From: an uncultured Chloroflexia bacterium
Lineage (GTDB): Bacteria > Chloroflexota > Limnocylindria > Limnocylindrales > CSP1-4
Assembly: GCA_963833225.1 (NCBI GenBank)
Contig: CAWHXD010000007.1
Location: 128,001 to 192,000, forward strand
Length of the DNA stretch: 64,000 nucleotides
Reading direction: 5' to 3'
Part shown: positions 1 to 64,000 of the stretch, piece after piece
Position numbering within the stretch: the stretch's first letter is position 1
Layout: each line of letters starts with the position of its first letter
The notes under the pieces: model-generated
Database searches by the model: none
What the model was told of the DNA's origin: nothing
The model's input: the letters and a program-made list of their open reading frames with translations, nothing else
Position numbers and translations under genes: made by a program

Positions 1-1578
1 GGCATCGACATCCTCGTCGTGGGTGCCGGACCGGCGGGCCTTGCGGCGGCGCTGCGCGCCCGGCAGGCGGCGACGGCCGCCGGTCGTGAGGTCAGCGTCG
101 CCGTCATCGACAAGGCGCCGGCCGCGGGCAACCACACGCTCTCGGGCGCGGCCTTCGAGCCGGCCTGCCTCGACGATCTCGTCCCCGGCTGGCGGGAGAT
201 GCGCAACCCGTTCACCAGCAACCTGGTCCCCGTCGAGCAGGACGACATGTACTTCCTGCGAGCGAAGGCGGCGAACCGGATCCCGTCGTTCGTGGTGCCG
301 TCGCGGATGCACCACGGGGGCGACTTCATCATCTCGATCTCGCGGCTCACCGCGTTCCTCGCCGAGCAGGCGGAGGCGGCGGGTGTCGAGGTCTATCACG
401 GGTACAGCGCCCGCTCGCTGATCGTGGAGGACGGCGCGGTCCGGGGTGTCCGGCTGGCCGAGGTGGGTCTCGCGCACGATGGCTCGCCCAAGGGCAACCA
501 TCTGCCCGCCGAGGAGATCCGCGCGCCGATCACGATCCTCGCTGACGGCACCCACGGCGTGCTCTCGACCGAGTTCGCGGACCGCTTCGGGCACGGGCCG
601 AACCCGCAGGTGTTCTCGCTGGGGATGAAGGCGATCGTCCAGTTCCCGGAGGCCAGCCCGTTCGGCGCCAACCGGGTCATGCACACCCTGGGCTACCCGA
701 TGCCGCCCAGCGTGTTCGGCGGCGGCTTCCTGTACGCGATGGGCGAGAAGACCGTCGCGGTCGGCCTGATCCTGGGCTCGACTGGAAGTACGGCGACCTC
801 AACCCGCAGCGCGAGTTCGAGACGTTCCGGGCCCACCCGTTCATCAGCCGGCTGCTCGCGGGCGGCGTGACGGTCGCGACCGGCGCCAAGACGATCCCCG
901 AGGGCGGCCTGTACGCGCAGGGTGCCCTTGCCGCCCCCGGCGCCATGGTCGCGGGCGACGGCGCGGGCTTCGTCAACATGGAGAAGATCAAGGGCATCCA
1001 CTACGCGATCCGGTCCGGCATGGCGGCGGCCGACACGGCCGCTCGACGCCCTCGGGCGCCGACGGCGCGGTGGGGTCGCTCGACGGCTACCGCGACCGGC
1101 TCGAGGCGACGCGGGATGCTCGGCGAGTTCCGGCATGCGCGGAACTACCGCCAGGTGTTCAAGTTCGGGCTGTTCGGGGGCACGCCGCTGTCGCTGGTCC
1201 AGTCGAAGATCCCGGCGCCGGATCGGCCTCCACCGGGACGGCCAGGCGACGAAGAAGGGCGCCCGGCTCAACCGGCCGGATCCCGGGCGCATGGACGGCG
1301 CGACGTTCGTCGCCCTGACCGGGACCCTCCATCGCGAGGACGAGCCGTCGCACATCGCGATCACGGACCCGGCCAAGTGCGTGTCGTGCGAGGCGGACTA
1401 CGCCAACGCGTGCACCCACTTCTGCCCGGGGCAGGTCTACCGCTGGAGCGGGTCGGAGATCGTGCTCTCGCCGTCCAACTGCCTCCACTGCATGACCTGC
1501 ACGGTGAAGTGCCCGGAGGACGTGATCTCCTGGATCCCGCCCGAGGGTGGCGAAGGACCGCGCTACAAGCAGCTCTGA
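1..1578 (+). CDS. Electron transfer flavoprotein-quinone oxidoreductase (FixC/FixX-like fusion), 5' end outside the window, several frameshifts
   Basis: Frame 1 opens with GIDILVVGAGPAG (FAD-binding) and NHTLSGA. Later frames give AKTIPEGG and GDGAGFVNMEKIKGIHYA, then a C-terminal Fe-S part (CTHFCPGQVY...NCLHCMTC...CP...EGGEGPRY). Frame switches near 778, 1050-1120 and 1218 are probably sequencing indels. Confidence 0.88.
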
Positions 1579-1613
1579 GCGCGCCCGGGCCACCCCTCGG
1601 GGGAGCCCTCCGG

Positions 1614-1662
1614 GCACCGAGCTGCTCGGGCCGCGCACCGAGCTGCTCGGGCCGCGCACCGA
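1614..1662. repeat. 21-bp tandem repeat (2.3 copies) with an internal hairpin
   Basis: gcaccgagctgctcgggccgc at 1614 and 1635, partial copy at 1656. Each unit contains ccgagc-t-gctcgg. Lies between convergent genes. Confidence 0.85.
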
Positions 1663-1911
1663 TCCGCCCGGCGGCCCAACCATCCGCCCGGACCGACGTT
1701 TGCCGCGCCCAGCGGCGCGTTCGTCCGGTGGGCGGGTGTCCTGTGGAACGTTCGGACCGTCCGGCGGCGCGTTCGTCCGCCGCACCGGACGGTTGACCCG
1801 CCCGGCGACACCGCAGGGTCTGGCCATCCGGGGAGGGTGAGACGGCCGCCCGTCGCTGGCGGGGACGTGCTCGAGGCATTCGCGCCCGAGTGACCAGCTG
1901 GGAGGCCGCGG

Positions 1912-3252
1912 TCACGCGCCCGCGAGGAGCTCCCGGATCACCTGCTCGCGGATGTCGTACGAGCCCTCGCCGGCATCCGCGCGCCGGATCTGGCCCTGGC
2001 GATCGATGAAGAAGAACCCCGGCCAGTACTGGTTGCCATACGCGCGCCAGCTGGCGAACTCGGGATCGAACGCGACCGGGAAGCGCACGCCCTGGCGGTC
2101 GACGGCGTCGCGGACGTTGTCGAGATCCCGCTCGTAGGACAGCTCCGGCGTGTGGACCCCCAGCACGACCAGCCCCGCGTCGGCGTAGCGCTCGGCCCAG
2201 TCCTTGACGTACGGCTGCACGTGGACGCAGTTGATGCACCCGAACGTCCAGAAGTGGACGATGACGACCTTGCCGCGCAGCGAGGCGAGCGTCTGGGGCT
2301 CGGCGTTGATCCACGCGGTGATGCCCTTGAGCTCGGGCGCGGGACCGAGGTCGTCCAGGGCGACCGACGCCGGCAGCGAGTCGGCCAGGGGGCTGGGCAG
2401 GGGGCTGCCGTCCACGTTCAGGAGGGGCTCGGGCACCGGTGCGGCCGCGGAGGGCACCGGTTCCACGGCCGCGGCGGGGGCGACGCCGTCGATCGTCGCC
2501 CAACCGTCCGGGAGCAGTCCCGCGATCCGCGTCTGCAGGGGGAGATCGAGCCCCGTGGCGACCAGCAGGCCCGCGGCCACGGTGATCGCCCCGAAGGTCC
2601 GCACCAGCCGCTCACGGGCCAGCCCGGAGCCCAGCCTCGCGACCGCCCGTCGGCCACCGAACGCGATGGCGGCCAGCGGGATGGCCGCACCGGTCACGTA
2701 GGCGAGGGTCACCACCAGCAGGTCGGGTGACGGCCCCTGGGTGACGGCCGTCGCGATCACGGCCGCCATGATCGGGCCCACGCAGGGCGACCAGATCAGG
2801 CCGATCAGCGCCCCGAGCGCGAGGCCGCCGGCCAGGCCCGAGCTCGCTCCAGGATCATTGGCCGGGGTGGCGTCGTTGGCCGCCTGCCGCAGGGGAGTGC
2901 CGGCGATGCGCGTCGTCGTCCGCGCGATCCACGCTGATCGGCGTTCCACGACCCGACCCAGCGCAGGAATGAACAGCGTGGCCCCAAACGCCACCAGGAG
3001 CACTGCCGACGCGACGCGGAGCTGGGCCGTCGTCACGCCCGCGGCCGCCAGTGTCGACGCGAGCAGGACGGTCGTGACCAGGAATGCGCCGCCGAAGCCC
3101 AGGATCAACCCGGTCACGCGCCGGCCGGCGCCCCCGGGGGCTCCGTTCGGGCCCACGGTGGAGCCCACGAGGAGGGGGACCACCGGCAGGACGCACGGGC
3201 TGATCACCGTCAGCAGGCCGCCCGCGAAGGCGAACAGGATCGTCGTCAGCAT
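1912..3252 (-). CDS. dipZ: DipZ-like protein (CcdA/DsbD membrane domain plus thioredoxin-like domain)
   Basis: SPCVLP and WSPCVGP in the membrane part; HFWTFGCINC, GVHTPE and NQYWP in the redoxin domain. Confidence 0.88.
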   Translation of the reverse strand: MLTTILFAFAGGLLTVISPCVLPVVPLLVGSTVGPNGAPGGAGRRVTGLILGFGGAFLVTTVLLASTLAAAGVTTAQLRVASAVLLVAFGATLFIPALGRVVERRSAWIARTTTRIAGTPLRQAANDATPANDPGASSGLAGGLALGALIGLIWSPCVGPIMAAVIATAVTQGPSPDLLVVTLAYVTGAAIPLAAIAFGGRRAVARLGSGLARERLVRTFGAITVAAGLLVATGLDLPLQTRIAGLLPDGWATIDGVAPAAAVEPVPSAAAPVPEPLLNVDGSPLPSPLADSLPASVALDDLGPAPELKGITAWINAEPQTLASLRGKVVIVHFWTFGCINCVHVQPYVKDWAERYADAGLVVLGVHTPELSYERDLDNVRDAVDRQGVRFPVAFDPEFASWRAYGNQYWPGFFFIDRQGQIRRADAGEGSYDIREQVIRELLAGA

Positions 3253-3655
3253 GGGCGAAGCCTCGGCCTCGCCCGTGACGGCATGATGACGCCCGTTCCG
3301 TCGACGGGTCGGGTCCGGCCACCGCCGCCCGGTCGAGCCTGCTCGATGCCACGGGCCCGGACACCGGCGCGGTCGTCATCGACGGCGAGCGGATCGCTAC
3401 CACCCGCGCATCCGTTCTTCAGCCTCGGAGCTGGGCTTCGTGGCCGCGGCCGCTCATCGTCATCGGGGCCGCCTGCAGCGTCACTCGCTCCTGAGAGACG
3501 GGCCGCGGTTCACGACACCGGGGGTCATCGGCAAATGGGACGAGGCAGTCTCGTTGATGTTCACGAAGTGGTCCCGTGTACACTCACGATACGGTCCTGC
3601 TTATGGCGGGCCCGGGCACCATCGACGTCGGCCGATCAAGGAGCGAACCGGGCGA

Positions 3656-4890
3656 ATGCGACCGTACCGGCGGCGTGTCGTCGATCGGGAGCTTGAGAGC
3701 TGATGACGGATATGCCGCCATCGCGCTCGAGGGTCCGCGGGGCACCGGCAAGACCAGGACGGCGAGCGAGCGCGCAGCGACGTGTTAGACCTCGCAGACA
3801 GGGCGACGCACGTCGCGTAGAGGCGGACCCGCGATAGTGCTCGCGGCCGTATCGGTGCTCGTGGACGAAGTGGCAGCTGGTGCGAGACACCTGGGACGTC
3901 ATCGCAAGGCAGTGGACAAGGGAGCGGCGCAGGGAGCTTACTGCTCACGGGTACGCGCTCCCTTCCACAAGGCGCAGCGGGCACATCGGGCACGGGCGGA
4001 TACTCACGCTGCGGATGCGGCAGATGACCTGCACGAGCAGGGGGATAGAGCTAAAGACGGTGAGTCTACGCACGCTACTGTACGGGGCAAGGCAAGCTCT
4101 GGCGGGCGAGACGGCGGTGCGCCCGGTGACTACGCGGCGGATGACATCGCCTCCGGGCTCCCCGGGCCTTGGCGAGCTGCGCCAGGACGGCTAGGGCTCA
4201 GCTCGACTCCCATCTCGAGCGGATCATCGAGCGATACAACGAGCTGGCGGCGAACGGCTTCGGAACCCTGTCGCGCTGGCGCTGGCTCGTGTACGCGGCG
4301 GCGCTCTCGTAGACGCGTCGCTAGAGACCATCGGGACGCCGCGGCAGGGGCGGCAGGCGAGATAAGGGCAAGTAGACAGTGCAGCGCTACTAGATGCTAG
4401 AACGCCTGTGGCTGGTGGAGCGAGTGCAGGCTGGGTGCAGGCGCGTACAGGGCTCGCCGCCTGACCGCGGCGCCAAGCACCAGCTGGCAGACAGGCGTTC
4501 GCGGCAGGCTGCTAGGCGTAGGCGCGGCGCGCTAGTGGCCGCAGACGCCAGGCCGCTGGGATCAGGCACCCGATCTACTGCTGGGCGCTTGTTGGAGTAG
4601 CTGGCGACGCTGAGCGTCAGGGTTTCGCCAGGCGGCAGAGGCACGCGTCTTCCATTACGGACACACGCGGGGAACGGGAAGTGGACATCATCGTCGAGCG
4701 AGACGACCACCGTTCGTCGCGATAGAAGTGCGTCGAGCCGCGCTGGCAGAAGACGATGCGCGCCATCTACGGCGGCTGCGCGCAGACGCAGGCGACGCGA
4801 TGCTAGACGCCATAGTACTCTAGGCGGGGCACATGGCCTACAGTAGCGAGGATGGGATAGGCGTCATAGCGCTGGCCTGCTAGACGAACT
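3656..4890 (+). pseudogene. AAA ATPase with C-terminal DUF4143-type domain, heavily disrupted (decay or poor sequence quality)
   Basis: Fragments across frames: MRPYRRRVVDREL, Walker A IALEGPRGTGKT, Walker B VLVDEWQLV, GRILTLRMR, REVDIIVERDD and DGIGVIALA. Confidence 0.75.
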
Positions 4891-4894
4891 GATA

Positions 4895-6478
4895 CGCAGA
4901 CCGCCTGACCGCCATCGCCCCAGGCATAGGGGGCAGGAGTAACGTTCACGCTAGACGCCTGGGGCGGTACGAGACAGGGTCTCATCCGACGGCGGCACCG
5001 ACGCCTATTGCTACGACGGGCACAAGCGAGAAGGTGGTCCGGATCGCCAACAGCATCACGGTGGCATCACCGACAACTCGATCGTGGATGCCGCGGGCGA
5101 CCGGCTGGGGGTCAAGGCAGGCAGGCATCGTCAACTGGCTGCTGCCCGACCTCGATGGCGACGATCGCGGGGCTCGCTTACGGCGGCGGCCACCCTCGCT
5201 CACCGACGCCATCCGCTACGACGGCTACGGCGGAGACCGTGGACACCGATCAGCCGGGCTGCGATCGGGTGGGCTACTGGAAGTACCAGGGCAGGCTTGA
5301 CATCAGCCCCAGCGGGCACCGCGGTGTACGACATGAGCGTCCGCTTCTACGCACCCGGGGATGGGTGCCTTCACGCAAGCTGACACGTAGGCGGCGACGG
5401 TCGCCAAACCCGCGCTCGATGAACCGGTTCCTGTAGCCGAGGGGAACCCGGCCACGCTGGTCGATCCCGACCGGGCACAAGCGATCGATCTGGCTACCTC
5501 GAGTCAAGTACGCCAGGCCAGCCAGCGTGCCACCAGGCGCTCGACCCGGGGCCGCCACCAAGCCCACCAGCAACGCCACATTGTCGGCGTCCACGGCGCT
5601 CCGCGGGTCAACTCGAGCACCGGGAGGCCGCGCTCCGCGGGCGGCTCCGCCGGGGCGGTGGCAGCGCCCGGGGGCCTGTCGAACCCGACCGCCTGCTTCG
5701 CGGCCATGCAGGCCGGGATCAGGTGCCTGGACAGATCTCCGAGCAGACGTACACCGACGCCGCGCGGTTCGCCGACGGGACCCTCACCGGGTTCTGGAAC
5801 AGCACCGGGGGCGCGCTGGTCGGGATGGCGAGCCAGCCGGGCGAGACTGCCCTCGGGCTGCTGTGGCTGGCCGCGGGTAGCTTCACCGACGGGTTCATCG
5901 GGACCGATCCCCGGGCCGCTGGCCAGGCCCTGGCGGCGGACCTCATCGCCAAGGCATCGAGCGCTGACCCGCGCGACCACGGCCTCCTGTTCGGGGAGGC
6001 GCTCGGCACGGTCGCGACCATTGCGGTCGGCGGCGAGCTGAGCGGCATCACCAAGGCCACGGAGCCTGTGACGTGGGCCTCCCGCGCCGGCGGGGCTGGC
6101 GTGGCGGCTACAGCCGCTCGAACCGCGGCGTCCGATGGGTTGGGTTTCGCGACGCGGCCCTTCGGTCTGACCGACATCCCGTTCGGGCCCGTGCCGCAGA
6201 ACGCCTCTGATACGCTCGCGACCATCCAGCAGACCGGAAGGGCACCGCAAGGCTTCCGTGGTGGCGGACCCGTCCGCAACGACCCCGGCCGGGGGCAGCT
6301 GCTTCCTCAGGCAACCGCGGATGGGACGCCGATCGCCTATCAGGAGTGGGATGTGAACCCCTTCGTATCGAATGCGCTGCGCGGGCAGGAGCGGATCGTC
6401 ACTGGCAGCGACAGCCGCGTGTACTACACCTCCACTGACTATGAGAACTTCATCCAGTTCTGGGGGCCCGGCCAGTGA
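4895..6478 (+). CDS. Rhs cassette 1: 5'-truncated Rhs core extension plus C-terminal barnase/RNase Sa-like ribonuclease toxin (frameshifted upstream of 5723)
   Basis: DNA at 4895-5480 is homologous to 7855-8425 (AIRYDGYG, YQGRLDISP, YDMS.RFYAPG, SMNRFL, DPTGH). The C-terminus has YQEWDVNP...RGQERIVTGSD..VYYT..DY..F, the microbial RNase pattern. Confidence 0.82.
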
Positions 6479-7044
6479 CCCTGTTCGACCGCCTGAGCCG
6501 CGTCGAGTTGACGCCGCTGCTTCTCGTGCAGGCGGACGAGGCGTTCCTCGCGGCCGCCGTGGCGAGATGGGAGGAGGCGGGGCTCGTCGCGCGTTTCGTG
6601 CGTGGCTGGAGGATGCGCACCGTCGACGACCTCTTTGACGAGGTTGGCGCGGCCCTCCAGTTCATGCCCCGGTTCGGCCGGAACTGGAACGCGTTCGATG
6701 AGTGCCTCGCCGAGATGGACCCCCGCCCTCGGCTTGGCGGGGTTGCCCTCGCTGTGCTGGACGCGCCCGAGATGCTCGCGGAAGAGGACGCGACCCAGCT
6801 CTCGGCGTTCCTCCGCGCCGTGGCGCGCGCGCGTGACGCCTACGCGCAGCCGATCGCCCGCGGCGAGTGGTGGGACCGCCCGCCTGTCCCGTTCCACGTC
6901 GTCCTCGGGTGTGGCGAGGAACAGCAAGCGGACCTCGTCGCCAGATCGGCGGCTGCCGGGGCCGTCGGCCTCATCGAGGAGGCGGAGTTGGAGCCAGGCC
7001 TGGTCCTAGCCCCGCCCAGCGGAGCGGACGCCCATAGTCCATAG
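6475..7044 (+). CDS. Barstar-family immunity protein
   Basis: RGWRMRTVDDLFDEVGAALQFMPRFGRNWNAFDECLAEM matches the barstar F-P-x-F-G-x-N-W-x-A-x-x-D/E-C-L pattern. The start overlaps the toxin stop (GTGA). Confidence 0.88.
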   Translation: MTLFDRLSRVELTPLLLVQADEAFLAAAVARWEEAGLVARFVRGWRMRTVDDLFDEVGAALQFMPRFGRNWNAFDECLAEMDPRPRLGGVALAVLDAPEMLAEEDATQLSAFLRAVARARDAYAQPIARGEWWDRPPVPFHVVLGCGEEQQADLVARSAAAGAVGLIEEAELEPGLVLAPPSGADAHSP

Positions 7045-7101
7045 GCCGTCAACCAACCGCGCTGCGGCGGTCGGCGAGTCGTTGAGCCGACCATCGGCCG
7101 T

Positions 7102-7718
<617 letters not shown>

Positions 7719-9316
7719 CTACGACCGGGTCGACCAGCTGGCCACGGTCATCAAGACCAACGGAAGCATCAGGACCTTCACCTCGGACGCCTACAGCAAC
7801 CTGACGGGCGACGCCCAGAGCGCGGTCGACGTCACGACCTACGCCGACGATCTCGCCGACCGGCTGACCGCCATCACGCCGGCCTCGGGTCCCTCGGCCA
7901 CGTTCACCTTCGACGCCCTGGGGCGCTTCCGGACCCGGGTCCTCTCGGCGGGCGGCACCGACACCTACTGGTACCAGTGGCACCTGCGAGCAGGTCGTCC
8001 GGATCGCCAACTCCGGTGGCACCACGACCGACTCGATCATCGATGCCGCCGGCAACCGGCTCGGGGTCAAGGCCGCTGGCACCGTCAACTGGCTCGTCCC
8101 CGACCTTCACGGCTCGGTCGCGGGCAGCCTCTCGGTCGCGGCCACCTCGCTCACCGGGGCCATCCGGTATGACGGCTATGGCCAGACCGTCGACAGCGAC
8201 CAGCCGGGCTCGACAGGCTCGGGCTACTTCGGCTACCAGGGCCGGCTCGACATCAGCCCGGGCGACACCGCGCTCTACGACATGAGCGCCCGCTTCTACG
8301 CCCCGGGCCTGGGCACCTTCACGCAGCTCGACTCCTACGGCGGTTCGGTCGCCAACCCGGCGTCGATGAACCGGTTCCTCTATGCCCAGGGCAACCCGGC
8401 CACCTTCACCGATCCGACCGGGCACTGCCCTGAGAGCTACCTCTTCAACGGGGACTACGCCGGCTGCCAGGGTGGAATGCGCAGTACATGATGGCTGCGG
8501 GGGGACACGCGGTCACAACCTTCGCCGGCAACACCGTCAACCTTGCAGGGAGCGTAAAGGACGCGTCCCTCTGCGTGGTCAACCCATGGTGCTGGGGGAA
8601 CATCGCGGACGACGCTCGCACTGCCATCGACGCGGCGCAGGCGATCGCCCAGGACCCGAGGATGCAGCGAAGGGCATGGCGCGCGGAGCCGCAGATTGGA
8701 TCGGGAACGAGCGGGCCAAGCTAACGGACGAAGACCCGTGGGTCTCAGGAGGTGCCGCGGGTGACATCATAGGCAATGTCGAGTCTTGGGTCTCGGCGCG
8801 AAGGCGGGCAAGTGGGCGGATCTCAAGCCGGTCAAGGCACTCAAGATGACGAAGCCCGCGATGGGCGCGGCCGCCAGTGGTCTCTGGAAGGCCGGCGCGG
8901 CCGTGGTCGGCCTCGCACGCAAGGCCATCGAGACGGTACCGTCCCTCCTGCGAGAGGTGCCACATGCCATCAAGAACCTGCCGACAACCCTCAAGGCACT
9001 CCCGGCCGCGATCGATCGTGGAGTGAGGATGGCCGCGTAGAAGGTCACAGCCGGGATCGCGTTCGCTGCCAACACGATCAAGCAGACAGCTCAGGCCGTA
9101 TCGCAGCATCGAGGCATGGGGAACCGGACCGATTGGATTTGCGTTGGTCCGGTAAAGGACATCCCGACCTGGGTGACCGGGCTCGCGTCTCCAGTCACAG
9201 TACGGTGGGGTATCAAGCTCGGGGGACCCAACTATTGGGGTGGGCTGTCGCTACCCTTCCACCTTCACATCCATGAGTACAACTGGTGGAACCCGTTCCG
9301 ATGGCGGCAGAAGTGA
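7719..9316 (+). CDS. Rhs cassette 2: Rhs repeat-associated core plus variable C-terminal toxin of unknown family (frameshifted; 5' end hidden by the poly-T)
   Basis: YD-type repeats (YDRVDQL, DLADRLTAI, FTFDALGR), DLHGSV, RYDGYG, and LYDMSARFYAPGLGTFTQLD...NRFLYAQGNPATFTDPTGH (8411-8425). These are followed by a helical linker and a tip ending PFHLHIHEYNWWNPFRWRQK. Confidence 0.85.
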
Positions 9317-9666
9317 TGGATGGCGATCTGTACTATCGGAAGCGGGACATCAGCGATGAGCCCGGACCGCGGAATTGCGTGACGGTCTGGGTTGAGGTGG
9401 GGGCGGATGGCTGGCGCCGGCGGGAGGTCGGCTTCGACCCAAGCGGCCTCGTTGTCCATCGGTTCCCCGACCTCGACTATCCCGAAGGGCGTTACGGGAT
9501 CTTCGACTCGTATCCAATGGAGCGGAACTACGGAGAGGCAATCTCGGCCGCTGAGTTCGAGACGGCGTGGGAGGCTGACGCGACAGCGCCTGAGCGCTGG
9601 TCGCTGCCTGCTGCGTGGCGACGGATCGTCGCGAAGTTGCGGCGCCGAGCGCGAGGAAGCCCATAG
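9316..9666 (+). CDS. Putative cognate immunity protein of Rhs cassette 2
   Basis: The ATG overlaps the toxin stop (TGATG, 9314-9318). Small protein MDGDLYYRKRD...WVEVGADGWRRREVGFD; family not recognised. Confidence 0.6.
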   Translation: MDGDLYYRKRDISDEPGPRNCVTVWVEVGADGWRRREVGFDPSGLVVHRFPDLDYPEGRYGIFDSYPMERNYGEAISAAEFETAWEADATAPERWSLPAAWRRIVAKLRRRARGSP

Positions 9667-10075
9667 TGGCTCAACCCTGGAAGTTGGGACCGCGCTCGGT
9701 GCTCTCGCCGGCGCCCTGGCGCCGACGCCAAGTCCACCACCGGGCGGCACGGCGTACACGTGCGACCTCGCCGTCGCGACGTCGTCGTGCAGCATCTGGT
9801 TTCTGCTCCTGCGGATCGGCTGAGGCCGACCTTCGGGACTTCACGGGACCAGTTGGCCGATGGGCAGGTTCGGGGTCGGCATGGTGATCGCCGTCGGCGC
9901 GGCTGAGGTCTCGGGGGTCGGGCTCTCGATCACGATCCCGGGCAGCGGCTCGGGGTCGGGCTCTCGATCTCGGCCGCATCGAGGTGCCCGGCCAGCCAGG
10001 CGTCGTAGCCGCGGACCAGGGATCTACTGACGACATCATCAACGACACCTACAGACTGGGACGAGATCGACTTCG

Positions 10076-10519
10076 ATGACACCCGCCGAGATCGTCCATC
10101 GATTTGCGACACTGACAGGGACCTGCCTCGACCACCTGCTGAGCGAGTACAAGGGGCTGGAGAGGAGGTCCATCATGGAACGCGCCGTGCTGGTACCCCG
10201 CGTCGGGTCGGCAGGTTTGTCGGATGGCCAGATCGGGTCACTCGGGCGATTCCTCCTGCACGGAACTGGATGCAGGTTCGAGTTGGACTCCGGCGAGGTT
10301 CTCGACGTCGACTGGAACGTGGATGGCACGGCGGAGTTCGATACTTGGCGGATGCTGATGTTCGCGAAGTCCATGGGAGAGGAAACGGTTGACCTGGAAT
10401 CGCTGCGGCTGGCTGCCGATGCCGATCCGCTCCTGCGGCGGACCCGAGATGGCTGGTTCACCTGGGTAGATCGGAGGTACGACCTGCATCGAGGCCGCAC
10501 TGGTCATTCGGAGCTGTGA
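10076..10519 (+). CDS. Hypothetical protein, DUF6896-like (possible orphan immunity protein)
   Basis: Motif LHGTGCRFE...LDVDW...G..EFDTWR recalled from DUF6896-type proteins; lower GC than flanking core genes; same strand as the Rhs cassettes. Confidence 0.55.
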   Translation: MTPAEIVHRFATLTGTCLDHLLSEYKGLERRSIMERAVLVPRVGSAGLSDGQIGSLGRFLLHGTGCRFELDSGEVLDVDWNVDGTAEFDTWRMLMFAKSMGEETVDLESLRLAADADPLLRRTRDGWFTWVDRRYDLHRGRTGHSEL

Positions 10520-10596
10520 GCATCAGCGTCGTCGACGAGTTCCCGGACCTGTGGGAGCTCAGCGTGTTGGCCGGGTTCGCGCCCGCGAGGGTCCGG

Positions 10597-11082
10597 CTAG
10601 TGGGTGACCGCGTCGAGGTCTACGACCGCCCCAGTGCGCTGCTGGGCACGGCCCGCTCGCCGCTCGCGCCGCCGGAGTGAGCCCGGGGCGGCGGAGAGCC
10701 GCCTACCCGGTCCGGCGAAGACCCGCGTGCCATCGTCGTTGCGGAGCCTCGCGATGAGTTGCGCCTCGAGCCACTCGAGCGCCGCCGGAACGTCGTACGC
10801 GATGCCCTCCCGCAGCATCGGCCGGACCTCCTCGAACACGCCGCGACCAGCCTTGGCGACGGCCTTGGCCCGCAGCTCCGGTGCCGAGTCGGGCGCTCCG
10901 CCACCCCGCTCCATGTAAACGCCGTACACGCGGACGACCTCCGCCGGGTCGACGTCGGCGCGCTGCCCCGCCCACCACAGATCGAACAGGTCCCGCCCCT
11001 TGTCGCGCTGCGCGAACGCCCGCAGCTTGGTCGCCAGCAGCTCGTCGAGCGGGTGCGTGGGGACCTCCAGCTTGGCGCTCAC
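10597..11082 (-). pseudogene. C-terminal fragment of an AbiEii/AbiGii nucleotidyltransferase toxin
   Basis: LDELLATKLRAFAQRDKGRDLFDLW fits the AbiEii K-L-x-A...R...RD-x-F/Y-D motif. The N-terminal GGT...S-x-D-x-D catalytic region is missing. Confidence 0.7.
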
Positions 11083-11142
11083 AACCGGGCCGGCGACCGC
11101 GTGCGGGCACCAGGTGTCGGGAGATCTTGGAGACTGTTCAGC

Positions 11143-11498
11143 CTAGCCCGATCGATCCCCTCGACCGCCCAGCAGCTCGGCGAGCCTCGCGCTCACGAGG
11201 TCTGCATCGGCCGGCGACAGCCTGCCGATCGCTCCCCGCACCAGGCGATGGTCCAGGGTGAACAGCTTGAAGCGCACCTTGGATGCGGCGGGGAGACCGG
11301 CGGCCGCAAGGTCAGCGAGCGTGCAGTCCAGCGGCCAGGGCGGGTTGTCTTCCGAGGTGATCATCGCCATGACCGAGTGGCCGGCTGGCGTGTTGAACGC
11401 AGCGGGATCGAGATCACCAGCGCGGGGCGGTTCTTCGTGGCGGTGCGGTCCGTGAAGGGGAAGGGGACGCGCACGACCGTGTACCGGTCAAAGGTCAC
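11143..11498 (-). CDS. PemK/MazF-family toxin (one frameshift near 11410)
   Basis: MTFDRYTVVRVPFPFTDRTATKNRPALVIS, then after a frame switch AFNTPAGHSVMAMITS...AGLPAASKVRFKLFTLD. Confidence 0.85.
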
Positions 11499-11717
11499 GG
11501 TAGGCCTCATCGTCGGCGGCGCCCGCCCATTCGCTCAGGGTGGCTTCGATCGCGCGCAGATACTCGATGTCCAGCGGCTGCACCCGGCGGACGGTGGCTG
11601 TGCCGTCGTCAGCCACCTCCCAGGCGATCAGGTCACCGGGGCCGACGTGCAGGGCGGCGCGAACCCCCTGGGGATGGTGGTCTGGCCCTTGGCCGTGATC
11701 TTGGCGACCGCAACCAT
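11488..11717 (-). CDS. AbrB/MazE-family antitoxin (one frameshift near 11670)
   Basis: MVAVAKITAKGQTTIP, then VRAALHVGPGDLIAWEV...LSEWAGAADDEAYRDL. Overlaps the toxin start. Confidence 0.85.
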
Positions 11718-11800
11718 GCTGTTCCTCTTGTAGGGCAGTCCTTACGTCCTTACCATACTGCACGCATTGCGCTCGGACAACGGCAGGCGCGCCACCCGAG

Positions 11801-12961
<1,161 letters not shown>

Positions 12962-13242
12962 GTGAGACTCCAGGGTGTGCGCCGCAGCGCACGAGGGCCG
13001 GTGCCCCTTGGAGTCCGGCGCGAGACGGAATGCTTCTCGCGGCGACGGGCCGGGGCTGGCTTCGGGTGAGGGGCTTCCCGGGGAAGCGGGACGGGCGCCG
13101 AGGGCGGTCAACCGGCCGGCTCGCCGATTGCCGCGAGCGTCTGGTGCCGTGCCGCCCGGTGGACGCTTCCTTCGAGCATCCGTCGACTGGGCTGCGCCTC
13201 CCATCATCGCACGGACTCGCGAACTGGGTACCGTGGCGGCGC

Positions 13243-14026
13243 ATGTCGGCCACGGTCGCGCGCCTCAACGTCACCCCGGTCAAGGGCACCCGCCTTGCGC
13301 ACCCGGCCTCCGTGGAGCTGACGCCGGTGGGGATCGTCGGCAACCGGCGGTTCCACTTCGTCGATGCCCGCGGCGAGCTGGCGAGCTGCACCGATGTCGG
13401 GGCGCTCATGCGGCTCGGCTCGGATTGGGACTCCTGGCCGTGGCGAGATCGGGATCGTGTTCCCCGACGGCGTGCGGGTCGCGGGGTCGGCCGATCGCCT
13501 GGGCGCCGCACACGTCACGGATTTCGATGGCAAGCCGGTGCCCGGGCGGTTCGTGGACAGCCCGATCGACGAGGCCGTCTCCTCGTTCGCCGGTCGTCCG
13601 CTGCGCCTGGTCATGGCCGACAACGAGGGCGATGGGCCAGACGTGCACCGCCTGTCGCTGGTTGGCCTGGCGTCGGTGGCCGATCTCGGGGCGCGCCATG
13701 GCCGGCCGGACCTCGATCCCCGGCGCTTCCGGATGAACCTCGAGCTCGATGGACTGGCGCCGTTCGAGGAGGAGGGCTGGGCGGGCGGGCTCCTGCGCGT
13801 GGGTGGCGCCGTGGTCCGCGTCCTCGGCCAGGTCCCGCGCTGTGTGGCCACGACCCGCGACCCGGCCACCGGCGACAAGGACTTCGACACGCTCAAGCAC
13901 ATCGCCGCCTACCGCCCGCTGATGAGCGAGCCGCGCGGCGTCCCGTTCGGGATGTACGCGGAGGTCGAGGTCCCGGGGCGGGTTGCGCTGGGGGATGCGG
14001 TGGAGCGACTCGTCGCGGGGCAGTGA
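13243..14026 (+). CDS. MOSC domain protein (frameshift near 13435)
   Basis: MSATVARLNVTPVKG...GNRRF, then DPRRFRMNL, PFEEEGW, PRCVATTRDPATG and FGMYAEV..PGRVALGD. Confidence 0.88.
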
Positions 14027-14115
14027 TCCCTCGCTGATCGCCGACCGCGGCCGCCGCCAATTCGGCCCGCCTGCCATCCTGTGGGTTCACACCCCGATCC
14101 ACCTGCCACCTGAGG

Positions 14116-15543
14116 ATGTGCACGATGGCCTGGACCCTTGACCACTGGTATGACGGCGCCCACCAGGCGCCGATCTCGGGCCGCTACCTCGAGCGAACGA
14201 GCCCGGTGGACGGCACGCTCGTCTGCCGCCTGGCCGATGGTGGGCCCGACGACGTTGCGGCGGCGGTCGCCTCGGCCCAGCGGGCGCTCCGGGGCTGGCG
14301 CCGGACATCGGCCTCGGTCCGCGGCCGCCTGCTGATCGAGGTGGCACGACGGATCCGCGAGGCGGCCAATTCGCTGGTCGCGGAGGAGATCGCGGAGACC
14401 GGCAAGCCGCATGCGACGGCGTCGATGGATGTCGAGGTCGCGGCGCAGTACTTCGAGTTCTACGGCGAGGTCATCAACGCGGTCGGCGGCGAGACGATCG
14501 ACCTCGGCGCGGACTTCCACTCCTTCACTCGCAACGAGCCGTACGGGGTCATCGGGGTCATCACGCCCTGGAACGTGCCCATCAACCAGGCCGCCCGGGC
14601 CGTCGCCCCGGCGATCGCCGCGGGCAACACGGTCGTCCTCAAGCCCTCGTCGCTCACCTCGACGACCTCGATCCGGCTCGCGGAGCTGTGCCTGGCGGCC
14701 GGTCTCCCGGACGGCGTGTACAACGTGGTGCTCGGTGGCGGTGCCACCGCGGGTCCGGCCCTGGTCACGCACCCGGACGTGCGCAAGGTCGCGTTCACGG
14801 GCTCGGTCGCGGTCGGCAAGGAGCTTGCCCACCTCGCGGCGGACCGCCTCATCCCGTTGACCCTGGAACTCGGCGGCAAGAGCGCCAACGTCGTGTTCGC
14901 CGATGCCGACCTGGAGAAGGCGGCGCACTGGGCCACGGTGGCGTTCACCAGCAACGCGGGGCAGGTCTGCTCCTCGGGCACCCGCCTGCTGGTCCAGCGC
15001 GAGGTCCACGACGCGTTTGTGGCCATGGTCGCCGAGAAGGCGCGAGCCCACCGCCTCGGCGAGACCATGGGGCCCGTGATCAGCGAGGGCCAGCACCGGA
15101 CCGTCATCGAGTACCTCGAGATCGCCGAGCGCGAGGGCGCCGTCCCGGTCACGGGCGGCACCACGGCCGTGGCGGATCACCAGGACGACCTGTTCGTTCC
15201 GCCCACGATCTACACCGGTGTCACCAACGACATGCGGATCGCCCAGGAGGAGGTGTTCGGCCCCGTGCTCGCCGTCATTCCCTTCGACACCGAGGACGAG
15301 GCGGTCGAGATCGCGAACGACAGCCCGTACGGCCTGGTTGCCGGCGTCTGGACCCGCGACATCAGCCGTGCCCTGCGGGTCGCGGCCGAGATCGAGGCCG
15401 GCCAGGTCTACGTCAACTCCTGGTGGTCGGGCGGCGTCCAGACGCCGTTCGGCGGCACGAAGCTGTCGGGCTACGGTCGCGAGAAGGGCGTGGAATCGCT
15501 CAGGCACTACGCCCAGACCAAGTGCGTGACGGTCGCCCTGTAG
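14116..15543 (+). CDS. Aldehyde dehydrogenase
   Basis: ITPWN, FTGS, LELGGKS, GQVC, EEVFGP and PFGGTKLSGYGRE. Confidence 0.95.
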   Translation: MCTMAWTLDHWYDGAHQAPISGRYLERTSPVDGTLVCRLADGGPDDVAAAVASAQRALRGWRRTSASVRGRLLIEVARRIREAANSLVAEEIAETGKPHATASMDVEVAAQYFEFYGEVINAVGGETIDLGADFHSFTRNEPYGVIGVITPWNVPINQAARAVAPAIAAGNTVVLKPSSLTSTTSIRLAELCLAAGLPDGVYNVVLGGGATAGPALVTHPDVRKVAFTGSVAVGKELAHLAADRLIPLTLELGGKSANVVFADADLEKAAHWATVAFTSNAGQVCSSGTRLLVQREVHDAFVAMVAEKARAHRLGETMGPVISEGQHRTVIEYLEIAEREGAVPVTGGTTAVADHQDDLFVPPTIYTGVTNDMRIAQEEVFGPVLAVIPFDTEDEAVEIANDSPYGLVAGVWTRDISRALRVAAEIEAGQVYVNSWWSGGVQTPFGGTKLSGYGREKGVESLRHYAQTKCVTVAL

Positions 15544-15562
15544 GGGCTACTGGCCAGTTGCC

Positions 15563-15690
15563 GCCCGACCGGATGCCGCGCCCGACCGGTTGCCGCGCCC
15601 GACCGGTTGCTGCGCCCGACCGGTTGCTGCGCCCGACCGGTTGCCGCGCCCGACCGGTTGCTGCGCCCGACCGGTTGCCGCGCCCGCCGG
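15563..15690. repeat. 17-bp tandem repeat, about 7 copies
   Basis: gcgcccgaccggttgc(c/t) at 15578, 15595, 15612, 15629, 15646 and 15663, plus degenerate end copies. No spacers; lies between convergent genes. Confidence 0.92.
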
Positions 15691-15708
15691 ACTCGCGGCT
15701 CGCCACCG

Positions 15709-16467
15709 CTACCCCGGCAGGTAGGTCCGCCAGGCGAGCGCGCCGGCCACCGCGATCCCACCCATCGCGACCCCGACGCGGAGCACCGGCCCCGGGACCC
15801 GGCGCGCGATCGCCGGTCCGATGAGCCCGCCGGTGAGCATCCCGGCCGCGAGCGGCAGGACGGCCGCCCAGCGCACCGGGCCCAGGAGCACGAAGGTGAC
15901 GGCTGCCGCGCCGTTGGCAAAGGCCGTCAGCAGGTTCTTGGCCGCGTTCACGTCGTGGTACGGGCGGTCGATGATGGCCGACAGCGCCGCGAACGCGAGC
16001 ACGCCACCGGCCGCCCCGAAGTAGCCCGTGTACACGGCCGTGGCGCCATAGGCGGCGACCGGACCGCGTCGAAGGCCGACGGGCCGGAAGCGCGGCCGCT
16101 GCTGGAGTCGGGGGCCGGCCAGGACCAGCAGCGAGGCGCCGGCGATCAGGATGGGCGCGACGAGCTCGAACGTTCGAGCCGGCAGCACCAGGAGCAGCCC
16201 CGCCCCGGCGATCCCGCCGAGGACCGACATCACGGCCAGCCGGAGCATCATCGGCCGCAGGCCCGCCAGCTCGGGACGGGAGCCGGCCCCGGCTCCGATG
16301 CCCAGCATCACCATCGACACGGTGTTGGTGACGTTGGCGGTGACCGGCGGCAGGCCGACCGCGAGGAGCGCCGGGTAGGACACCAGCGACGCCAGGCTGA
16401 CCAGCACGCTCACGATGCCCGATGCCACGCCCGCCGCGAACAGGAGCAGCAGCGCGTCAGGGGCCAT
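15709..16467 (-). CDS. TauE/SafE (TSUP) family transporter
   Basis: Hydrophobic protein with SLASLVSYPALL, ANVTNTV, YTGYFGAAGG and NAAKN. Confidence 0.88.
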   Translation of the reverse strand: MAPDALLLLFAAGVASGIVSVLVSLASLVSYPALLAVGLPPVTANVTNTVSMVMLGIGAGAGSRPELAGLRPMMLRLAVMSVLGGIAGAGLLLVLPARTFELVAPILIAGASLLVLAGPRLQQRPRFRPVGLRRGPVAAYGATAVYTGYFGAAGGVLAFAALSAIIDRPYHDVNAAKNLLTAFANGAAAVTFVLLGPVRWAAVLPLAAGMLTGGLIGPAIARRVPGPVLRVGVAMGGIAVAGALAWRTYLPG

Positions 16468-16536
16468 GCGGCGATGGTAGCAACGGGAGCCGCCGGTCCA
16501 GCTGTCCGGTTCGCGGCCCGGTCGCCGTTGCGGCAG

Positions 16537-16652
16537 CTGGCCACCCGCACGCTTGCCCAGCAACCGGGCACTGATCCAGCAACGCAGCGGCACTGGCCAC
16601 CCGCATGCTTGCCCCAGATATCACCTGGAGCTGATCCAGCAACGCAGCGGCG
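16537..16652. repeat. Imperfect ~56-bp direct repeat (2 copies)
   Basis: ctggccacccgca(c/t)gcttgccc...ctgatccagcaacgcagcggc begins at 16537 and again at 16593. Confidence 0.8.
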
Positions 16653-16929
16653 CCGATCGGCGACGGTTGCATCACTCCCGGGCGATATCCAGTGTGGCTT
16701 GGAGAGGGTCGGCCGTTGGTGGATCGGCCATAGGCGATAGCTGGTGCCTTCAGAGCCGTGCCGTCGGCATCCATCTCGACCGGCCGACCCCAGGAGTCGC
16801 GGCCCTCCGCTCGATGTCTCGGGCCGCCGCGTCCATACCCCGCCGTGCCGCCCCGTCCGCCGTCCGCCTACAATGCCCGCCAGAGGCGTCCCACCTGCCA
16901 TCCCGCCCCCGGACGAAAGGCCCCCCTCC

Positions 16930-17271
16930 GTGACCGAGATCAACCCAGAGGACGTCAAGGACGGCCTGGACAACTACCCCGTCGGCTTCATGCAGCACCT
17001 GATCGACAACGGCGAGGGCTGGAAGGTCCAGAGCGACCTCGCCCGGGCGATCATGCTCGCGCTCGAGGACGGGACGTGCGTGCTCGGCCCCGTGGCCCAC
17101 CGTGACTACAACAACCACGTGGTCCCGGCCCGGTCCGAGGTCGAACCCGGCGCCAAGGGCAGCCTCGCCTATGCCAACAAGCTGCGGGCCCAGCGCGGCG
17201 CTCCGCTCCTGGTGGAGCTGGCGGACGGGACGATCGCCGAGGCCTCCGGCAGCGCCGGCGGCGGCTTCTGA
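16930..17271 (+). CDS. Hypothetical protein
   Basis: GTG start after GAAAGG, TACAAT -10 candidate at 16869, strong GC3 bias. Sequence MTEINPEDVKDGLDNYPVGFMQHLIDNGEGWKVQ... Confidence 0.7.
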   Translation: MTEINPEDVKDGLDNYPVGFMQHLIDNGEGWKVQSDLARAIMLALEDGTCVLGPVAHRDYNNHVVPARSEVEPGAKGSLAYANKLRAQRGAPLLVELADGTIAEASGSAGGGF

Positions 17272-17281
17272 GGCCGGCCCG

Positions 17282-17555
17282 ATGGCGCGCTTCAGGGTCA
17301 TGACCTGGAAGGGCATTCCCGCGCAGGTGCGGGCCGATGACGAGACGGGGGCCCGCGTGAACCGCGAGCTGCCGGGCTGGTTCGCCCAGGAGATCGACCG
17401 CGTGGCCATGCGCGACGGGCTTGCCGGCACCGACGAGTACACGGGGCTGTGGTCCTGGTCCAAGCCCGAGACCCGCGAGGGGACGGCCGAACGAGGTCGT
17501 CACCGCGGTCATCCGCGAGCTGTGTGACGCCTGGGGGCAGCCACCGGAAGACTGA
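17282..17555 (+). CDS. Small Virulence_fact-family protein (frameshift near the 3' end)
   Basis: MARFRVMTWKGIPAQV...LPGWFAQEIDRVAM..GLAGTDEY...W; pattern recalled for this family. Confidence 0.7.
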
Positions 17556-17587
17556 GGCCGCCCGGAGCTCCGGCCTCGCGACCCTGG

Positions 17588-18718
17588 TCAGTCGCCCAGG
17601 CAGGTCCCCACGTTGCGGGCGGTCGCGACCAGCGGGTGATCCAGCGGCACGAGCTTGAGCTGCCCGGCCACGTGCTCGAGGGGAACCGTGCGGGTGCGAT
17701 CACCCTCGCTGGCCACCATCACGCCGAACGTGCCCTCGGCGACCAGGTCGGCGCCGGCGTTGCCCAGCCGCGCGGCCAGGACCCGGTCCATCGCCGCCGG
17801 CGTGCCGCCGCGCTGGACGTAGCCCAGGATCGAGACACGGGACTCGAGACCGGTGAGCGCCTCGAGCTGGTGCGCGAGACGCAGCGAGTGCCCCGTGTGG
17901 TCCGCGTCGAACGCGGCGATCTCGGCGTCGGCCACGGCGCGCTCCGGCGTGCCGGACGAGGTGGCCTTCCGCCGCGAGACCATGCCCGTGTACCGGAGGT
18001 TGGTCTCGACGTCCTGGGCGCCCTCCGCCACGGCGATGATCGAGAAGTTGGTGCCCGACTCGGTGCGACGCCGGATGGCGCCGACCACGCTCTCGATGCG
18101 GTACGGGATCTCCGGAATGAGAACGACGTCGGCGCCGCCCGCGATGCCGGCCGCGAGCGTGAGCCAGCCGGCTCGGTGGCCCATGACCTCGGCCAGGATG
18201 ATGCGGTGGTGGCTGTGCGCGGTGCTGTGGAGCCGGTCGATGGCGTCGGTGGCGATCCCCAGCGAGGTGGCGAAGCCGATGGTGGCGTCGGTCTCGGCGA
18301 CGTCGTTGTCGATGGTCTTGGGCAGGACCACGATGTTCAGCCCGGCCTTGACCAGGCGCAGGCTGTTCTTGGCGGTGCCGTTGCCGCCGATGCACACCAG
18401 GCCGTCCAGCCGGTGGCGCTTGTAGGTCCGGACGATGGCCTCGGTCATGTCCACGGTCTCACCGTCGACCGGCATCCGGTGGGGCTTGTCGCGGCTCGTG
18501 CCCAGGATGGTGCCGCCGACGGTGAGGATGCCGGCGAGCGTGCTGGGATCGAGCTCGATGAAGCGATCCTCGGCAAGGCCTCGGAAGCCGTCGCGGAACC
18601 CGAACAGCTTCATGCCATGGTGGCCGATGGCGGCCTTGCCGAAGCCGCGGATGGCGGCGTTGAGCCCCGGGCTGTCGCCCCCTGCGGTGAGAATCCCGAC
18701 TCGCTTCGCTCGGGCCAC
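17588..18718 (-). CDS. pfkA: 6-phosphofructokinase
   Basis: [48 protein letters not shown] and LGYVQRGG. Confidence 0.95.
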
Positions 18719-18900
18719 GCGCGTCCTCCGTCCCTGCCGGCTGCCGCTGCGGAGCCGTCCGCGGCGCGCCGTGCACGGGTGATTATCCGCCCCGGGCCCT
18801 CGCCGGGGCACGCGACATGCCCCGAGCGCGATACGGTGACCGTGCACGGCAAGCTGCGACGGAACCGCCATCGCCTCCTGCGGTGCGCCTGGAGAATTCC

Positions 18901-19944
18901 GTGACCTATCTGCCAGCCCCCACCCGCTACGACTCGATGGTCTATCGCCCGTGCGGGCGTAGCGGCCTCCAGCTGCCAGTCCTCTCGCTCGGCCTGTGGC
19001 ACAACTTCGGCGACACCACCCCGGTCGAAACCCAGAAGGCGATCGTGCGGACCGCGTTCGATGCGGGCATCACCCACATGGACCTGGCCAACAACTACGG
19101 CCCGCCGTATGGCTCGGCGGAGGTCAACTTCGGCCGGATCCTGCGCGAGGACCTCGCCGCTCACCGCGACGAGCTGATCATCTCGAGCAAGGCGGGCTGG
19201 GACATGTGGCCAGGCCCGTACGGTCAGGGCGGCGGTTCGCGCAAGTACATCCTGGCCAGCCTCGACCAGAGCCTGCGGCGGGTCGGGGTGGAGTACTTCG
19301 ACATCTTCTACTCGCACCGCTTCGACCCGGACACGCCCCTCGAGGAGACGATGGGGGCGCTCGCCCACGCCGTCCGCCAGGGCAAGGCGCTGTACGTCGG
19401 CATCTCGTCCTACTCGGCTGGCAAGACGCGTGAGGCGGCTGCGCTGCTGGCGGCAGAGGGCGTCCCGCTGCTCATCCACCAGCCCAGCTACAACCTGTTC
19501 AACCGGTGGGTGGAGGCTGAGCTCGTCGACACGCTCGGTGAGCTCGGGACGGGGATGATCGCGTTCACCGCGCTCGCCCAGGGCCTGCTCACGGACAAGT
19601 ACCTCGACGGGATCCCCGCCAACGCGCGCGTCAACCGACCCGGCGGCGATTCCTTCCCGAAGGAGGCGCTCTCGGAGGCGAACCTGGCACGCGTCCGAGC
19701 GCTCAACGAGATCGCCAGGGGCCGCGGCCAGACGCTTGCGCAGATGGCCTACGCCTGGGTCCTTCGGGACCCGCGGGTCACGACCACGCTGATGGGCGCC
19801 AGCTCGCCGGAGCAGGTCCGCGAGAACCTGGCCGTCGTCTCGCGGCTGGACTTCACGCGCGATGAGCTGGCGGCGATCGACCGCCACGCGGTCGAGGGTG
19901 GCGTGAACCGGTGGGTGAAGCCGAGCACCGACCAGCGCGCCTGA
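18901..19944 (+). CDS. Aldo/keto reductase, L-glyceraldehyde-3-phosphate reductase (YghZ/Gpr) type
   Basis: [38 protein letters not shown] and IHQPSYN. Confidence 0.93.
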
Positions 19945-20111
19945 GCGCCCGCTGGGCGGGAGGCGTCTCGCGGTCGGTGCCCGGGCCGCACCCGGCGTAA
20001 CCCGACCGAAAGGAAGGCACGGGCAGGATCGCGCCCAAACAGCATCCTGCTTCGGGTCAGGCCGCGCAGCGCCTCCGGCCAGACCCCGAGCCAACCTGGA
20101 GCGCGCGCCAC

Positions 20112-21747
20112 ATGAACCTCAAGGCCCTCGCGGCCGTCGGCCTGCTGGCCGTCGGCGTGGGCGCGATCGGCGTCACCGTCATCGGCATCGGGGGTGGGAC
20201 CGACACGTCGGTGACCTACCGCACGCAGCAGGCGACAACGGCCACCGTGCAGCAGACCGCCGTGGCCAGCGGCAGCCTCGCCGCCGCCACGGTGTACGAC
20301 CTCGCGTTCGGGACGACGCCCGTCGCCAGGGACGGGACATCGTCAGCGACCACCGCCACCTCCTCCGCCTCCTCCTCCTCGTCCGCAGCATCCTCCGCCA
20401 ACGGCACCTCCGGCACTCGTGACCGTCACCTGGCCGGTGACCGCCGTCAACGTCGAGGTGGGGGACCTCGTCACGGCCGGCGACGTGCTCGCGACCGCCG
20501 ACCCCGCGACCGCCGAGCTGGCCGTCCGCCAGGCCGAGGCGAACCTCGCCGCCGCGAAGACGCAGCGCCGGCTCGACCTCAAGGGCGGCACGGCCCTGTC
20601 CCGGGCCTCGGCCAAGGACCAGGTGACCTCGGCCAAGGCCCAGGTGTCCAACGCGCAGTCGTCCTACAGCTCCACCGTCGCCCAGAACACCCTCAAGCTC
20701 AAGCAGGCCCGCCAGGCGGTCAGCGACGCGGAGCAGAAGCTCGCGGACGACAAGGCCGCGGGCGCCCCGTCGGCCACCCGCGACCAGGACCGCTCGGCGA
20801 TCCGGACGGCCAAGCAGAACCTCGAGTCGACGAAGCTCCAGGTGGCGGCCGGCAACCGCTCGGCCTCGAACCAGGTCACGAGCGCCAAGCAGTCGCTCAA
20901 GAGCGCCAAGCGCACCTACAGCTCGGCGACCTCCGCCGCCGACGACGCCACGATCGTGGCCGACGACGTCGCCATCGCCGAGGCCGAGCAGTCGGTCACC
21001 GACGCCCGGGCGGCCCTCGCCGCCGCCACCCTGACCGCGCCCATCGACGGCCGGATCACCGCGGTCAACGTCGCCGTGGGCGACGAGGCGAACGGCACGG
21101 CGGTCGTCCTCCAGTCGACCCGGCTCGCGGTCTCGCTCTCGGTCACCGAGGACGACATCCTGAGCATCGCGGTCGGCCAGGCGGCCACCGTGGCGATCAG
21201 CGCGACCGGGGCGACGGCGACCGGCACCGTGACGTCGATCGACCCGGTCGCCGCCACGTCGGGCAGCTCGAGCGTGGTCAACTACACCGTGGTCGTCACC
21301 CTCGACGACCCGACGACGGGGTCGCCGGCCGCGGGCACGGACGGCGCCACCGCCTCGGCGACGGCCACTCCCGCCGCGGCCGCGATCCCGACCACCACCA
21401 TCCCGCTCGCGGGCATGTCCGCCGAGGTCACGGTCGTCATCGCGCAGGCCAAGAACGCGGTCGCCGTGCCGTCCATCGCCCTGTCGGGCACCGCGGGCAA
21501 CTACACCGTCCGGGTCCTCGCGGCCGACGGCTCGGTGGAGACCCGCAGCGTCGAGGTCGGGCTCATCGCCTCCGACTATGCGCAGATCACCAGCGGGATC
21601 ACGCCCGGGGATGCGGTGATCACCGGCAGCTCCGCGGACCGGACCACGACTACCACGACCACGACGAGCGGCCGCGGCGGCTTCGGCGGTCTGGACGGCG
21701 GCGGCTTCCAGCCGCCCGCCGGTGGCTTCCCGAGGAACGGGGAATGA
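20112..21747 (+). CDS. MacA-like membrane fusion/adaptor protein (frameshift near 20415)
   Basis: N-terminal TM; VTAVNVEVGDLV..GDVLA; coiled coil; LTAPIDGRITAVN; GMSAEVTV; AVPSIAL. Confidence 0.85.
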
Positions 21748-22418
21748 GCCGCCGGATCATCGACCTCACCGATGCCACCCGCACCTATGACCTGGGACGG
21801 GTGCAGGTCCACGCCCTCGCGGGGGCCAGCCTGACCGTGGACGAGGGCGAGTTCGTCGCGATCATCGGCCCGTCGGGCTCGGGCAAGTCCACGCTGATGA
21901 ACATCCTGGGCTGCCTCGACCGGCCGACCAGCGGCACGTACGTGCTCGACGGGACCCCGGTGGAAGAGCTCGACGACGACGGCCTCGCGTTCGTGCGCAG
22001 CCGGATGATCGGGTTCGTATTCCAGAGCTACAACCTGCTGCCGCGGACGGCCGCTCTCGAGAACGTGGCCACGCCGCTGCTGTACCAGGGAGTGCCCAAG
22101 CGCGAGCGGCTCGCGCGGGCGAGGGCCGCCCTCGAGCGGATGGGTCTCGGGGACCGGCTCGACCACGAGCCCTCCGAGCTCTCCGGTGGCCAGCAGCAGC
22201 GGGTCGCGATCGCCCGGGCCCTGGTCACCGAGCCCCGCCTGATCCTCGCCGACGAGCCCACCGGCAACCTCGACAGCCATACCGGCGAGGAGGTCCTGGG
22301 ACTGTTCCACGAGCTCAACGACACGGGCGTCACGATCGTGCTCATCACCCACGACGCCGATGTCGCGGTGCGGGCCACCCGCCAGGTCCACGTGCTCGAC
22401 GGCAGGATCGCGGCATGA
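21744..22418 (+). CDS. ABC transporter ATP-binding protein (MacB/LolD type)
   Basis: GPSGSGKST, GFVFQSYNL, LSGGQQQRVAIARAL and ADEPTGNLD; ATGA overlap with the upstream gene. Confidence 0.95.
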   Translation: MSRRIIDLTDATRTYDLGRVQVHALAGASLTVDEGEFVAIIGPSGSGKSTLMNILGCLDRPTSGTYVLDGTPVEELDDDGLAFVRSRMIGFVFQSYNLLPRTAALENVATPLLYQGVPKRERLARARAALERMGLGDRLDHEPSELSGGQQQRVAIARALVTEPRLILADEPTGNLDSHTGEEVLGLFHELNDTGVTIVLITHDADVAVRATRQVHVLDGRIAA

Positions 22419-23632
22419 GCCTCGCCGAGCTCGCCCGGCTCGCGGTCTCGCGCCTGGGCACCAGCCGGGTCCGGTCCGCGCTGACGATGCTGGGCATCAT
22501 CATCGGGGTCGCCTCGGTGGTGGCGCTGGTCTCGGTCGGCCAGGGGGCCTCGACCGGGATCACGGACCGGATCACGAGCCTGGGCACCAACCTGCTCACG
22601 ATCAATGCCGGGGCGTCGGTCAGCGGCGGCACCCGCGGTGCCGCGGGCTCCGCGACCACCCTCACGCTCGCGGACGCCAGCGCCGTCGCGGCCGTCGCGG
22701 GGGTCGCGGCCATCTCGCCCGAGCTGTCCACCTCGGCGTTCGTGGTCGCGGGCGATCTCAACACGACGACCACGATCCTGGGCACCACCGAGGCCTACCC
22801 GACCGTCCGCGCGTTCGACATCTGGCAGGGCCGCTTCCTGACCGACACCGCCGTGGAGCAGCAGCTGCGGGTGGCCGTGCTGGGCTCCACCACCGCCGAC
22901 GACCTGGGCCTGGGCGCGGGCGACATCGGGTCCACGATCACGATCGGCGGCATCCCGTTCGAGGTCGTGGGCATCCTCCAGGCCAAGGGCGGCACCAGCT
23001 TCACCTCCGGTGACGACCAGGTGCTCATCCCGATCAGCACCCTCAAGCGCTACTTCACCGGCTCCTCGTCCTCGGGGGTCCGCTCGATCGGGGTCAGCGT
23101 CACCACCGCGGACACGATGTCCGCCGTCAAGGCCGACATCACCACCCTGCTCGAGGAGCGCCACAACATCGCCGCCGGGGCGAGCGACGACTTCAGCGTC
23201 GCCGACCAGACCCAGCTGCTCTCGACTGCGACCTCGGTGTTCGACCTGCTCACCGTGCTGCTCGCGGGCGTGGCGTCCATCAGCCTCGTGGTGGGCGGCA
23301 TCGGGATCATGAACATCATGCTGGTCTCGGTCCGGGAGCGGACCCGGGAGATCGGCATCCGCAAGGCGCTCGGTGCCCGCAACCGCGACATCCTCCTGCA
23401 GTTCCTGGTCGAGGCGCTGGTGCTCTCGCTGCTGGGCGGGCTGATCGGGATCGCGATCGGTGTCGCCGCGTCGGTCGTGATCGGCGCCCTCGCCGGCTGG
23501 GGGTTCGCGTTCAACCCCGTCACCGTCATCGTCGCGACCGCGTTCAGCCTGGTCGTCGGCGTCATCTTCGGCGTCTGGCCCGCGCGGCAGGCCGCCCGCC
23601 TCAACCCCATCGCCGCGCTTCGCTTCGAGTAG
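22415..23632 (+). CDS. ABC transporter permease (MacB/FtsX type)
   Basis: RSALTMLGIIIGVASVV and VGGIGIMNIMLVSVRERTREIGIRKALGA. Confidence 0.95.
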   Translation: MSLAELARLAVSRLGTSRVRSALTMLGIIIGVASVVALVSVGQGASTGITDRITSLGTNLLTINAGASVSGGTRGAAGSATTLTLADASAVAAVAGVAAISPELSTSAFVVAGDLNTTTTILGTTEAYPTVRAFDIWQGRFLTDTAVEQQLRVAVLGSTTADDLGLGAGDIGSTITIGGIPFEVVGILQAKGGTSFTSGDDQVLIPISTLKRYFTGSSSSGVRSIGVSVTTADTMSAVKADITTLLEERHNIAAGASDDFSVADQTQLLSTATSVFDLLTVLLAGVASISLVVGGIGIMNIMLVSVRERTREIGIRKALGARNRDILLQFLVEALVLSLLGGLIGIAIGVAASVVIGALAGWGFAFNPVTVIVATAFSLVVGVIFGVWPARQAARLNPIAALRFE

Positions 23633-23644
23633 GAGACCCTTCCG

Positions 23645-24319
23645 ATGACCGACCCCATGACCTCGTGGGCGCAGCCCGAAGACGGCGCGCCCACGCCCGC
23701 CAACCCGCCCGCCGCCCCTGCACCCGCCGCGCCCGGGCCTGGGACCGCACCCGCCGCACCCACATCGGCGGGCACGCCACCGGCCCCGCTTGCCAAGCCA
23801 CCCGCCAAGGGGAGCGGCCGGGCCACGAACATCCTGCTCGCCGTTGCGGCGCTGGTGGCCGTGGCCGGGCTCGCCTTCGCCGGGGGCCGCGTCACGGCAC
23901 CGGCAGCTGCCAGTGGCTTTCCAGGAGCGCGGGGTGCGTTCCCGGCGGGCAGCTTCGACCCGAACCAGGAGTTCCCGGCGGGCAGCTTCGATCCGAACCG
24001 GGCGGGCCAGGCCGGAGGCTTCGGCCAGGGCGGCCTGGGTGGTGACCGCGCCCTCACCATCGCCGGGACTGTCAAGAGCCTCGACGGGTCCACCCTCGTG
24101 CTCACGGCCGCCGACGGCACGGAGGTCACGATCGACGTCTCGGGATCGACCTATCACGCGGAATCCGCGGCGAGCGCGTCAGACGTGACCTCGGGAAGCA
24201 GCGTGTCGGTCACGGTGACCGGCTTCGGCGGGTTCCGTGGCCCGAACGCCAGCGCGGATCCGAACGGCGGTAGTACGGCGCCCATCCAGGCGTCCGACGT
24301 GATCATCACCGGGAACTAG
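23645..24319 (+). CDS. Membrane-anchored hypothetical protein in the MacAB-like operon
   Basis: Pro-rich N-terminus, one TM segment, Gly-rich linker and a small beta domain (GTVKSLDGSTLVLT..DG); AGGAG SD. Confidence 0.75.
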   Translation: MTDPMTSWAQPEDGAPTPANPPAAPAPAAPGPGTAPAAPTSAGTPPAPLAKPPAKGSGRATNILLAVAALVAVAGLAFAGGRVTAPAAASGFPGARGAFPAGSFDPNQEFPAGSFDPNRAGQAGGFGQGGLGGDRALTIAGTVKSLDGSTLVLTAADGTEVTIDVSGSTYHAESAASASDVTSGSSVSVTVTGFGGFRGPNASADPNGGSTAPIQASDVIITGN

Positions 24320-24425
24320 CGGCCGTCCATCGCAGGGCCGGGAGCCCCTCTTCCGGCCCTGCGGCTCGTCGCCCGACGCACGTGGCCGCGTCCGGGCAGC
24401 GGTCGTCCGTGGCACCATGCCGCCC

Positions 24426-25364
24426 ATGGACTCGCACCACTTCCGGAACGCCGTCCGTCGCGGCGGGCCGATCCTCGTCGATGGCGGTCTCGCAACCCAG
24501 CTCGAGGCGCAGGGCAACGACCTCACGGACACGCTGTGGTCGGCACGGCTGCTGATCGAGGCCCCCGAGGAGATCGTCGCGGCGCACCTCGCCTTCTACC
24601 GGGCGGGGGCAAGGGTCGCCACCACCGCCTCGTACCAGGCGACGTTCGAGGGCTTCGCGGCTCGTGGGCTGGACAGGGCTGCGGCGGAAGGGCTGCTGCG
24701 ACGATCCGTCGAGCTCGCCGCGGAGGCTCGTGACCGGGCCACGGCCGAGGGAATCGACGAGGAGCTGTTCATCGCGGCCTCGGTGGGACCCTTCGGCGCG
24801 ATGCTGGCCGATGGGTCCGAATATCGCGGCTACGACGGGCGAACCGTCGCGGAGCTGCGCGATTTCCACCGTGACCGCCTCCGCGTGCTCGCCTCGACGG
24901 GCGCCGATGTCCTCGCGGTGGAGACGATCCCGGAGACGACCGAGGGCGAGGCCATCGCCCAGCTCCTGGGCGAGCTGCCCGGAACGGCCGCGTGGGTCAG
25001 CTTCACGTGTGCCGATGGGTCCAGGCTGCGAAGCGGCGCGCCGATCGAGGATGGCATCGCGGCGGTGGCCGACGCCCCGGGCGTGGTCGCGGTTGGCGTC
25101 AACTGCACGGCCCCGGAGCACGTCGAGGAGCTGATCGGCAGGATCCGGGCCACCACGCCCCTCCCGGTTGTGGTGTACCCGAACAGCGGCGAAGGCTGGG
25201 ACGCCGTTGGGCGCCGCTGGACCGCCGGGGACAGCGGGCGCGTCGATGGTGAGGTGGCCATGCGCTGGCGGACGAGCGGCGCCACGCTCGTTGGGGGCTG
25301 CTGTCGGGTGGGCCCCTCCCAGGTCCAGGCGATGGGCGAGGCCCTCGCCGCGGTCGCCGGGTGA
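24426..25364 (+). CDS. mmuM: Homocysteine S-methyltransferase
   Basis: DGGLATQLE, LWSA, SVGPFGAMLADGSEYRG, GVNC, YPNSGE and GGCCR. Confidence 0.93.
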   Translation: MDSHHFRNAVRRGGPILVDGGLATQLEAQGNDLTDTLWSARLLIEAPEEIVAAHLAFYRAGARVATTASYQATFEGFAARGLDRAAAEGLLRRSVELAAEARDRATAEGIDEELFIAASVGPFGAMLADGSEYRGYDGRTVAELRDFHRDRLRVLASTGADVLAVETIPETTEGEAIAQLLGELPGTAAWVSFTCADGSRLRSGAPIEDGIAAVADAPGVVAVGVNCTAPEHVEELIGRIRATTPLPVVVYPNSGEGWDAVGRRWTAGDSGRVDGEVAMRWRTSGATLVGGCCRVGPSQVQAMGEALAAVAG

Positions 25365-25426
25365 CAATGGACGGCAGCCCCGGCCATCCCGATCGTCACG
25401 AGCCCCCAACCCGGAGGTCCACGCCC

Positions 25427-26137
25427 GTGTTCCGCGCCGCCTGCGCGCTCGCCCTGGTCGTCACCGTTGCCGCCGGCTGTGGTGGCGCGTCCCTGGCACC
25501 GCCCGTCGACACCGCCCCAGCCACCCAGCCGTCGGTCACGCCCATGCCGGCCGGCACCTACACCTCGGTCTCGTTCCAGCCCGCGGTCACGTTCACGGTG
25601 CCCGACGGGTGGGTCAAGCTCGAGGACAGCGGCCTGTACCTCAGCCTGTATCCGGCCGACAACGACCTGATCGGCCTCCACCTGTTTCGCGATCCGAAGG
25701 CGGCATCGCAGGACGTGAGCTGCTCCGCCCAGCCGGAGCCCGGGGTCGGTGGGACCTCGTCCGAGCTGGCCACGTGGATTGCCGGACGCCCCGGGCTCGT
25801 GGTCAGCACGCCCACGATGGCCACCGTCGGCGGGCTGCGCGGCGTGGCCATCGACGTGGCGATCCGGGCGGGCTGGACGCAGCCCTGCCCGTTCTCCAAC
25901 GGTGTCCCCGCGGTCCCGCTGATCAACAGCCCGGACATCGACCACTGGGTCGTCGTGGGCAACGAGCGGCTGCACCTGTTCCTGCTCGACCTGCCGGGCG
26001 GCGGCCTGGTCGCCGTGGATGTGGACGCCTTCGACGGCGACCAGATCGAGGATCTGCTCGCGCGTTCCAACAGCATCGTGCGCAGCCTGCAGTTCGCGCT
26101 CGACGATGCGGCGGAGTCCACGGCCCCCAGCCAGTGA
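25427..26137 (+). CDS. Putative lipoprotein
   Basis: GGAGG SD and GTG start; lipobox-like VAAGC; PAGTY...FQPAVTFTVPDGW. Confidence 0.7.
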   Translation: MFRAACALALVVTVAAGCGGASLAPPVDTAPATQPSVTPMPAGTYTSVSFQPAVTFTVPDGWVKLEDSGLYLSLYPADNDLIGLHLFRDPKAASQDVSCSAQPEPGVGGTSSELATWIAGRPGLVVSTPTMATVGGLRGVAIDVAIRAGWTQPCPFSNGVPAVPLINSPDIDHWVVVGNERLHLFLLDLPGGGLVAVDVDAFDGDQIEDLLARSNSIVRSLQFALDDAAESTAPSQ

Positions 26138-26865
26138 GCGAGGCGACCGGCGTCGCGCCGCGGATCCTGGCCGTGGTCCCGGGCTACGAGGAAGGGCCGC
26201 GGATCGGCCAGGTTGTCGAGTCGGCGAGCCGCCACGTCGCGGTCCTCGTCGTGGATGACGGCTCGACGGATGACACCGCCGCGGCTGCCGGCGCCGCCGG
26301 GGCCCGGGTCATCCGCCAGGTCCCCAACGCCGGCAAGGGCGCGGCGCTCCGGGCCGGGTTCCGGGTGGCACTCGACGAGGGCTGGGACGCGGTTCTCACG
26401 CTGGACGCTGACGGACAGCATGACCCCGACGAGATCCCACGGTTCGTGGCGGCGTTCTCGGCACCTGGCGCCGCGGGACCGCGGCCTGAGCTGATCATCG
26501 GCCGGCGCGACTTCACCCGGATGCCGCTGGTGCGTCGCCTGTCCAACACCGTGGGCACCGCCGCATTCTCGTGGGCCGTGGGCCAGCGCATCCCGGACAA
26601 CCAGTCGGGGTACCGGCTCCTCGGGCGCCGCCTGATGACGGCCATGCTCGCGAGTCACGAGACGGGGTTCGAGCTCGAGGTCGAGATGATCGCCGTCTGC
26701 CTTCGCCGTGGCTGGACGCTGGCCTGGGTGCCGATCTCCACGATCTACGCCGGCGAGCCCAGCCACGTGAAGCCGGTCGCCCACCTGCGGCATTTCCTGC
26801 GTGCGACGCGGGCCGCGCGGCGGATGATGGGTAATGCATCTTCATCGGACGTCCACCCGCGCTGA
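26134..26865 (+). CDS. Glycosyltransferase family 2 (DPM synthase-like)
   Basis: VVPGYEE, VVDDGSTD, NAGKGAAL, LDADGQH and DNQSGYR. Confidence 0.9.
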   Translation: MSEATGVAPRILAVVPGYEEGPRIGQVVESASRHVAVLVVDDGSTDDTAAAAGAAGARVIRQVPNAGKGAALRAGFRVALDEGWDAVLTLDADGQHDPDEIPRFVAAFSAPGAAGPRPELIIGRRDFTRMPLVRRLSNTVGTAAFSWAVGQRIPDNQSGYRLLGRRLMTAMLASHETGFELEVEMIAVCLRRGWTLAWVPISTIYAGEPSHVKPVAHLRHFLRATRAARRMMGNASSSDVHPR

Positions 26866-26928
26866 AGCGGGAGGCGTCATGCTTGTTCCGCCGACCCTGC
26901 CTCGGCACGTCCCAGTTGCACCCGCGAG

Positions 26929-28272
26929 ATGATGACCGATCCCACACTGATCCCCCAACCGCTGGTTCCACCGCCCGCCCCCCCGCCCCTGAAGCCGTCG
27001 GGCTTTGGTAGGGGGCGCGTCCCCGGGGTTCTCGTCCTTGTCCTTGCTCCCGTGCTCGCGATCGCGATGTTCGCGGCCGGCATCGCGGTCGGCAGCTCCG
27101 GCGGGACGCTCGGCAACGGACCGCTCCAGGCCGGAACCGCCACCCCACGTCCAAGCGGCACGCCCGCGGACGTCGCGCTCATCGACGAGGCATGGCGCGT
27201 GATCCACGACAACTACGTCGATCCGGCCAGCCTCGATGACCAGAAGCTCGCCTATGGCGCGATCAGCGGGCTTGCTGACGCCGTCGGCGACGACGGCCAC
27301 ACGGGATTCATGACCGCCGAGCAGGCGAAGGCGACTGACGAGTCACTGTCGGGGTCCTTCGTGGGCGTCGGGGTCCAGGTGAGCCAGGCCGATGACGGCG
27401 GCATCGAGATCTCGACCGTCTTCCCCAACACCCCTGCCGAGGAGGCCGGCCTCAGGCGCGGCGACCGGATCCTGGCCGTGGATGGCACGACGACCAGGGG
27501 AGAGACCGTTGAGCAGGCCGTGACCCGCGTGCGCGGGCCCGAGGGCGAGGATGTCGTGCTCACGATCGGGCGCACCGGGGTGGCCGACTTCGATGTCACG
27601 ATCACCCGCCGGAAGTTCGATCTGCCGCTCGTGAGCTGGGCAATGGTCCCGGGCACCACGATCGCCATGATCCGGCTCGACCAGTTCGCCACCGGGGCCA
27701 CGGATGGCATGAAGCGGGCGATCACCGCGGCCAAGCAGGACGGCGCCACCGGGATCGTGCTCGACCTGCGTGCCAACCCGGGTGGCTATGTCAACGAGGC
27801 CGTCGGTGTCGCCAGCCAGTTCCTGTCGGATGGCATCGTCTACCAGGAATTCGACCGGTCCGGCGTGCGCAAGGATGCGGACGTGATCCCAGGCGGCCTG
27901 GCGACTGACATCCCGCTGGTCGTCCTGGCCGATGGCAACACGGCGAGCTCCGCCGAGATCGTCTCAGGGGCCATCCAGGATGCGGGCCGCGCCGACGTGG
28001 TGGGCGAGAAGACGTTCGGTACCGGGACGGTGCTCGGGCGGTTCGATCTCTCGGACGGATCCTCGCTGCGCATCGGCGTGGAGCGATGGCTCACCCGTGA
28101 CGGCCGCCCGATCTGGCACGAGGGTCTGGAGCCCGACATCAGTGTCGCGCTCCCGGACGCCGCACAGCCCGTGCTGCCTGACACCCTCAAGGACATGACT
28201 GCGGCCGAGTTCAAGGCATCCGCCGACGACCAGGTCAAGCGGGCCGTCGAGCTGCTCACCAGCGGGCAGTAG
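26929..28272 (+). CDS. S41 family C-terminal processing peptidase
   Basis: TM segment, PDZ domain (GVGV...TPAEEAGL..GD), DLRANPGG, TASSAEI and KTFGTG. Confidence 0.93.
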   Translation: MMTDPTLIPQPLVPPPAPPPLKPSGFGRGRVPGVLVLVLAPVLAIAMFAAGIAVGSSGGTLGNGPLQAGTATPRPSGTPADVALIDEAWRVIHDNYVDPASLDDQKLAYGAISGLADAVGDDGHTGFMTAEQAKATDESLSGSFVGVGVQVSQADDGGIEISTVFPNTPAEEAGLRRGDRILAVDGTTTRGETVEQAVTRVRGPEGEDVVLTIGRTGVADFDVTITRRKFDLPLVSWAMVPGTTIAMIRLDQFATGATDGMKRAITAAKQDGATGIVLDLRANPGGYVNEAVGVASQFLSDGIVYQEFDRSGVRKDADVIPGGLATDIPLVVLADGNTASSAEIVSGAIQDAGRADVVGEKTFGTGTVLGRFDLSDGSSLRIGVERWLTRDGRPIWHEGLEPDISVALPDAAQPVLPDTLKDMTAAEFKASADDQVKRAVELLTSGQ

Positions 28273-28291
28273 CGGGTCCCGCGAATTCAAA

Positions 28292-28316
28292 CGACCGCCG
28301 GCGGGGCCGGCGGTCG
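28292..28316. terminator. GC-rich hairpin between convergent genes
   Basis: cgaccgccggc-ggg-gccggcggtcg, a perfect 11-bp stem. Confidence 0.6.
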
Positions 28317-28346
28317 CGATGCGGAACGCTTGGTGTGACCGAGCGG

Positions 28347-28556
28347 TCAGGCCTGGCCGGTGCGTCCGGCCGTCACGTGACGGCTCCAGTCCGATGTGCG
28401 GCCGTCGGGTGACTCCGAGCTGCCGATCCAGCCGCAGACGCAGGTGACCTGCTGGGCTGAATGCCGGTACTCGGCGATGACGTGCCGTCGCGGATCGGGC
28501 TCAGGGGCAGGCTTCCGCGAGGGAAGGCCGTTGCCGGGACGCCGGAGCTCGGTCAT
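28347..28556 (-). CDS. Small hypothetical protein, possible Zn-binding (H...CxC...H)
   Basis: MTELRRPG...RHVIAEY...VTCVCGWIG...WSRHV; starts 7 nt after the upstream stop. Confidence 0.55.
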   Translation of the reverse strand: MTELRRPGNGLPSRKPAPEPDPRRHVIAEYRHSAQQVTCVCGWIGSSESPDGRTSDWSRHVTAGRTGQA

Positions 28557-28563
28557 ACGGGGA

Positions 28564-28911
28564 TCAGGCCCGGCGCTGGGCGAAGCAGGCGCTGCAGTAG
28601 ACGGGCTTGCCCGACGTCGGGCGGAAGGGGACCTCGGTCTCCTGGCCGCACGAGGAGCAGGTGGCCGCGAACATCTCGCGCGGGCCGCGCGGGGCGCCGT
28701 AGCCGCCGTCGCCGCCGCGGGAGCCGAAGCCGCCGCCGCTGCTGTAGCTGCCGCCACCCGAATCACCGCGCTGGGCCTTGCGGGCGGCGCGACAGCTGGG
28801 GCAGCGCCGCGGCTCGGTGAAGCCGCGCTCCGCGTAGAAATCCTGCTCGCTGGCAGTGAAGGTGAACGACTGGTTGCAGTCGCTACAGGTCAGCGTCTTG
28901 TCGACGTTCAT
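28564..28911 (-). CDS. Double zinc-ribbon (CxxC-x17-CxxC) protein
   Basis: DKTLTCSDC...FTASEQDFYAERGFTEPRRCPSCR and REMFAATCSSCG...VPFRP...PVYCSACF. Confidence 0.92.
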   Translation of the reverse strand: MNVDKTLTCSDCNQSFTFTASEQDFYAERGFTEPRRCPSCRAARKAQRGDSGGGSYSSGGGFGSRGGDGGYGAPRGPREMFAATCSSCGQETEVPFRPTSGKPVYCSACFAQRRA

Positions 28912-29050
28912 GAAAACGATCCACTCCTGTGGTGTTTGCGACGGAGTCCGCGATCTGGCCTCGGCGGAAACCGGGAGGGGGTGGATCGAGTCGGCCGCGC
29001 TCGGCTGAAGGTGACTGTCCCCTGCGATGGGGGCGTCGCGGGACTATACG
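28912..29050 (-). promoter_or_regulatory. -10 element and structured 5' leader that could mask the SD of the zinc-ribbon gene
   Basis: TATAGT on the minus strand at 29043-29048. In the mRNA, cgatccac pairs with gtggatcg immediately after the AGGAG SD. Confidence 0.5.
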
Positions 29051-29105
29051 CCTTTCCTCGCGGAACGCCAAACCCGGGCGATCGGTGGCGGCTCGCCGGG
29101 GGCCT

Positions 29106-30174
29106 CTAGGCGACTGCGGCGACCTTGTCGGCGATGCGCTCGAGGAGGGATGTCCACGAGCCCACGAACGACGCCGCGCCGTTGTGCTGGAGCTCACCCG
29201 CGACCGCGTCCACGTCCAGCCCGGCGGCCTCGAAGCGCAGCCAGCTGGCCATCGGCGCTGGCATCGAGCGCGGTGACGGGCAGGTCCGCGGCGCCGGTTG
29301 CGAGCAGCGTCTGCTCGGGCATCGTGTTCACGGTGTCCGGGGCGGCGAGTCCCGTGATGTACAGCGTCGGAGGCAGCGACGGGTCCTTGGTGCCGGTGCT
29401 CGCAAACAGCAGCCGCTGCGGGCGCGCACCCTTGGCGATGAGGCCCTGCCAGCGCTCCGATCCAAAGAACGCGCGGTACTCGACGTAGCACTGGCGACCG
29501 ATGGCCAGGCCCACCTGGTCCTGGAGATCCGCGGGCAGCTGCTTGGCCGTTGCCGGATCCCAGCGGCTGACGAACAGCGACGCGACCGACTCGACGGCTG
29601 CCGGGAGGCCGGCCTCGACCCGGCGCTCGATGCCGCGCGTGTAGGCCTCGGCGCAGGCCAGGTATTGGGCCGGGGAGAACAGGAGGGTCACGTTGACCGG
29701 GACGCCGCCGAAGATCGTCGCCTCGATCGCGGGCAGGCCCTGGGCCGTGCCGGGGATCTTGATGAACAGGTTGGGGCGATCGCCCAGGTCGTGGAGTCGC
29801 TTCGCCTCGATCGCGGTCGCGGCGGTGTCGTAGGCAAGGAGCGGCGAGACCTCGAGGGACACGAAGCCGTCGACGCCGCCCGTGCGGTCGTGGATCGGCC
29901 GGAACAGGTCCGCCGCGCGCCGGAGGTCGTCCAGCGCCAGCTCGAAGAAGGTGTCCTCGCCCGACCTGCCGGCCCGCGCCGCGTTCGCGATCTGCGTGTC
30001 GTAGGCGTCGGAGCTGCCGATGGCCCGGTCGTAGATCGTGGGGTTGGACGTCAGGCCCGTGACGTCCAGCTCATCGATGTAGTGCTGGAGCGTCCCGCTG
30101 TCCAGCAGCGGACGGGTGATGTTGTCCAGCCAGAGGCTCTGGCCGAGGTCCGCGAGCGCGCGCGTGGTCTTCAT
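29106..30174 (-). CDS. tal: Transaldolase (frameshift near 29230)
   Basis: GQSLWLDNI, GLTSNPTI, GFVSLEVSP, IKIPGT, VNVTLLFS, ASLFVSRWD and ASTGTKDP. Confidence 0.93.
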
Positions 30175-30427
30175 CAGGCAGCTCCGATCATCGGGGCGCG
30201 GAGCGAGTGTGCGGTCTCCGGCGACCCCTTGGGCCACTGTACCGCAGCGTCGCGCCGGACCATGGTCACTGCGGCCGACCGGACCATCGCGCAGGGGCGC
30301 GATCGGGCGGGCCGGGATAGCCTTGGGCTGTCCCTGTCGCCCGTGCGCCGCCGTCGGTGGCTCGCGAGCGCACATCGATCGTCGGTGCCGTCCATCCTGG
30401 CGCCGTCGGGAAGAAGAGGATCCTGTC

Positions 30428-31021
30428 GTGCGACTGCTCCGCCCCGGCGCCCATCGGGCGTCCCTCCAGTCCCGACTCGCGGCCGTGGTGGCCGCGAGCC
30501 TGTTCGCCTCGCTGTTTGCCTTCGGCGTGTCCTCGGCGGCGCCCGCCCCGGCGTCCGCCCTGACGGCGAAGTGGCACGCGGTGGAGCTCTACTACCTCGA
30601 TCTCCTCAACTGCACGCGAACCGGTGGCTGGGTGCGCAAGGACGGGACCTGCAAGGCCTATGGGACGGGCACGTACTCCAAGTACGTGGCGCCGCTCAAG
30701 CTGCGCGACGGGATCAGCAACGTGGCCCGCCGCTGGGCAAAGAAGATCGCCACCGAAGGTGCCTGTCGCCACGGCGACCCGGGCGCGCGGCTCAAGCGAG
30801 CCGGCTACACCGGGTATGCCTGGGGCGAGAACATCGGCTGCTACGACATCCGCAGCGCCTACGCCTCCGTGCTGGCTTCACACCGGGCGTTCCAGAAGGA
30901 GAAGTCCTCGGGCGGCGGTCATTGGAAGAACATCAAGAATGCGCGCTACAAGGTGGTCGGGATCGGGGTGTGGAAGGCGAATGGCCACACCCGGCTGGTG
31001 ACCGACTTCTACCGCCCCTAG
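30428..31021 (+). CDS. Secreted CAP/SCP domain protein
   Basis: Signal peptide; LLNCTR, WGENIG and GHWKNIKNARYKVVGIGV. Confidence 0.85.
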   Translation: MRLLRPGAHRASLQSRLAAVVAASLFASLFAFGVSSAAPAPASALTAKWHAVELYYLDLLNCTRTGGWVRKDGTCKAYGTGTYSKYVAPLKLRDGISNVARRWAKKIATEGACRHGDPGARLKRAGYTGYAWGENIGCYDIRSAYASVLASHRAFQKEKSSGGGHWKNIKNARYKVVGIGVWKANGHTRLVTDFYRP

Positions 31022-31158
31022 CGCCGACCTCGCGGGACCGCCTGACGGGACCGCGCGCCAGAATGGCTGCCGGCCGGTGTGAGATGACCCACACGTCCTG
31101 GTGGGCGGTGAACTGGTGTCCCGTCACGCGCCCGGAACCCTGAAGGTACGGAGCAGCC

Positions 31159-32382
31159 ATGCGCATCCTCATCGTCGGCGCCGGTGGCGTCGGGACCGCT
31201 GCCGTCGCGATCGCGGCCAAGCGCGACTTCTTCGAGCACATCGTGGTCGCCGATTACGATCCCGCCCGTGTCGAGCACGCCCTCGCCCAGGTGGCGGGCG
31301 ACGCCCGGTTCAGTGGCGCCCAGGTCGACGCCTCAAGCGTCGAATCCGTCGTCGCGCTCATCCGGGAGCACCGGGCAAGCCACGTCCTCAACGCCGTCGA
31401 CCCGCGGTTCGTCATGCCCATCTTCGACGCCTGCGCGGAGGCCGGCGTCACCTACATGGACATGGCCATGTCCCTCTCCAGGCCCCACCCGGAACGGCCG
31501 TTCGAGCTGGCAGGGGAGAAGCTCGGCGATCGCCAGTTCGCCAAGGCGGCCGAGTGGGAGGCTGCCGGCCGGCTGGCCCTCGTCGGTCTGGGCGTGGAGC
31601 CCGGCCTGTCGGACATCTTCGCCCGGTACGCCCAGGACGAGCTGTTCAGCGAGATCGACGAGGCCGGGGTCCGTGACGGCGCCAACCTCGTCGTTGACGG
31701 CTACGACTTTGCCCCGTCGTTCTCCATCTGGACGACGATCGAGGAGTGCCTCAACCCGCCGGCCGTCTGGGAGGCTGACCGCGGCTGGTTCACCACGCCA
31801 CCGTTCTCGGAGCCCGAGACGTTCGAGTTCCCGGGGGGCATCGGCCCGGTCGAGTGCGTGAACGTCGAGCACGAGGAGGTGCTGCTGATCCCGCGCTGGG
31901 TCAAGGCGAAGCGGGTCACGTTCAAGTACGGCCTGGGCGACGAGTTCATCAATGTTCTCAAGGTCCTGCACACCCTCGGCCTGGACAGGACCGACCCGGT
32001 CATGGTCAAGGGCGTCGCCGTCTCGCCGCGCGACGTGGTTGCCGCCTGCCTGCCCGATCCGGCCGGGCTGGGCGCGAAGATGCACGGCAGGACCTGCGCG
32101 GGCACCTGGGTGACCGGTCTCGGCAAGGACGGCAACCCGCGGGCGGTCTACCTCTACCACGTGGTCGACAGCGACTGGTCGTGGAAGGAGTACGGCTCGC
32201 AGGCGGTCGTCTGGCAGACGGCCATCAACCCGATCATCGGCCTGGAGCTCCTGGCCCGCGGGACGTGGTCGGGGACAGGGGTCCTCGGACCGGAGGCCTT
32301 CGAGCCGAAGCCGTTCCTGGACCTCCTGGTCGACTACGGATCCCCGTGGGGGATGCGCGAGGATCCGGCCCCGGCGCGCTGA
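31159..32382 (+). CDS. Saccharopine dehydrogenase-like oxidoreductase (carboxynorspermidine dehydrogenase-related family)
   Basis: ILIVGAGGVG, YMDMA, GVEPG, FPGGIGP and VEHEEV. Confidence 0.85.
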   Translation: MRILIVGAGGVGTAAVAIAAKRDFFEHIVVADYDPARVEHALAQVAGDARFSGAQVDASSVESVVALIREHRASHVLNAVDPRFVMPIFDACAEAGVTYMDMAMSLSRPHPERPFELAGEKLGDRQFAKAAEWEAAGRLALVGLGVEPGLSDIFARYAQDELFSEIDEAGVRDGANLVVDGYDFAPSFSIWTTIEECLNPPAVWEADRGWFTTPPFSEPETFEFPGGIGPVECVNVEHEEVLLIPRWVKAKRVTFKYGLGDEFINVLKVLHTLGLDRTDPVMVKGVAVSPRDVVAACLPDPAGLGAKMHGRTCAGTWVTGLGKDGNPRAVYLYHVVDSDWSWKEYGSQAVVWQTAINPIIGLELLARGTWSGTGVLGPEAFEPKPFLDLLVDYGSPWGMREDPAPAR

Positions 32383-32588
32383 GCAAGATCTGACGGCGGC
32401 TTCCACGGCCCCTGATCGCCGTCTGCATCAGAACCGGTGCGTACGCTCAGAGTCCGGGACGCGAAACCCGAGCTTCGAGAGGCGACCCCCGTGGGAAGGC
32501 GTCGAATCTGATCCAGATCGCGATCGGCAGGATCTTGAGGCCGTCAGCGCCGCGGGCTGGTGCGAACTCGTCTGCGAGCGGCGGGACG

Positions 32589-35500
32589 CTAGGGGCCAAC
32601 GGTGATCGTGGGGCTCGTTCCGGTGATGCTGCTCGTCAGCGTGTCCGTGGCGGTGAACGTCCATGACCCGGCCGAAGCCGTCACACCACCGGCGAATGTC
32701 CTGATGCCGCCGTCGCCGGACACAAACGCGTAGTCCACGGGGAGGATCGCCGAGACGTCGTCACTGGTGAAATGAATGGTGCCGGTGTAGCCGGTGGCCA
32801 CGTTGCCGTAGGCGTCGAGTGCCGTCACCGTGACGTCGAACGGGCTGCCGGCCGTCTGCGGCGAGGTCGCGCTGACCTCGAGCGTCGCTGCCGAACCCGG
32901 GGTGATCGTGCCGGTTGACACGGGCTCCCACGTGATCGCGTAGCTCGCGGTGACGTCCGTGACGCCGTGCGCCACGGTCCCTGAGGGCGTCAGGGTCTTG
33001 CCGGTCCCTGCGGTCTCGGTGTCGAACACCTCGATGAAGCTGGGGGTGTCTCCCGCGGCAAGGCTGCCTGCCGTGATCGTCGGCGTGGCGCTCGACGAGG
33101 TCGTGCCGTCGGCGATCTTGCTGTCGGTCACGGCCGTGACCGTGATCGCGAGGGCCGCCACCGCATCGGCGACCGTCCCGGAGTCGTTGTTGTAGTTGCC
33201 CGAGACGTCGGTGAACGTCCAGGGATCGGTGCCGTAGGTCCCGGCGGCGGTGTGGGTCGTGCCCGACAGGTCCGGGGCCGCGAGCGTCTCGCCCTCCACG
33301 CCGAGGCAGCTGCCGGTGGCCGTGTGGGGGCTGCCGTCGTAGGTGACGTCGTAGCCGGTGATCGTGCACGACGGGTCGGCCCTGGTGATGTTCGCGGTGG
33401 TGGTGTTGGTGGCGGTGATCGTGTAGTTGGCGTTGTCGGCACCCGCGAGGGTGAAGCCCGTGCCGGTGACCGTCTTGCCGGTGGCGCACGCCCGCGTTCG
33501 CGAACGACGCCGTGGCCGAGGCAGACGAGCAGGTCACCGTGTCACCGGCCTCGATGACCGCGACCGAGCAGCCGGTGATCGTGGCGTCCGTGGTGGCGTC
33601 GTACGCCCTGTTGCCGGCCGTGAACGAGATCGTGACCGGCTTCTGGGCGACCGTGAACGACCGGTCGACCGGGGTGGCCGCGGCGTAGTTGGTGTTGCCG
33701 TCCTGGGTGGCCTGGACGGTGCAGGTGCCGGCAGCCAGGATCGTGACCGTGGTCCCGGTCACGTCGCACACGAGGGGCGTCTGGGAGCTGAAGCTGACCG
33801 TCAGGCCGCTGGTCGCGGTCGCCGAGACCGTGAACGGCACATCGCCGTAGGTCTTGTCGCCGAGCGTGCCAAAGCTGATCGTCTGGCTCGCGGCCGAGAT
33901 GGTGAACGAGCGGGTCACCTCGGGTGCCGGGTTCCAGTTGCTGTTGCCAGCCTGGTTCGCGGCCAGGACGCACGACCCCGCGGCGTCGAAGTTGACGGTC
34001 GTGCCGCCGGTGACCGAACAGGCGCTGTTGGTGGTGGCCGGATCCACGGTGATGACGACCGTCAGGCCGCTGGTCGCGGTCGCGGTCTGGGTGTCGCTGC
34101 CACCCACAGCCGCGCTGCCCGGCGCCGACCCGTCGAAGGAGATCGTCTGGGCGGCCTGGGCCACCGCCAGGTTGCCCGCGACGTAGCTGAACGCGTAGTT
34201 GTCGTCCACGCCCCCGGAGCAGGTGATGGGCCAGTTGCCCGCCCCGCCGGTGAACGTCGCGGCGTCGCAGGTGGGCGGGGTGCCGATGACCGTGGCGGTC
34301 TCGCCGCCCACGAACCCGCTGTAGCCGAACGTGTAGGCAGGTTCCGCGTCACCGTACGTGATCGACTTGTCGGCGGCGGTCACGGTCAGCGTGGCCTTGG
34401 TGATGTTCGCGGTGGTGGTGTTGGTGGCGGTGATCGTGTAGTTGGCGTTGTCGGCACCCGCGAGGGTGAAGCCCGTGCCGGTGACGCGTCTTGCCGGTGC
34501 CGACGCTCGCGTTCGCGAACGACGCCGTGGCCGAGGCAGACGAGCAGGTCACCGTGTCACCGGCCTCGATGACCGCGACCGAGCAGCCGGTGATCGTGGC
34601 GTCCGTGGTGGCGTCGTACGCCCTGTTGCCGGCCGTGAACGAGATCGTGACCGGCTTCTGGGCGACCGTGAACGACCGGTCGACCGGGGTGGCCGCGGCG
34701 TAGTTGGTGTTGCCGTCCTGGGTGGCCCGGACGGTGCAGGAGCCCGCGGTCAGGATCGTGACCGTGGTCGCCGGTCACGAGCACACGAGGGGCGTCTGGG
34801 AGCTGAAGCTGACCGTCAGGCCGCTGGTCGCGGTCGCCGAGACCGTGAACGGCACATCGCCGTAGGTCTTGTCGGCCGGGCCGCCAAAGCTGATCGTCTG
34901 GGCCGCGGCCGAGATGGTATCGGCGACCGTCCCGGAGTCGTTGTTGTAGTTGCCCGAGACGTCGGTGAACGTCCAGGGATCGGTGCCGTAGGTCCCGGCG
35001 GCGGTGTGGGTCGTGCCCGACAGGTCCGGGGCCGCGAGCGTCTCGCCCTCCACGCCGAGGCAGCTGCCGGTGGCCGTGTGGGGGCTGCCGTCGTAGGTGA
35101 CGTCGTAGCCGGTGATCGTGCACGACGGGTCGGCCCTGGTGATGTTCGCGGTGGTGGTGTTGGTGGCGGTGATCGTGTAGTTGGCGTTGTCGGCACCCGC
35201 GAGGGTGAAGCCCGTGCCGGTGACCGTCTTGCCGGTGGCCACGTCCGCGTTCGCGAACGACGCCGTGGCCGAGGCAGACGAGCAGGTCACCGTGTCACCG
35301 GCCTCGATGACCGCGACCGAGCAGCCGGTGATCGTGGCGTCCGTGGTGGCGTCGTACGCCCTGTTGCCGGCCGTGAACGAGATCGTGACCGGCTTCTGGG
35401 CGACCGCCAGGTTGCCCGCGACGTAGCTGAACGCGTAGTTGTCGTCCACGCCCCCGGAGCAGGTGATGGGCCAGTCGCCCGCCCCGCCGGTGAACGTCGC

Positions 35501-38003
35501 GGCGTCGCAGGTGGGCGGGGTGTCGACGACCGATGGCGGTCTCGCCGCCCACGAACCCGCTGTAGCCGAACGTGTAGGCAGGCTCCGCGTCACCGTACGT
35601 GATCGACTTGTCGGCGGCGGTCACCGTCAGGGTGGCCTTGGTGATGTTCGCGGTGGTGGTTGGCTGGGTGATGGTGTAGCTCCCGGCCTTGGTGCCGATG
35701 AGGGTGAGACCGCTCACGATGACGGTCTTGCCGGCGCCCACGTTGGCGTCCGGCGTGAACGTGCCCGTCGCCGCCGCGGTGCCCAGCGCCACGTCATCGG
35801 TCCCGACCACGCCGACCAGCGATGCGGAGCCGAAGCCAAGCGACGCCGCCGTGAGGCCGTTGTAGACCTTGTTGGATGCCGTGACGCCCGCAACCGTGAG
35901 GCCCTTCTTGGCAACCGTGATCGTCTGCGGCACATCGGGCGCCGGGGCATATGTCGGGTCACCAGCCTGGCGCGCTGTCACGGTGCAATCGCCCGCGGCC
36001 TTGTAGGTGAGGGTGGATCCGGCGACCGTGCACACGGACGCCGTCTCTGAGGAGAAGGACACCGAAAGGCCGCTGCTTGCGACTGCGGACAGCGTCACCG
36101 GGGAGGCGCCGTAGGTGACGTTGGCGACGGGGTCGAAGGTGATGGTCTGAGGGGTGACGCCGGTGGAGGCAACACTGAACGCCTGGTTGGCGGTCGTTGC
36201 CGGATTCCAGTTGCTGTCGCCGGGCTGATCGGCATCGAGCTGGCAGTTGCCGGATCCCGGGAACGAGACGACGCTGCCGCTGATCGTGCACACAGCCGCG
36301 GATCCCGCGTCGACATCGATCGTCACCGGCAGGCCGCTGGTCGCGGTGGCTGACACCGTGTAGTCCGGTCCGTCCTTGACCCGGAAGCCGGGGGTCGTGG
36401 CGAACGTGATGTCCTGGTCGGCCTTGAGGATGTCCGCTGTCGTGGTGACGGGCTCGAGCACGTAGTTGCCCGCGGAGGCTCCGCTGAGCGCCAGGCCGGA
36501 GACCGTCACGGTCTTGCCCGTGCCGGCGTTCGCATCGCTGAAGGTGCCTGTCACTCCGCTGGTATCGAGAGTCACGTCGTCGCCCGCGAAGATCCCTGCG
36601 GGCTCGATGGTCGCGCCGCTCGCGTCGATCTGGGCCGTGGTGCCACCGGGCGCGTACACGCGGTCCTCGGCGGTGATCCCGGTGATGGTCAGCGGCGCGC
36701 CCGCGACGGTGACCGCCTGGGTGACAGTCCGAGCGTTCCAGGTCTCGTCGCCGAGCTGAGTGGCGGACACGGTGCAGGTGCCGGCACCATGGAAGCTCAC
36801 GCTGCCCGCGGTCAGTGCGCAGTTCGGCCAGGAGGACTCGGGGATCGAGAGGAGGACCGGTTGGCCCGCGGATGAGGTCGCCGCCACGCTGTAGTCCGGT
36901 CCGCGATAGGTGGCGTCGGTGGGCGCCGGTGTGTCAAACGTGACCGCCTGGTTCCTCTTGGCGGACATGGTCAGGATCGCGTCGAGATCCACGCGCGCCT
37001 TGGTGGTGGTCCGGATCTGGATCCGGTGGGTGGCGCTGGTGTCCCCCGGGATCGAGCCGACGTACAGCACGCGCCGGTAGGAGGTCTTCTTCTTCCGCTG
37101 GTTGACCGGCGAGGTGGTGACCCGCACCCCGTCAACGTAGACGTTGAACTTTCCTCGGTTCTTGGCCTTGGACGCGACGATCGCGAACTGGCGGACGCCG
37201 GTCACGGTGAGGGTCGCCTTGGCGCCCCTCTTGGTGACGGCCTTCTCTTTGCCGCCCGAGTACTTGCTCGAGGACGAGGTCTTCCAGCCCGAGGAGTACT
37301 TGATCGCCGAGCTCTTCTCCTGGAACTGCCGGATGCTCGTGGTCAGCGAATTTGCGGTGGCAGAGTCCTTGGTATCCGTGGTCTTCACTCGCCAGACGTA
37401 GCTCGTCGAGGTCTTGACGGACCGGGTGCTGGACGTCGCGGTGCTGTTGATGATCGGGGTCGAGGCGAAGGTCCCGCCGCCATTGGTGCTCTGGTAGACC
37501 TTGTAGCTCCTGAGGCTTGCCTGCTTGGCGAGCACGCCACACCAGGTGAGCTTCACGGAGACGGTCTTGCCGATCGTGCTGTTCCTCACGAACCGCGCCT
37601 GGGGCGTATCCGTCACCGGGGCGTCGGCGGGCTGGGCCACGTCGACGATGATCTGCCCGGTCTGGCTCGAGCTCGGCGGCGTCACGCCATCGGAGATCGT
37701 GTAGGTGAAGGCGTCGACGCCAGTGAGGCAGCCCCTGGGGTCGTACACGACGCTCCGCCCGTCGGTCCGGGCGGTCCCGTTGAGGGGTGTCCCGAGGGCG
37801 ATGATGGTGAGCGGCCTCGATTCCGTGGCTTCGCCCGGTTCATCGTTGGCCAGGGGCTCGATCACGGTGGGCCCGACGGGGTCCGCCGGGTCGACGATGT
37901 CACCGACGGGAATCGGGCCAGCCGCCAGCGTGATATCCGGGACGATCGCGCTCAGCGCGAGGACAGCCCCCAGGAACCCGATCAGACGCGCATGTCGTGT
38001 CAT
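32589..38003 (-). CDS. Giant (~1800 aa) secreted repeat protein with Ig-like, YDG and MBG-type domains (several frameshifts)
   Basis: Signal peptide MTRHARLIG...; cadherin/Big-like segment (LAND...DAFTYTISDG); basic beta domain; repeated (K/R)xYDG..A and GKTVTV..L.G..A.NY motifs. ORF pieces join across frame switches near 35530, 34770, 34487 and 33490. Confidence 0.85.
33165..35655 (-). repeat. Near-identical 220-270 bp coding modules in shuffled order
   Basis: Approximate positions: A 35401-35655 and 34163-34410; B 35137-35404, 34398-34667 and 33383-33653; C 34920-35137 and 33165-33383; D 34667-34912 and 33653-33900. Confidence 0.85.
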
Positions 38004-38104
38004 GGATACCAAACCCCCTGTGCACAGTGTCGCACCGGTTTGCGACACCGGACCAGCTAGCGTGCGCACGACGCAGGGTACTCCCGGTCCGTTCTCCGCT
38101 CCCG

Positions 38105-39058
38105 TCACAGATCAGCGATGCGCCGTGGCAACAGCCGCTCGCCGCGCCGCGGCGGCTTCATGCCGGCGAGCTCGAGCACGCGGATGACGCGCCCGCGCTG
38201 CCCACGGTACGGTTCCAGCAGCTCCTGCATCCGCTCGTCCGTGCCTCGTGGTTCGCCCGCGATGGCCCACGCGACCATGTTGGGGATGTGGAAGTCGCCC
38301 ACGCTGACCGCGTCCGGGTCGCCGAAGGCGCGAAGCCCCACCTCGGCGGCCGTCCACGGTCCGATCCCGGCGAACGCCCGCAGCGCTGCATATGCGGCGG
38401 CTCGTGCCGGATCGGTGGCTCCCGGTCCGGCCGCCGCCGCCCCGAGGCGCTCCAGCCGCTCCGCTTCCCGCGCGACGGCCCGCACCAGCTCGGCGCGCCG
38501 CCGTTCGAGCCCCATCGTGTGGAACGCGTGATAGGGAAGCCCGGCGAGGAGCGTGGGCGGCGGCGGGAGCCGCAGCCCGAAGCCCCCGGGCGCGTCCTGG
38601 CCGTACCGGGCGACAAGCGCACGATACGTCCGGCGCGCCTCGTCGCCGGTCACCTTCTGCTCGAGGATCGCTGGGACCAGCGCCTCGAGCACTCGCTCCG
38701 TGCGCCCGATCCGCAGCCCGCGGAGCCGCCGCACCGCGACCGACACGGCCTCGTCGCGAGGGACCAGCGCGGCGGGGTCGTCGTCGGCGCCCAGGAGGGC
38801 TCCCAGACGGGTAAGCGCCCAGTCGGAGCCAGGCCCCCACGCGCGCGCCCGCACGCCGAACTCGTGCTTCTCCACGAGGAGCGTGACCGCTCCGTCCGGT
38901 GTCCAGGAGGCCCGCCAGGCGCTGCCCGAGATCTCGAACCGGAGCGCCGGATCGCGAGCGCCGCGGGCGTGGATGCCGAGCGTCAGGCGAAGGTCCAGCG
39001 GGCCATCGATGGTCAGCCCGAGCTCGCGGTCGGGCGACGGAGCGGACCTGCCAGTCAT
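38105..39058 (-). CDS. DNA-3-methyladenine glycosylase II (AlkA/HhH-GPD family)
   Basis: ILEQKV; HhH motif GIGPWTAAEV...GDPDAVSVGD; LLEPYRGQRG. Confidence 0.88.
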   Translation of the reverse strand: MTGRSAPSPDRELGLTIDGPLDLRLTLGIHARGARDPALRFEISGSAWRASWTPDGAVTLLVEKHEFGVRARAWGPGSDWALTRLGALLGADDDPAALVPRDEAVSVAVRRLRGLRIGRTERVLEALVPAILEQKVTGDEARRTYRALVARYGQDAPGGFGLRLPPPPTLLAGLPYHAFHTMGLERRRAELVRAVAREAERLERLGAAAAGPGATDPARAAAYAALRAFAGIGPWTAAEVGLRAFGDPDAVSVGDFHIPNMVAWAIAGEPRGTDERMQELLEPYRGQRGRVIRVLELAGMKPPRRGERLLPRRIADL

Positions 39059-39249
39059 GCATGGCAGCCTATCGCGCGTGGCTCGCTGGGAACGGCAGTC
39101 CTCAAAGGCCCGGGTTCATGTGCGTTTCCACATCGGCCTCTCACGAGACCACAAGGTCGGGGCGTTCACCATGAGACCGCGCCGACACTCGCCGGCAGCC
39201 AACGTTCGGAGGTTCAGGTGCTCCTGGTGTCACAAGTGTCGCGGCGGGC

Positions 39250-40482
39250 ATGCCGGTGAGCCGGCGTGACCGCCGCCAGCGCGCGGGCCGTCGAGATGCG
39301 TACGGGAGCGCCCAACCGCCGCCGCGCCCGACCTACCCCGTTCCCGATGAGCCCGGCCCCAGCCTCGGTGAGCGGCTGGCGGCTGCAGGACCCGCGGCGC
39401 TCGCCCTGCTGCCACTCCGGTTCTTCTTCGGCCTGACGTTCGTGTATGCGGGTCTCGACAAGCTCCTCGACCCGGCCTTCCTCGACGCGGCCGCACCCAG
39501 CTCGATCGTCGCGCAGCTCCAGGGGTTCACGCATGCGTCGCCGCTGGCGCCGCTCGTCCGCCTCGCCGAGCCGTTCGCCATTCCCCTGGGCCTGCTGATC
39601 GCCCTCGCGGAGATCGCGATCGGCCTGGGCACCCTCTCCGGCCTGGCGTTCCGTCTCGCCGCGGCGGGCGGCGCGGTGCTGTCGTTCCTGTTCTGGCTGA
39701 CCGCTTCGTGGACGACGACGCCCTTCTACTACGGGGCAGACCTGCCGTATGCGATGGGCTGGGTCACGCTGGCGATCGCCGGCACCGGCGGCCTGCTCGT
39801 CCCGACTGCGGTGAGTGAGCTGGGCCGTATCCCGCTCGACGCCTGGGATCGCGCACGCCTCTACCGGGCCGGTGGGGGCGCGGGAGCCGGCTTGCCCGAG
39901 GTGTCGCCCGAACGTCGCTTCATCCTGCAGGTGGGCGTGCTCGCCGGCCTGTCGCTTGCCGTCGCCTCGATGGCCGTCCCGCTGCGGCTGTTCCGCCGGG
40001 CGTCGACGACCGGCGAGGCGTCAGGCGAGGTCACCGGCGGCGGGGGCCCGCCCGCTGCCACGACCGGGAACGGCGCGGCCACTGGCAACGCGCCGACCGG
40101 CGCACCCGCCGCGCCCGGTGCCACGGCGCCCGCCTTCGCGCCGGCAGGGCTCACCGTCGCCTCGATCGCGACCGTCGACCAGCAGGGGGCGATCCGGATC
40201 CGCATCCCCGCGGACGCCCCGTCGCCGCTGCCGGCCGGGGACCCCGGGATCATCGTCCGCCTCCAGGACGGCTCATACGCGTGCTATGACGCGGTCTGCA
40301 CCCACGAGGGCTGCCGCGTCGGCTGGGACGCCCAGGACGCGGTGATGCTGTGCCCATGCCACGGCGCGGCATTCGACCCCAACGACCACGGGGCGGTCCT
40401 CGCCGGCCCCACCCGCCGGCCGTTGCCCGAGCTGCCGATCGTGATCGACAAGCAGGCGGGGACGATCACCCTCCGGGCCTGA
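39250..40482 (+). CDS. DoxX/DoxD-family membrane protein fused to a C-terminal Rieske [2Fe-2S] domain
   Basis: LPLRFFFGLTFVYAGLDKL and AEIAIGL (DoxX/DoxD); internal RR plus hydrophobic stretch; CTHEGC and CPCHGAAFD. Confidence 0.85.
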   Translation: MPVSRRDRRQRAGRRDAYGSAQPPPRPTYPVPDEPGPSLGERLAAAGPAALALLPLRFFFGLTFVYAGLDKLLDPAFLDAAAPSSIVAQLQGFTHASPLAPLVRLAEPFAIPLGLLIALAEIAIGLGTLSGLAFRLAAAGGAVLSFLFWLTASWTTTPFYYGADLPYAMGWVTLAIAGTGGLLVPTAVSELGRIPLDAWDRARLYRAGGGAGAGLPEVSPERRFILQVGVLAGLSLAVASMAVPLRLFRRASTTGEASGEVTGGGGPPAATTGNGAATGNAPTGAPAAPGATAPAFAPAGLTVASIATVDQQGAIRIRIPADAPSPLPAGDPGIIVRLQDGSYACYDAVCTHEGCRVGWDAQDAVMLCPCHGAAFDPNDHGAVLAGPTRRPLPELPIVIDKQAGTITLRA

Positions 40483-40488
40483 GCCCGA

Positions 40489-40923
40489 TCACCCTCCGGG
40501 CCTGAGGTGATCGACGATCGTCTCGAGGGCGGCCACGTACCCTCGCGGGCCCTGGCCCACCACGCTCGCGACCGCGATGTCGCGGAGGAAGTTCACGCTC
40601 CGGAAGGGTTCCCGGGCCGATGGATCGGAGAGGTGGACCTCGACGAAGGGTCGCGCGACCCCCAGCAGCGCGTCGCGCAGCGCCACGCTCGTGTGGGTGA
40701 GGCCGCCCGCGTTGACCACCGCGCCATCGAAGTCCCGCAGGTGTAGCCGATCCAGGATCCGCCCCTCGTGGTTGGACTGGAAGAAGTCCACATCCACGTC
40801 GAGCTCGGCGGCCCTGACCCGAACCCGATCGTGGATCTGGTCGAGCGTCTCGGAGCCATAGATCGACGGCTCCCGGGTTCCCACCAGGTTGAGATTCGGT
40901 CCGTCGATGATGAGGATGCGCAT
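40489..40923 (-). CDS. aroQ: Type II 3-dehydroquinate dehydratase
   Basis: GPNLNLVGTREPSIYG, QSNHEG, THTSVALRDA and EVHLS...REPFR. Confidence 0.95.
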   Translation of the reverse strand: MRILIIDGPNLNLVGTREPSIYGSETLDQIHDRVRVRAAELDVDVDFFQSNHEGRILDRLHLRDFDGAVVNAGGLTHTSVALRDALLGVARPFVEVHLSDPSAREPFRSVNFLRDIAVASVVGQGPRGYVAALETIVDHLRPGG

Positions 40924-40934
40924 CGAGCCCGACC

Positions 40935-42312
40935 CTACCTCATGGGCTCGAAGGTCGCCGTGAAGTGCCGCAGCTGGGCCGGCTGCTTCACGATCCGATA
41001 GCCCCGCAGCGACGAGGCCCGCAACGCGACGTCCCGGGCGACCTCGATCACGTAGTCGATGTGGCTCTGCGTGTAGGTGCGGCGCGGGATCGCCAGGCGC
41101 ACGAGGTCCATCGGCCCCGGTGTCTCAGTGCCATCGGGCTGCTTGCCAAACATCACCGTCCCGATCTCGCAGCCCCGGATGCCGCCCGCCCGATACAGCT
41201 CGACCGCGAGCGCCTGGCCCGGGTATTCGAGGGGCGGGACGTGCGGAAGGAGCGCCCGCGCGTCGAGGTAGACCGCGTGCCCTCCGAACGGCTGGACGCA
41301 TGGGATCCCGGCCTGGACCAGCGCATCGCCGAGGTATGCCGTCGACCGGATCCGGTACCGCAGGTAGTCCTCGTCCACGACCTCTCGGAGGCCCTGCGCG
41401 ATGGCCTCGAGATCTCGGCCGGCGAGGCCGCCGTAGGTTGGAAAGCCCTCGGTCAGGATCAGCAGGTTGCGGCACTGCTCCGCGAGCGCGTCATCATTGA
41501 TGGCCAGCCAGCCCCCGATGTTGACCAGCGCGTCCTTCTTTGCCGACATGGTCATCCCGTCCACCAGCGACCCGATCTCGCGGACGATGTCGATGACGGG
41601 CCGGTGCTCCTGGCCGGGCTCGCGGGTCTTGATGAACCACGCGTTCTCCGCGAACCGGCAGCCGTCGAGGAACAGCGGCTTGCCATAGCGGTCGCAGACG
41701 GCGCGCACGGCCCGCAGGTTCTCGAGGCTCACGGGTTGCCCGCCACCGGAGTTGTTGGTGATCGTCATCATCACCAGCGGGACCCGGTCGCCTCGTTCTG
41801 CCAGCAGCCGGTCCAGCGCCTCGACGTCCATGTTGCCCTTGAACGGGTGGATCAGCGACGGGCTGGCGCCCCTCGGGGATCACGAGGTCGACGGCCTCGG
41901 CACCGGTGAACTCCACGTTGGCGCGGGTGGTGTCGAAGTGCGTGTTGTTGGGGACGACCTTGCCGGCACCACCCACCGCCGTGAACAGGATCTTCTCGGC
42001 TGCGCGCCCCTGGTGCGTGGGAATGACGTGCCGGAACGGGAACAGGTTCTGGACCGCCTCCAGGAACACGTACCAGCTGGGACTGCCGGCGTAGCTCTCA
42101 TCGCCGTGCTGGATCGCCGCCCACTGGTCACGGCTCATCGCGCCGGTGCCGGAATCCGTGAGCAGGTCGACCAGGACATCTTCCGCGTGCAGGTTGAACA
42201 GGTTCCAGCCCGCGGCCTCGAGCGCCCGCTCACGCTCCTTCTCGGTCGTCAGCCGGATCGGCTCGACGGCGTGGATCCGGAATGGCTCGATGATGGTGGC
42301 CCAGCGGTCCAT
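40935..42312 (-). CDS. tnaA: Tryptophanase / tyrosine phenol-lyase family enzyme (frameshift near 41865)
   Basis: EPFRIHAVE, DLLTDSGT, GDESYAGS, HQGRAAE, HFDTTRAN, MSAKKD (PLP lysine) and QLRHFTA. Confidence 0.85.
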
Positions 42313-42677
42313 GGCGCCGAGGATACGCCGCGGAGGTGCGCCCTCGGGATGCCGTCGCCGACCCGGCGGAGTCCGTCGCCGGGGCCGCGCCGGTCTCCCG
42401 TCGAGGCCCCGGCGGCCGCGCGCCGGTCTCCCGACGCCCCAACGGTCGCGGCTCGGTAGGATCGGGCGTGGGGAGCCCCAACTCGCACGTGGAGTGACCT
42501 GTCAGGCGACGGACAGCGCTCCCGGCGCCCAGCTCAGCGCGGCGCGCGCTCGTTGGGGCGCCGGACGCCCGAGCCGGGGTGTCCCCGCGGCGCGCGCTCG
42601 AACGTCGGGAGCGGCCCGAGAACGGCGGACCTGGCGCTCGCTCGCCCCTCGACGCCCGGGGCAGTACGCTGCGCGCC

Positions 42678-43022
42678 ATGTGTCGCAGCATCCGCCAGCT
42701 CCGCCGGCCCGAGGATGCCGGCTCGGCCACCACCGGGGAAGCCCGGGCCGCCGCCCTCCAGTATGTCCGCAAGGTGAGCGGGTTCCGCGAGCCCTCGGCC
42801 CGCCACGGGGAAGCCTTCCACGAAGCGGTCGACGAGATCGCCGCCATCACGGAGCGCCTCCTGCTCGCGGTTGGAACGCCCGTCGCCGAAGGGCCCGACC
42901 CGTTTGCCGATCCCGTGACGCGGCGCGCGCTGATCGCCGCCAGGCCGCCCTCGAGGCGCGCGCCACGCCCGGTTGCGGCCCGCTCCCCGGCGACACCCGG
43001 CCCCGGGGACGGCACCGCATGA
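42678..43022 (+). CDS. DUF2277 family protein
   Basis: MCRSIRQL...AAALQYVRKVSGF..PS....EAF..AVDEI. Confidence 0.85.
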   Translation: MCRSIRQLRRPEDAGSATTGEARAAALQYVRKVSGFREPSARHGEAFHEAVDEIAAITERLLLAVGTPVAEGPDPFADPVTRRALIAARPPSRRAPRPVAARSPATPGPGDGTA

Positions 43023-44351
43023 CGAATCCCGGCCCGGCATCCCAGGCCGCCGGTGACGCCCCGCCGCCCGCCCGCGCTTCCGCCCGCTGCCGACGCCCCC
43101 CAGTCGACCGCCGCTCCTGCCTGGTGGCGCCGCCCCGGCCTCGACGTGGTCGCCGGCGCGCCTGTCGCTCAACGGCGCCGACCTCGAGGGCGCTCGTCCG
43201 CGAGCACGGCACGCCGCTCTTCGTCTACGACCTCGCCCGACCGCGCGAAACGGTCAGGGCCCTGCAGGCCGCGCTCGCCCGGACCGGCCTGCCGTCCGTG
43301 ACCCGGTTCGCCCTCAAGGCGTGCCCGGATCCCCAGATCCTGGCCGTGCTTCGCGCCATGGGCGCCCCGGGCACGCCGGAGAGCGTCGGCATCGACGCCT
43401 GCTCCCCGGGCGAGGTCACCCACGCCCTGGCCCATGGTTGGGAGCCCGAGGAGATCAGCCACACTGGGACCAACGTCTCCGAGCGCGACCTCGACGTCCT
43501 GCTCGCCCATCCGATCCGGATCAACCTCGATGCCGTCAGCCAGGTGGAGCGTGTGGGTCGCCGCGCGCCGGGACGCCACATCGGCCTCCGGATCAATCCG
43601 GGGACCGGCGCCGGCTACACGGAACACCTCTCCTATGCCGGCGAACGGCCCACCAAGTTCGGCATCACGGCCGACACGCTCGATGACGCGATCGCCGCGG
43701 CCCGTCGCCACGGGCTCGTCGTGGACACGCTCCACTTCCACGCGGGCTCCGGCTGGCTGGGCGACCAGCTGGACGGGTTCGAGCGCGCCCTCGTCGCCGC
43801 AACCGGGTTTCTCGACCGCCTTGCCGACGCCGGCACCACGATCACGGAGGTCAACGTGGGTGGCGGCCTCGGCCGCGTGCGCGCGAGATCGCGAGCAGCC
43901 GGTGAACCTCGACGCGTACGCGCAGGTCGTCGCGCGCCACCTCGGGCCATACGGGGTGACCATCGCTGTCGAGCCCGGGGACCTGATCATCAAGGATGCC
44001 GCCATCCTGATGGGCGAGGTGGTGACGGTGGAGCGGCGCGGCGGGACCACCTTCGTCGGCCTCGACATCGGCTGGAACGTGAACTGCGCCTACTTCGTCT
44101 ACCGCTACGCCCAGGAGATCCTCACCGTTCGCGACCCGCTGCGCGAGCGCACGCAGGTCGTCACCGTCGCCGGCCACATCAACGAGGCCGGCGACCTGTT
44201 CGCCGAGGACTACCCGTTTCCCGACGTGGCCGAGGGCGAGGTCGTGGCCATCCTCAACGCCGGCGGCTATCTCCAGGCGATGGCGATGACCCACTGCCTG
44301 AGGCCCACCGGCCGGGCGGTGTACCTCGACCGGCAGGCCGTGCTGCCGTGA
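43019..44351 (+). CDS. PLP-dependent fold III (diaminopimelate/ornithine-like) decarboxylase, atypical active site, frameshifted
   Basis: GTPLFVYD, FALKAC, DACSPGE, GLRINP, KFG, HFHAGSG and VNVGGG, then (frame switch near 43880) EPGD, AGHINEAGD and AGGY. Confidence 0.85.
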
Positions 44352-45172
44352 CCGGGAGGGCGTTCGAGGGGTTTGTGCCCGTCAAGGGTGGGCGCCTCTG
44401 GGCCCAGTGGGCCGGCGACGGCCCGGGCGTGGTGCTCGCCCACGCGGGCATCGCCGACGCCCGGATGTGGGACCCGCAGTGGGAGGCCCTGGCCAGGCGA
44501 TCTCGGGTCGTCCGTTATGACCTGCGCGGCTTTGGCCGGTCCGACGTTGAGCACACCACCTTCTCCAACCGCGCGGACCTCGTCTCGGTGATGGACGCCG
44601 CGGGCCTCGACACCGCCGTCCTCGTCGGCTGCTCCCGGGCCGGGTCGATCGTCATCGACACCGCCCTCGAGGTTCCGGACCGGGTCCGCGGCATCGTCTG
44701 GGTCTGCGGTGGAGTGTCCGGCGAGCTCGAGCTTGAGGAGACGCCCGAGGAGGTGGCTGCGGCCGAGCGTGACGAGTCCCTGGAGCTGGCGCGGGACTGG
44801 GCAGGGCTTGCCGACCACGACGTCGCGGTCTGGGTGGACGGGATCGGCCAGCCGCCTGGACGCGCGCCGGAGGCGGTGCGCGGGCTCGTCCGGCGGATGG
44901 CCTACGAGACGTATGTCCAGGACAAGGCATACGGCGACGAGGTGCAGCTGGATCCGCCCGCGGTGGGACGCCTGGGCGAGATCCGGGTCCCGCTGCTCGC
45001 GATCGTCGGCGACCTCGACCAGTCGGCCACGGCGGCGGTTGCGGATCTCCTGGTGGCCGAGGTGCCGAACGCGCGCCGGATCGATCTCCAGGGCGTGGCC
45101 CATATGCCCAGTCTCGAGCGGCCCGAGTGGTTCACGCGGACCCTGCTCGCCTTCCTTGCGGAGGTCGCCTGA
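44348..45172 (+). CDS. Alpha/beta hydrolase
   Basis: HAG, YDLRGFGRS, nucleophile elbow VGCSRAG, GDLD and AHMPSLERPE. Confidence 0.9.
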   Translation: MTGRAFEGFVPVKGGRLWAQWAGDGPGVVLAHAGIADARMWDPQWEALARRSRVVRYDLRGFGRSDVEHTTFSNRADLVSVMDAAGLDTAVLVGCSRAGSIVIDTALEVPDRVRGIVWVCGGVSGELELEETPEEVAAAERDESLELARDWAGLADHDVAVWVDGIGQPPGRAPEAVRGLVRRMAYETYVQDKAYGDEVQLDPPAVGRLGEIRVPLLAIVGDLDQSATAAVADLLVAEVPNARRIDLQGVAHMPSLERPEWFTRTLLAFLAEVA

Positions 45173-45178
45173 GTCCTC

Positions 45179-46051
45179 GTGGAACCGACCGCACCCCACC
45201 CCGTGAACGAACCCTCCCTCGAACGGCAGGCCACGCGCGTGCGGGTGACCGCCTGGCGCTCGGGATCCGTCGAGGTCCGGGACGACCGGCTCGCCGGCGA
45301 GGAGCCGATGGCCATCCGCGCCGGCGGTCCCGGCCAGGAGCTGATCGATATCGCGGTCACGATGCGGACCCCGGGCCACGAGGCCGAGCTGGCCGTCGGC
45401 TTCCTGCTGACCGAGGGCCTGGTCGATGCCGCGTCGGACATCGCCGCCATCGAGGTGGGGGATCCCTCGACGCACGCCCAGCCCGACGATGAGGTCGTGG
45501 TCCGGCTCACGCGCCGCCTTGACCCCGACGCGATCTCGTCGCGCAACTTCGTGGCCACCGCCTCCTGTGGGATCTGCGGCAAGGCGTCGCTGGACCAGGT
45601 GCAGGTTCGCTGCGCGCCGATACCCGACGGTCCCGTCGTGACCCCGGAGATCCTGCTCGCGCTCCCGGGCCGCCTCCGCGAGGGCCAGGCCGTATTCGGG
45701 GCGACGGGGGGCCTCCATGCCGCGGGCCTGTTCGACCCCGCCGGGACGTTGATCGCCGTGCGCGAGGACGTCGGCCGCCACAACGCCCTCGACAAGCTGG
45801 TCGGCAGCCGGCTCCTCGCCGGAGAGGTGCCGCTCCACGCCCGCGTCCTGCTCGTCTCGGGACGGGCCAGCTTCGAGCTCGTCCAGAAGGCCGCCGTCGC
45901 GGGCATCCCGATCCTGGCCGCCGTCTCCGCCCCGAGCGACCTCGCCGTCGCGGCCGCGGAGCGGCTGGGCGTGACGCTGGTCGGGTTCCTGCGCGACCAG
46001 GGCTTCAACGTCTACGCCCGCCCTGACCGGGTGAGGGTCGGGCGGGCGTAG
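45179..46051 (+). CDS. fdhD: Formate dehydrogenase accessory sulfurtransferase
   Basis: EEPM, MRTPG, SCGICG, TGGLHAA, REDVGRHNALDKL and SGRASFELVQK. Confidence 0.95.
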   Translation: MEPTAPHPVNEPSLERQATRVRVTAWRSGSVEVRDDRLAGEEPMAIRAGGPGQELIDIAVTMRTPGHEAELAVGFLLTEGLVDAASDIAAIEVGDPSTHAQPDDEVVVRLTRRLDPDAISSRNFVATASCGICGKASLDQVQVRCAPIPDGPVVTPEILLALPGRLREGQAVFGATGGLHAAGLFDPAGTLIAVREDVGRHNALDKLVGSRLLAGEVPLHARVLLVSGRASFELVQKAAVAGIPILAAVSAPSDLAVAAAERLGVTLVGFLRDQGFNVYARPDRVRVGRA

Positions 46052-46121
46052 GGCTCCTCCGCAGGGTTGGGAGCCGCACCGGGCGGGCCAGGGCGCGCTC
46101 CGGGGATCAGCCTCCCGGGCG

Positions 46122-47726
46122 TCAGCCGCCCGGGTCGAGCGGCTCGAATGGGGCCGGTGGCGACGACTCCGCGATCGCCCGCTCCAGCTCGCGGTCGAGC
46201 CGGATCTTGGTCAGGACGAGGAACATCACCACGGCAAGGATGAGGGCCAGCACGATGATCATGGCTTGGCGCCGGAACACGCTCTGGTCGATCTTGGAGG
46301 TCGCCAGCTCCGTCGCCCCCTCGGCCTTGGCCTTGGCGTCGCTGGCCAGCTTGGCCACCTCGGTGAGCTTCGTGGTGTGGACGGCGGCCTGGGCCTGGAT
46401 CAGGCTCGTCTTGGCGCTGACGAGGGCCGCCTCGGCATCGTCGGTGATCATGCCCAGGCCGGCCGCGCTCTGGATCGTCTGGTCCGCCGCGTCGTAGGCG
46501 TCCTGGGCCGAGACCACGGCGGCGGAGATCCCCTCGATCTGCGTGTAGATCTGCGATTCGGGGTGGTGGCACGTGTCACAGCGCCGGTCCGCCGGGTCCG
46601 CGAAACGGCTGAGCTCGAGGCGCAGCCGGTGCGTTCCGAGGTCGTGGCAGGTCGCGCAGCTGTAATCGGGTGCCTGCGGATGGAAGAACAGGGCCGAGCT
46701 CGGCTGCGAGACGTCGTGCGTGCCGTGGCAGGTCCAGCACTTGGGGGCGGCGGCCTGGAGCTCGGAGTGGCGGCTCTGCTCGTACAGCGCCTGGGTCGCG
46801 GTGTGGCACTTGCCGCACACGTCCACGACCGTGCTCGACGTGGGCGGCTTGGCATCGTGCGAGCCATGGCACGAGGCGCAGCTTGGCGCGCGCACGTCCT
46901 TGTTCTCGAGGAGGGCGACCCCGTGAACGCTCTTGGAGTAGATGTCGAACTGGTCGGTGGGGATGCCGTACGGCTCCATCCGCTTGGCGTCGGCATGGCA
47001 CCCCGCGCACAGGTTCGGGATGTTGAGGGCGAACACCTTGGCGCTCGGGTCGGACACCTTCTTGACGTCATGCGCGCCATGGCAGTCGGTGCAGACCGCG
47101 ACCCGCGTGTCGCTTGCGGTCAGCAGGCGCTGGCCGTGGACGCTGGACCAGTACTTGGCGTACTGGTCGGTGGGCAGGCCTGAGACGCCCATCCTCTCCA
47201 CGCTGGCGTGGCAGCTGCCGCACAGGGCGACCGACTCGAGGCGCCCCGGGGTCCCCGAATAGCCGGCGCCGGCGTCCATGGCCTTGGTGATCTGGTCGCT
47301 TCCCGGATCACCGCCGTGGCAGTCCGCGCAGGTCACGCCGGCGGCGGCGTGCGCGCTCGAGTCCCACTCGGCGACGATGGCCGCCTGCTTGTCGTTCACC
47401 GCGCCATGGCAGTCCGCGCAGCCGTTCAGGCCGCCGCCATCGGGGTGGGCCACGGGCGTCGGCAGCGGCGGGGCGCTCGCGGCCGGCTCGGTCGGCGAGG
47501 GCTCCGGGGTGGCGAACAGCCACCCGTTGTCCGAGGCGCCGGGCGTGGGGACCACGGGCGTGGTGGCGGAGGGGCTGGGGTCCGGCACGGTGCCGGGGCT
47601 CGGGCTCTCGGCGGATGCCGAGAACGCGACCAGCATCCAGGTGGTCAGCGCCACCGACACGGTCACGCCGAGGCGGACGGCCCGGCGGAGCGAGGTGGAG
47701 GTTCGGAGCTCCCGGTCAGCGCTCAT
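46122..47726 (-). CDS. Decaheme c-type cytochrome with signal peptide, coiled coil and C-terminal TM anchor
   Basis: 10 CxxCH motifs: CADCH x2, CGSCH, CTDCH, CAGCH, CASCH, CGKCH, CWTCH, CATCH and CDTCH. C-terminal MIIVLALILAVVMFLVL. Start MSADREL 2 nt after the cytochrome b stop. Confidence 0.92.
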   Translation of the reverse strand: MSADRELRTSTSLRRAVRLGVTVSVALTTWMLVAFSASAESPSPGTVPDPSPSATTPVVPTPGASDNGWLFATPEPSPTEPAASAPPLPTPVAHPDGGGLNGCADCHGAVNDKQAAIVAEWDSSAHAAAGVTCADCHGGDPGSDQITKAMDAGAGYSGTPGRLESVALCGSCHASVERMGVSGLPTDQYAKYWSSVHGQRLLTASDTRVAVCTDCHGAHDVKKVSDPSAKVFALNIPNLCAGCHADAKRMEPYGIPTDQFDIYSKSVHGVALLENKDVRAPSCASCHGSHDAKPPTSSTVVDVCGKCHTATQALYEQSRHSELQAAAPKCWTCHGTHDVSQPSSALFFHPQAPDYSCATCHDLGTHRLRLELSRFADPADRRCDTCHHPESQIYTQIEGISAAVVSAQDAYDAADQTIQSAAGLGMITDDAEAALVSAKTSLIQAQAAVHTTKLTEVAKLASDAKAKAEGATELATSKIDQSVFRRQAMIIVLALILAVVMFLVLTKIRLDRELERAIAESSPPAPFEPLDPGG

Positions 47727-47728
47727 CG

Positions 47729-48805
47729 CTAGCTCACATACCCCCAGACGGTGAGGGCGACCAGCCCCAGGAGGACGAGCGTCGCCACGCCCACGACGAG
47801 CTTTCGACGGCGGATCAGGACCTCCGGGCTTCGATCGAGGAACGGCCAGACGACGAGGAGCCCGATGCCCACGATGGGGACCATGATCCCGACCAGCTTG
47901 TCCGGGATGAGCTTGAGCAGCTCGTACACGCCGAGGTAGTACCACTCGGGTTTGGTGTGGGCGGGCGTCTGGAGCGGGTTCGCCTGACCCTCGAGACCGG
48001 CCGGGAACAGCGAGGCGAGGATCACGAGCACCGCGAGGATGATGTACCAGGCGATCAGCTCGTCGATGATGTAGTGCGGGAAGAAGGGTCGCAGCGGCTC
48101 GCGGTCGTGCTCGGGGCTCGGCACCTTCGGCTCGGGGCGCTTGGGGTTGGCCAGCCCGAGCTGGTGCACGAGGACGAGATGCCCCGCGAGGAGGGCACCA
48201 AGCGCCAGCGGCAGCACCAGGACGTGGATCCCGAAGAACCGGCTCATGGTGTCGCCGGTGACGTCGGCGCCGCCCCGCAGCAGCAGGAGCAGCGGCTCGC
48301 CGATCAGCGGCACGCCGCCGGCGATCTCGGTGCCAACGACGGTCGCCCAGTACGCGCGCTGGTCCCATGGCAGCAGGTATCCGGTGAACCCGAACCCGAG
48401 GGTCACCATCAGCAGCAGGCAGCCCACCACCCAGGTGAGCTCGCGCGGGTACTTGTAGGCGGCCTGGGCGAACACCCGCACGAGGTGCAGCGTCACGAAC
48501 AGGATCATCAGGTTGGCGGTCCAGTGGTGGATGGACCGGATCAGCCAGCCGAAGGTGACATCGCTGGTGATGAACTGGACGCTTTCGAACGCGGCGTCGG
48601 GGGTGGGCTTGTAGTAGAGCGACAGCAGGGTGCCGGTGACCACCTGGATGCCGAACAGGAACAGGGCGATCCCGCCGAAGTAGTAGGTCCGGGCGGACAT
48701 CGGGATCCGGACGTGCAGGCTCGCCCGCAGGACAGGGCCGAGCCCCGTCCGTCGTTCGAGCCAGCTTGCCTGCCCCTGGGGCTCGGTCACCGGACGGGTC
48801 GCCAT
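47729..48805 (-). CDS. Cytochrome b of a bc-type complex (b6 and subunit IV fused)
   Basis: WLIRSIHHW..N......LH, TGYLLPWDQ.AYWA, RFFGIH...LAGHLVLVH and KPEWY. Confidence 0.95.
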   Translation of the reverse strand: MATRPVTEPQGQASWLERRTGLGPVLRASLHVRIPMSARTYYFGGIALFLFGIQVVTGTLLSLYYKPTPDAAFESVQFITSDVTFGWLIRSIHHWTANLMILFVTLHLVRVFAQAAYKYPRELTWVVGCLLLMVTLGFGFTGYLLPWDQRAYWATVVGTEIAGGVPLIGEPLLLLLRGGADVTGDTMSRFFGIHVLVLPLALGALLAGHLVLVHQLGLANPKRPEPKVPSPEHDREPLRPFFPHYIIDELIAWYIILAVLVILASLFPAGLEGQANPLQTPAHTKPEWYYLGVYELLKLIPDKLVGIMVPIVGIGLLVVWPFLDRSPEVLIRRRKLVVGVATLVLLGLVALTVWGYVS

Positions 48806-48806
48806 C

Positions 48807-49301
48807 TCAGGCCTCCGTCAGGAAGATCTGGTCGCCCTCGACCGTGACCGGGATGGGTGTCAGCGGGGCGGGCGGTGGACCAGAGACCACGACGCCGGTC
48901 GACGGGTTGAAGCGCCCATCGTGGCAGGGGCACTGGATGACGCCGATCATGTCGTTCCAGGCGACGACACAGCCGAGGTGGGTGCAGATCGCCGAGAAGG
49001 CCTTCACGCCCTGCTCGGTGTTGACCACGATGGCGGGCTTGGCCCCCATGGCCACGATCTTGCCCGCGCCGACCGGGATGTCGGCCGTGGTGCCGGCCGC
49101 GATCCGCGTACCACCGGCCGCGCGACCACTTTGGGTGGGGATGAGGAAGCCGATGATCGGCGTGAGGACCATCGCGGCGGTGGAGACGACGGTCAGGCCT
49201 CCGAGCCAGCGCAGGAACGAGCGACGCGAGGCCCCTGGGCCGCTGGGCGCGCTGGCCCCGGGTTCCTGAGCGGTTGGCTGGACTCCCGACGCGGGCTCCA
49301 T
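48807..49301 (-). CDS. Rieske [2Fe-2S] subunit of the bc-type complex
   Basis: Tat motif SRRSFL plus TM; CTHLGC, CPCHDGRF and GPPPAPL. Confidence 0.93.
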   Translation of the reverse strand: MEPASGVQPTAQEPGASAPSGPGASRRSFLRWLGGLTVVSTAAMVLTPIIGFLIPTQSGRAAGGTRIAAGTTADIPVGAGKIVAMGAKPAIVVNTEQGVKAFSAICTHLGCVVAWNDMIGVIQCPCHDGRFNPSTGVVVSGPPPAPLTPIPVTVEGDQIFLTEA

Positions 49302-49461
49302 CGACGCCTCCACCTCGCCTGGCAGCCGCGTGCCAGCGCGCCTGCCCCTGGGGTGGATTGTGATGGCGGCGGGCATCGCATCAAACCCATGAGTCGATAC
49401 AGAACCCTCGCCGGCCCCTATGCCAAATGGCACCCCTGGGGGCGCCGATCGGCTCCCAACG

Positions 49462-51153
49462 TCAGCCCCCGGGCGACAGCGGCCACGCCAGCCCGAGGGG
49501 CGGATCGTCGACGATGCCCTCCTGCGGCCCATGGGAGCCCGGCGTCGTCACCGGGAGCACCGGGTTCGCGTGGCAGCGCGCGCAGGACACGGGTTGGTGG
49601 CAGTACGCGCAGGCCTGGTTGCCCTGGGTGCGGATGACCTGGGCATGGTTCGTGAGCATGGTGTCGTGGTCCACGCTCACGGCGCCCGTCGAATGGCAGT
49701 TCACGCAGTAGTCGCGGGCGTGGCACTCGCCGCACGACTGCCCGCCCGGATCCAGGCTGATGGCCACGTTCTTGTGGTTGAACACCCACAGCGTGTCGTC
49801 GGTGTGCGTGCTGGGCGGTTCGCCCAGTGGCAGGCTGGCAACCGCTGGACCGATCTGCGGGAAGGTGTGGCAGGTGTTGCAGGTCGACGGGATCGTCTCC
49901 GTGGTCGCCACGCCGTTGACGACCTTGAGATGGCCGCCGTCGTGGCACCGGAAGCAGCCCGGCCAGTCGAGGTGGCCGATGTTGCTGGCGTATGTTGCCG
50001 CGGTGACCTTCATCGCGGGCGTCGCGGTCAGCCGGTAGAGGACCCTGAGCTCGTCCTCGGCAACCGCGATCTGGGCGCCCTTCGTGGCGTAGACCTCGGG
50101 GTAGTTGGCCTTGTAGAACGTGCCGAGCTTGTCAATCTCGGCGTCGGCGGTCGCATCGTCCGGGAACGCGGCCCACAGGATCCGCATCCCCTCGCGCTTG
50201 ATATACGGCAGCGAGGGGTCGATGGCGCCGGTTGAGAGCTTGTAGTCGAGGTTGGAGCGCGGGTTCTGGATGTCGTGACCTACCCGGTTGTGACAGTCGT
50301 AGCAGCTGAGCGTGATGTTGCGCTCGGTGGCCTTGAGGGCATCGATGTTGGCGCGCACGTCGTCCGCCACGGTGACCTTGTCCTGGGCGATGTACTCGAC
50401 GACGGTCCCGTCGTCGCGGGTCGAGGTGACGTAGTCGATCACGGCCGAGTTGGCGTCGGGCGACGTGTAGGTGAACTGGGAGAGCACGTGCCAGTGGACG
50501 CTGCGACCGACATCGAACGCGTCGCCGCCCGCCGGACGAATCATCAGGCCCACGAAGTCGCGAGTGTTCGCCTCGTCCTCCTGGAACTGGGTCTGGGCGC
50601 GCAGCGCGACGAACGACCGGTCATTGAGAGAGTGGCATTTCTGGCACGTGTCCGACGGGCTGGGAAGGAGCTGGTGGTCGGGCGGCTCGATCGGCGTCGG
50701 GTACGTGTTGAGGACCACGCTGACCAGCTGGCGCGTGCCGGCGAGCTTGGACTTGACCCAGCCCACGACCCCGGGTTCCACGTGGCACTCGCCGCAATCG
50801 ACATCGCGGTGTGAGCCGAGGTGATACGCCTCGAGCTCGGGAGCCATGGTGTGACAGCGCCCGCAGAAGTCGGCCGTCTCGGTCCATTGGATCATCGTGA
50901 CGCCCGTGAACGCCACGACGCTGCCCCCGGCAGCCAGGACCAGCAGCAGGGCGAACAGGCCGGCCCTCGAGCGCGGCAACCGGAGGTGACGGCCACGGAG
51001 GTAGAACGGGTGCCCCGGGCGGTGTCCCCGGGCTGGCTCCGCGGCCGGCGGCTCCGCGGCGGCGGGCTCCTCCGGCGGCATCCCGTCGGCGGTCTCCCGC
51101 GTCGTCTCCTCGGTCTCCGGCGGAAGCCCGGCGCCGCCCTCGGGGTCGCTCAT
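49462..51153 (-). CDS. NapC/NirT-domain (ImcH-like) membrane-anchored decaheme cytochrome
   Basis: One N-terminal TM; FCGRCH..MAPE, CGECH.EPG..GWVKSKL.G..QL, CQKCH, HWH, CYDCHNR, GCFRCHD and CNTCH, plus CGECH, CVNCH, CAYCH and CARCH. Confidence 0.9.
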   Translation of the reverse strand: MSDPEGGAGLPPETEETTRETADGMPPEEPAAAEPPAAEPARGHRPGHPFYLRGRHLRLPRSRAGLFALLLVLAAGGSVVAFTGVTMIQWTETADFCGRCHTMAPELEAYHLGSHRDVDCGECHVEPGVVGWVKSKLAGTRQLVSVVLNTYPTPIEPPDHQLLPSPSDTCQKCHSLNDRSFVALRAQTQFQEDEANTRDFVGLMIRPAGGDAFDVGRSVHWHVLSQFTYTSPDANSAVIDYVTSTRDDGTVVEYIAQDKVTVADDVRANIDALKATERNITLSCYDCHNRVGHDIQNPRSNLDYKLSTGAIDPSLPYIKREGMRILWAAFPDDATADAEIDKLGTFYKANYPEVYATKGAQIAVAEDELRVLYRLTATPAMKVTAATYASNIGHLDWPGCFRCHDGGHLKVVNGVATTETIPSTCNTCHTFPQIGPAVASLPLGEPPSTHTDDTLWVFNHKNVAISLDPGGQSCGECHARDYCVNCHSTGAVSVDHDTMLTNHAQVIRTQGNQACAYCHQPVSCARCHANPVLPVTTPGSHGPQEGIVDDPPLGLAWPLSPGG

Positions 51154-51160
51154 GGGAGCC

Positions 51161-51760
51161 TCAGTTCAGGATGGCCGCGACGGCGCGGGCCATGTCGTCC
51201 TTGGACAGCGCCCCGATCCGCACCTCGCGGATCCTCCCGTCGGCGCCGATGAAGAAGTGGGTCGGGATGCCCATGGACCGGTATGCGGCGGCCACGTCCG
51301 CATTCGGGTCAACCGCGATCGGGAAGCTGAGGCCCGCCCGCTGCGCGTACCCGGCGACATCCGCGGCCGGCTCGTTGATGAACACGCCCAGGACCACCAG
51401 GCCCTGCTCCCGGTTCGCCTCGTAGGTCGCCTCGACGTCGGCCGACTCGGTCCGGCAGTCCGGGCACCAGCTGGCGCCGAACGTCAACCACACGGGCTTG
51501 CCCGCGTAATCCGAGAGCGACACGGTTTCGCCGTTGTAGGTGAGCGCGGTGAAGTCCGGCGGAATCTCGCCGGCGGTCGGGGCGACCGCGGCGGCGTTGT
51601 CCGGCAGCTTGACCTGTGTGACGCCGTCGGTCATGCCGGCGCCGCTCGCCGACCAGGCCAGCACGCCCACGATGACGGCCACGATGACGATGACAACGAT
51701 GGTCTGCAGCCGACCGGCGAGATACCCGGAGGACCGGGTGCCCATGCCTGCTGCGGTCAT
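51161..51760 (-). CDS. ResA/TlpA-like membrane-anchored thiol-disulfide oxidoreductase
   Basis: TM segment; PDF, LSDYAGKPV, ASWCPDC and GIPTHFFI. Confidence 0.9.
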   Translation of the reverse strand: MTAAGMGTRSSGYLAGRLQTIVVIVIVAVIVGVLAWSASGAGMTDGVTQVKLPDNAAAVAPTAGEIPPDFTALTYNGETVSLSDYAGKPVWLTFGASWCPDCRTESADVEATYEANREQGLVVLGVFINEPAADVAGYAQRAGLSFPIAVDPNADVAAAYRSMGIPTHFFIGADGRIREVRIGALSKDDMARAVAAILN

Positions 51761-51788
51761 GACTCGGTTCCTCGCTGCGGGCCGGGGC

Positions 51789-52865
51789 TCAGCCCAGGCC
51801 GGAATAGCTGTGGAGGCCGCTGAAGATCAGGTTGCCGAAGTACGTGAGCAGCGTCGCGAGGAACCCGATCACCAGCATCCAGGCCGCCCGGTTGCCCCGC
51901 CAGCCGCGCATCACCCGCGCATGGAGGTAGGCGCCGTAGATGAACCAGGTCACCAGTGACGCGGTCTCCTTGGGGTCCCACTGCCAGTAGCTGCCCCACG
52001 CGGTCTCGGCCCACACGGCGCCGAGGATGATGGTCAGGGTGAGGAACGGGAATCCGACCACGACCGCGCGGTAGCCGATCTCGTCGAGGACCATCGGCCT
52101 GGGGAGGCCCCAGCGCCCGCTGGAGGTCTCGGCGGCGGCGTCGCGGCCCCGCTTCGTGAACCAGTCCAGCACGGCCATCGCGACCAGCGCGATCCCCGTC
52201 GCGACCATGGCGTATCCGAACGCCTGCTTGTCCGCGTCCGCACCCCCGGTGAACGCGCCGACGAGCGCAGCGACGACGCCAACGGTCGTCGTGAGCAGCA
52301 CCGCGAGCGCATGGCGGGTCTGGAGCAGGAACAGGTAGGAGGCGGCGAACGCGATGGCGAACGAGCCGTAGGCGACGATCGCGGTGGCCACATGGACGGT
52401 GAGCAGCAGGTTGTTCTGGAGCGCGGGGAGGAGGGGCTCGATTTCGGCCGGGATCGTGAACGCGTAGAGGAGCATGCCCAACGCGACCGGCAGGGCGACG
52501 AGCGCCAGGATCCGCTGGTGGTACTTGCGCTCGAAGTAGAGGTAGGTGACGAGGACGCCGAAGGCGAACGCCATCGAGAACTCGTACATGTTCGCGAACG
52601 GCCCGTGACCGGTGACGATGGCCCGGAAGGTCAGGCTCAGCAGGAGCGCGAGCGTCGCGAGCCAGGTCAGGATGGTCGCGTACTTGCCCATGGCCGCCGT
52701 CCGTGGCCCGGACACGAGCCCGACAGGGCCGGTGGATACCGACGGGCCGGCCGTCTGCATCCGGGCCGCCCGCAGGCCGGAGACCGCGTAGACGAGGTAC
52801 ATCAGGAGCGCGAGCCCCGTCGCCAGCATCGAGGCGATGAACGCGTACTCGGAAACCTTGCCCAT
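51789..52865 (-). CDS. ccsA: Cytochrome c biogenesis System II heme ligase CcsA/ResC
   Basis: GHGPFANMYE, LLTVHV, GAVWAETAWGSYWQWDPKET (WWD motif) and GLHSY. Confidence 0.95.
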   Translation of the reverse strand: MGKVSEYAFIASMLATGLALLMYLVYAVSGLRAARMQTAGPSVSTGPVGLVSGPRTAAMGKYATILTWLATLALLLSLTFRAIVTGHGPFANMYEFSMAFAFGVLVTYLYFERKYHQRILALVALPVALGMLLYAFTIPAEIEPLLPALQNNLLLTVHVATAIVAYGSFAIAFAASYLFLLQTRHALAVLLTTTVGVVAALVGAFTGGADADKQAFGYAMVATGIALVAMAVLDWFTKRGRDAAAETSSGRWGLPRPMVLDEIGYRAVVVGFPFLTLTIILGAVWAETAWGSYWQWDPKETASLVTWFIYGAYLHARVMRGWRGNRAAWMLVIGFLATLLTYFGNLIFSGLHSYSGLG

Positions 52866-52879
52866 TGTGGGGACCTCCC

Positions 52880-54340
52880 TCAGGCCTTGGTCGGCGCGCT
52901 CAGCGCCGCCCGGATGTCGGAGACAAGAAGTTCAAACTCGGTGCCGGCCGTGACGTCCTTCTGGGCGAGGGTCGCGAGACCCACCACGGCGCCGCCGTTG
53001 GGCCGGCTCACGATGCGAGCCCAGAGCCGCTTGTGCGGGATGGTGAAGCGGATGAGGAACCCGACGAACAGGAGGGCCGAGCCGATCCAGATGAACGGCA
53101 CACCCGGGTCACGGACCACGTTCAGCCAGGTGAATTGACTCTCGCGCTCGAAGGTGACCGTCAGGTCGCCGACCTGGGCGGGGGCGCCCTGGTCGATGAC
53201 GGCCGCGGCGGTGAAGCTGTTGGCGCCGGTCGTGTAGATCCCGAACTGGACCTGGCCGGGCTTGATGAGCGGGTCGCTGCCGCCGGTCGTCGCCTGGATC
53301 TCGGCGCTGAACGCCGTGTTGGGGATCGGGATCTCGCCAAAGCGGGCGCCGTCGGGAGTCTCGCCGGTGAGCGGTACGCCGGCGGACTGGAGCAGCACCT
53401 CGCCCTGGGCGTTCTTGACCGTCACCAGCACCGACGGGCCGAACGAGGCCTGGTAGAAGGCGAGGCCGTTGTAGCGGTACGGGTCGTTGACGCGGACCAC
53501 GTGGCTGTCGATCTCCGCGCCGTCCTTGTAGACGACGATGGTGCTCGCGTAGTCGATCGGGCGACCGGTGGCGGGGTCGTACTTGTCGGTGAAGTCCAGG
53601 AGCTGGATCGCGAGGCCGGGCTCGGCGGCCACGTCGACGGTCTGGCCCTCGGTGATGAAGAAGTTGGGATCCCGGTAGCTGGTCGCGCCCAGGATCGCTC
53701 CCGCGATGATGACCACGATGGCCAGGTGGGCGGCGAGGCCGGCGAACGGGGCCCAGCGGAAGCGGTCGGCGTACAGGTGGACCGTCCCATCATCGGTCGA
53801 CAGCGTCCGGTAGCGGCGCGCCCGGATCACCCCCTCCAAGACGGACCGCGTCTCCTCGGCGGACCGACGGACCACGATGGCCTCGTGCTGGGGTGCGTGC
53901 TCGAAGAACGCGGCGCCCACGTCCACGCGCGGGTTGCGGATCGTGCGGATCATCCCCGGGATCCGGTGGATGGAGCAGGCGATCAAGCTGATCGTCAACG
54001 CCGCCGCGAGCACGCGGATCAGGTACGAGTTGAAGACGTTGAACAGGCCGAGCGCGTTGATGATGTCCGTCCAGCCGCCGTAGCGGGGGCGGACGCTGTC
54101 CACCCAGAGGGCCTCCTGCGGTGCATTTCCCACGATCTCGCGCGGCATCTGCATCAGCAGCGAGCCCAGCACGCCCAGGACGGCGATCACCAGCATGATG
54201 ACCATGGCCACCCGCATCGACGTCAGGAAGCGCCACAGGCCTTCCAGCACCATGTCGACGCGATCCATCGCTGATGGGCCGGCCGCCGCCGCCGTCGGGG
54301 CGGACGGGGGAAGCATCCGGCTGTCGACCTTGTCGGTCAT
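52880..54340 (-). CDS. resB: Cytochrome c biogenesis protein ResB/CcsB
   Basis: FLTSMR.A, SLIACS, AHLAI, RVNDP.RY.G..FYQASF and DPG...IW.G. Confidence 0.92.
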   Translation of the reverse strand: MTDKVDSRMLPPSAPTAAAAGPSAMDRVDMVLEGLWRFLTSMRVAMVIMLVIAVLGVLGSLLMQMPREIVGNAPQEALWVDSVRPRYGGWTDIINALGLFNVFNSYLIRVLAAALTISLIACSIHRIPGMIRTIRNPRVDVGAAFFEHAPQHEAIVVRRSAEETRSVLEGVIRARRYRTLSTDDGTVHLYADRFRWAPFAGLAAHLAIVVIIAGAILGATSYRDPNFFITEGQTVDVAAEPGLAIQLLDFTDKYDPATGRPIDYASTIVVYKDGAEIDSHVVRVNDPYRYNGLAFYQASFGPSVLVTVKNAQGEVLLQSAGVPLTGETPDGARFGEIPIPNTAFSAEIQATTGGSDPLIKPGQVQFGIYTTGANSFTAAAVIDQGAPAQVGDLTVTFERESQFTWLNVVRDPGVPFIWIGSALLFVGFLIRFTIPHKRLWARIVSRPNGGAVVGLATLAQKDVTAGTEFELLVSDIRAALSAPTKA

Positions 54341-54355
54341 GTTGGGACGACCTCC

Positions 54356-55111
54356 TTATAGACCGAATGGCGAACCGAGGGTCGCCAGTCGGCCGAGCAA
54401 GTTGGTGAGCATCAGCACGCCCAGGAGCACGAGCAGGCCGCCCGTGACCAGGTTGACGGCGTGGTGGTGGCGGCCGACCCAGGTCAGCCGCCTGGAGACC
54501 CACGAGGCGCCGAGCGCCACCGCGAGGAACGGAAGCGCAAGGCCACTCGCGTAGGCGATCAGCAGGACGGTTCCCTGCGCGACGCTGGCCGTGGCCGTGG
54601 CCAGGCCCAGGATCCCGCCGAGGATGGGTCCGATGCACGGGCTCCAGCCCGCGGCGAACAGCAACCCGAACAGGAACGAGCGGGGGTAGCCGGGGGCGTC
54701 CGGGCTGCCGGCGATGGAGCCCGTGCCGCCGCCCGCCATCACGAGGGCGCCACCGACCGTCGGCATGGCGCGGGTGTCGCGCCACAGGGCCCGGACGTTG
54801 ATCACGCCCGCGACCTGGAGGCCGAGAAAGACGAGCAGGGCGCCGCCGGCCGTGGTCATGATCCGCCGGTCCAGGAACGCCCCCAGCGCGCCGATCAGCG
54901 CGTAGAAGGCGACGAAGACCAGCGAGAACCCGGCCACGAACGCAAGCCCGTGGGCGAAGGCGGGGCGGCGGCCGGTGGTGCCCTCACCGGTCGCGCCCAC
55001 CATGTAGCTGACGTATGCGGGCACGAGCGGCAGGCAGCAGGGGGACGCGAACGACACGAGGCCACCGAGGAAGGCGATCCCGATGCCGAGGGCGCTGCCG
55101 AGCTCGATCAT
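54356..55111 (-). CDS. ccdA: CcdA thiol-disulfide membrane transporter
   Basis: SFASPCCLPLVPAY, GWSPCIGPILG and YASGLALPF. Confidence 0.93.
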   Translation of the reverse strand: MIELGSALGIGIAFLGGLVSFASPCCLPLVPAYVSYMVGATGEGTTGRRPAFAHGLAFVAGFSLVFVAFYALIGALGAFLDRRIMTTAGGALLVFLGLQVAGVINVRALWRDTRAMPTVGGALVMAGGGTGSIAGSPDAPGYPRSFLFGLLFAAGWSPCIGPILGGILGLATATASVAQGTVLLIAYASGLALPFLAVALGASWVSRRLTWVGRHHHAVNLVTGGLLVLLGVLMLTNLLGRLATLGSPFGL

Positions 55112-56358
55112 GGCGTTGTGGTCTCGGCCGGCGACGTCTCTGGGGACGCAGCCGGGGAGGTCTCCGGGGAGGCCTCAGGGCTTGCCGACGGCGCGGCGCT
55201 CTCCGCTGCCCCCGAGGCTGCGGGCAGCATGGAGGACGCCGCGAGCGAGTCCAGGTGGGACCTGACGGTCTGGGCAAGATCGGAGCTGGGGTCGAGCTCG
55301 ATGACCTTGTTCCACTCCGCTTGGACGCCGGCCCAGTCGGGGACGGCCTGGTTCAGGTACAGGAAGCCCAGGTCGTAGTGGACCTCGACGTTGTCAGGCT
55401 TCAGCGCGACGACCCTGTTCCACGCCGCCTCGGCGTTGGTGATGTCGTTGAGGTTGAAGTAGACCGCGCCGCGGGCGAGGAGCGCCTCGATGTGATCTGG
55501 GTTGATCGCGAGCAGCTTGTCGAGCCAGGTGGCCGACTGGTCGTACAGGCCGCCTGCGTAGAACTCGTCCGCCAGCGCGAGCAGGGTCTCCTGGTTGGTC
55601 GGGTCTGCCTGGTAGGCGGCCATCAGGTCTGCGACCTTCGCCTCGTCCACGGCGGGAGCGGCTGATGTGGCCTGCGCGACCTGGCTGGCCGCGGGAGTGG
55701 CACCGCCCAGGTTGTTGACGAGGGCATTGATGCCGAACAGCAGACCCCCGACCAGGCCAATGCCCACGACACCCAGGAACAGGCCCTTCCAGACGTTGGC
55801 CGGTGCCGGCTGGGCGGGAGTCGCCACGGCGGCGGCGGCCCGGGCCGAGGACTTCGTGCGGCGCGGTGCGGGTGCTGGCTGCGCGACGGGCCTTGCGGGC
55901 CTGCCCTTTGGCTTCATGTCGTCGTGGACGCTGGGGGTCACCATCGCATACAGGGCCGCGAGGTCCTCCGCGCTTGGATCACCCTCGATCTCCAGGTCGG
56001 CGTCGTCCATGGCTTCGGCGACGGGCTCCTCCGGGACCACCGCCGGGGCGGGGCCCCGGCGGGCCGGAGGTGTCGCCGGCCCGCCGGGTACGACCGTCGG
56101 CGGACTCGCCGGGCTCATGAGGGCCGAGCCCTCGAGTCCGACCGGGTCGGTCAAAGCGATAAACGCCGCATCGAGGGCCGCGACCTGGGCACGGGCCCAG
56201 CCACGAATCTCGGGCGGCGCAGCGGCAAGGAACTCGCTCGCGGCCTGGTGGAGCCGGTCAACGTCCTCGGGGGATGCGCTGGCCGGCAATCCGAGCCGGG
56301 ACAGCAGCTCGACCTGGACGGCGGCCTGCCCCGTGGGCTTGAGCGTGGGGACGGTCAT
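55108..56358 (-). CDS. Membrane protein with a J-domain-like N-terminus and extracytoplasmic TPR repeats
   Basis: N-terminus LGLPASASPEDV...ALDAAFIALTDP, Pro/Ala linker, one TM segment and TPR-like helices; ATGA overlap with ccdA. Confidence 0.8.
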   Translation of the reverse strand: MTVPTLKPTGQAAVQVELLSRLGLPASASPEDVDRLHQAASEFLAAAPPEIRGWARAQVAALDAAFIALTDPVGLEGSALMSPASPPTVVPGGPATPPARRGPAPAVVPEEPVAEAMDDADLEIEGDPSAEDLAALYAMVTPSVHDDMKPKGRPARPVAQPAPAPRRTKSSARAAAAVATPAQPAPANVWKGLFLGVVGIGLVGGLLFGINALVNNLGGATPAASQVAQATSAAPAVDEAKVADLMAAYQADPTNQETLLALADEFYAGGLYDQSATWLDKLLAINPDHIEALLARGAVYFNLNDITNAEAAWNRVVALKPDNVEVHYDLGFLYLNQAVPDWAGVQAEWNKVIELDPSSDLAQTVRSHLDSLAASSMLPAASGAAESAAPSASPEASPETSPAASPETSPAETTTP

Positions 56359-56555
56359 GCGCGACCTCCCCGGGCTCGCGCATGCCTTGGGGCACGCGCA
56401 GGGGTGCGAGTCATCGTGTTTGCCCTCATCTCGTGGCCGCAGGGGTCGCGGCCTGACACCTGCATGAATTGTCCCGGTCAGAGGTGTCGCGGCCCATCCG
56501 TCGTGGCGCACATTTCCACCGGGACCCGGCAGGGCCAGAGGGGGGAGATACGAGA

Positions 56556-56585
56556 CACCCCCTGTATCTGTCGATACAGGGGGTG
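56556..56585. promoter_or_regulatory. Perfect 13-bp inverted repeat, candidate operator and/or terminator
   Basis: caccccCTGTATC-tgtc-GATACAGggggtg. The same 7-mer recurs at 49396, 62555, 62588 and 63707. Confidence 0.6.
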
Positions 56586-56617
56586 CGCCGGGAAGGCCAG
56601 GAACGGGGCCTTGAGCG

Positions 56618-58885
56618 TCAGGGAACCACCGGGTAGTCATACCCGTAGGCGGTGTGCGCCTTGCCGTGGCAGACGAGGGTGCACGTGCCCATGGAGGTCG
56701 GTGTCGCGGGCTGGAACGTGATGGCCCCGCCGAGCTTCTGGACGTTTGGCGCGAAGTTGACCAGGCCCGTTGCCGGCGTCTGGCCGTTGACCGCGAGCGC
56801 AGACCCATGGATCCGGAAGTGGCACTCGGCGCAGATGGCGTTGCCCCGGCCGGCACCGGCGACGTCGATGTCCAGGGTGCCAGTGCCGCTCCCGACGATG
56901 GAGCTCAGGTGGTAGCCGTGAAAGCTGAAGGCCGTGTCACTGCGAATGTCACCGCTGTCGTCCACCATGGGGGCCTCGGCGTGGCAGACGTAGCACAGCG
57001 CGAAGTCCGCTGCCTGATATCTCCCTGGGACCTTCAGGGTCCGGTCAACGTACGGCGCGATCAGGATTCCCCGGTTGGGCGAGGCGTGATTGTCAAGGCT
57101 CGCGTCGGCCAACGGTCTCGGGGCCTGCGTGGTCACCGCGCTGTTCCCGTGGCAATTCTCGCAGCGGACGGTGTCCTGAGTCTCGAACACCCACAGCTTG
57201 TAGGGGGACGTTCCCGCCAGGCTCAGGGCCATGGCGTTGGTCTGGTTCTTGCCGGCGGCTTCCACGGGGTGGTAGGAGACGTTGGCCGGGTTCAGCTCGA
57301 TGCCCTTGTCGAGCGACCAGCGGCTCGGGTGGGCCGCATCCTGGGCCGGCAGCTCCGTGAAGCCCGAGTGGCACTTGAAGCAGAGCTGGTACTCGAAGTC
57401 GGACGTCTGCTGGAGCGTATAGGCGGGGGCCGTGCCGGCGTCGCCGTTGACGACCGCGACCCCCGACGCGCCGGCGATGGAGCCCGATGCCGACCAGCCG
57501 CCGACGCTGTTCACCGGCCTCGCCGCGTCGGCGAGGTGCGGTTGGTGGCAGTCGGCGCACGCCGCATGCCGGTTGAGCGTGTCCTGGAACTCGTTGTCCT
57601 GGGCCGATTCGTGGCTCGAGGGCGAGGTGGCCGGGTGCGAGTACCAGGACGCGGTCGCGGCGTCGTTGGCGGGCAGCGTCGCGCTCGACCACTGGCTCTG
57701 GACATCGCTCAGCGCACCCGTGCCGTCGTGACACAGGAAACACGTCGACGACTGAGGCCCGGGCTGCTGGAGGAAGTTCAACCCCTGGGCGTCGTGGGCC
57801 GCGTGGCAGGAAGCGCAGGTGTCCGAGGCGAGCCCCGAGATGACATGCGGCGAACCCTCAGCGGCAACGGCCGCGACCGGCGCGGTCGAGCCGATCTGGG
57901 GGTTCAGCTTGTAGAGCGGGACGGGCTCGTCCACGAGCTTGCCCTTCCGCTGTCCGGGTGACAAATCGACATCGGGCTTGGCGCCCATGACCAGCTCCGC
58001 CCTGGCTCCCGGCAGCGAGTCGGATCCGCTCGCCAGGCGGAATCGGTAGCCCGTCTCCCAGGCCGCGTCGACGGTGGCCCGCACGGCGAACTCCACCTCG
58101 GTGAAGCTGTGGGCAGGAAGGACCAGGGCCGCGAGTTGACGGCCGGCGCTGGCAGCGCCCTCCACGGGGCTTGCCAGCGGATCGCCCGCCTCCTCCAGGC
58201 GCAGGTCCGCGACGCTGATCGGCGCTCTCCGTGGATCAAAGACACGGCCATCGTCCGAGGCGCCGTAGAACGCCGTGGCGGGCTCGGGGTCGACCATCGG
58301 GAGCATCGTCCAGCCGCCGGCTTCCCCGGCCATCTCCAGGACCGGCTCGATCGTCGTGTCGGTGTCGGTGGCGTTGACGATCTGGAACCGGACACGGTAG
58401 ACGGTGAACCGCTGGGCCTCGTCGAGGGGAGCGTCAAGCTCCCCCGGGTCCGTCACCGTGCCGCCGTCGTTGACGATGTCGATCCACGTGTGATCGATGC
58501 GCGGCCCGGTTGGCTCGGGGGTTGTGGTGGGCTCCGGCGTTGCGGTCGGCTCGGGGGTCGTGGTTGGCTCCGGCGTTGCCGTCGGCTCCGGCGTCGCGGT
58601 GGGCTCGGGCGTTGCGGTCGGCTCCGGCGTCGCGGTGGGCGTGGGCGCCGCCCTGGGGACGAACGTGGCCGGTGGGGCCGGTTGGGGCGTGGGCGTCGCG
58701 GCCGGCGCGATCGACGGCGTTGGCGTGGGTTCCTGGGCCAGGACGGCCGGAACGGCCGGAGTCAGCGCTCCCACCGCGCCCGCGATGACGAGGAGCACGC
58801 CGAACAGCGGCCCGGCCCGGTGGCCTGCGGGTTGCTGCTGGCGGTTCATGCTGCTGAGATCTTCGTCATGGCGGATGTCGGACAT
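56618..58885 (-). CDS. Secreted octaheme cytochrome with a Pro/Thr stalk and a heme-free N-terminal domain
   Basis: Signal peptide; 7 PT(A/T)TPE repeats; CASCH, CFLCH, CADCH, CFKCH, CENCH, CYVCH and CAECH, plus terminal CTLVCH. The start may instead be 58850. Confidence 0.9.
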   Translation of the reverse strand: MSDIRHDEDLSSMNRQQQPAGHRAGPLFGVLLVIAGAVGALTPAVPAVLAQEPTPTPSIAPAATPTPQPAPPATFVPRAAPTPTATPEPTATPEPTATPEPTATPEPTTTPEPTATPEPTTTPEPTGPRIDHTWIDIVNDGGTVTDPGELDAPLDEAQRFTVYRVRFQIVNATDTDTTIEPVLEMAGEAGGWTMLPMVDPEPATAFYGASDDGRVFDPRRAPISVADLRLEEAGDPLASPVEGAASAGRQLAALVLPAHSFTEVEFAVRATVDAAWETGYRFRLASGSDSLPGARAELVMGAKPDVDLSPGQRKGKLVDEPVPLYKLNPQIGSTAPVAAVAAEGSPHVISGLASDTCASCHAAHDAQGLNFLQQPGPQSSTCFLCHDGTGALSDVQSQWSSATLPANDAATASWYSHPATSPSSHESAQDNEFQDTLNRHAACADCHQPHLADAARPVNSVGGWSASGSIAGASGVAVVNGDAGTAPAYTLQQTSDFEYQLCFKCHSGFTELPAQDAAHPSRWSLDKGIELNPANVSYHPVEAAGKNQTNAMALSLAGTSPYKLWVFETQDTVRCENCHGNSAVTTQAPRPLADASLDNHASPNRGILIAPYVDRTLKVPGRYQAADFALCYVCHAEAPMVDDSGDIRSDTAFSFHGYHLSSIVGSGTGTLDIDVAGAGRGNAICAECHFRIHGSALAVNGQTPATGLVNFAPNVQKLGGAITFQPATPTSMGTCTLVCHGKAHTAYGYDYPVVP
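58512..58640 (-). repeat. 18-bp coding tandem repeat (PTATPE/PTTTPE x7)
   Basis: Seen in both the translation and the DNA (ggctc(c/g)ggcgt(t/c)gc.gt.). Confidence 0.85.
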
Positions 58886-58951
58886 TCACCCGTGGTGGTG
58901 CTGGACCGGTTGGCCCGGCGGTGTCGTGCTGCGGGAGCTGCGCGGAGGAGA

Positions 58952-59036
58952 CGCCAGGCGATCGCCTGGCGGCCCTTCGGCGAAGCCGACGCCTGAAGGG
59001 GGCTGCGGGTGGCCGGGATGTGGATCGCCGGCCACC
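58952..59036 (-). terminator. Three stem-loops downstream of the hexaheme gene
   Basis: ggtggccgg/ccggccacc (59008-59036); cccttc.ggcg/cgcc.gaaggg (58973-59000); perfect palindrome cgccaggcgatcgcctggcg (58952-58971). Confidence 0.55.
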
Positions 59037-59048
59037 ACGCGTTGGACG

Positions 59049-60278
59049 TTACGGAAGGACCGGGACCGGCGTCGGGCCGACCTGGGTTCCTGCCTGGATC
59101 GTTCCCGTGGGATCGTGGCAAAGCTGGCACGTTCCACGGTTGTCGGCCTTGAGCAGCCGGCTGTCGCCGACCGGCGCAACGGCCCCACCCGGCATCTCCT
59201 GGTTGGCCGAGAAGGTGCCCGGCATCTGCGCGTTGGAACCATGCGACACGTGACACGTGATGCAGTTCCGCGACGTCGCATCGGAGGTGTGGCGATACGT
59301 GAAGATCGCATCGTCTTCCAGGGTGGTCCGGCCGTTGCCCAGATACCGGGAGTGGCACGTGAGGCACCACGCCGCGATCTGGGGCCCGAAGGTCGCGGAC
59401 TGGCCGTTCGGCGCGTCGTTTGCCGTGCCGCTCGTCCCGTTCCACGGAACCTTCTTCCGGAAGTAGTCGCCCGCCGTCGACGGCAGGCTGAGCGCGGCAA
59501 CCTGGCTCGCGAGGAGCGTGTTGGTGCCGTTCAGGGTCTGGATGATGGTGTAGTTGCGGGTGTCGCCGGCCGGCGGAAGCGCCGCGTCGGTGACGAATGC
59601 CTCCACGGCCGCCGGCTCGAACACGTCCGTGCCCGCAGCGGCGGGATCCGGGATCGGATTCAGGATCCGATACTGGCCGTTGCCGTGCGGGTTGTGGCAC
59701 GTGCCGCACTCGAGCTCGACATCGGGTCCGGCATAGGCGGTGGTGCTGTTGGGGCCGTTGCCCCAGGCCACGCCTTCCGCCGCCCCGACCACGCCGCCCA
59801 CGTTGGGCAGGTGGGCAGAGGTGACGTCCTGCGATCCGGCCGTCCGGACGGGCACCTTGGCGTTCTCGGAAATCCTGGTGCCCGTGTCGTAGGCGATGCG
59901 GACCGCTTCACCGGAACCGATCCGGGCGGTGACGAAGCCGCCACCGCGGGTATATCCGAGGACAGTGTCTCCGCGGGGATCGGTGGTGCCAAGCGTGTAC
60001 TGCATCCCGTCCTCGACGTCAACCGTCGAGCCGAGACTCGTCGCGCCGTGGCAGGTCAGACACAGCGCGACCCCCGAGTCGGCAACGAGCAGGGTGCCGT
60101 TGCCTTCGGAGCTCTGCGCCCGGTGGGCGCGATGGCAGCCGGCGCAACCGTCGGCATTGATGCCGTTGACGCCGCTGTTGTTCGCAGCCACGTGCGGTCC
60201 ACCGTCCGCGAAGACCGGGACCGCGGCAAGGAACAGCCAAAGACTTCCGGCTGCAATGAGCAGCATCAGCTTCTTCAA
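59049..60278 (-). CDS. Secreted hexaheme c-type cytochrome, OmcS-like
   Basis: TTG start with GAAAGGAGGTGA SD; Sec signal peptide (VFA-D); CAGCH, CLTCH, CGTCH, CLTCH, CITCH and CQLCH plus six additional His; no anchor. Confidence 0.9.
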   Translation of the reverse strand: MKKLMLLIAAGSLWLFLAAVPVFADGGPHVAANNSGVNGINADGCAGCHRAHRAQSSEGNGTLLVADSGVALCLTCHGATSLGSTVDVEDGMQYTLGTTDPRGDTVLGYTRGGGFVTARIGSGEAVRIAYDTGTRISENAKVPVRTAGSQDVTSAHLPNVGGVVGAAEGVAWGNGPNSTTAYAGPDVELECGTCHNPHGNGQYRILNPIPDPAAAGTDVFEPAAVEAFVTDAALPPAGDTRNYTIIQTLNGTNTLLASQVAALSLPSTAGDYFRKKVPWNGTSGTANDAPNGQSATFGPQIAAWCLTCHSRYLGNGRTTLEDDAIFTYRHTSDATSRNCITCHVSHGSNAQMPGTFSANQEMPGGAVAPVGDSRLLKADNRGTCQLCHDPTGTIQAGTQVGPTPVPVLP

Positions 60279-60382
60279 ACTGTCCTCACCTCCTTTCTCT
60301 GTGTGCTACGTGGACTTGATGGGTGCCGCCGTGGTGCGGCGGCGGCGCAGAGTCTCGGTTCCACCTCCCTCGCTGTCAGTGC

Positions 60383-61468
60383 TCAATAGCTCCACAACTG
60401 CACGCGATTGTTGCCCGAGTCGGCGATGTACAGCCGCCCGCGCTCGTCAACCGAGATGCCGTTGGGGTAGGAAAACGCTCCATTGGCGACACCCTGTGAG
60501 CCGAAGGAGCCCAGATAGTCGAGGCCGGTCGCGCCCTCCTCGTACCGTCCGTACACGAAGACCGCCTGGCCGCTCGAGTCCACGACGTACACGCGCCCCT
60601 GCCCATCGATGGCCACGCCGCGCGGAAGGCCGAGGTTTCCGGTGCCCGTGCCGCGGCCGACCGTGGCGACGGTGTTCCCGTCCTGCGCGAACACCAGCAG
60701 GCGTCCGTTGTTGCTGTCGGTCACGTACGCGTAGCCGGCGTCATCGATGGCCACCCCGTTGGGGAAGTTGAGACCGGAATCCTGGCCGAACACGCGGATC
60801 TGCTGACCGGACGGGTCGAACTCGCGGACGCGCTGCGGAAGGCTGCCCACGTCGGTGACGAACAGGTTGCCGGCGGCATCGAAGGACACGCTCAACGGCT
60901 GCCAGCCCTCGGCATCGGCCGGTGGCGTGAAGGTGCGAAGGTACGTCCCGGCTGCGTCGTAGATGTAGATCGAGGACGTGGGCCGATCGGAGACGTAGAC
61001 CTCGCCGCTGAGCGGGCTGATCGCGACGTAGATGGGCACATGGTCCGTTCCGGTGGAGATCGGAGGCAGGAGCGCGGCCAGCTGGTTGCCCCCGGCGTCG
61101 AACAGCCGTGCAGTCTGGTCGCCGGATGTCTCGCCGATGTAGATGCGGTCGCCGGTGCTGGTCACGGCGACGCTCATCGGGCGTGAGGCGCCGTAGATCG
61201 AGGTGACGTACCCCGGCATGACCGTCTCGCCCGGGATCGTCGGGATCACCGAGATGGGCTGGCGGAACAGGAGGTACCAGATCGCAAGGCCGAGAAGGAC
61301 GATGAACGCCCCCAGCAGCAGGAGCAGGAGCAGGAGCTTCCGGCGCCGACGCTCCTCGGGCTCCGCCTCGGTGTCCACGGGAGCGAGGCCGTCGGGCGGC
61401 AGCTGATCGCCCTCGGGGAGTGGTTGCGAGCCCGCCACCGGCTGGGCCGCGGGACGGGACGCGGTCAT
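60383..61468 (-). CDS. Membrane-anchored NHL-repeat beta-propeller protein
   Basis: RRRRK then a TM segment; repeated (F/L)..P.G(V/I)A(I/V)D..G..YV.DS.N.R motifs. Confidence 0.92.
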   Translation of the reverse strand: MTASRPAAQPVAGSQPLPEGDQLPPDGLAPVDTEAEPEERRRRKLLLLLLLLGAFIVLLGLAIWYLLFRQPISVIPTIPGETVMPGYVTSIYGASRPMSVAVTSTGDRIYIGETSGDQTARLFDAGGNQLAALLPPISTGTDHVPIYVAISPLSGEVYVSDRPTSSIYIYDAAGTYLRTFTPPADAEGWQPLSVSFDAAGNLFVTDVGSLPQRVREFDPSGQQIRVFGQDSGLNFPNGVAIDDAGYAYVTDSNNGRLLVFAQDGNTVATVGRGTGTGNLGLPRGVAIDGQGRVYVVDSSGQAVFVYGRYEEGATGLDYLGSFGSQGVANGAFSYPNGISVDERGRLYIADSGNNRVQLWSY

Positions 61469-62451
61469 CAGTTGCTTCCTTCAGGATTGGTCGACGGCCC
61501 GACGGCGGGGTGCGCCTGCGTGCCATCGGAGACGCGGCTCAGGCCGAGCTGCGCGGGCTTGTTCTCGGCGTCGAGCTCGAGCGCCTTGCGGTACCAGGTG
61601 GTCGCGGTGATGTCGTCGCCCTGGCTTTCGGCGAGCAGCCCCAGCCCGATGCGGGCATCGAGCGCGGCATCGCCGTCGGCAATGGCCTCCAAGCGCTTGA
61701 TCGCGCCGTCAACGTCGCCGGTCTGGCCCGCGACCATCGCGTTGGCCCACTCCGCGAAGGCGGTGTCGCCGGTTGCGGTGTAGGCGGCCGCGAGCGTCTG
61801 GTACGGGTCCGGCCAGCCGAGCGGGACGAAGCTGATCGCCATGCGGAGGGGTTCGATGGCCTTCTCGGGCGTGCCGACCTGGACGTACGCATCGCCGAGC
61901 AGGTTCATCGCGTCGGCGTCGGTGCGCTGGATGGCGAGCGCCTTCAGCAGGTAGTCGACGGCTTCCTGGGGTCGTTCCTGCTGGAGGGCGATGTCTCCCA
62001 GCCCGTAGTACGACGTCTGGAGCATCGGGTCGACGTTCGCCATCTCGTTGGCGGAGGCGATCTCGATGACCTTGGTGTAGTCCGCCGCCGCCGCGTCGAG
62101 GTCGCCCTTGATCTCGTATGCCTGGCCGCGGCTGACGTAGGCGGCCTCGTTCTGCTTGCCGGTCCCGATGATCTCGGTGTACTGGGCGATGGCATCGTCG
62201 AAGCGGTTGGCCGCGAGGTAGATATCCCCGAGCCGTCCCCGCGACGCGAGGTCGGCCGGATCCGCCCGCACGGCCTCCTCGAGGGCGGCCAGCTCCCGGT
62301 CCAGGATCGGGGCTGCCGGGGCGCGGAAGCGGTCGACGGCGTAGAACGCGACGAACGCGATGAGGACAACCACGAACAGCAGCGCGATCCGCTTGATCCA
62401 GCGGTTCAGCTCTGCCTCCGGCATGTTGGTCAGGGACGTGACCCGGGACAT
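61468..62451 (-). CDS. Membrane-anchored TPR protein
   Basis: N-terminal TM followed by multiple TPR-like repeats; TGATG coupling to the NHL gene. Confidence 0.88.
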   Translation of the reverse strand: MSRVTSLTNMPEAELNRWIKRIALLFVVVLIAFVAFYAVDRFRAPAAPILDRELAALEEAVRADPADLASRGRLGDIYLAANRFDDAIAQYTEIIGTGKQNEAAYVSRGQAYEIKGDLDAAAADYTKVIEIASANEMANVDPMLQTSYYGLGDIALQQERPQEAVDYLLKALAIQRTDADAMNLLGDAYVQVGTPEKAIEPLRMAISFVPLGWPDPYQTLAAAYTATGDTAFAEWANAMVAGQTGDVDGAIKRLEAIADGDAALDARIGLGLLAESQGDDITATTWYRKALELDAENKPAQLGLSRVSDGTQAHPAVGPSTNPEGSN

Positions 62452-62658
62452 TCTTGGCACCTTCACTCCACGGCCGGCGGATTTGGACGGACCGACCTCT
62501 CGCCATGATCGCGTGCGCGAGGCAATGTTCCCATCCGTCGAGGGATAGAACTGAGATACAGGGCGGTGCCCTGGTGCACCACGATCTCTGTATCCAGCGG
62601 CTTCACGGGCCCGGTTTGACGGGCCATTGGTCCCATTCCGACCATGCGTCCGCACCGA

Positions 62659-63195
62659 TCAGGCGGGCAGCGATTCCCTGGGCGTCTGGAAGTCGCCTGG
62701 CACGTCCACCTCGATGATGTCGCCGGCGAGCCGGACCGGAAACCGGTTGAGTGGTCGCGGTGGCGGACCGGCCAGGACAGCCCCGTCGAGGGCGAACTGG
62801 CCGTCGTGGCAGCGACACTTGAAGCGCGCCCCTTCCGTGGACCACTCATACCGGCACAGGCCATGGGTGCAGCGAGGGTCAAACGCGGTCAGCTCGCCCG
62901 ACGCCTTCCGGACCAGCCAGGTCGAGCCCGGCACACTGGTGGTCCCGGAGACCAGCGTGAACGGCACCTCGACCGGCGTCCCCGGGACGAGCGTATCCGG
63001 GTCCACGTCCAGGGTCAGGGTGACGGGTGGCGCCGCACAGGCCTCGAGGAGCACGCCCAGCCCGCCGCCAGCCGCGAGGGCACCGGCGCCCATGAGCAGC
63101 AGCATTCGGCGGCGGGGCACCGGTGTCGCGCCCGGGTCGAACGTCGCGCGTGGATCGTACGCCGGCGGGTCATGCCGGCGGAAAGAGTCGCCCAT
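62659..63195 (-). CDS. Stand-alone Rieske [2Fe-2S] protein, probable Tat lipoprotein
   Basis: PRRRMLLL...LEAC; CTHGLC, CRCHDGQF and GPPPRPL. Confidence 0.88.
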   Translation of the reverse strand: MGDSFRRHDPPAYDPRATFDPGATPVPRRRMLLLMGAGALAAGGGLGVLLEACAAPPVTLTLDVDPDTLVPGTPVEVPFTLVSGTTSVPGSTWLVRKASGELTAFDPRCTHGLCRYEWSTEGARFKCRCHDGQFALDGAVLAGPPPRPLNRFPVRLAGDIIEVDVPGDFQTPRESLPA

Positions 63196-63206
63196 GGAGC
63201 GACAGC

Positions 63207-63611
63207 CTATCCGGTCAGGCCCGCTGGCTGCACGGTGTGCTCGGGATCCGCATTCGCCGCGCCGGCAATGGCCTCGCGGATCGTCGCCAGGAAATCGTCG
63301 GGCCGGCTGGACAGGGACTGGCGGCGCAAGGTGAACGCGCTGGTGGTGTTGATGTCCACGTCGAGCACCAGGGAGGCATGCGACCGGCGGACGATATCGG
63401 CGGCATCGACGGCGCCGCCCTCCTCCACCACGACCACCTGCGGCTCCGTGGCCAGGGCAATCGCGACAGCCGCTTCCTCGGAGATGTCCACCGCCTCGAC
63501 CGTCACGCCCGATTCGGCCGCGAGCATCCGGCCAAGGCCCTCCCCCATCAGGGGATGGCTGTACAGGACGAGAACTCTGACCAGCTCAGGGCACAACGTC
63601 GTGCTCTCCAA
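63207..63611 (-). CDS. Degenerate receiver (REC)-like single-domain protein
   Basis: VRVLVLYSHPLMGEGLGRMLAAE...PQVVVVE resembles the NarL-type REC start but lacks the DD pocket and the phospho-Asp; no output domain. Confidence 0.6.
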   Translation of the reverse strand: MESTTLCPELVRVLVLYSHPLMGEGLGRMLAAESGVTVEAVDISEEAAVAIALATEPQVVVVEEGGAVDAADIVRRSHASLVLDVDINTTSAFTLRRQSLSSRPDDFLATIREAIAGAANADPEHTVQPAGLTG

Positions 63612-64000
63612 CGACGCGGCTCGCCCGGTGCGACCCGTGATCCGATGCTAGGCCGCGCCGCGGGTGAGGCCAATCCGTCGCCCGGCACAGGTGCTCCGCG
63701 GGCTTCCTGTATCCGACGGGGGAAGGCGCGGCGATCTCGATGGGCGCCTTCCCGGCCCCCGCCGCCTTCCCGGCCCGCCGCCTTGATCGCCGCCTGCATC
63801 ATCCTGAGCCGCTTCGTGCACCGATCGAGCGTCAGAACCCCGGTTTGAGCTCGCGGTCCCTGCGCGAGGCCGGTACATCCGAACCAGATCGCGATCAGGG
63901 GCTGGGCGCGGTGGCACACGAGATCACGCCGTCGCGCGCCCCGGGTCCGCCACGCGGGGTCGGCCGAGGTCCGTGGCATGAGAACGGCGATCGTCCTGGG

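Follow-up and report, generated by a model that had tools for sequence, protein, structure and literature searches.

A minus-strand operon of four multiheme cytochromes in a Limnocylindria (Chloroflexota) genome, possibly encoding an electron conduit across a monoderm envelope

Gene content and boundaries of the locus

The window, the whole stretch of DNA that was analysed, comprises 64,000 nucleotides. Inspection of its open reading frames identified 15 co-oriented genes at 46122-63611, all on the minus strand, with intergenic gaps or overlaps of 1-259 nt and GC3 values of 0.79-0.95. They encode four multiheme cytochromes, two Rieske proteins, cytochrome b, the maturation proteins CcdA, ResB, CcsA and ResA, an NHL propeller, two TPR proteins and a receiver-like protein. 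The last two entries below lie upstream, outside the window.

46122-47726, minus strand: MHC10b, decaheme cytochrome, 10 CXXCH (c7/c3-type Pfam matches)
47729-48805, minus strand: cytochrome b, b6-like with subunit-IV-like fusion (PF00033, 2.9e-53; PF00032, 2.9e-18)
48807-49376, minus strand: Rieske2, membrane-anchored, of the Rieske/cytochrome b module (PF00355; weak PetC TM-anchor match)
49462-51153, minus strand: MHC10a, membrane-anchored decaheme cytochrome, 10 CXXCH (PF03264)
51161-51760, minus strand: ResA-type membrane-anchored thioredoxin (AhpC-TSA and Redoxin families; TM 20-38)
51789-52865, minus strand: CcsA/ResC, System II heme lyase (PF01578; TIGR03144)
52880-54340, minus strand: ResB/CcsB, System II heme handling (PF05140, E 6.2e-65)
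54356-55111, minus strand: CcdA, thiol reductant transporter (PF02683; paralogue on contig C17)
55108-56358, minus strand: TPR2, bitopic, with cytoplasmic N-domain, one TM (192-210) and outer TPR domain (TPR families; synteny conserved)
56618-58885, minus strand: MHC8, octaheme cytochrome, 7 CXXCH and one CX3CH
59049-60278, minus strand: MHC6, secreted hexaheme cytochrome, putative distant OmcS relative, 6 CXXCH
60383-61468, minus strand: NHL-repeat beta-propeller with N-terminal membrane anchor (PF01436, E 5.6e-30; TM 45-63)
61468-62451, minus strand: TPR1, membrane-anchored (TPR families; one N-terminal TM segment; synteny conserved)
62659-63195, minus strand: Rieske1, exported [2Fe-2S] Rieske protein (PF00355, E 6.8e-10)
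63207-63611, minus strand: receiver-like protein, 134 aa, first gene of the operon (weak NCBIfam match only)
C7:193199-193972: NarL-type response regulator (Pfam, NCBIfam)
C7:193863-195779: GAF histidine kinase (Pfam, NCBIfam)

Pfam assignments (PF00355 twice, PF00033 with PF00032, DsbD_TM/CcdA, ResB, Cytochrom_C_asm, an AhpC/Redoxin-type ResA, NHL, and TPR twice) confirmed the gene identities of the original prediction. Its count of 34 heme motifs in 15 co-oriented genes (10 + 10 + 8 + 6 in the four cytochromes) was also borne out, the eight of MHC8 consisting of seven CXXCH and a conserved CX3CH, and domain annotation agreed with it that none of the 15 genes encodes a beta-barrel. The cluster stops at 46122, where a convergent FdhD gene (45179-46051, plus strand) follows. 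In correction of the predicted extent, it continues upstream past the window to the histidine kinase and response regulator (C7:193199-195779).

No Pfam match and no DNA-binding domain were found for the receiver-like protein, which weakly matches the N-termini of NarL-family regulators (NCBIfam, E 2.4e-4). Among the 47 related loci with 10 kb of upstream sequence, the receiver-like protein was present in 46, the histidine kinase in 45, the response regulator in 46 and Rieske1 in 42. Contig C18 carries a second copy of the cluster, which has 99.3% identity to a MAG of another species and was probably mis-binned.

Conservation, distribution and host envelope

All ten core genes were kept in 44 of the 53 usable related loci, and the heme Cys and His of every motif were conserved in 9 to 68 homologues, depending on the cytochrome; the cluster is therefore not a chance assembly. 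The comparison of synteny across relatives upheld the cluster as a unit, with the exception of the Rieske/cytochrome b/decaheme part. This part is not core but a variable module, which many relatives lack or carry at another position. The relatives carrying the cluster are nearly all Limnocylindria, and names and taxonomy place the host, a soil and freshwater bacterium, in this class of Chloroflexota, in agreement with the predicted phylum. Distribution is patchy (12/151 genomes of the class and 17/401 of the phylum).

The prediction of a monoderm host was likewise supported. BamA, LpxC, LptD and MtrB/PioB were not found in this genome, which is 86% complete, so that these gene absences are provisional; BamA was found in none of five cluster-bearing relatives, each at least 94% complete.

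Quinol-side modules

The first four hemes of MHC10a are assigned by sequence comparison to an NrfH/NapC-type quinol-dehydrogenase module. Its profile matched the NrfH structure 2j7a with an E value of 7e-11 over both the TM helix and the heme domain. MHC10a shares with NrfH/NapC/CymA (PDB 2J7A) a TM helix at the N-terminus and a tetraheme head in which heme 1 has the motif CXXCHxM, as well as a conserved Lys. Both M103 of this motif and K136 are invariant in 38/38 sequences, in which the 10 motifs and 11 extra His are also conserved. It differs from NrfH in carrying six additional fused hemes (563 aa vs ~160), in scoring 54 bits against a 134-bit NrfH cut-off, and in the absence of an NrfA partner.

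Rieske1 has a twin-arginine signal (RRR motif), and C53 (LLEAC53) is a probable lipoprotein Cys; C53, C109, H111, C114, C127, C129 and H130 do not vary among 44 sequences. Rieske2 gave b6f-type NCBIfam matches below cut-off, and its cluster ligands are invariant in 12 sequences. The adjacent cytochrome b has seven TM-like segments and conserved His at 93/94, 107, 194 and 209, and its nearest NCBIfam names are cytochrome b6 and ExtP (231.6 bits, below the cut-off of 290). MHC10b, probably the c-type subunit of this module, begins with a signal sequence and has both a coiled region and a TM anchor (488-506) towards its C-terminus; its 10 motifs and 10 extra His are invariant in nine sequences. 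The predicted entry from the quinone pool is thus represented by both the NrfH-like head and the Rieske/cytochrome b genes.

Hexaheme and octaheme cytochromes

MHC6 carries a Sec signal ending ...VFA/DGGPH, and six His beyond its heme motifs are invariant in 68 sequences. A profile search against the PDB matched OmcS (6ef8) with co-linear heme motifs at a marginal E value of 7.8e-4. An AF2 model, built without hemes, reached pLDDT 81; an earlier, shallower alignment had given pLDDT 37. Comparison of the model with OmcS by VIA-align gave Z 8.3, which is near the 7-8 where unmatched models typically peak with this tool, at an rmsd of 4.6 A and 25% identity over 212 aligned residues spanning model positions 45-391 and OmcS 6-407. 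Only 2 of 48,161 chains reached Z>=2 against the model; OmcS was one of them and the only strong structural match. Foldseek gave only E 0.12 and TM 0.22. The relation is weak by each single measure, and both profile and structure point to MHC6 being a distant relative of OmcS.

MHC6 resembles OmcS, the nanowire cytochrome of Geobacter sulfurreducens (PDB 6EF8/6NEF), in its six c-type hemes, its mature length (385 vs 407 aa) and its co-linear motifs with the common flanks SCHxPHG..YR, WCAxCHT and NCxxCHxAHxS. The differences, besides the ~25% identity, are ~20 additional residues that form an N-terminal arm and include an invariant His, a host without outer-membrane markers, and a location inside an operon that supplies a quinol dehydrogenase and maturation genes of its own. 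Heme 1 is followed in both proteins by CXXCHxxH, the second His of which is the inter-subunit ligand in OmcS.

MHC8 consists of an N-terminal membrane anchor (TM 27-45), a Pro/Thr-rich linker of ~90 aa similar to PT repeats, a non-heme domain of ~200 aa and a C-terminal heme domain. All eight motifs, including C735-x3-C739-H740, and at least 10 further His are conserved across 45 sequences. The hhalign comparison with MHC6 (probability 99.3%, E 2e-20) identifies MHC8 as a predicted membrane-tethered paralogue of MHC6 over hemes 1-3, and its paired-CXXCH domain matched OmcE (7tfs, E 1.1e-4) in the PDB search.

Maturation genes, propeller and TPR proteins

The NHL gene, whose start is overlapped by the TPR1 stop, lies directly upstream of MHC6. 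Of the 70 loci in which 1.3 kb or more of sequence precedes the hexaheme gene, 68 keep the NHL gene. TPR2 adjoins the maturation genes, has a weak TPR_CcmH_CycH match (Pfam) and is probably an apocytochrome chaperone. CcsA scored 234 bits against TIGR03144, above the 187.6-bit cut-off, and the ResA subfamily match was below its cut-off. Second copies of ResB (C6, 28% identity) and CcsA (C8, 41% identity) are present elsewhere in the genome.

Comparison with known systems

In Geobacter, the NHL protein GSU2505, for which an assembly or scaffold role has been proposed, adjoins omcS as the propeller gene adjoins MHC6 here (PMC9070056). OmcE nanowire clusters of Desulfuromonadia, described as containing multiheme cytochromes, beta-propeller lipoproteins, the subunit and a beta-barrel, share with this locus the cytochromes, a propeller, a filament-type subunit and nearby resB/ccsB and TPR genes (PMC13712944), whereas this locus is barrel-free, with a TM-anchored propeller and a hexaheme rather than tetraheme subunit. 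The Uet cluster of Tenderiales likewise forms a conserved block in which multiheme cytochromes are grouped with CcsA/CcsB, an NrfG-like TPR protein and two NHL proteins, but it occurs in a diderm, also encodes a PPIase, a cupredoxin and the beta-barrel UetC, and is assigned to electron uptake (bioRxiv 10.1101/2022.05.06.490989).

The extracellular electron transfer (EET) chains of the Gram-positive Thermincola potens, T. ferriacetica and Carboxydothermus ferrireducens are alike in concept, with membrane, wall-spanning and surface multiheme cytochromes crossing a monoderm envelope (PMC6703420; PMC7829351). Their phylum and protein families are unlike those found here, and the cytochrome genes of C. 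ferrireducens are described as mostly scattered, whereas here all are in one operon. OcwA gave no sequence or fold match to the cluster proteins in PDB searches.

The original prediction that no such system had been characterised in this lineage was overstated, since Ardenticatena maritima 110S, presumably a monoderm member of Chloroflexi and reported to be without BamA, performs both anodic and cathodic EET and has a surface multiheme cytochrome (PMC5808234). It belongs to another class, its reported candidate is the heptaheme ARMA_0580, and the excerpted account describes no operon like this one. An OmcS homologue has also been reported in a MAG of the monoderm Coriobacteriales (PMC7399161). 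A full-text literature search found no published description of such an operon; new here are the OmcS relation of the hexaheme, the octaheme as its paralogue, the NrfH-type head on a decaheme, and the variable Rieske/cytochrome b/decaheme module.

Proposed function and alternatives

In all four cytochromes the extra invariant His at least equal the hemes in number, so that each heme has a conserved candidate distal His, and none of the cytochromes matched the NrfA, HAO or OTR enzyme families that the original prediction had named as alternatives. Both observations suggest that the hemes serve electron transfer rather than catalysis. Topology signals comprise a signal peptide on MHC6 and anchors on MHC8, MHC10a, MHC10b, the NHL propeller and both TPR proteins.

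We consider it somewhat better than an even chance (about 0.55) that the locus provides a monoderm cell with a self-contained extracytoplasmic conduit for electrons, a nanowire-like cassette without an outer-membrane barrel, that reduces an external acceptor. Menaquinol would give up its electrons at the membrane to the NrfH-type head of MHC10a and, in genomes with the extra module, also to the b6-type Rieske/cytochrome b complex with MHC10b. Electrons would then pass through all-bis-His heme chains to the membrane-tethered MHC8, whose long Pro/Thr linker could cross the wall, and on to the secreted MHC6, which may polymerise or coat the surface and deliver them to Fe(III)/Mn(IV) minerals, humics or a partner cell. 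The carrier order, outward direction, surface exposure and polymerisation are steps that we infer. The anchored propeller and TPR1 may be assembly or scaffold factors, as suggested for the NHL protein beside omcS; TPR2 with CcdA, ResB, CcsA and ResA would form a dedicated attachment line for the 34 hemes; and the GAF-sensor NarL-type two-component system may switch the operon on.

Export is probably the likelier direction. The same hardware could instead work inward: Fe(II), Mn(II), reduced humics, a partner cell or a cathode-like mineral would donate electrons to the respiratory chain and its oxidases, with the quinol-level modules feeding towards quinone. Two heme-copper oxidases are encoded elsewhere in the genome, which makes inward flow to oxygen conceivable. 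The presence of two Rieske centres points to a chain of fairly high potential, a poor fit to the reduction of low-potential Fe(III) oxides. Uet, the closest analogue with NHL, CcsA/CcsB and TPR proteins, also points inward (bioRxiv 10.1101/2022.05.06.490989), and A. maritima provides precedent for both directions (PMC5808234). We nevertheless regard uptake as unlikely, if worth serious weight: no cupredoxin or Cyc2-type oxidase is encoded in the locus, NrfH-type modules are quinol oxidisers, and the RuBisCO large subunit was not found in the 86%-complete genome, which therefore gives no sign of CBB lithoautotrophy.

An internal respiratory branch is quite doubtful. In this reading, cytochromes between membrane and wall would feed a soluble or wall-zone terminal reductase encoded elsewhere, for instance one acting on N-oxides, S-oxides, selenite or tellurite, and electrons would neither travel far nor reach the surface. 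NrfH and NapC do normally serve periplasmic reductases, the regulator pair upstream is NarL/NarQ-like, and ExtP, the below-cut-off name nearest to the cytochrome b, belongs to a selenite/tellurite reduction operon; yet no reductase gene lies in or beside any of 76 related loci, and a short shuttle would not need 34 bis-His hemes, a long-linker cytochrome, an NHL propeller and a secreted OmcS-like subunit.

The adjacent Rieske, cytochrome b and c-type genes might suggest that the locus serves aerobic respiration as a housekeeping quinol:cytochrome c oxidoreductase, a bc-type supercomplex with subunits unusually rich in heme. This is very improbable given the patchy distribution, the loss or relocation of the Rieske/cytochrome b part in many loci and a separate cytochrome b and Rieske pair on C17. 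That pair, beside an aa3-type oxidase, represents the housekeeping bc complex, and with a second System II set elsewhere in the genome it indicates that the cluster is an accessory branch.

Organization of the cytochrome operon

The G+C content of the window is about 70%, and at positions 46122-63611 every long frame with high GC3 lies on the minus strand. This stretch holds 15 consecutive genes, spaced by gaps of 1-259 nt or overlapping by 1-4 nt, whose assignments were borne out by Pfam and NCBIfam searches. In the order of transcription the genes are:

first gene, minus strand: receiver-like protein
62659-63195, minus strand: Rieske protein (Rieske1)
61468-62451, minus strand: TPR protein (TPR1)
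60383-61468, minus strand: NHL propeller protein
59049-60278, minus strand: hexaheme cytochrome (MHC6)
56618-58885, minus strand: octaheme cytochrome (MHC8)
55108-56358, minus strand: TPR protein (TPR2)
between TPR2 and MHC10a, minus strand: CcdA, ResB, CcsA and ResA, in this order
49462-51153, minus strand: decaheme cytochrome (MHC10a)
48807-49376, minus strand: Rieske protein (Rieske2)
47729-48805, minus strand: cytochrome b
46122-47726, minus strand: decaheme cytochrome (MHC10b)

The original prediction counted 34 heme motifs, which is correct if the CX3CH motif of MHC8 is included with its seven CXXCH motifs. The System II set (CcdA, ResA, ResB/CcsB and CcsA/ResC) is complete, with all four Pfam families above cut-off, and TIGR03144, the model for CcsA/ResC of System II cytochrome c maturation, was also matched above its cut-off. 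A convergent FdhD gene is the next conserved frame beyond 46122, and the operon was therefore concluded to end there. A minus-strand ORF at 44902-46008 was considered as a sixteenth gene and rejected, since the plus-strand FdhD frame that overlaps it shows the higher conservation (83% versus 75%).

A DevS/DosS-type identity of the kinase encoded upstream of the operon was also rejected, as the NCBIfam matches were to NarQ/NarX-type transmitters only and fell below their cut-offs. Approximately 1.6 kb separates this two-component system from the operon in the source genome (contig C7:191881-193024, from window position 63881 onward into the flanking locus L095), compared with approximately 0.15 kb in the relatives, and a spacer of this length occurs in the source genome only. 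It encodes, on the plus strand, an XRE-type helix-turn-helix protein of about 270 aa, and the segment is flanked by direct repeats that match exactly over 20 bp, which suggests a small insertion. Farther along the contig (L095:5232-10607, plus strand, equal to C7:197232-202607), one open frame of 1791 aa fuses several redox domains, namely a formate-dehydrogenase-like molybdopterin oxidoreductase, NuoE-like and NuoF-like domains, and a GltD-like pyridine-nucleotide domain. FdhD sits at the opposite end of the cytochrome operon from this frame.

Conservation of the locus among relatives

Of 151 genomes sampled from the class, 12 had the hexaheme cytochrome, representing 7 of 35 genera. Across the phylum its profile gave matches in 17 of 401 genomes, and only within the class were these full-length. 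A scan of species-representative genomes returned 156 relatives, the best 80 of which (76 loci) carried Chloroflexi-type labels, except for one Actinomycetota and three Anaerolineaceae. In a separate search of representative sequence clusters, some relatives of the hexaheme (P0137, P0143, P0148 and P0155) had lengths of 700-870 aa and three to four stretches each that matched the profile, which suggests that they may be fused tandem OmcS-like units.

Synteny was compared across the relatives, as the original prediction had proposed: the ten core genes (TPR1, NHL, MHC6, MHC8, TPR2, CcdA, ResB, CcsA, ResA and MHC10a) are all kept in 44 of the 53 loci with enough flanking sequence. A CcdA match is absent in the other nine, three of which are without the entire downstream set within reach. 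The upstream GAF histidine kinase, the NarL-type regulator and the receiver-like gene were found in 45-46 of 47 loci and Rieske1 in 42 of 47, and MHC6 is frequently in tandem duplicate. The Rieske2/cytochrome b/MHC10b module is variable; it lies 3' of MHC10a in some loci and upstream in six others (L051, L053, L061, L063, L080 and L084), and in five loci (L020, L022, L029, L041 and L085) it is absent at this position, FdhD directly following MHC10a.

A syntenic second copy of the locus, with 50-78% protein identity, was found on the 15.5-kb contig C18 (L096) of the source genome. It was rejected as a paralogue because, over 10.5 kb, C18 shares 99.3% identity with a contig from the metagenome-assembled genome of another species (L093), and C18 is thus probably a binning contaminant.

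Probable relationship of the hexaheme cytochrome to OmcS

MHC6 has a cleavable signal and is without a membrane anchor. PDB searches with the single sequence and a shallow profile returned low-complexity or heme-motif matches only and did not return OmcS, the equivalent searches with MHC8 gave matches of the same kind, and ESM Atlas matches were to generic "cytochrome c3 / paired CXXCH" clusters only. Among 1.84 billion representatives, 1,729 clusters related to MHC6 were found. A profile from a deeper, 56-sequence MHC6 alignment (A2) matched OmcS (6ef8_A) in the PDB at E 7.8e-4 and 21.6 bits, aligning three heme motifs and their flanks in a single stretch with the remaining motifs co-linear. 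The same profile matched OmcE at E 0.017 and MtrA at 4e-5, the latter via repeated paired-CXXCH motifs.

A first AlphaFold model of MHC6, based on 34 close homologues, reached a pLDDT of 37 and was discarded, and a later model reached a pLDDT of 81 and a pTM of 0.80. Foldseek ranked OmcS first for this model, with a match that was not significant (E 0.12, TM 0.22). VIA-align superimposed residues 45-391 of the model on residues 6-407 of the OmcS chain (rmsd 4.6 A over 212 residues, 25% identity) with a Z score of 8.3, to be read with the program's own warning that unmatched models commonly score Z 7-8. The same score came out of a second look and of an independent screen of 48,161 chains, in which no chain other than OmcS and MtrA (Z 5.1) reached Z ≥ 2. 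The modeled structure thus points, with moderate confidence, to an OmcS fold for MHC6. As both the sequence profile and the fold comparison indicate OmcS over the full length, distant homology is favored, each measure being modest, and we consider that MHC6 is probably a distant homologue of OmcS.

His 52 of MHC6, at the CXXCHxxH position equivalent to that of OmcS, is invariant (n = 68). The second His of this motif in OmcS is the inter-subunit heme ligand. OcwA, OmcZ and MtrC gave no match to MHC6 in the PDB profile search or the fold pass, a result compatible with a distant relationship, and the solved structure of OcwA was absent from the matches in the PDB sequence searches.

Membrane-associated cytochromes and predicted quinol oxidation

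MHC8 has hemes 1-3 in common with MHC6 (hhalign probability 99.3%, E 2e-20); its additional parts are a membrane anchor, a linker about 90 residues long that is composed of Pro and Thr, and a domain without heme. MHC10a consists of one transmembrane helix and an NrfH/NapC tetraheme head, and its profile matched the NrfH structure 2j7a at E 7e-11, covering the helix and the hemes. Its first motif is CXXCHxM, and the Met of this motif and K136 are invariant in 38 of 38 sequences; such a Met and a conserved Lys are hallmarks of the NrfH menaquinol site. From these sequence features MHC10a is predicted to work like a quinol dehydrogenase of the NrfH-like kind, a term used here because the match to the NrfH equivalog TIGR03153 (54.3 bits) remained below the cut-off of 134.2.

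MHC10b starts with a signal peptide and is anchored at its C-terminus; its gene is directly 3' of those for Rieske2 and a fused cytochrome b6/subunit IV. The cytochrome b has the four heme His and the subunit-IV part of a b6f-type complex, and the Rieske sequence has the CxH..CxCH motifs and disulfide Cys pair of the b6f type. The NCBIfam matches of this module to b6, ExtP and PetC were all below cut-off, including those of the cytochrome b to its nearest named families, ExtP of the Geobacter-type selenite/tellurite operon and cytochrome b6.

All heme motifs are conserved in the alignments of the four cytochromes, which comprised 68 (MHC6), 45 (MHC8), 38 (MHC10a) and 9 (MHC10b) sequences. Further invariant His residues number 6 for the 6 hemes of MHC6 (H29, H52, H156, H198, H330 and H346, n = 68, so that its six CXXCH hemes are predicted to be bis-His), at least 10 for the 8 of MHC8, 11 for the 10 of MHC10a and 10 for the 10 of MHC10b, a pattern expected of bis-His electron-transfer hemes. 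Assignment of the cytochromes to catalytic families would have counted against the original prediction; Pfam and NCBIfam placed none of the four in the NrfA, HAO or OTR families, the fold comparison covering MHC6 only, and the one OTR-family model that appeared (E 0.0093) scored 15 bits against a cut-off of 375.

Host genome and cell envelope

The Limnocylindria (Ellin6529 / RIF-CHLX), a class whose physiology is almost unstudied, occur widely in soil, aquifers and lakes. Near homologues are named Candidatus Limnocylindrales, Candidatus Limnocylindria and Chloroflexi RBG_16_72_14, and these names, together with the taxonomy, place the source genome in the class Limnocylindria, in agreement with the original assignment to a probable member of the Chloroflexota. 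The genome comprises 3.89 Mb on 20 contigs and is 86% complete and 3% contaminated.

The locus had been described as porin-free, and this description held. The cluster contains no beta-barrel gene and so does not have the outer-membrane porin of the Mtr, Pcc and Ext conduits. In the 86% complete genome there was no match to PF01103 (Omp85/BamA), to LptD and LpxC (PF04453, PF03331) or to PF11854 (MtrB/PioB), for which the positive control was uninformative. PF01103 was likewise found in none of five cluster-bearing relatives, each at least 94% complete. Chloroflexi are usually viewed as monoderm (cited in PMC5808234), and the marker searches in this genome and its relatives fit that view.

Further frames for multiheme cytochromes were seen at C17:268638-270098 (7 CXXCH) and C19:382981-386912 (5 and 6 CXXCH) of the source genome. 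A search of sequencing runs gave no RNA run among the matches listed, and the shares in the DNA runs were small (0.14 or less).

Proposed function of the locus

The most likely reading, to which we assign a probability of roughly 55%, is that the locus encodes an outward electron conduit. Menaquinol would feed MHC10a and, where present, also the Rieske/cytochrome b complex with MHC10b; electrons would then move through the membrane-tethered MHC8 to the secreted, OmcS-like MHC6, by which an external acceptor would be reduced. The NHL protein and TPR1 may serve as assembly scaffolds, TPR2 and the System II proteins as a dedicated maturation line, and the GAF/NarL pair as the operon switch.

Among the alternatives, inward electron uptake through the same proteins is unlikely; no RuBisCO was found in the 86% complete genome. 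An internal branch feeding a soluble reductase is somewhat less likely still. The source genome has two heme-copper oxidases, one of which adjoins another cytochrome b and Rieske pair on contig C17, and extra copies of ResB, CcsA and CcdA elsewhere, which argues that the locus serves as an accessory branch of respiration and has maturation genes of its own; that it is a housekeeping bc complex is very improbable.

An extension of the outward conduit, that MHC6 forms an OmcS-type conductive filament which MHC8 nucleates and wires through the wall and which the anchored NHL and TPR proteins assemble, is put forward tentatively, as rather doubtful. The NHL gene directly upstream of MHC6 is kept in 68 of 70 loci, and this arrangement resembles that in Geobacter, in which the NHL protein gene GSU2505 adjoins omcS and is proposed to act in OmcS assembly or expression (PMC9070056). 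If the filament reading is true, monoderm bacteria would have their first cytochrome nanowire, encoded in a single operon together with the quinol oxidase and the heme-attachment line that serve it, in a class commonly found in soils and lakes. A working conduit would involve Limnocylindria in the redox cycling of iron, manganese and humics and would show a diderm Geobacter-type nanowire cassette adapted to a wall-only envelope. Since one compact, self-contained operon supplies everything from the regulator and the maturation genes to the quinol oxidase, the tether and the OmcS-like subunit, it is practical for heterologous expression and structural work.

Comparison with known systems

Gene sets of related composition are reported for OmcE-type nanowire clusters, which occur in five diderm phyla and are accompanied by resB/ccsB and TPR genes (PMC13712944), for the Uet block of Tenderiales, with NHL proteins, CcsA/CcsB, an NrfG-like TPR protein and a barrel (bioRxiv 10.1101/2022.05.06.490989), and for the cytochrome clusters of D. 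ferrophilus, which likewise contain NHL proteins (PMC9769857). Compared with the Geobacter, OmcE and Uet clusters, the present locus has the cassette without the barrel; a Rieske protein and a quinol dehydrogenase are added to it, as is a Rieske/cytochrome b complex in part of the genomes. Gram-positive chains for extracellular electron transfer are known in Thermincola and Carboxydothermus, the genes of the latter being mostly scattered (PMC7829351), and an OmcS homologue was noted in a Coriobacteriales metagenome-assembled genome (PMC7399161).

The original prediction that such a system is unprecedented in the lineage was overstated, as extracellular electron transfer has been demonstrated within the Chloroflexi for A. 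maritima (PMC5808234). The one preprint found on multiheme cytochromes across the Chloroflexi supergroup covers Anaerolineae only (10.1101/2021.08.23.457424), and no published account of the locus in Limnocylindria was found in full-text searches of the main text of papers. Even so, the locus is clearly delimited, conserved and open to test, and its lineage is abundant but unstudied.

Other features of the window

At 7104-7719, about 616 T follow one another without a break, flanked by a barnase/barstar-like gene pair on one side and an RHS/YD-repeat-like gene on the other. This run almost certainly stems from an artefact of assembly or reads, and it accounts for the drop in G+C to 0.485 in its bin. 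At 39250-40482 (plus strand), a 410-aa protein combines a DoxD/DoxX membrane domain with a C-terminal Rieske [2Fe-2S] domain, an unusual fusion, and at 35295-38108 (minus strand) YDG and MBG domains occur in a protein of 937 aa, probably a large surface protein.
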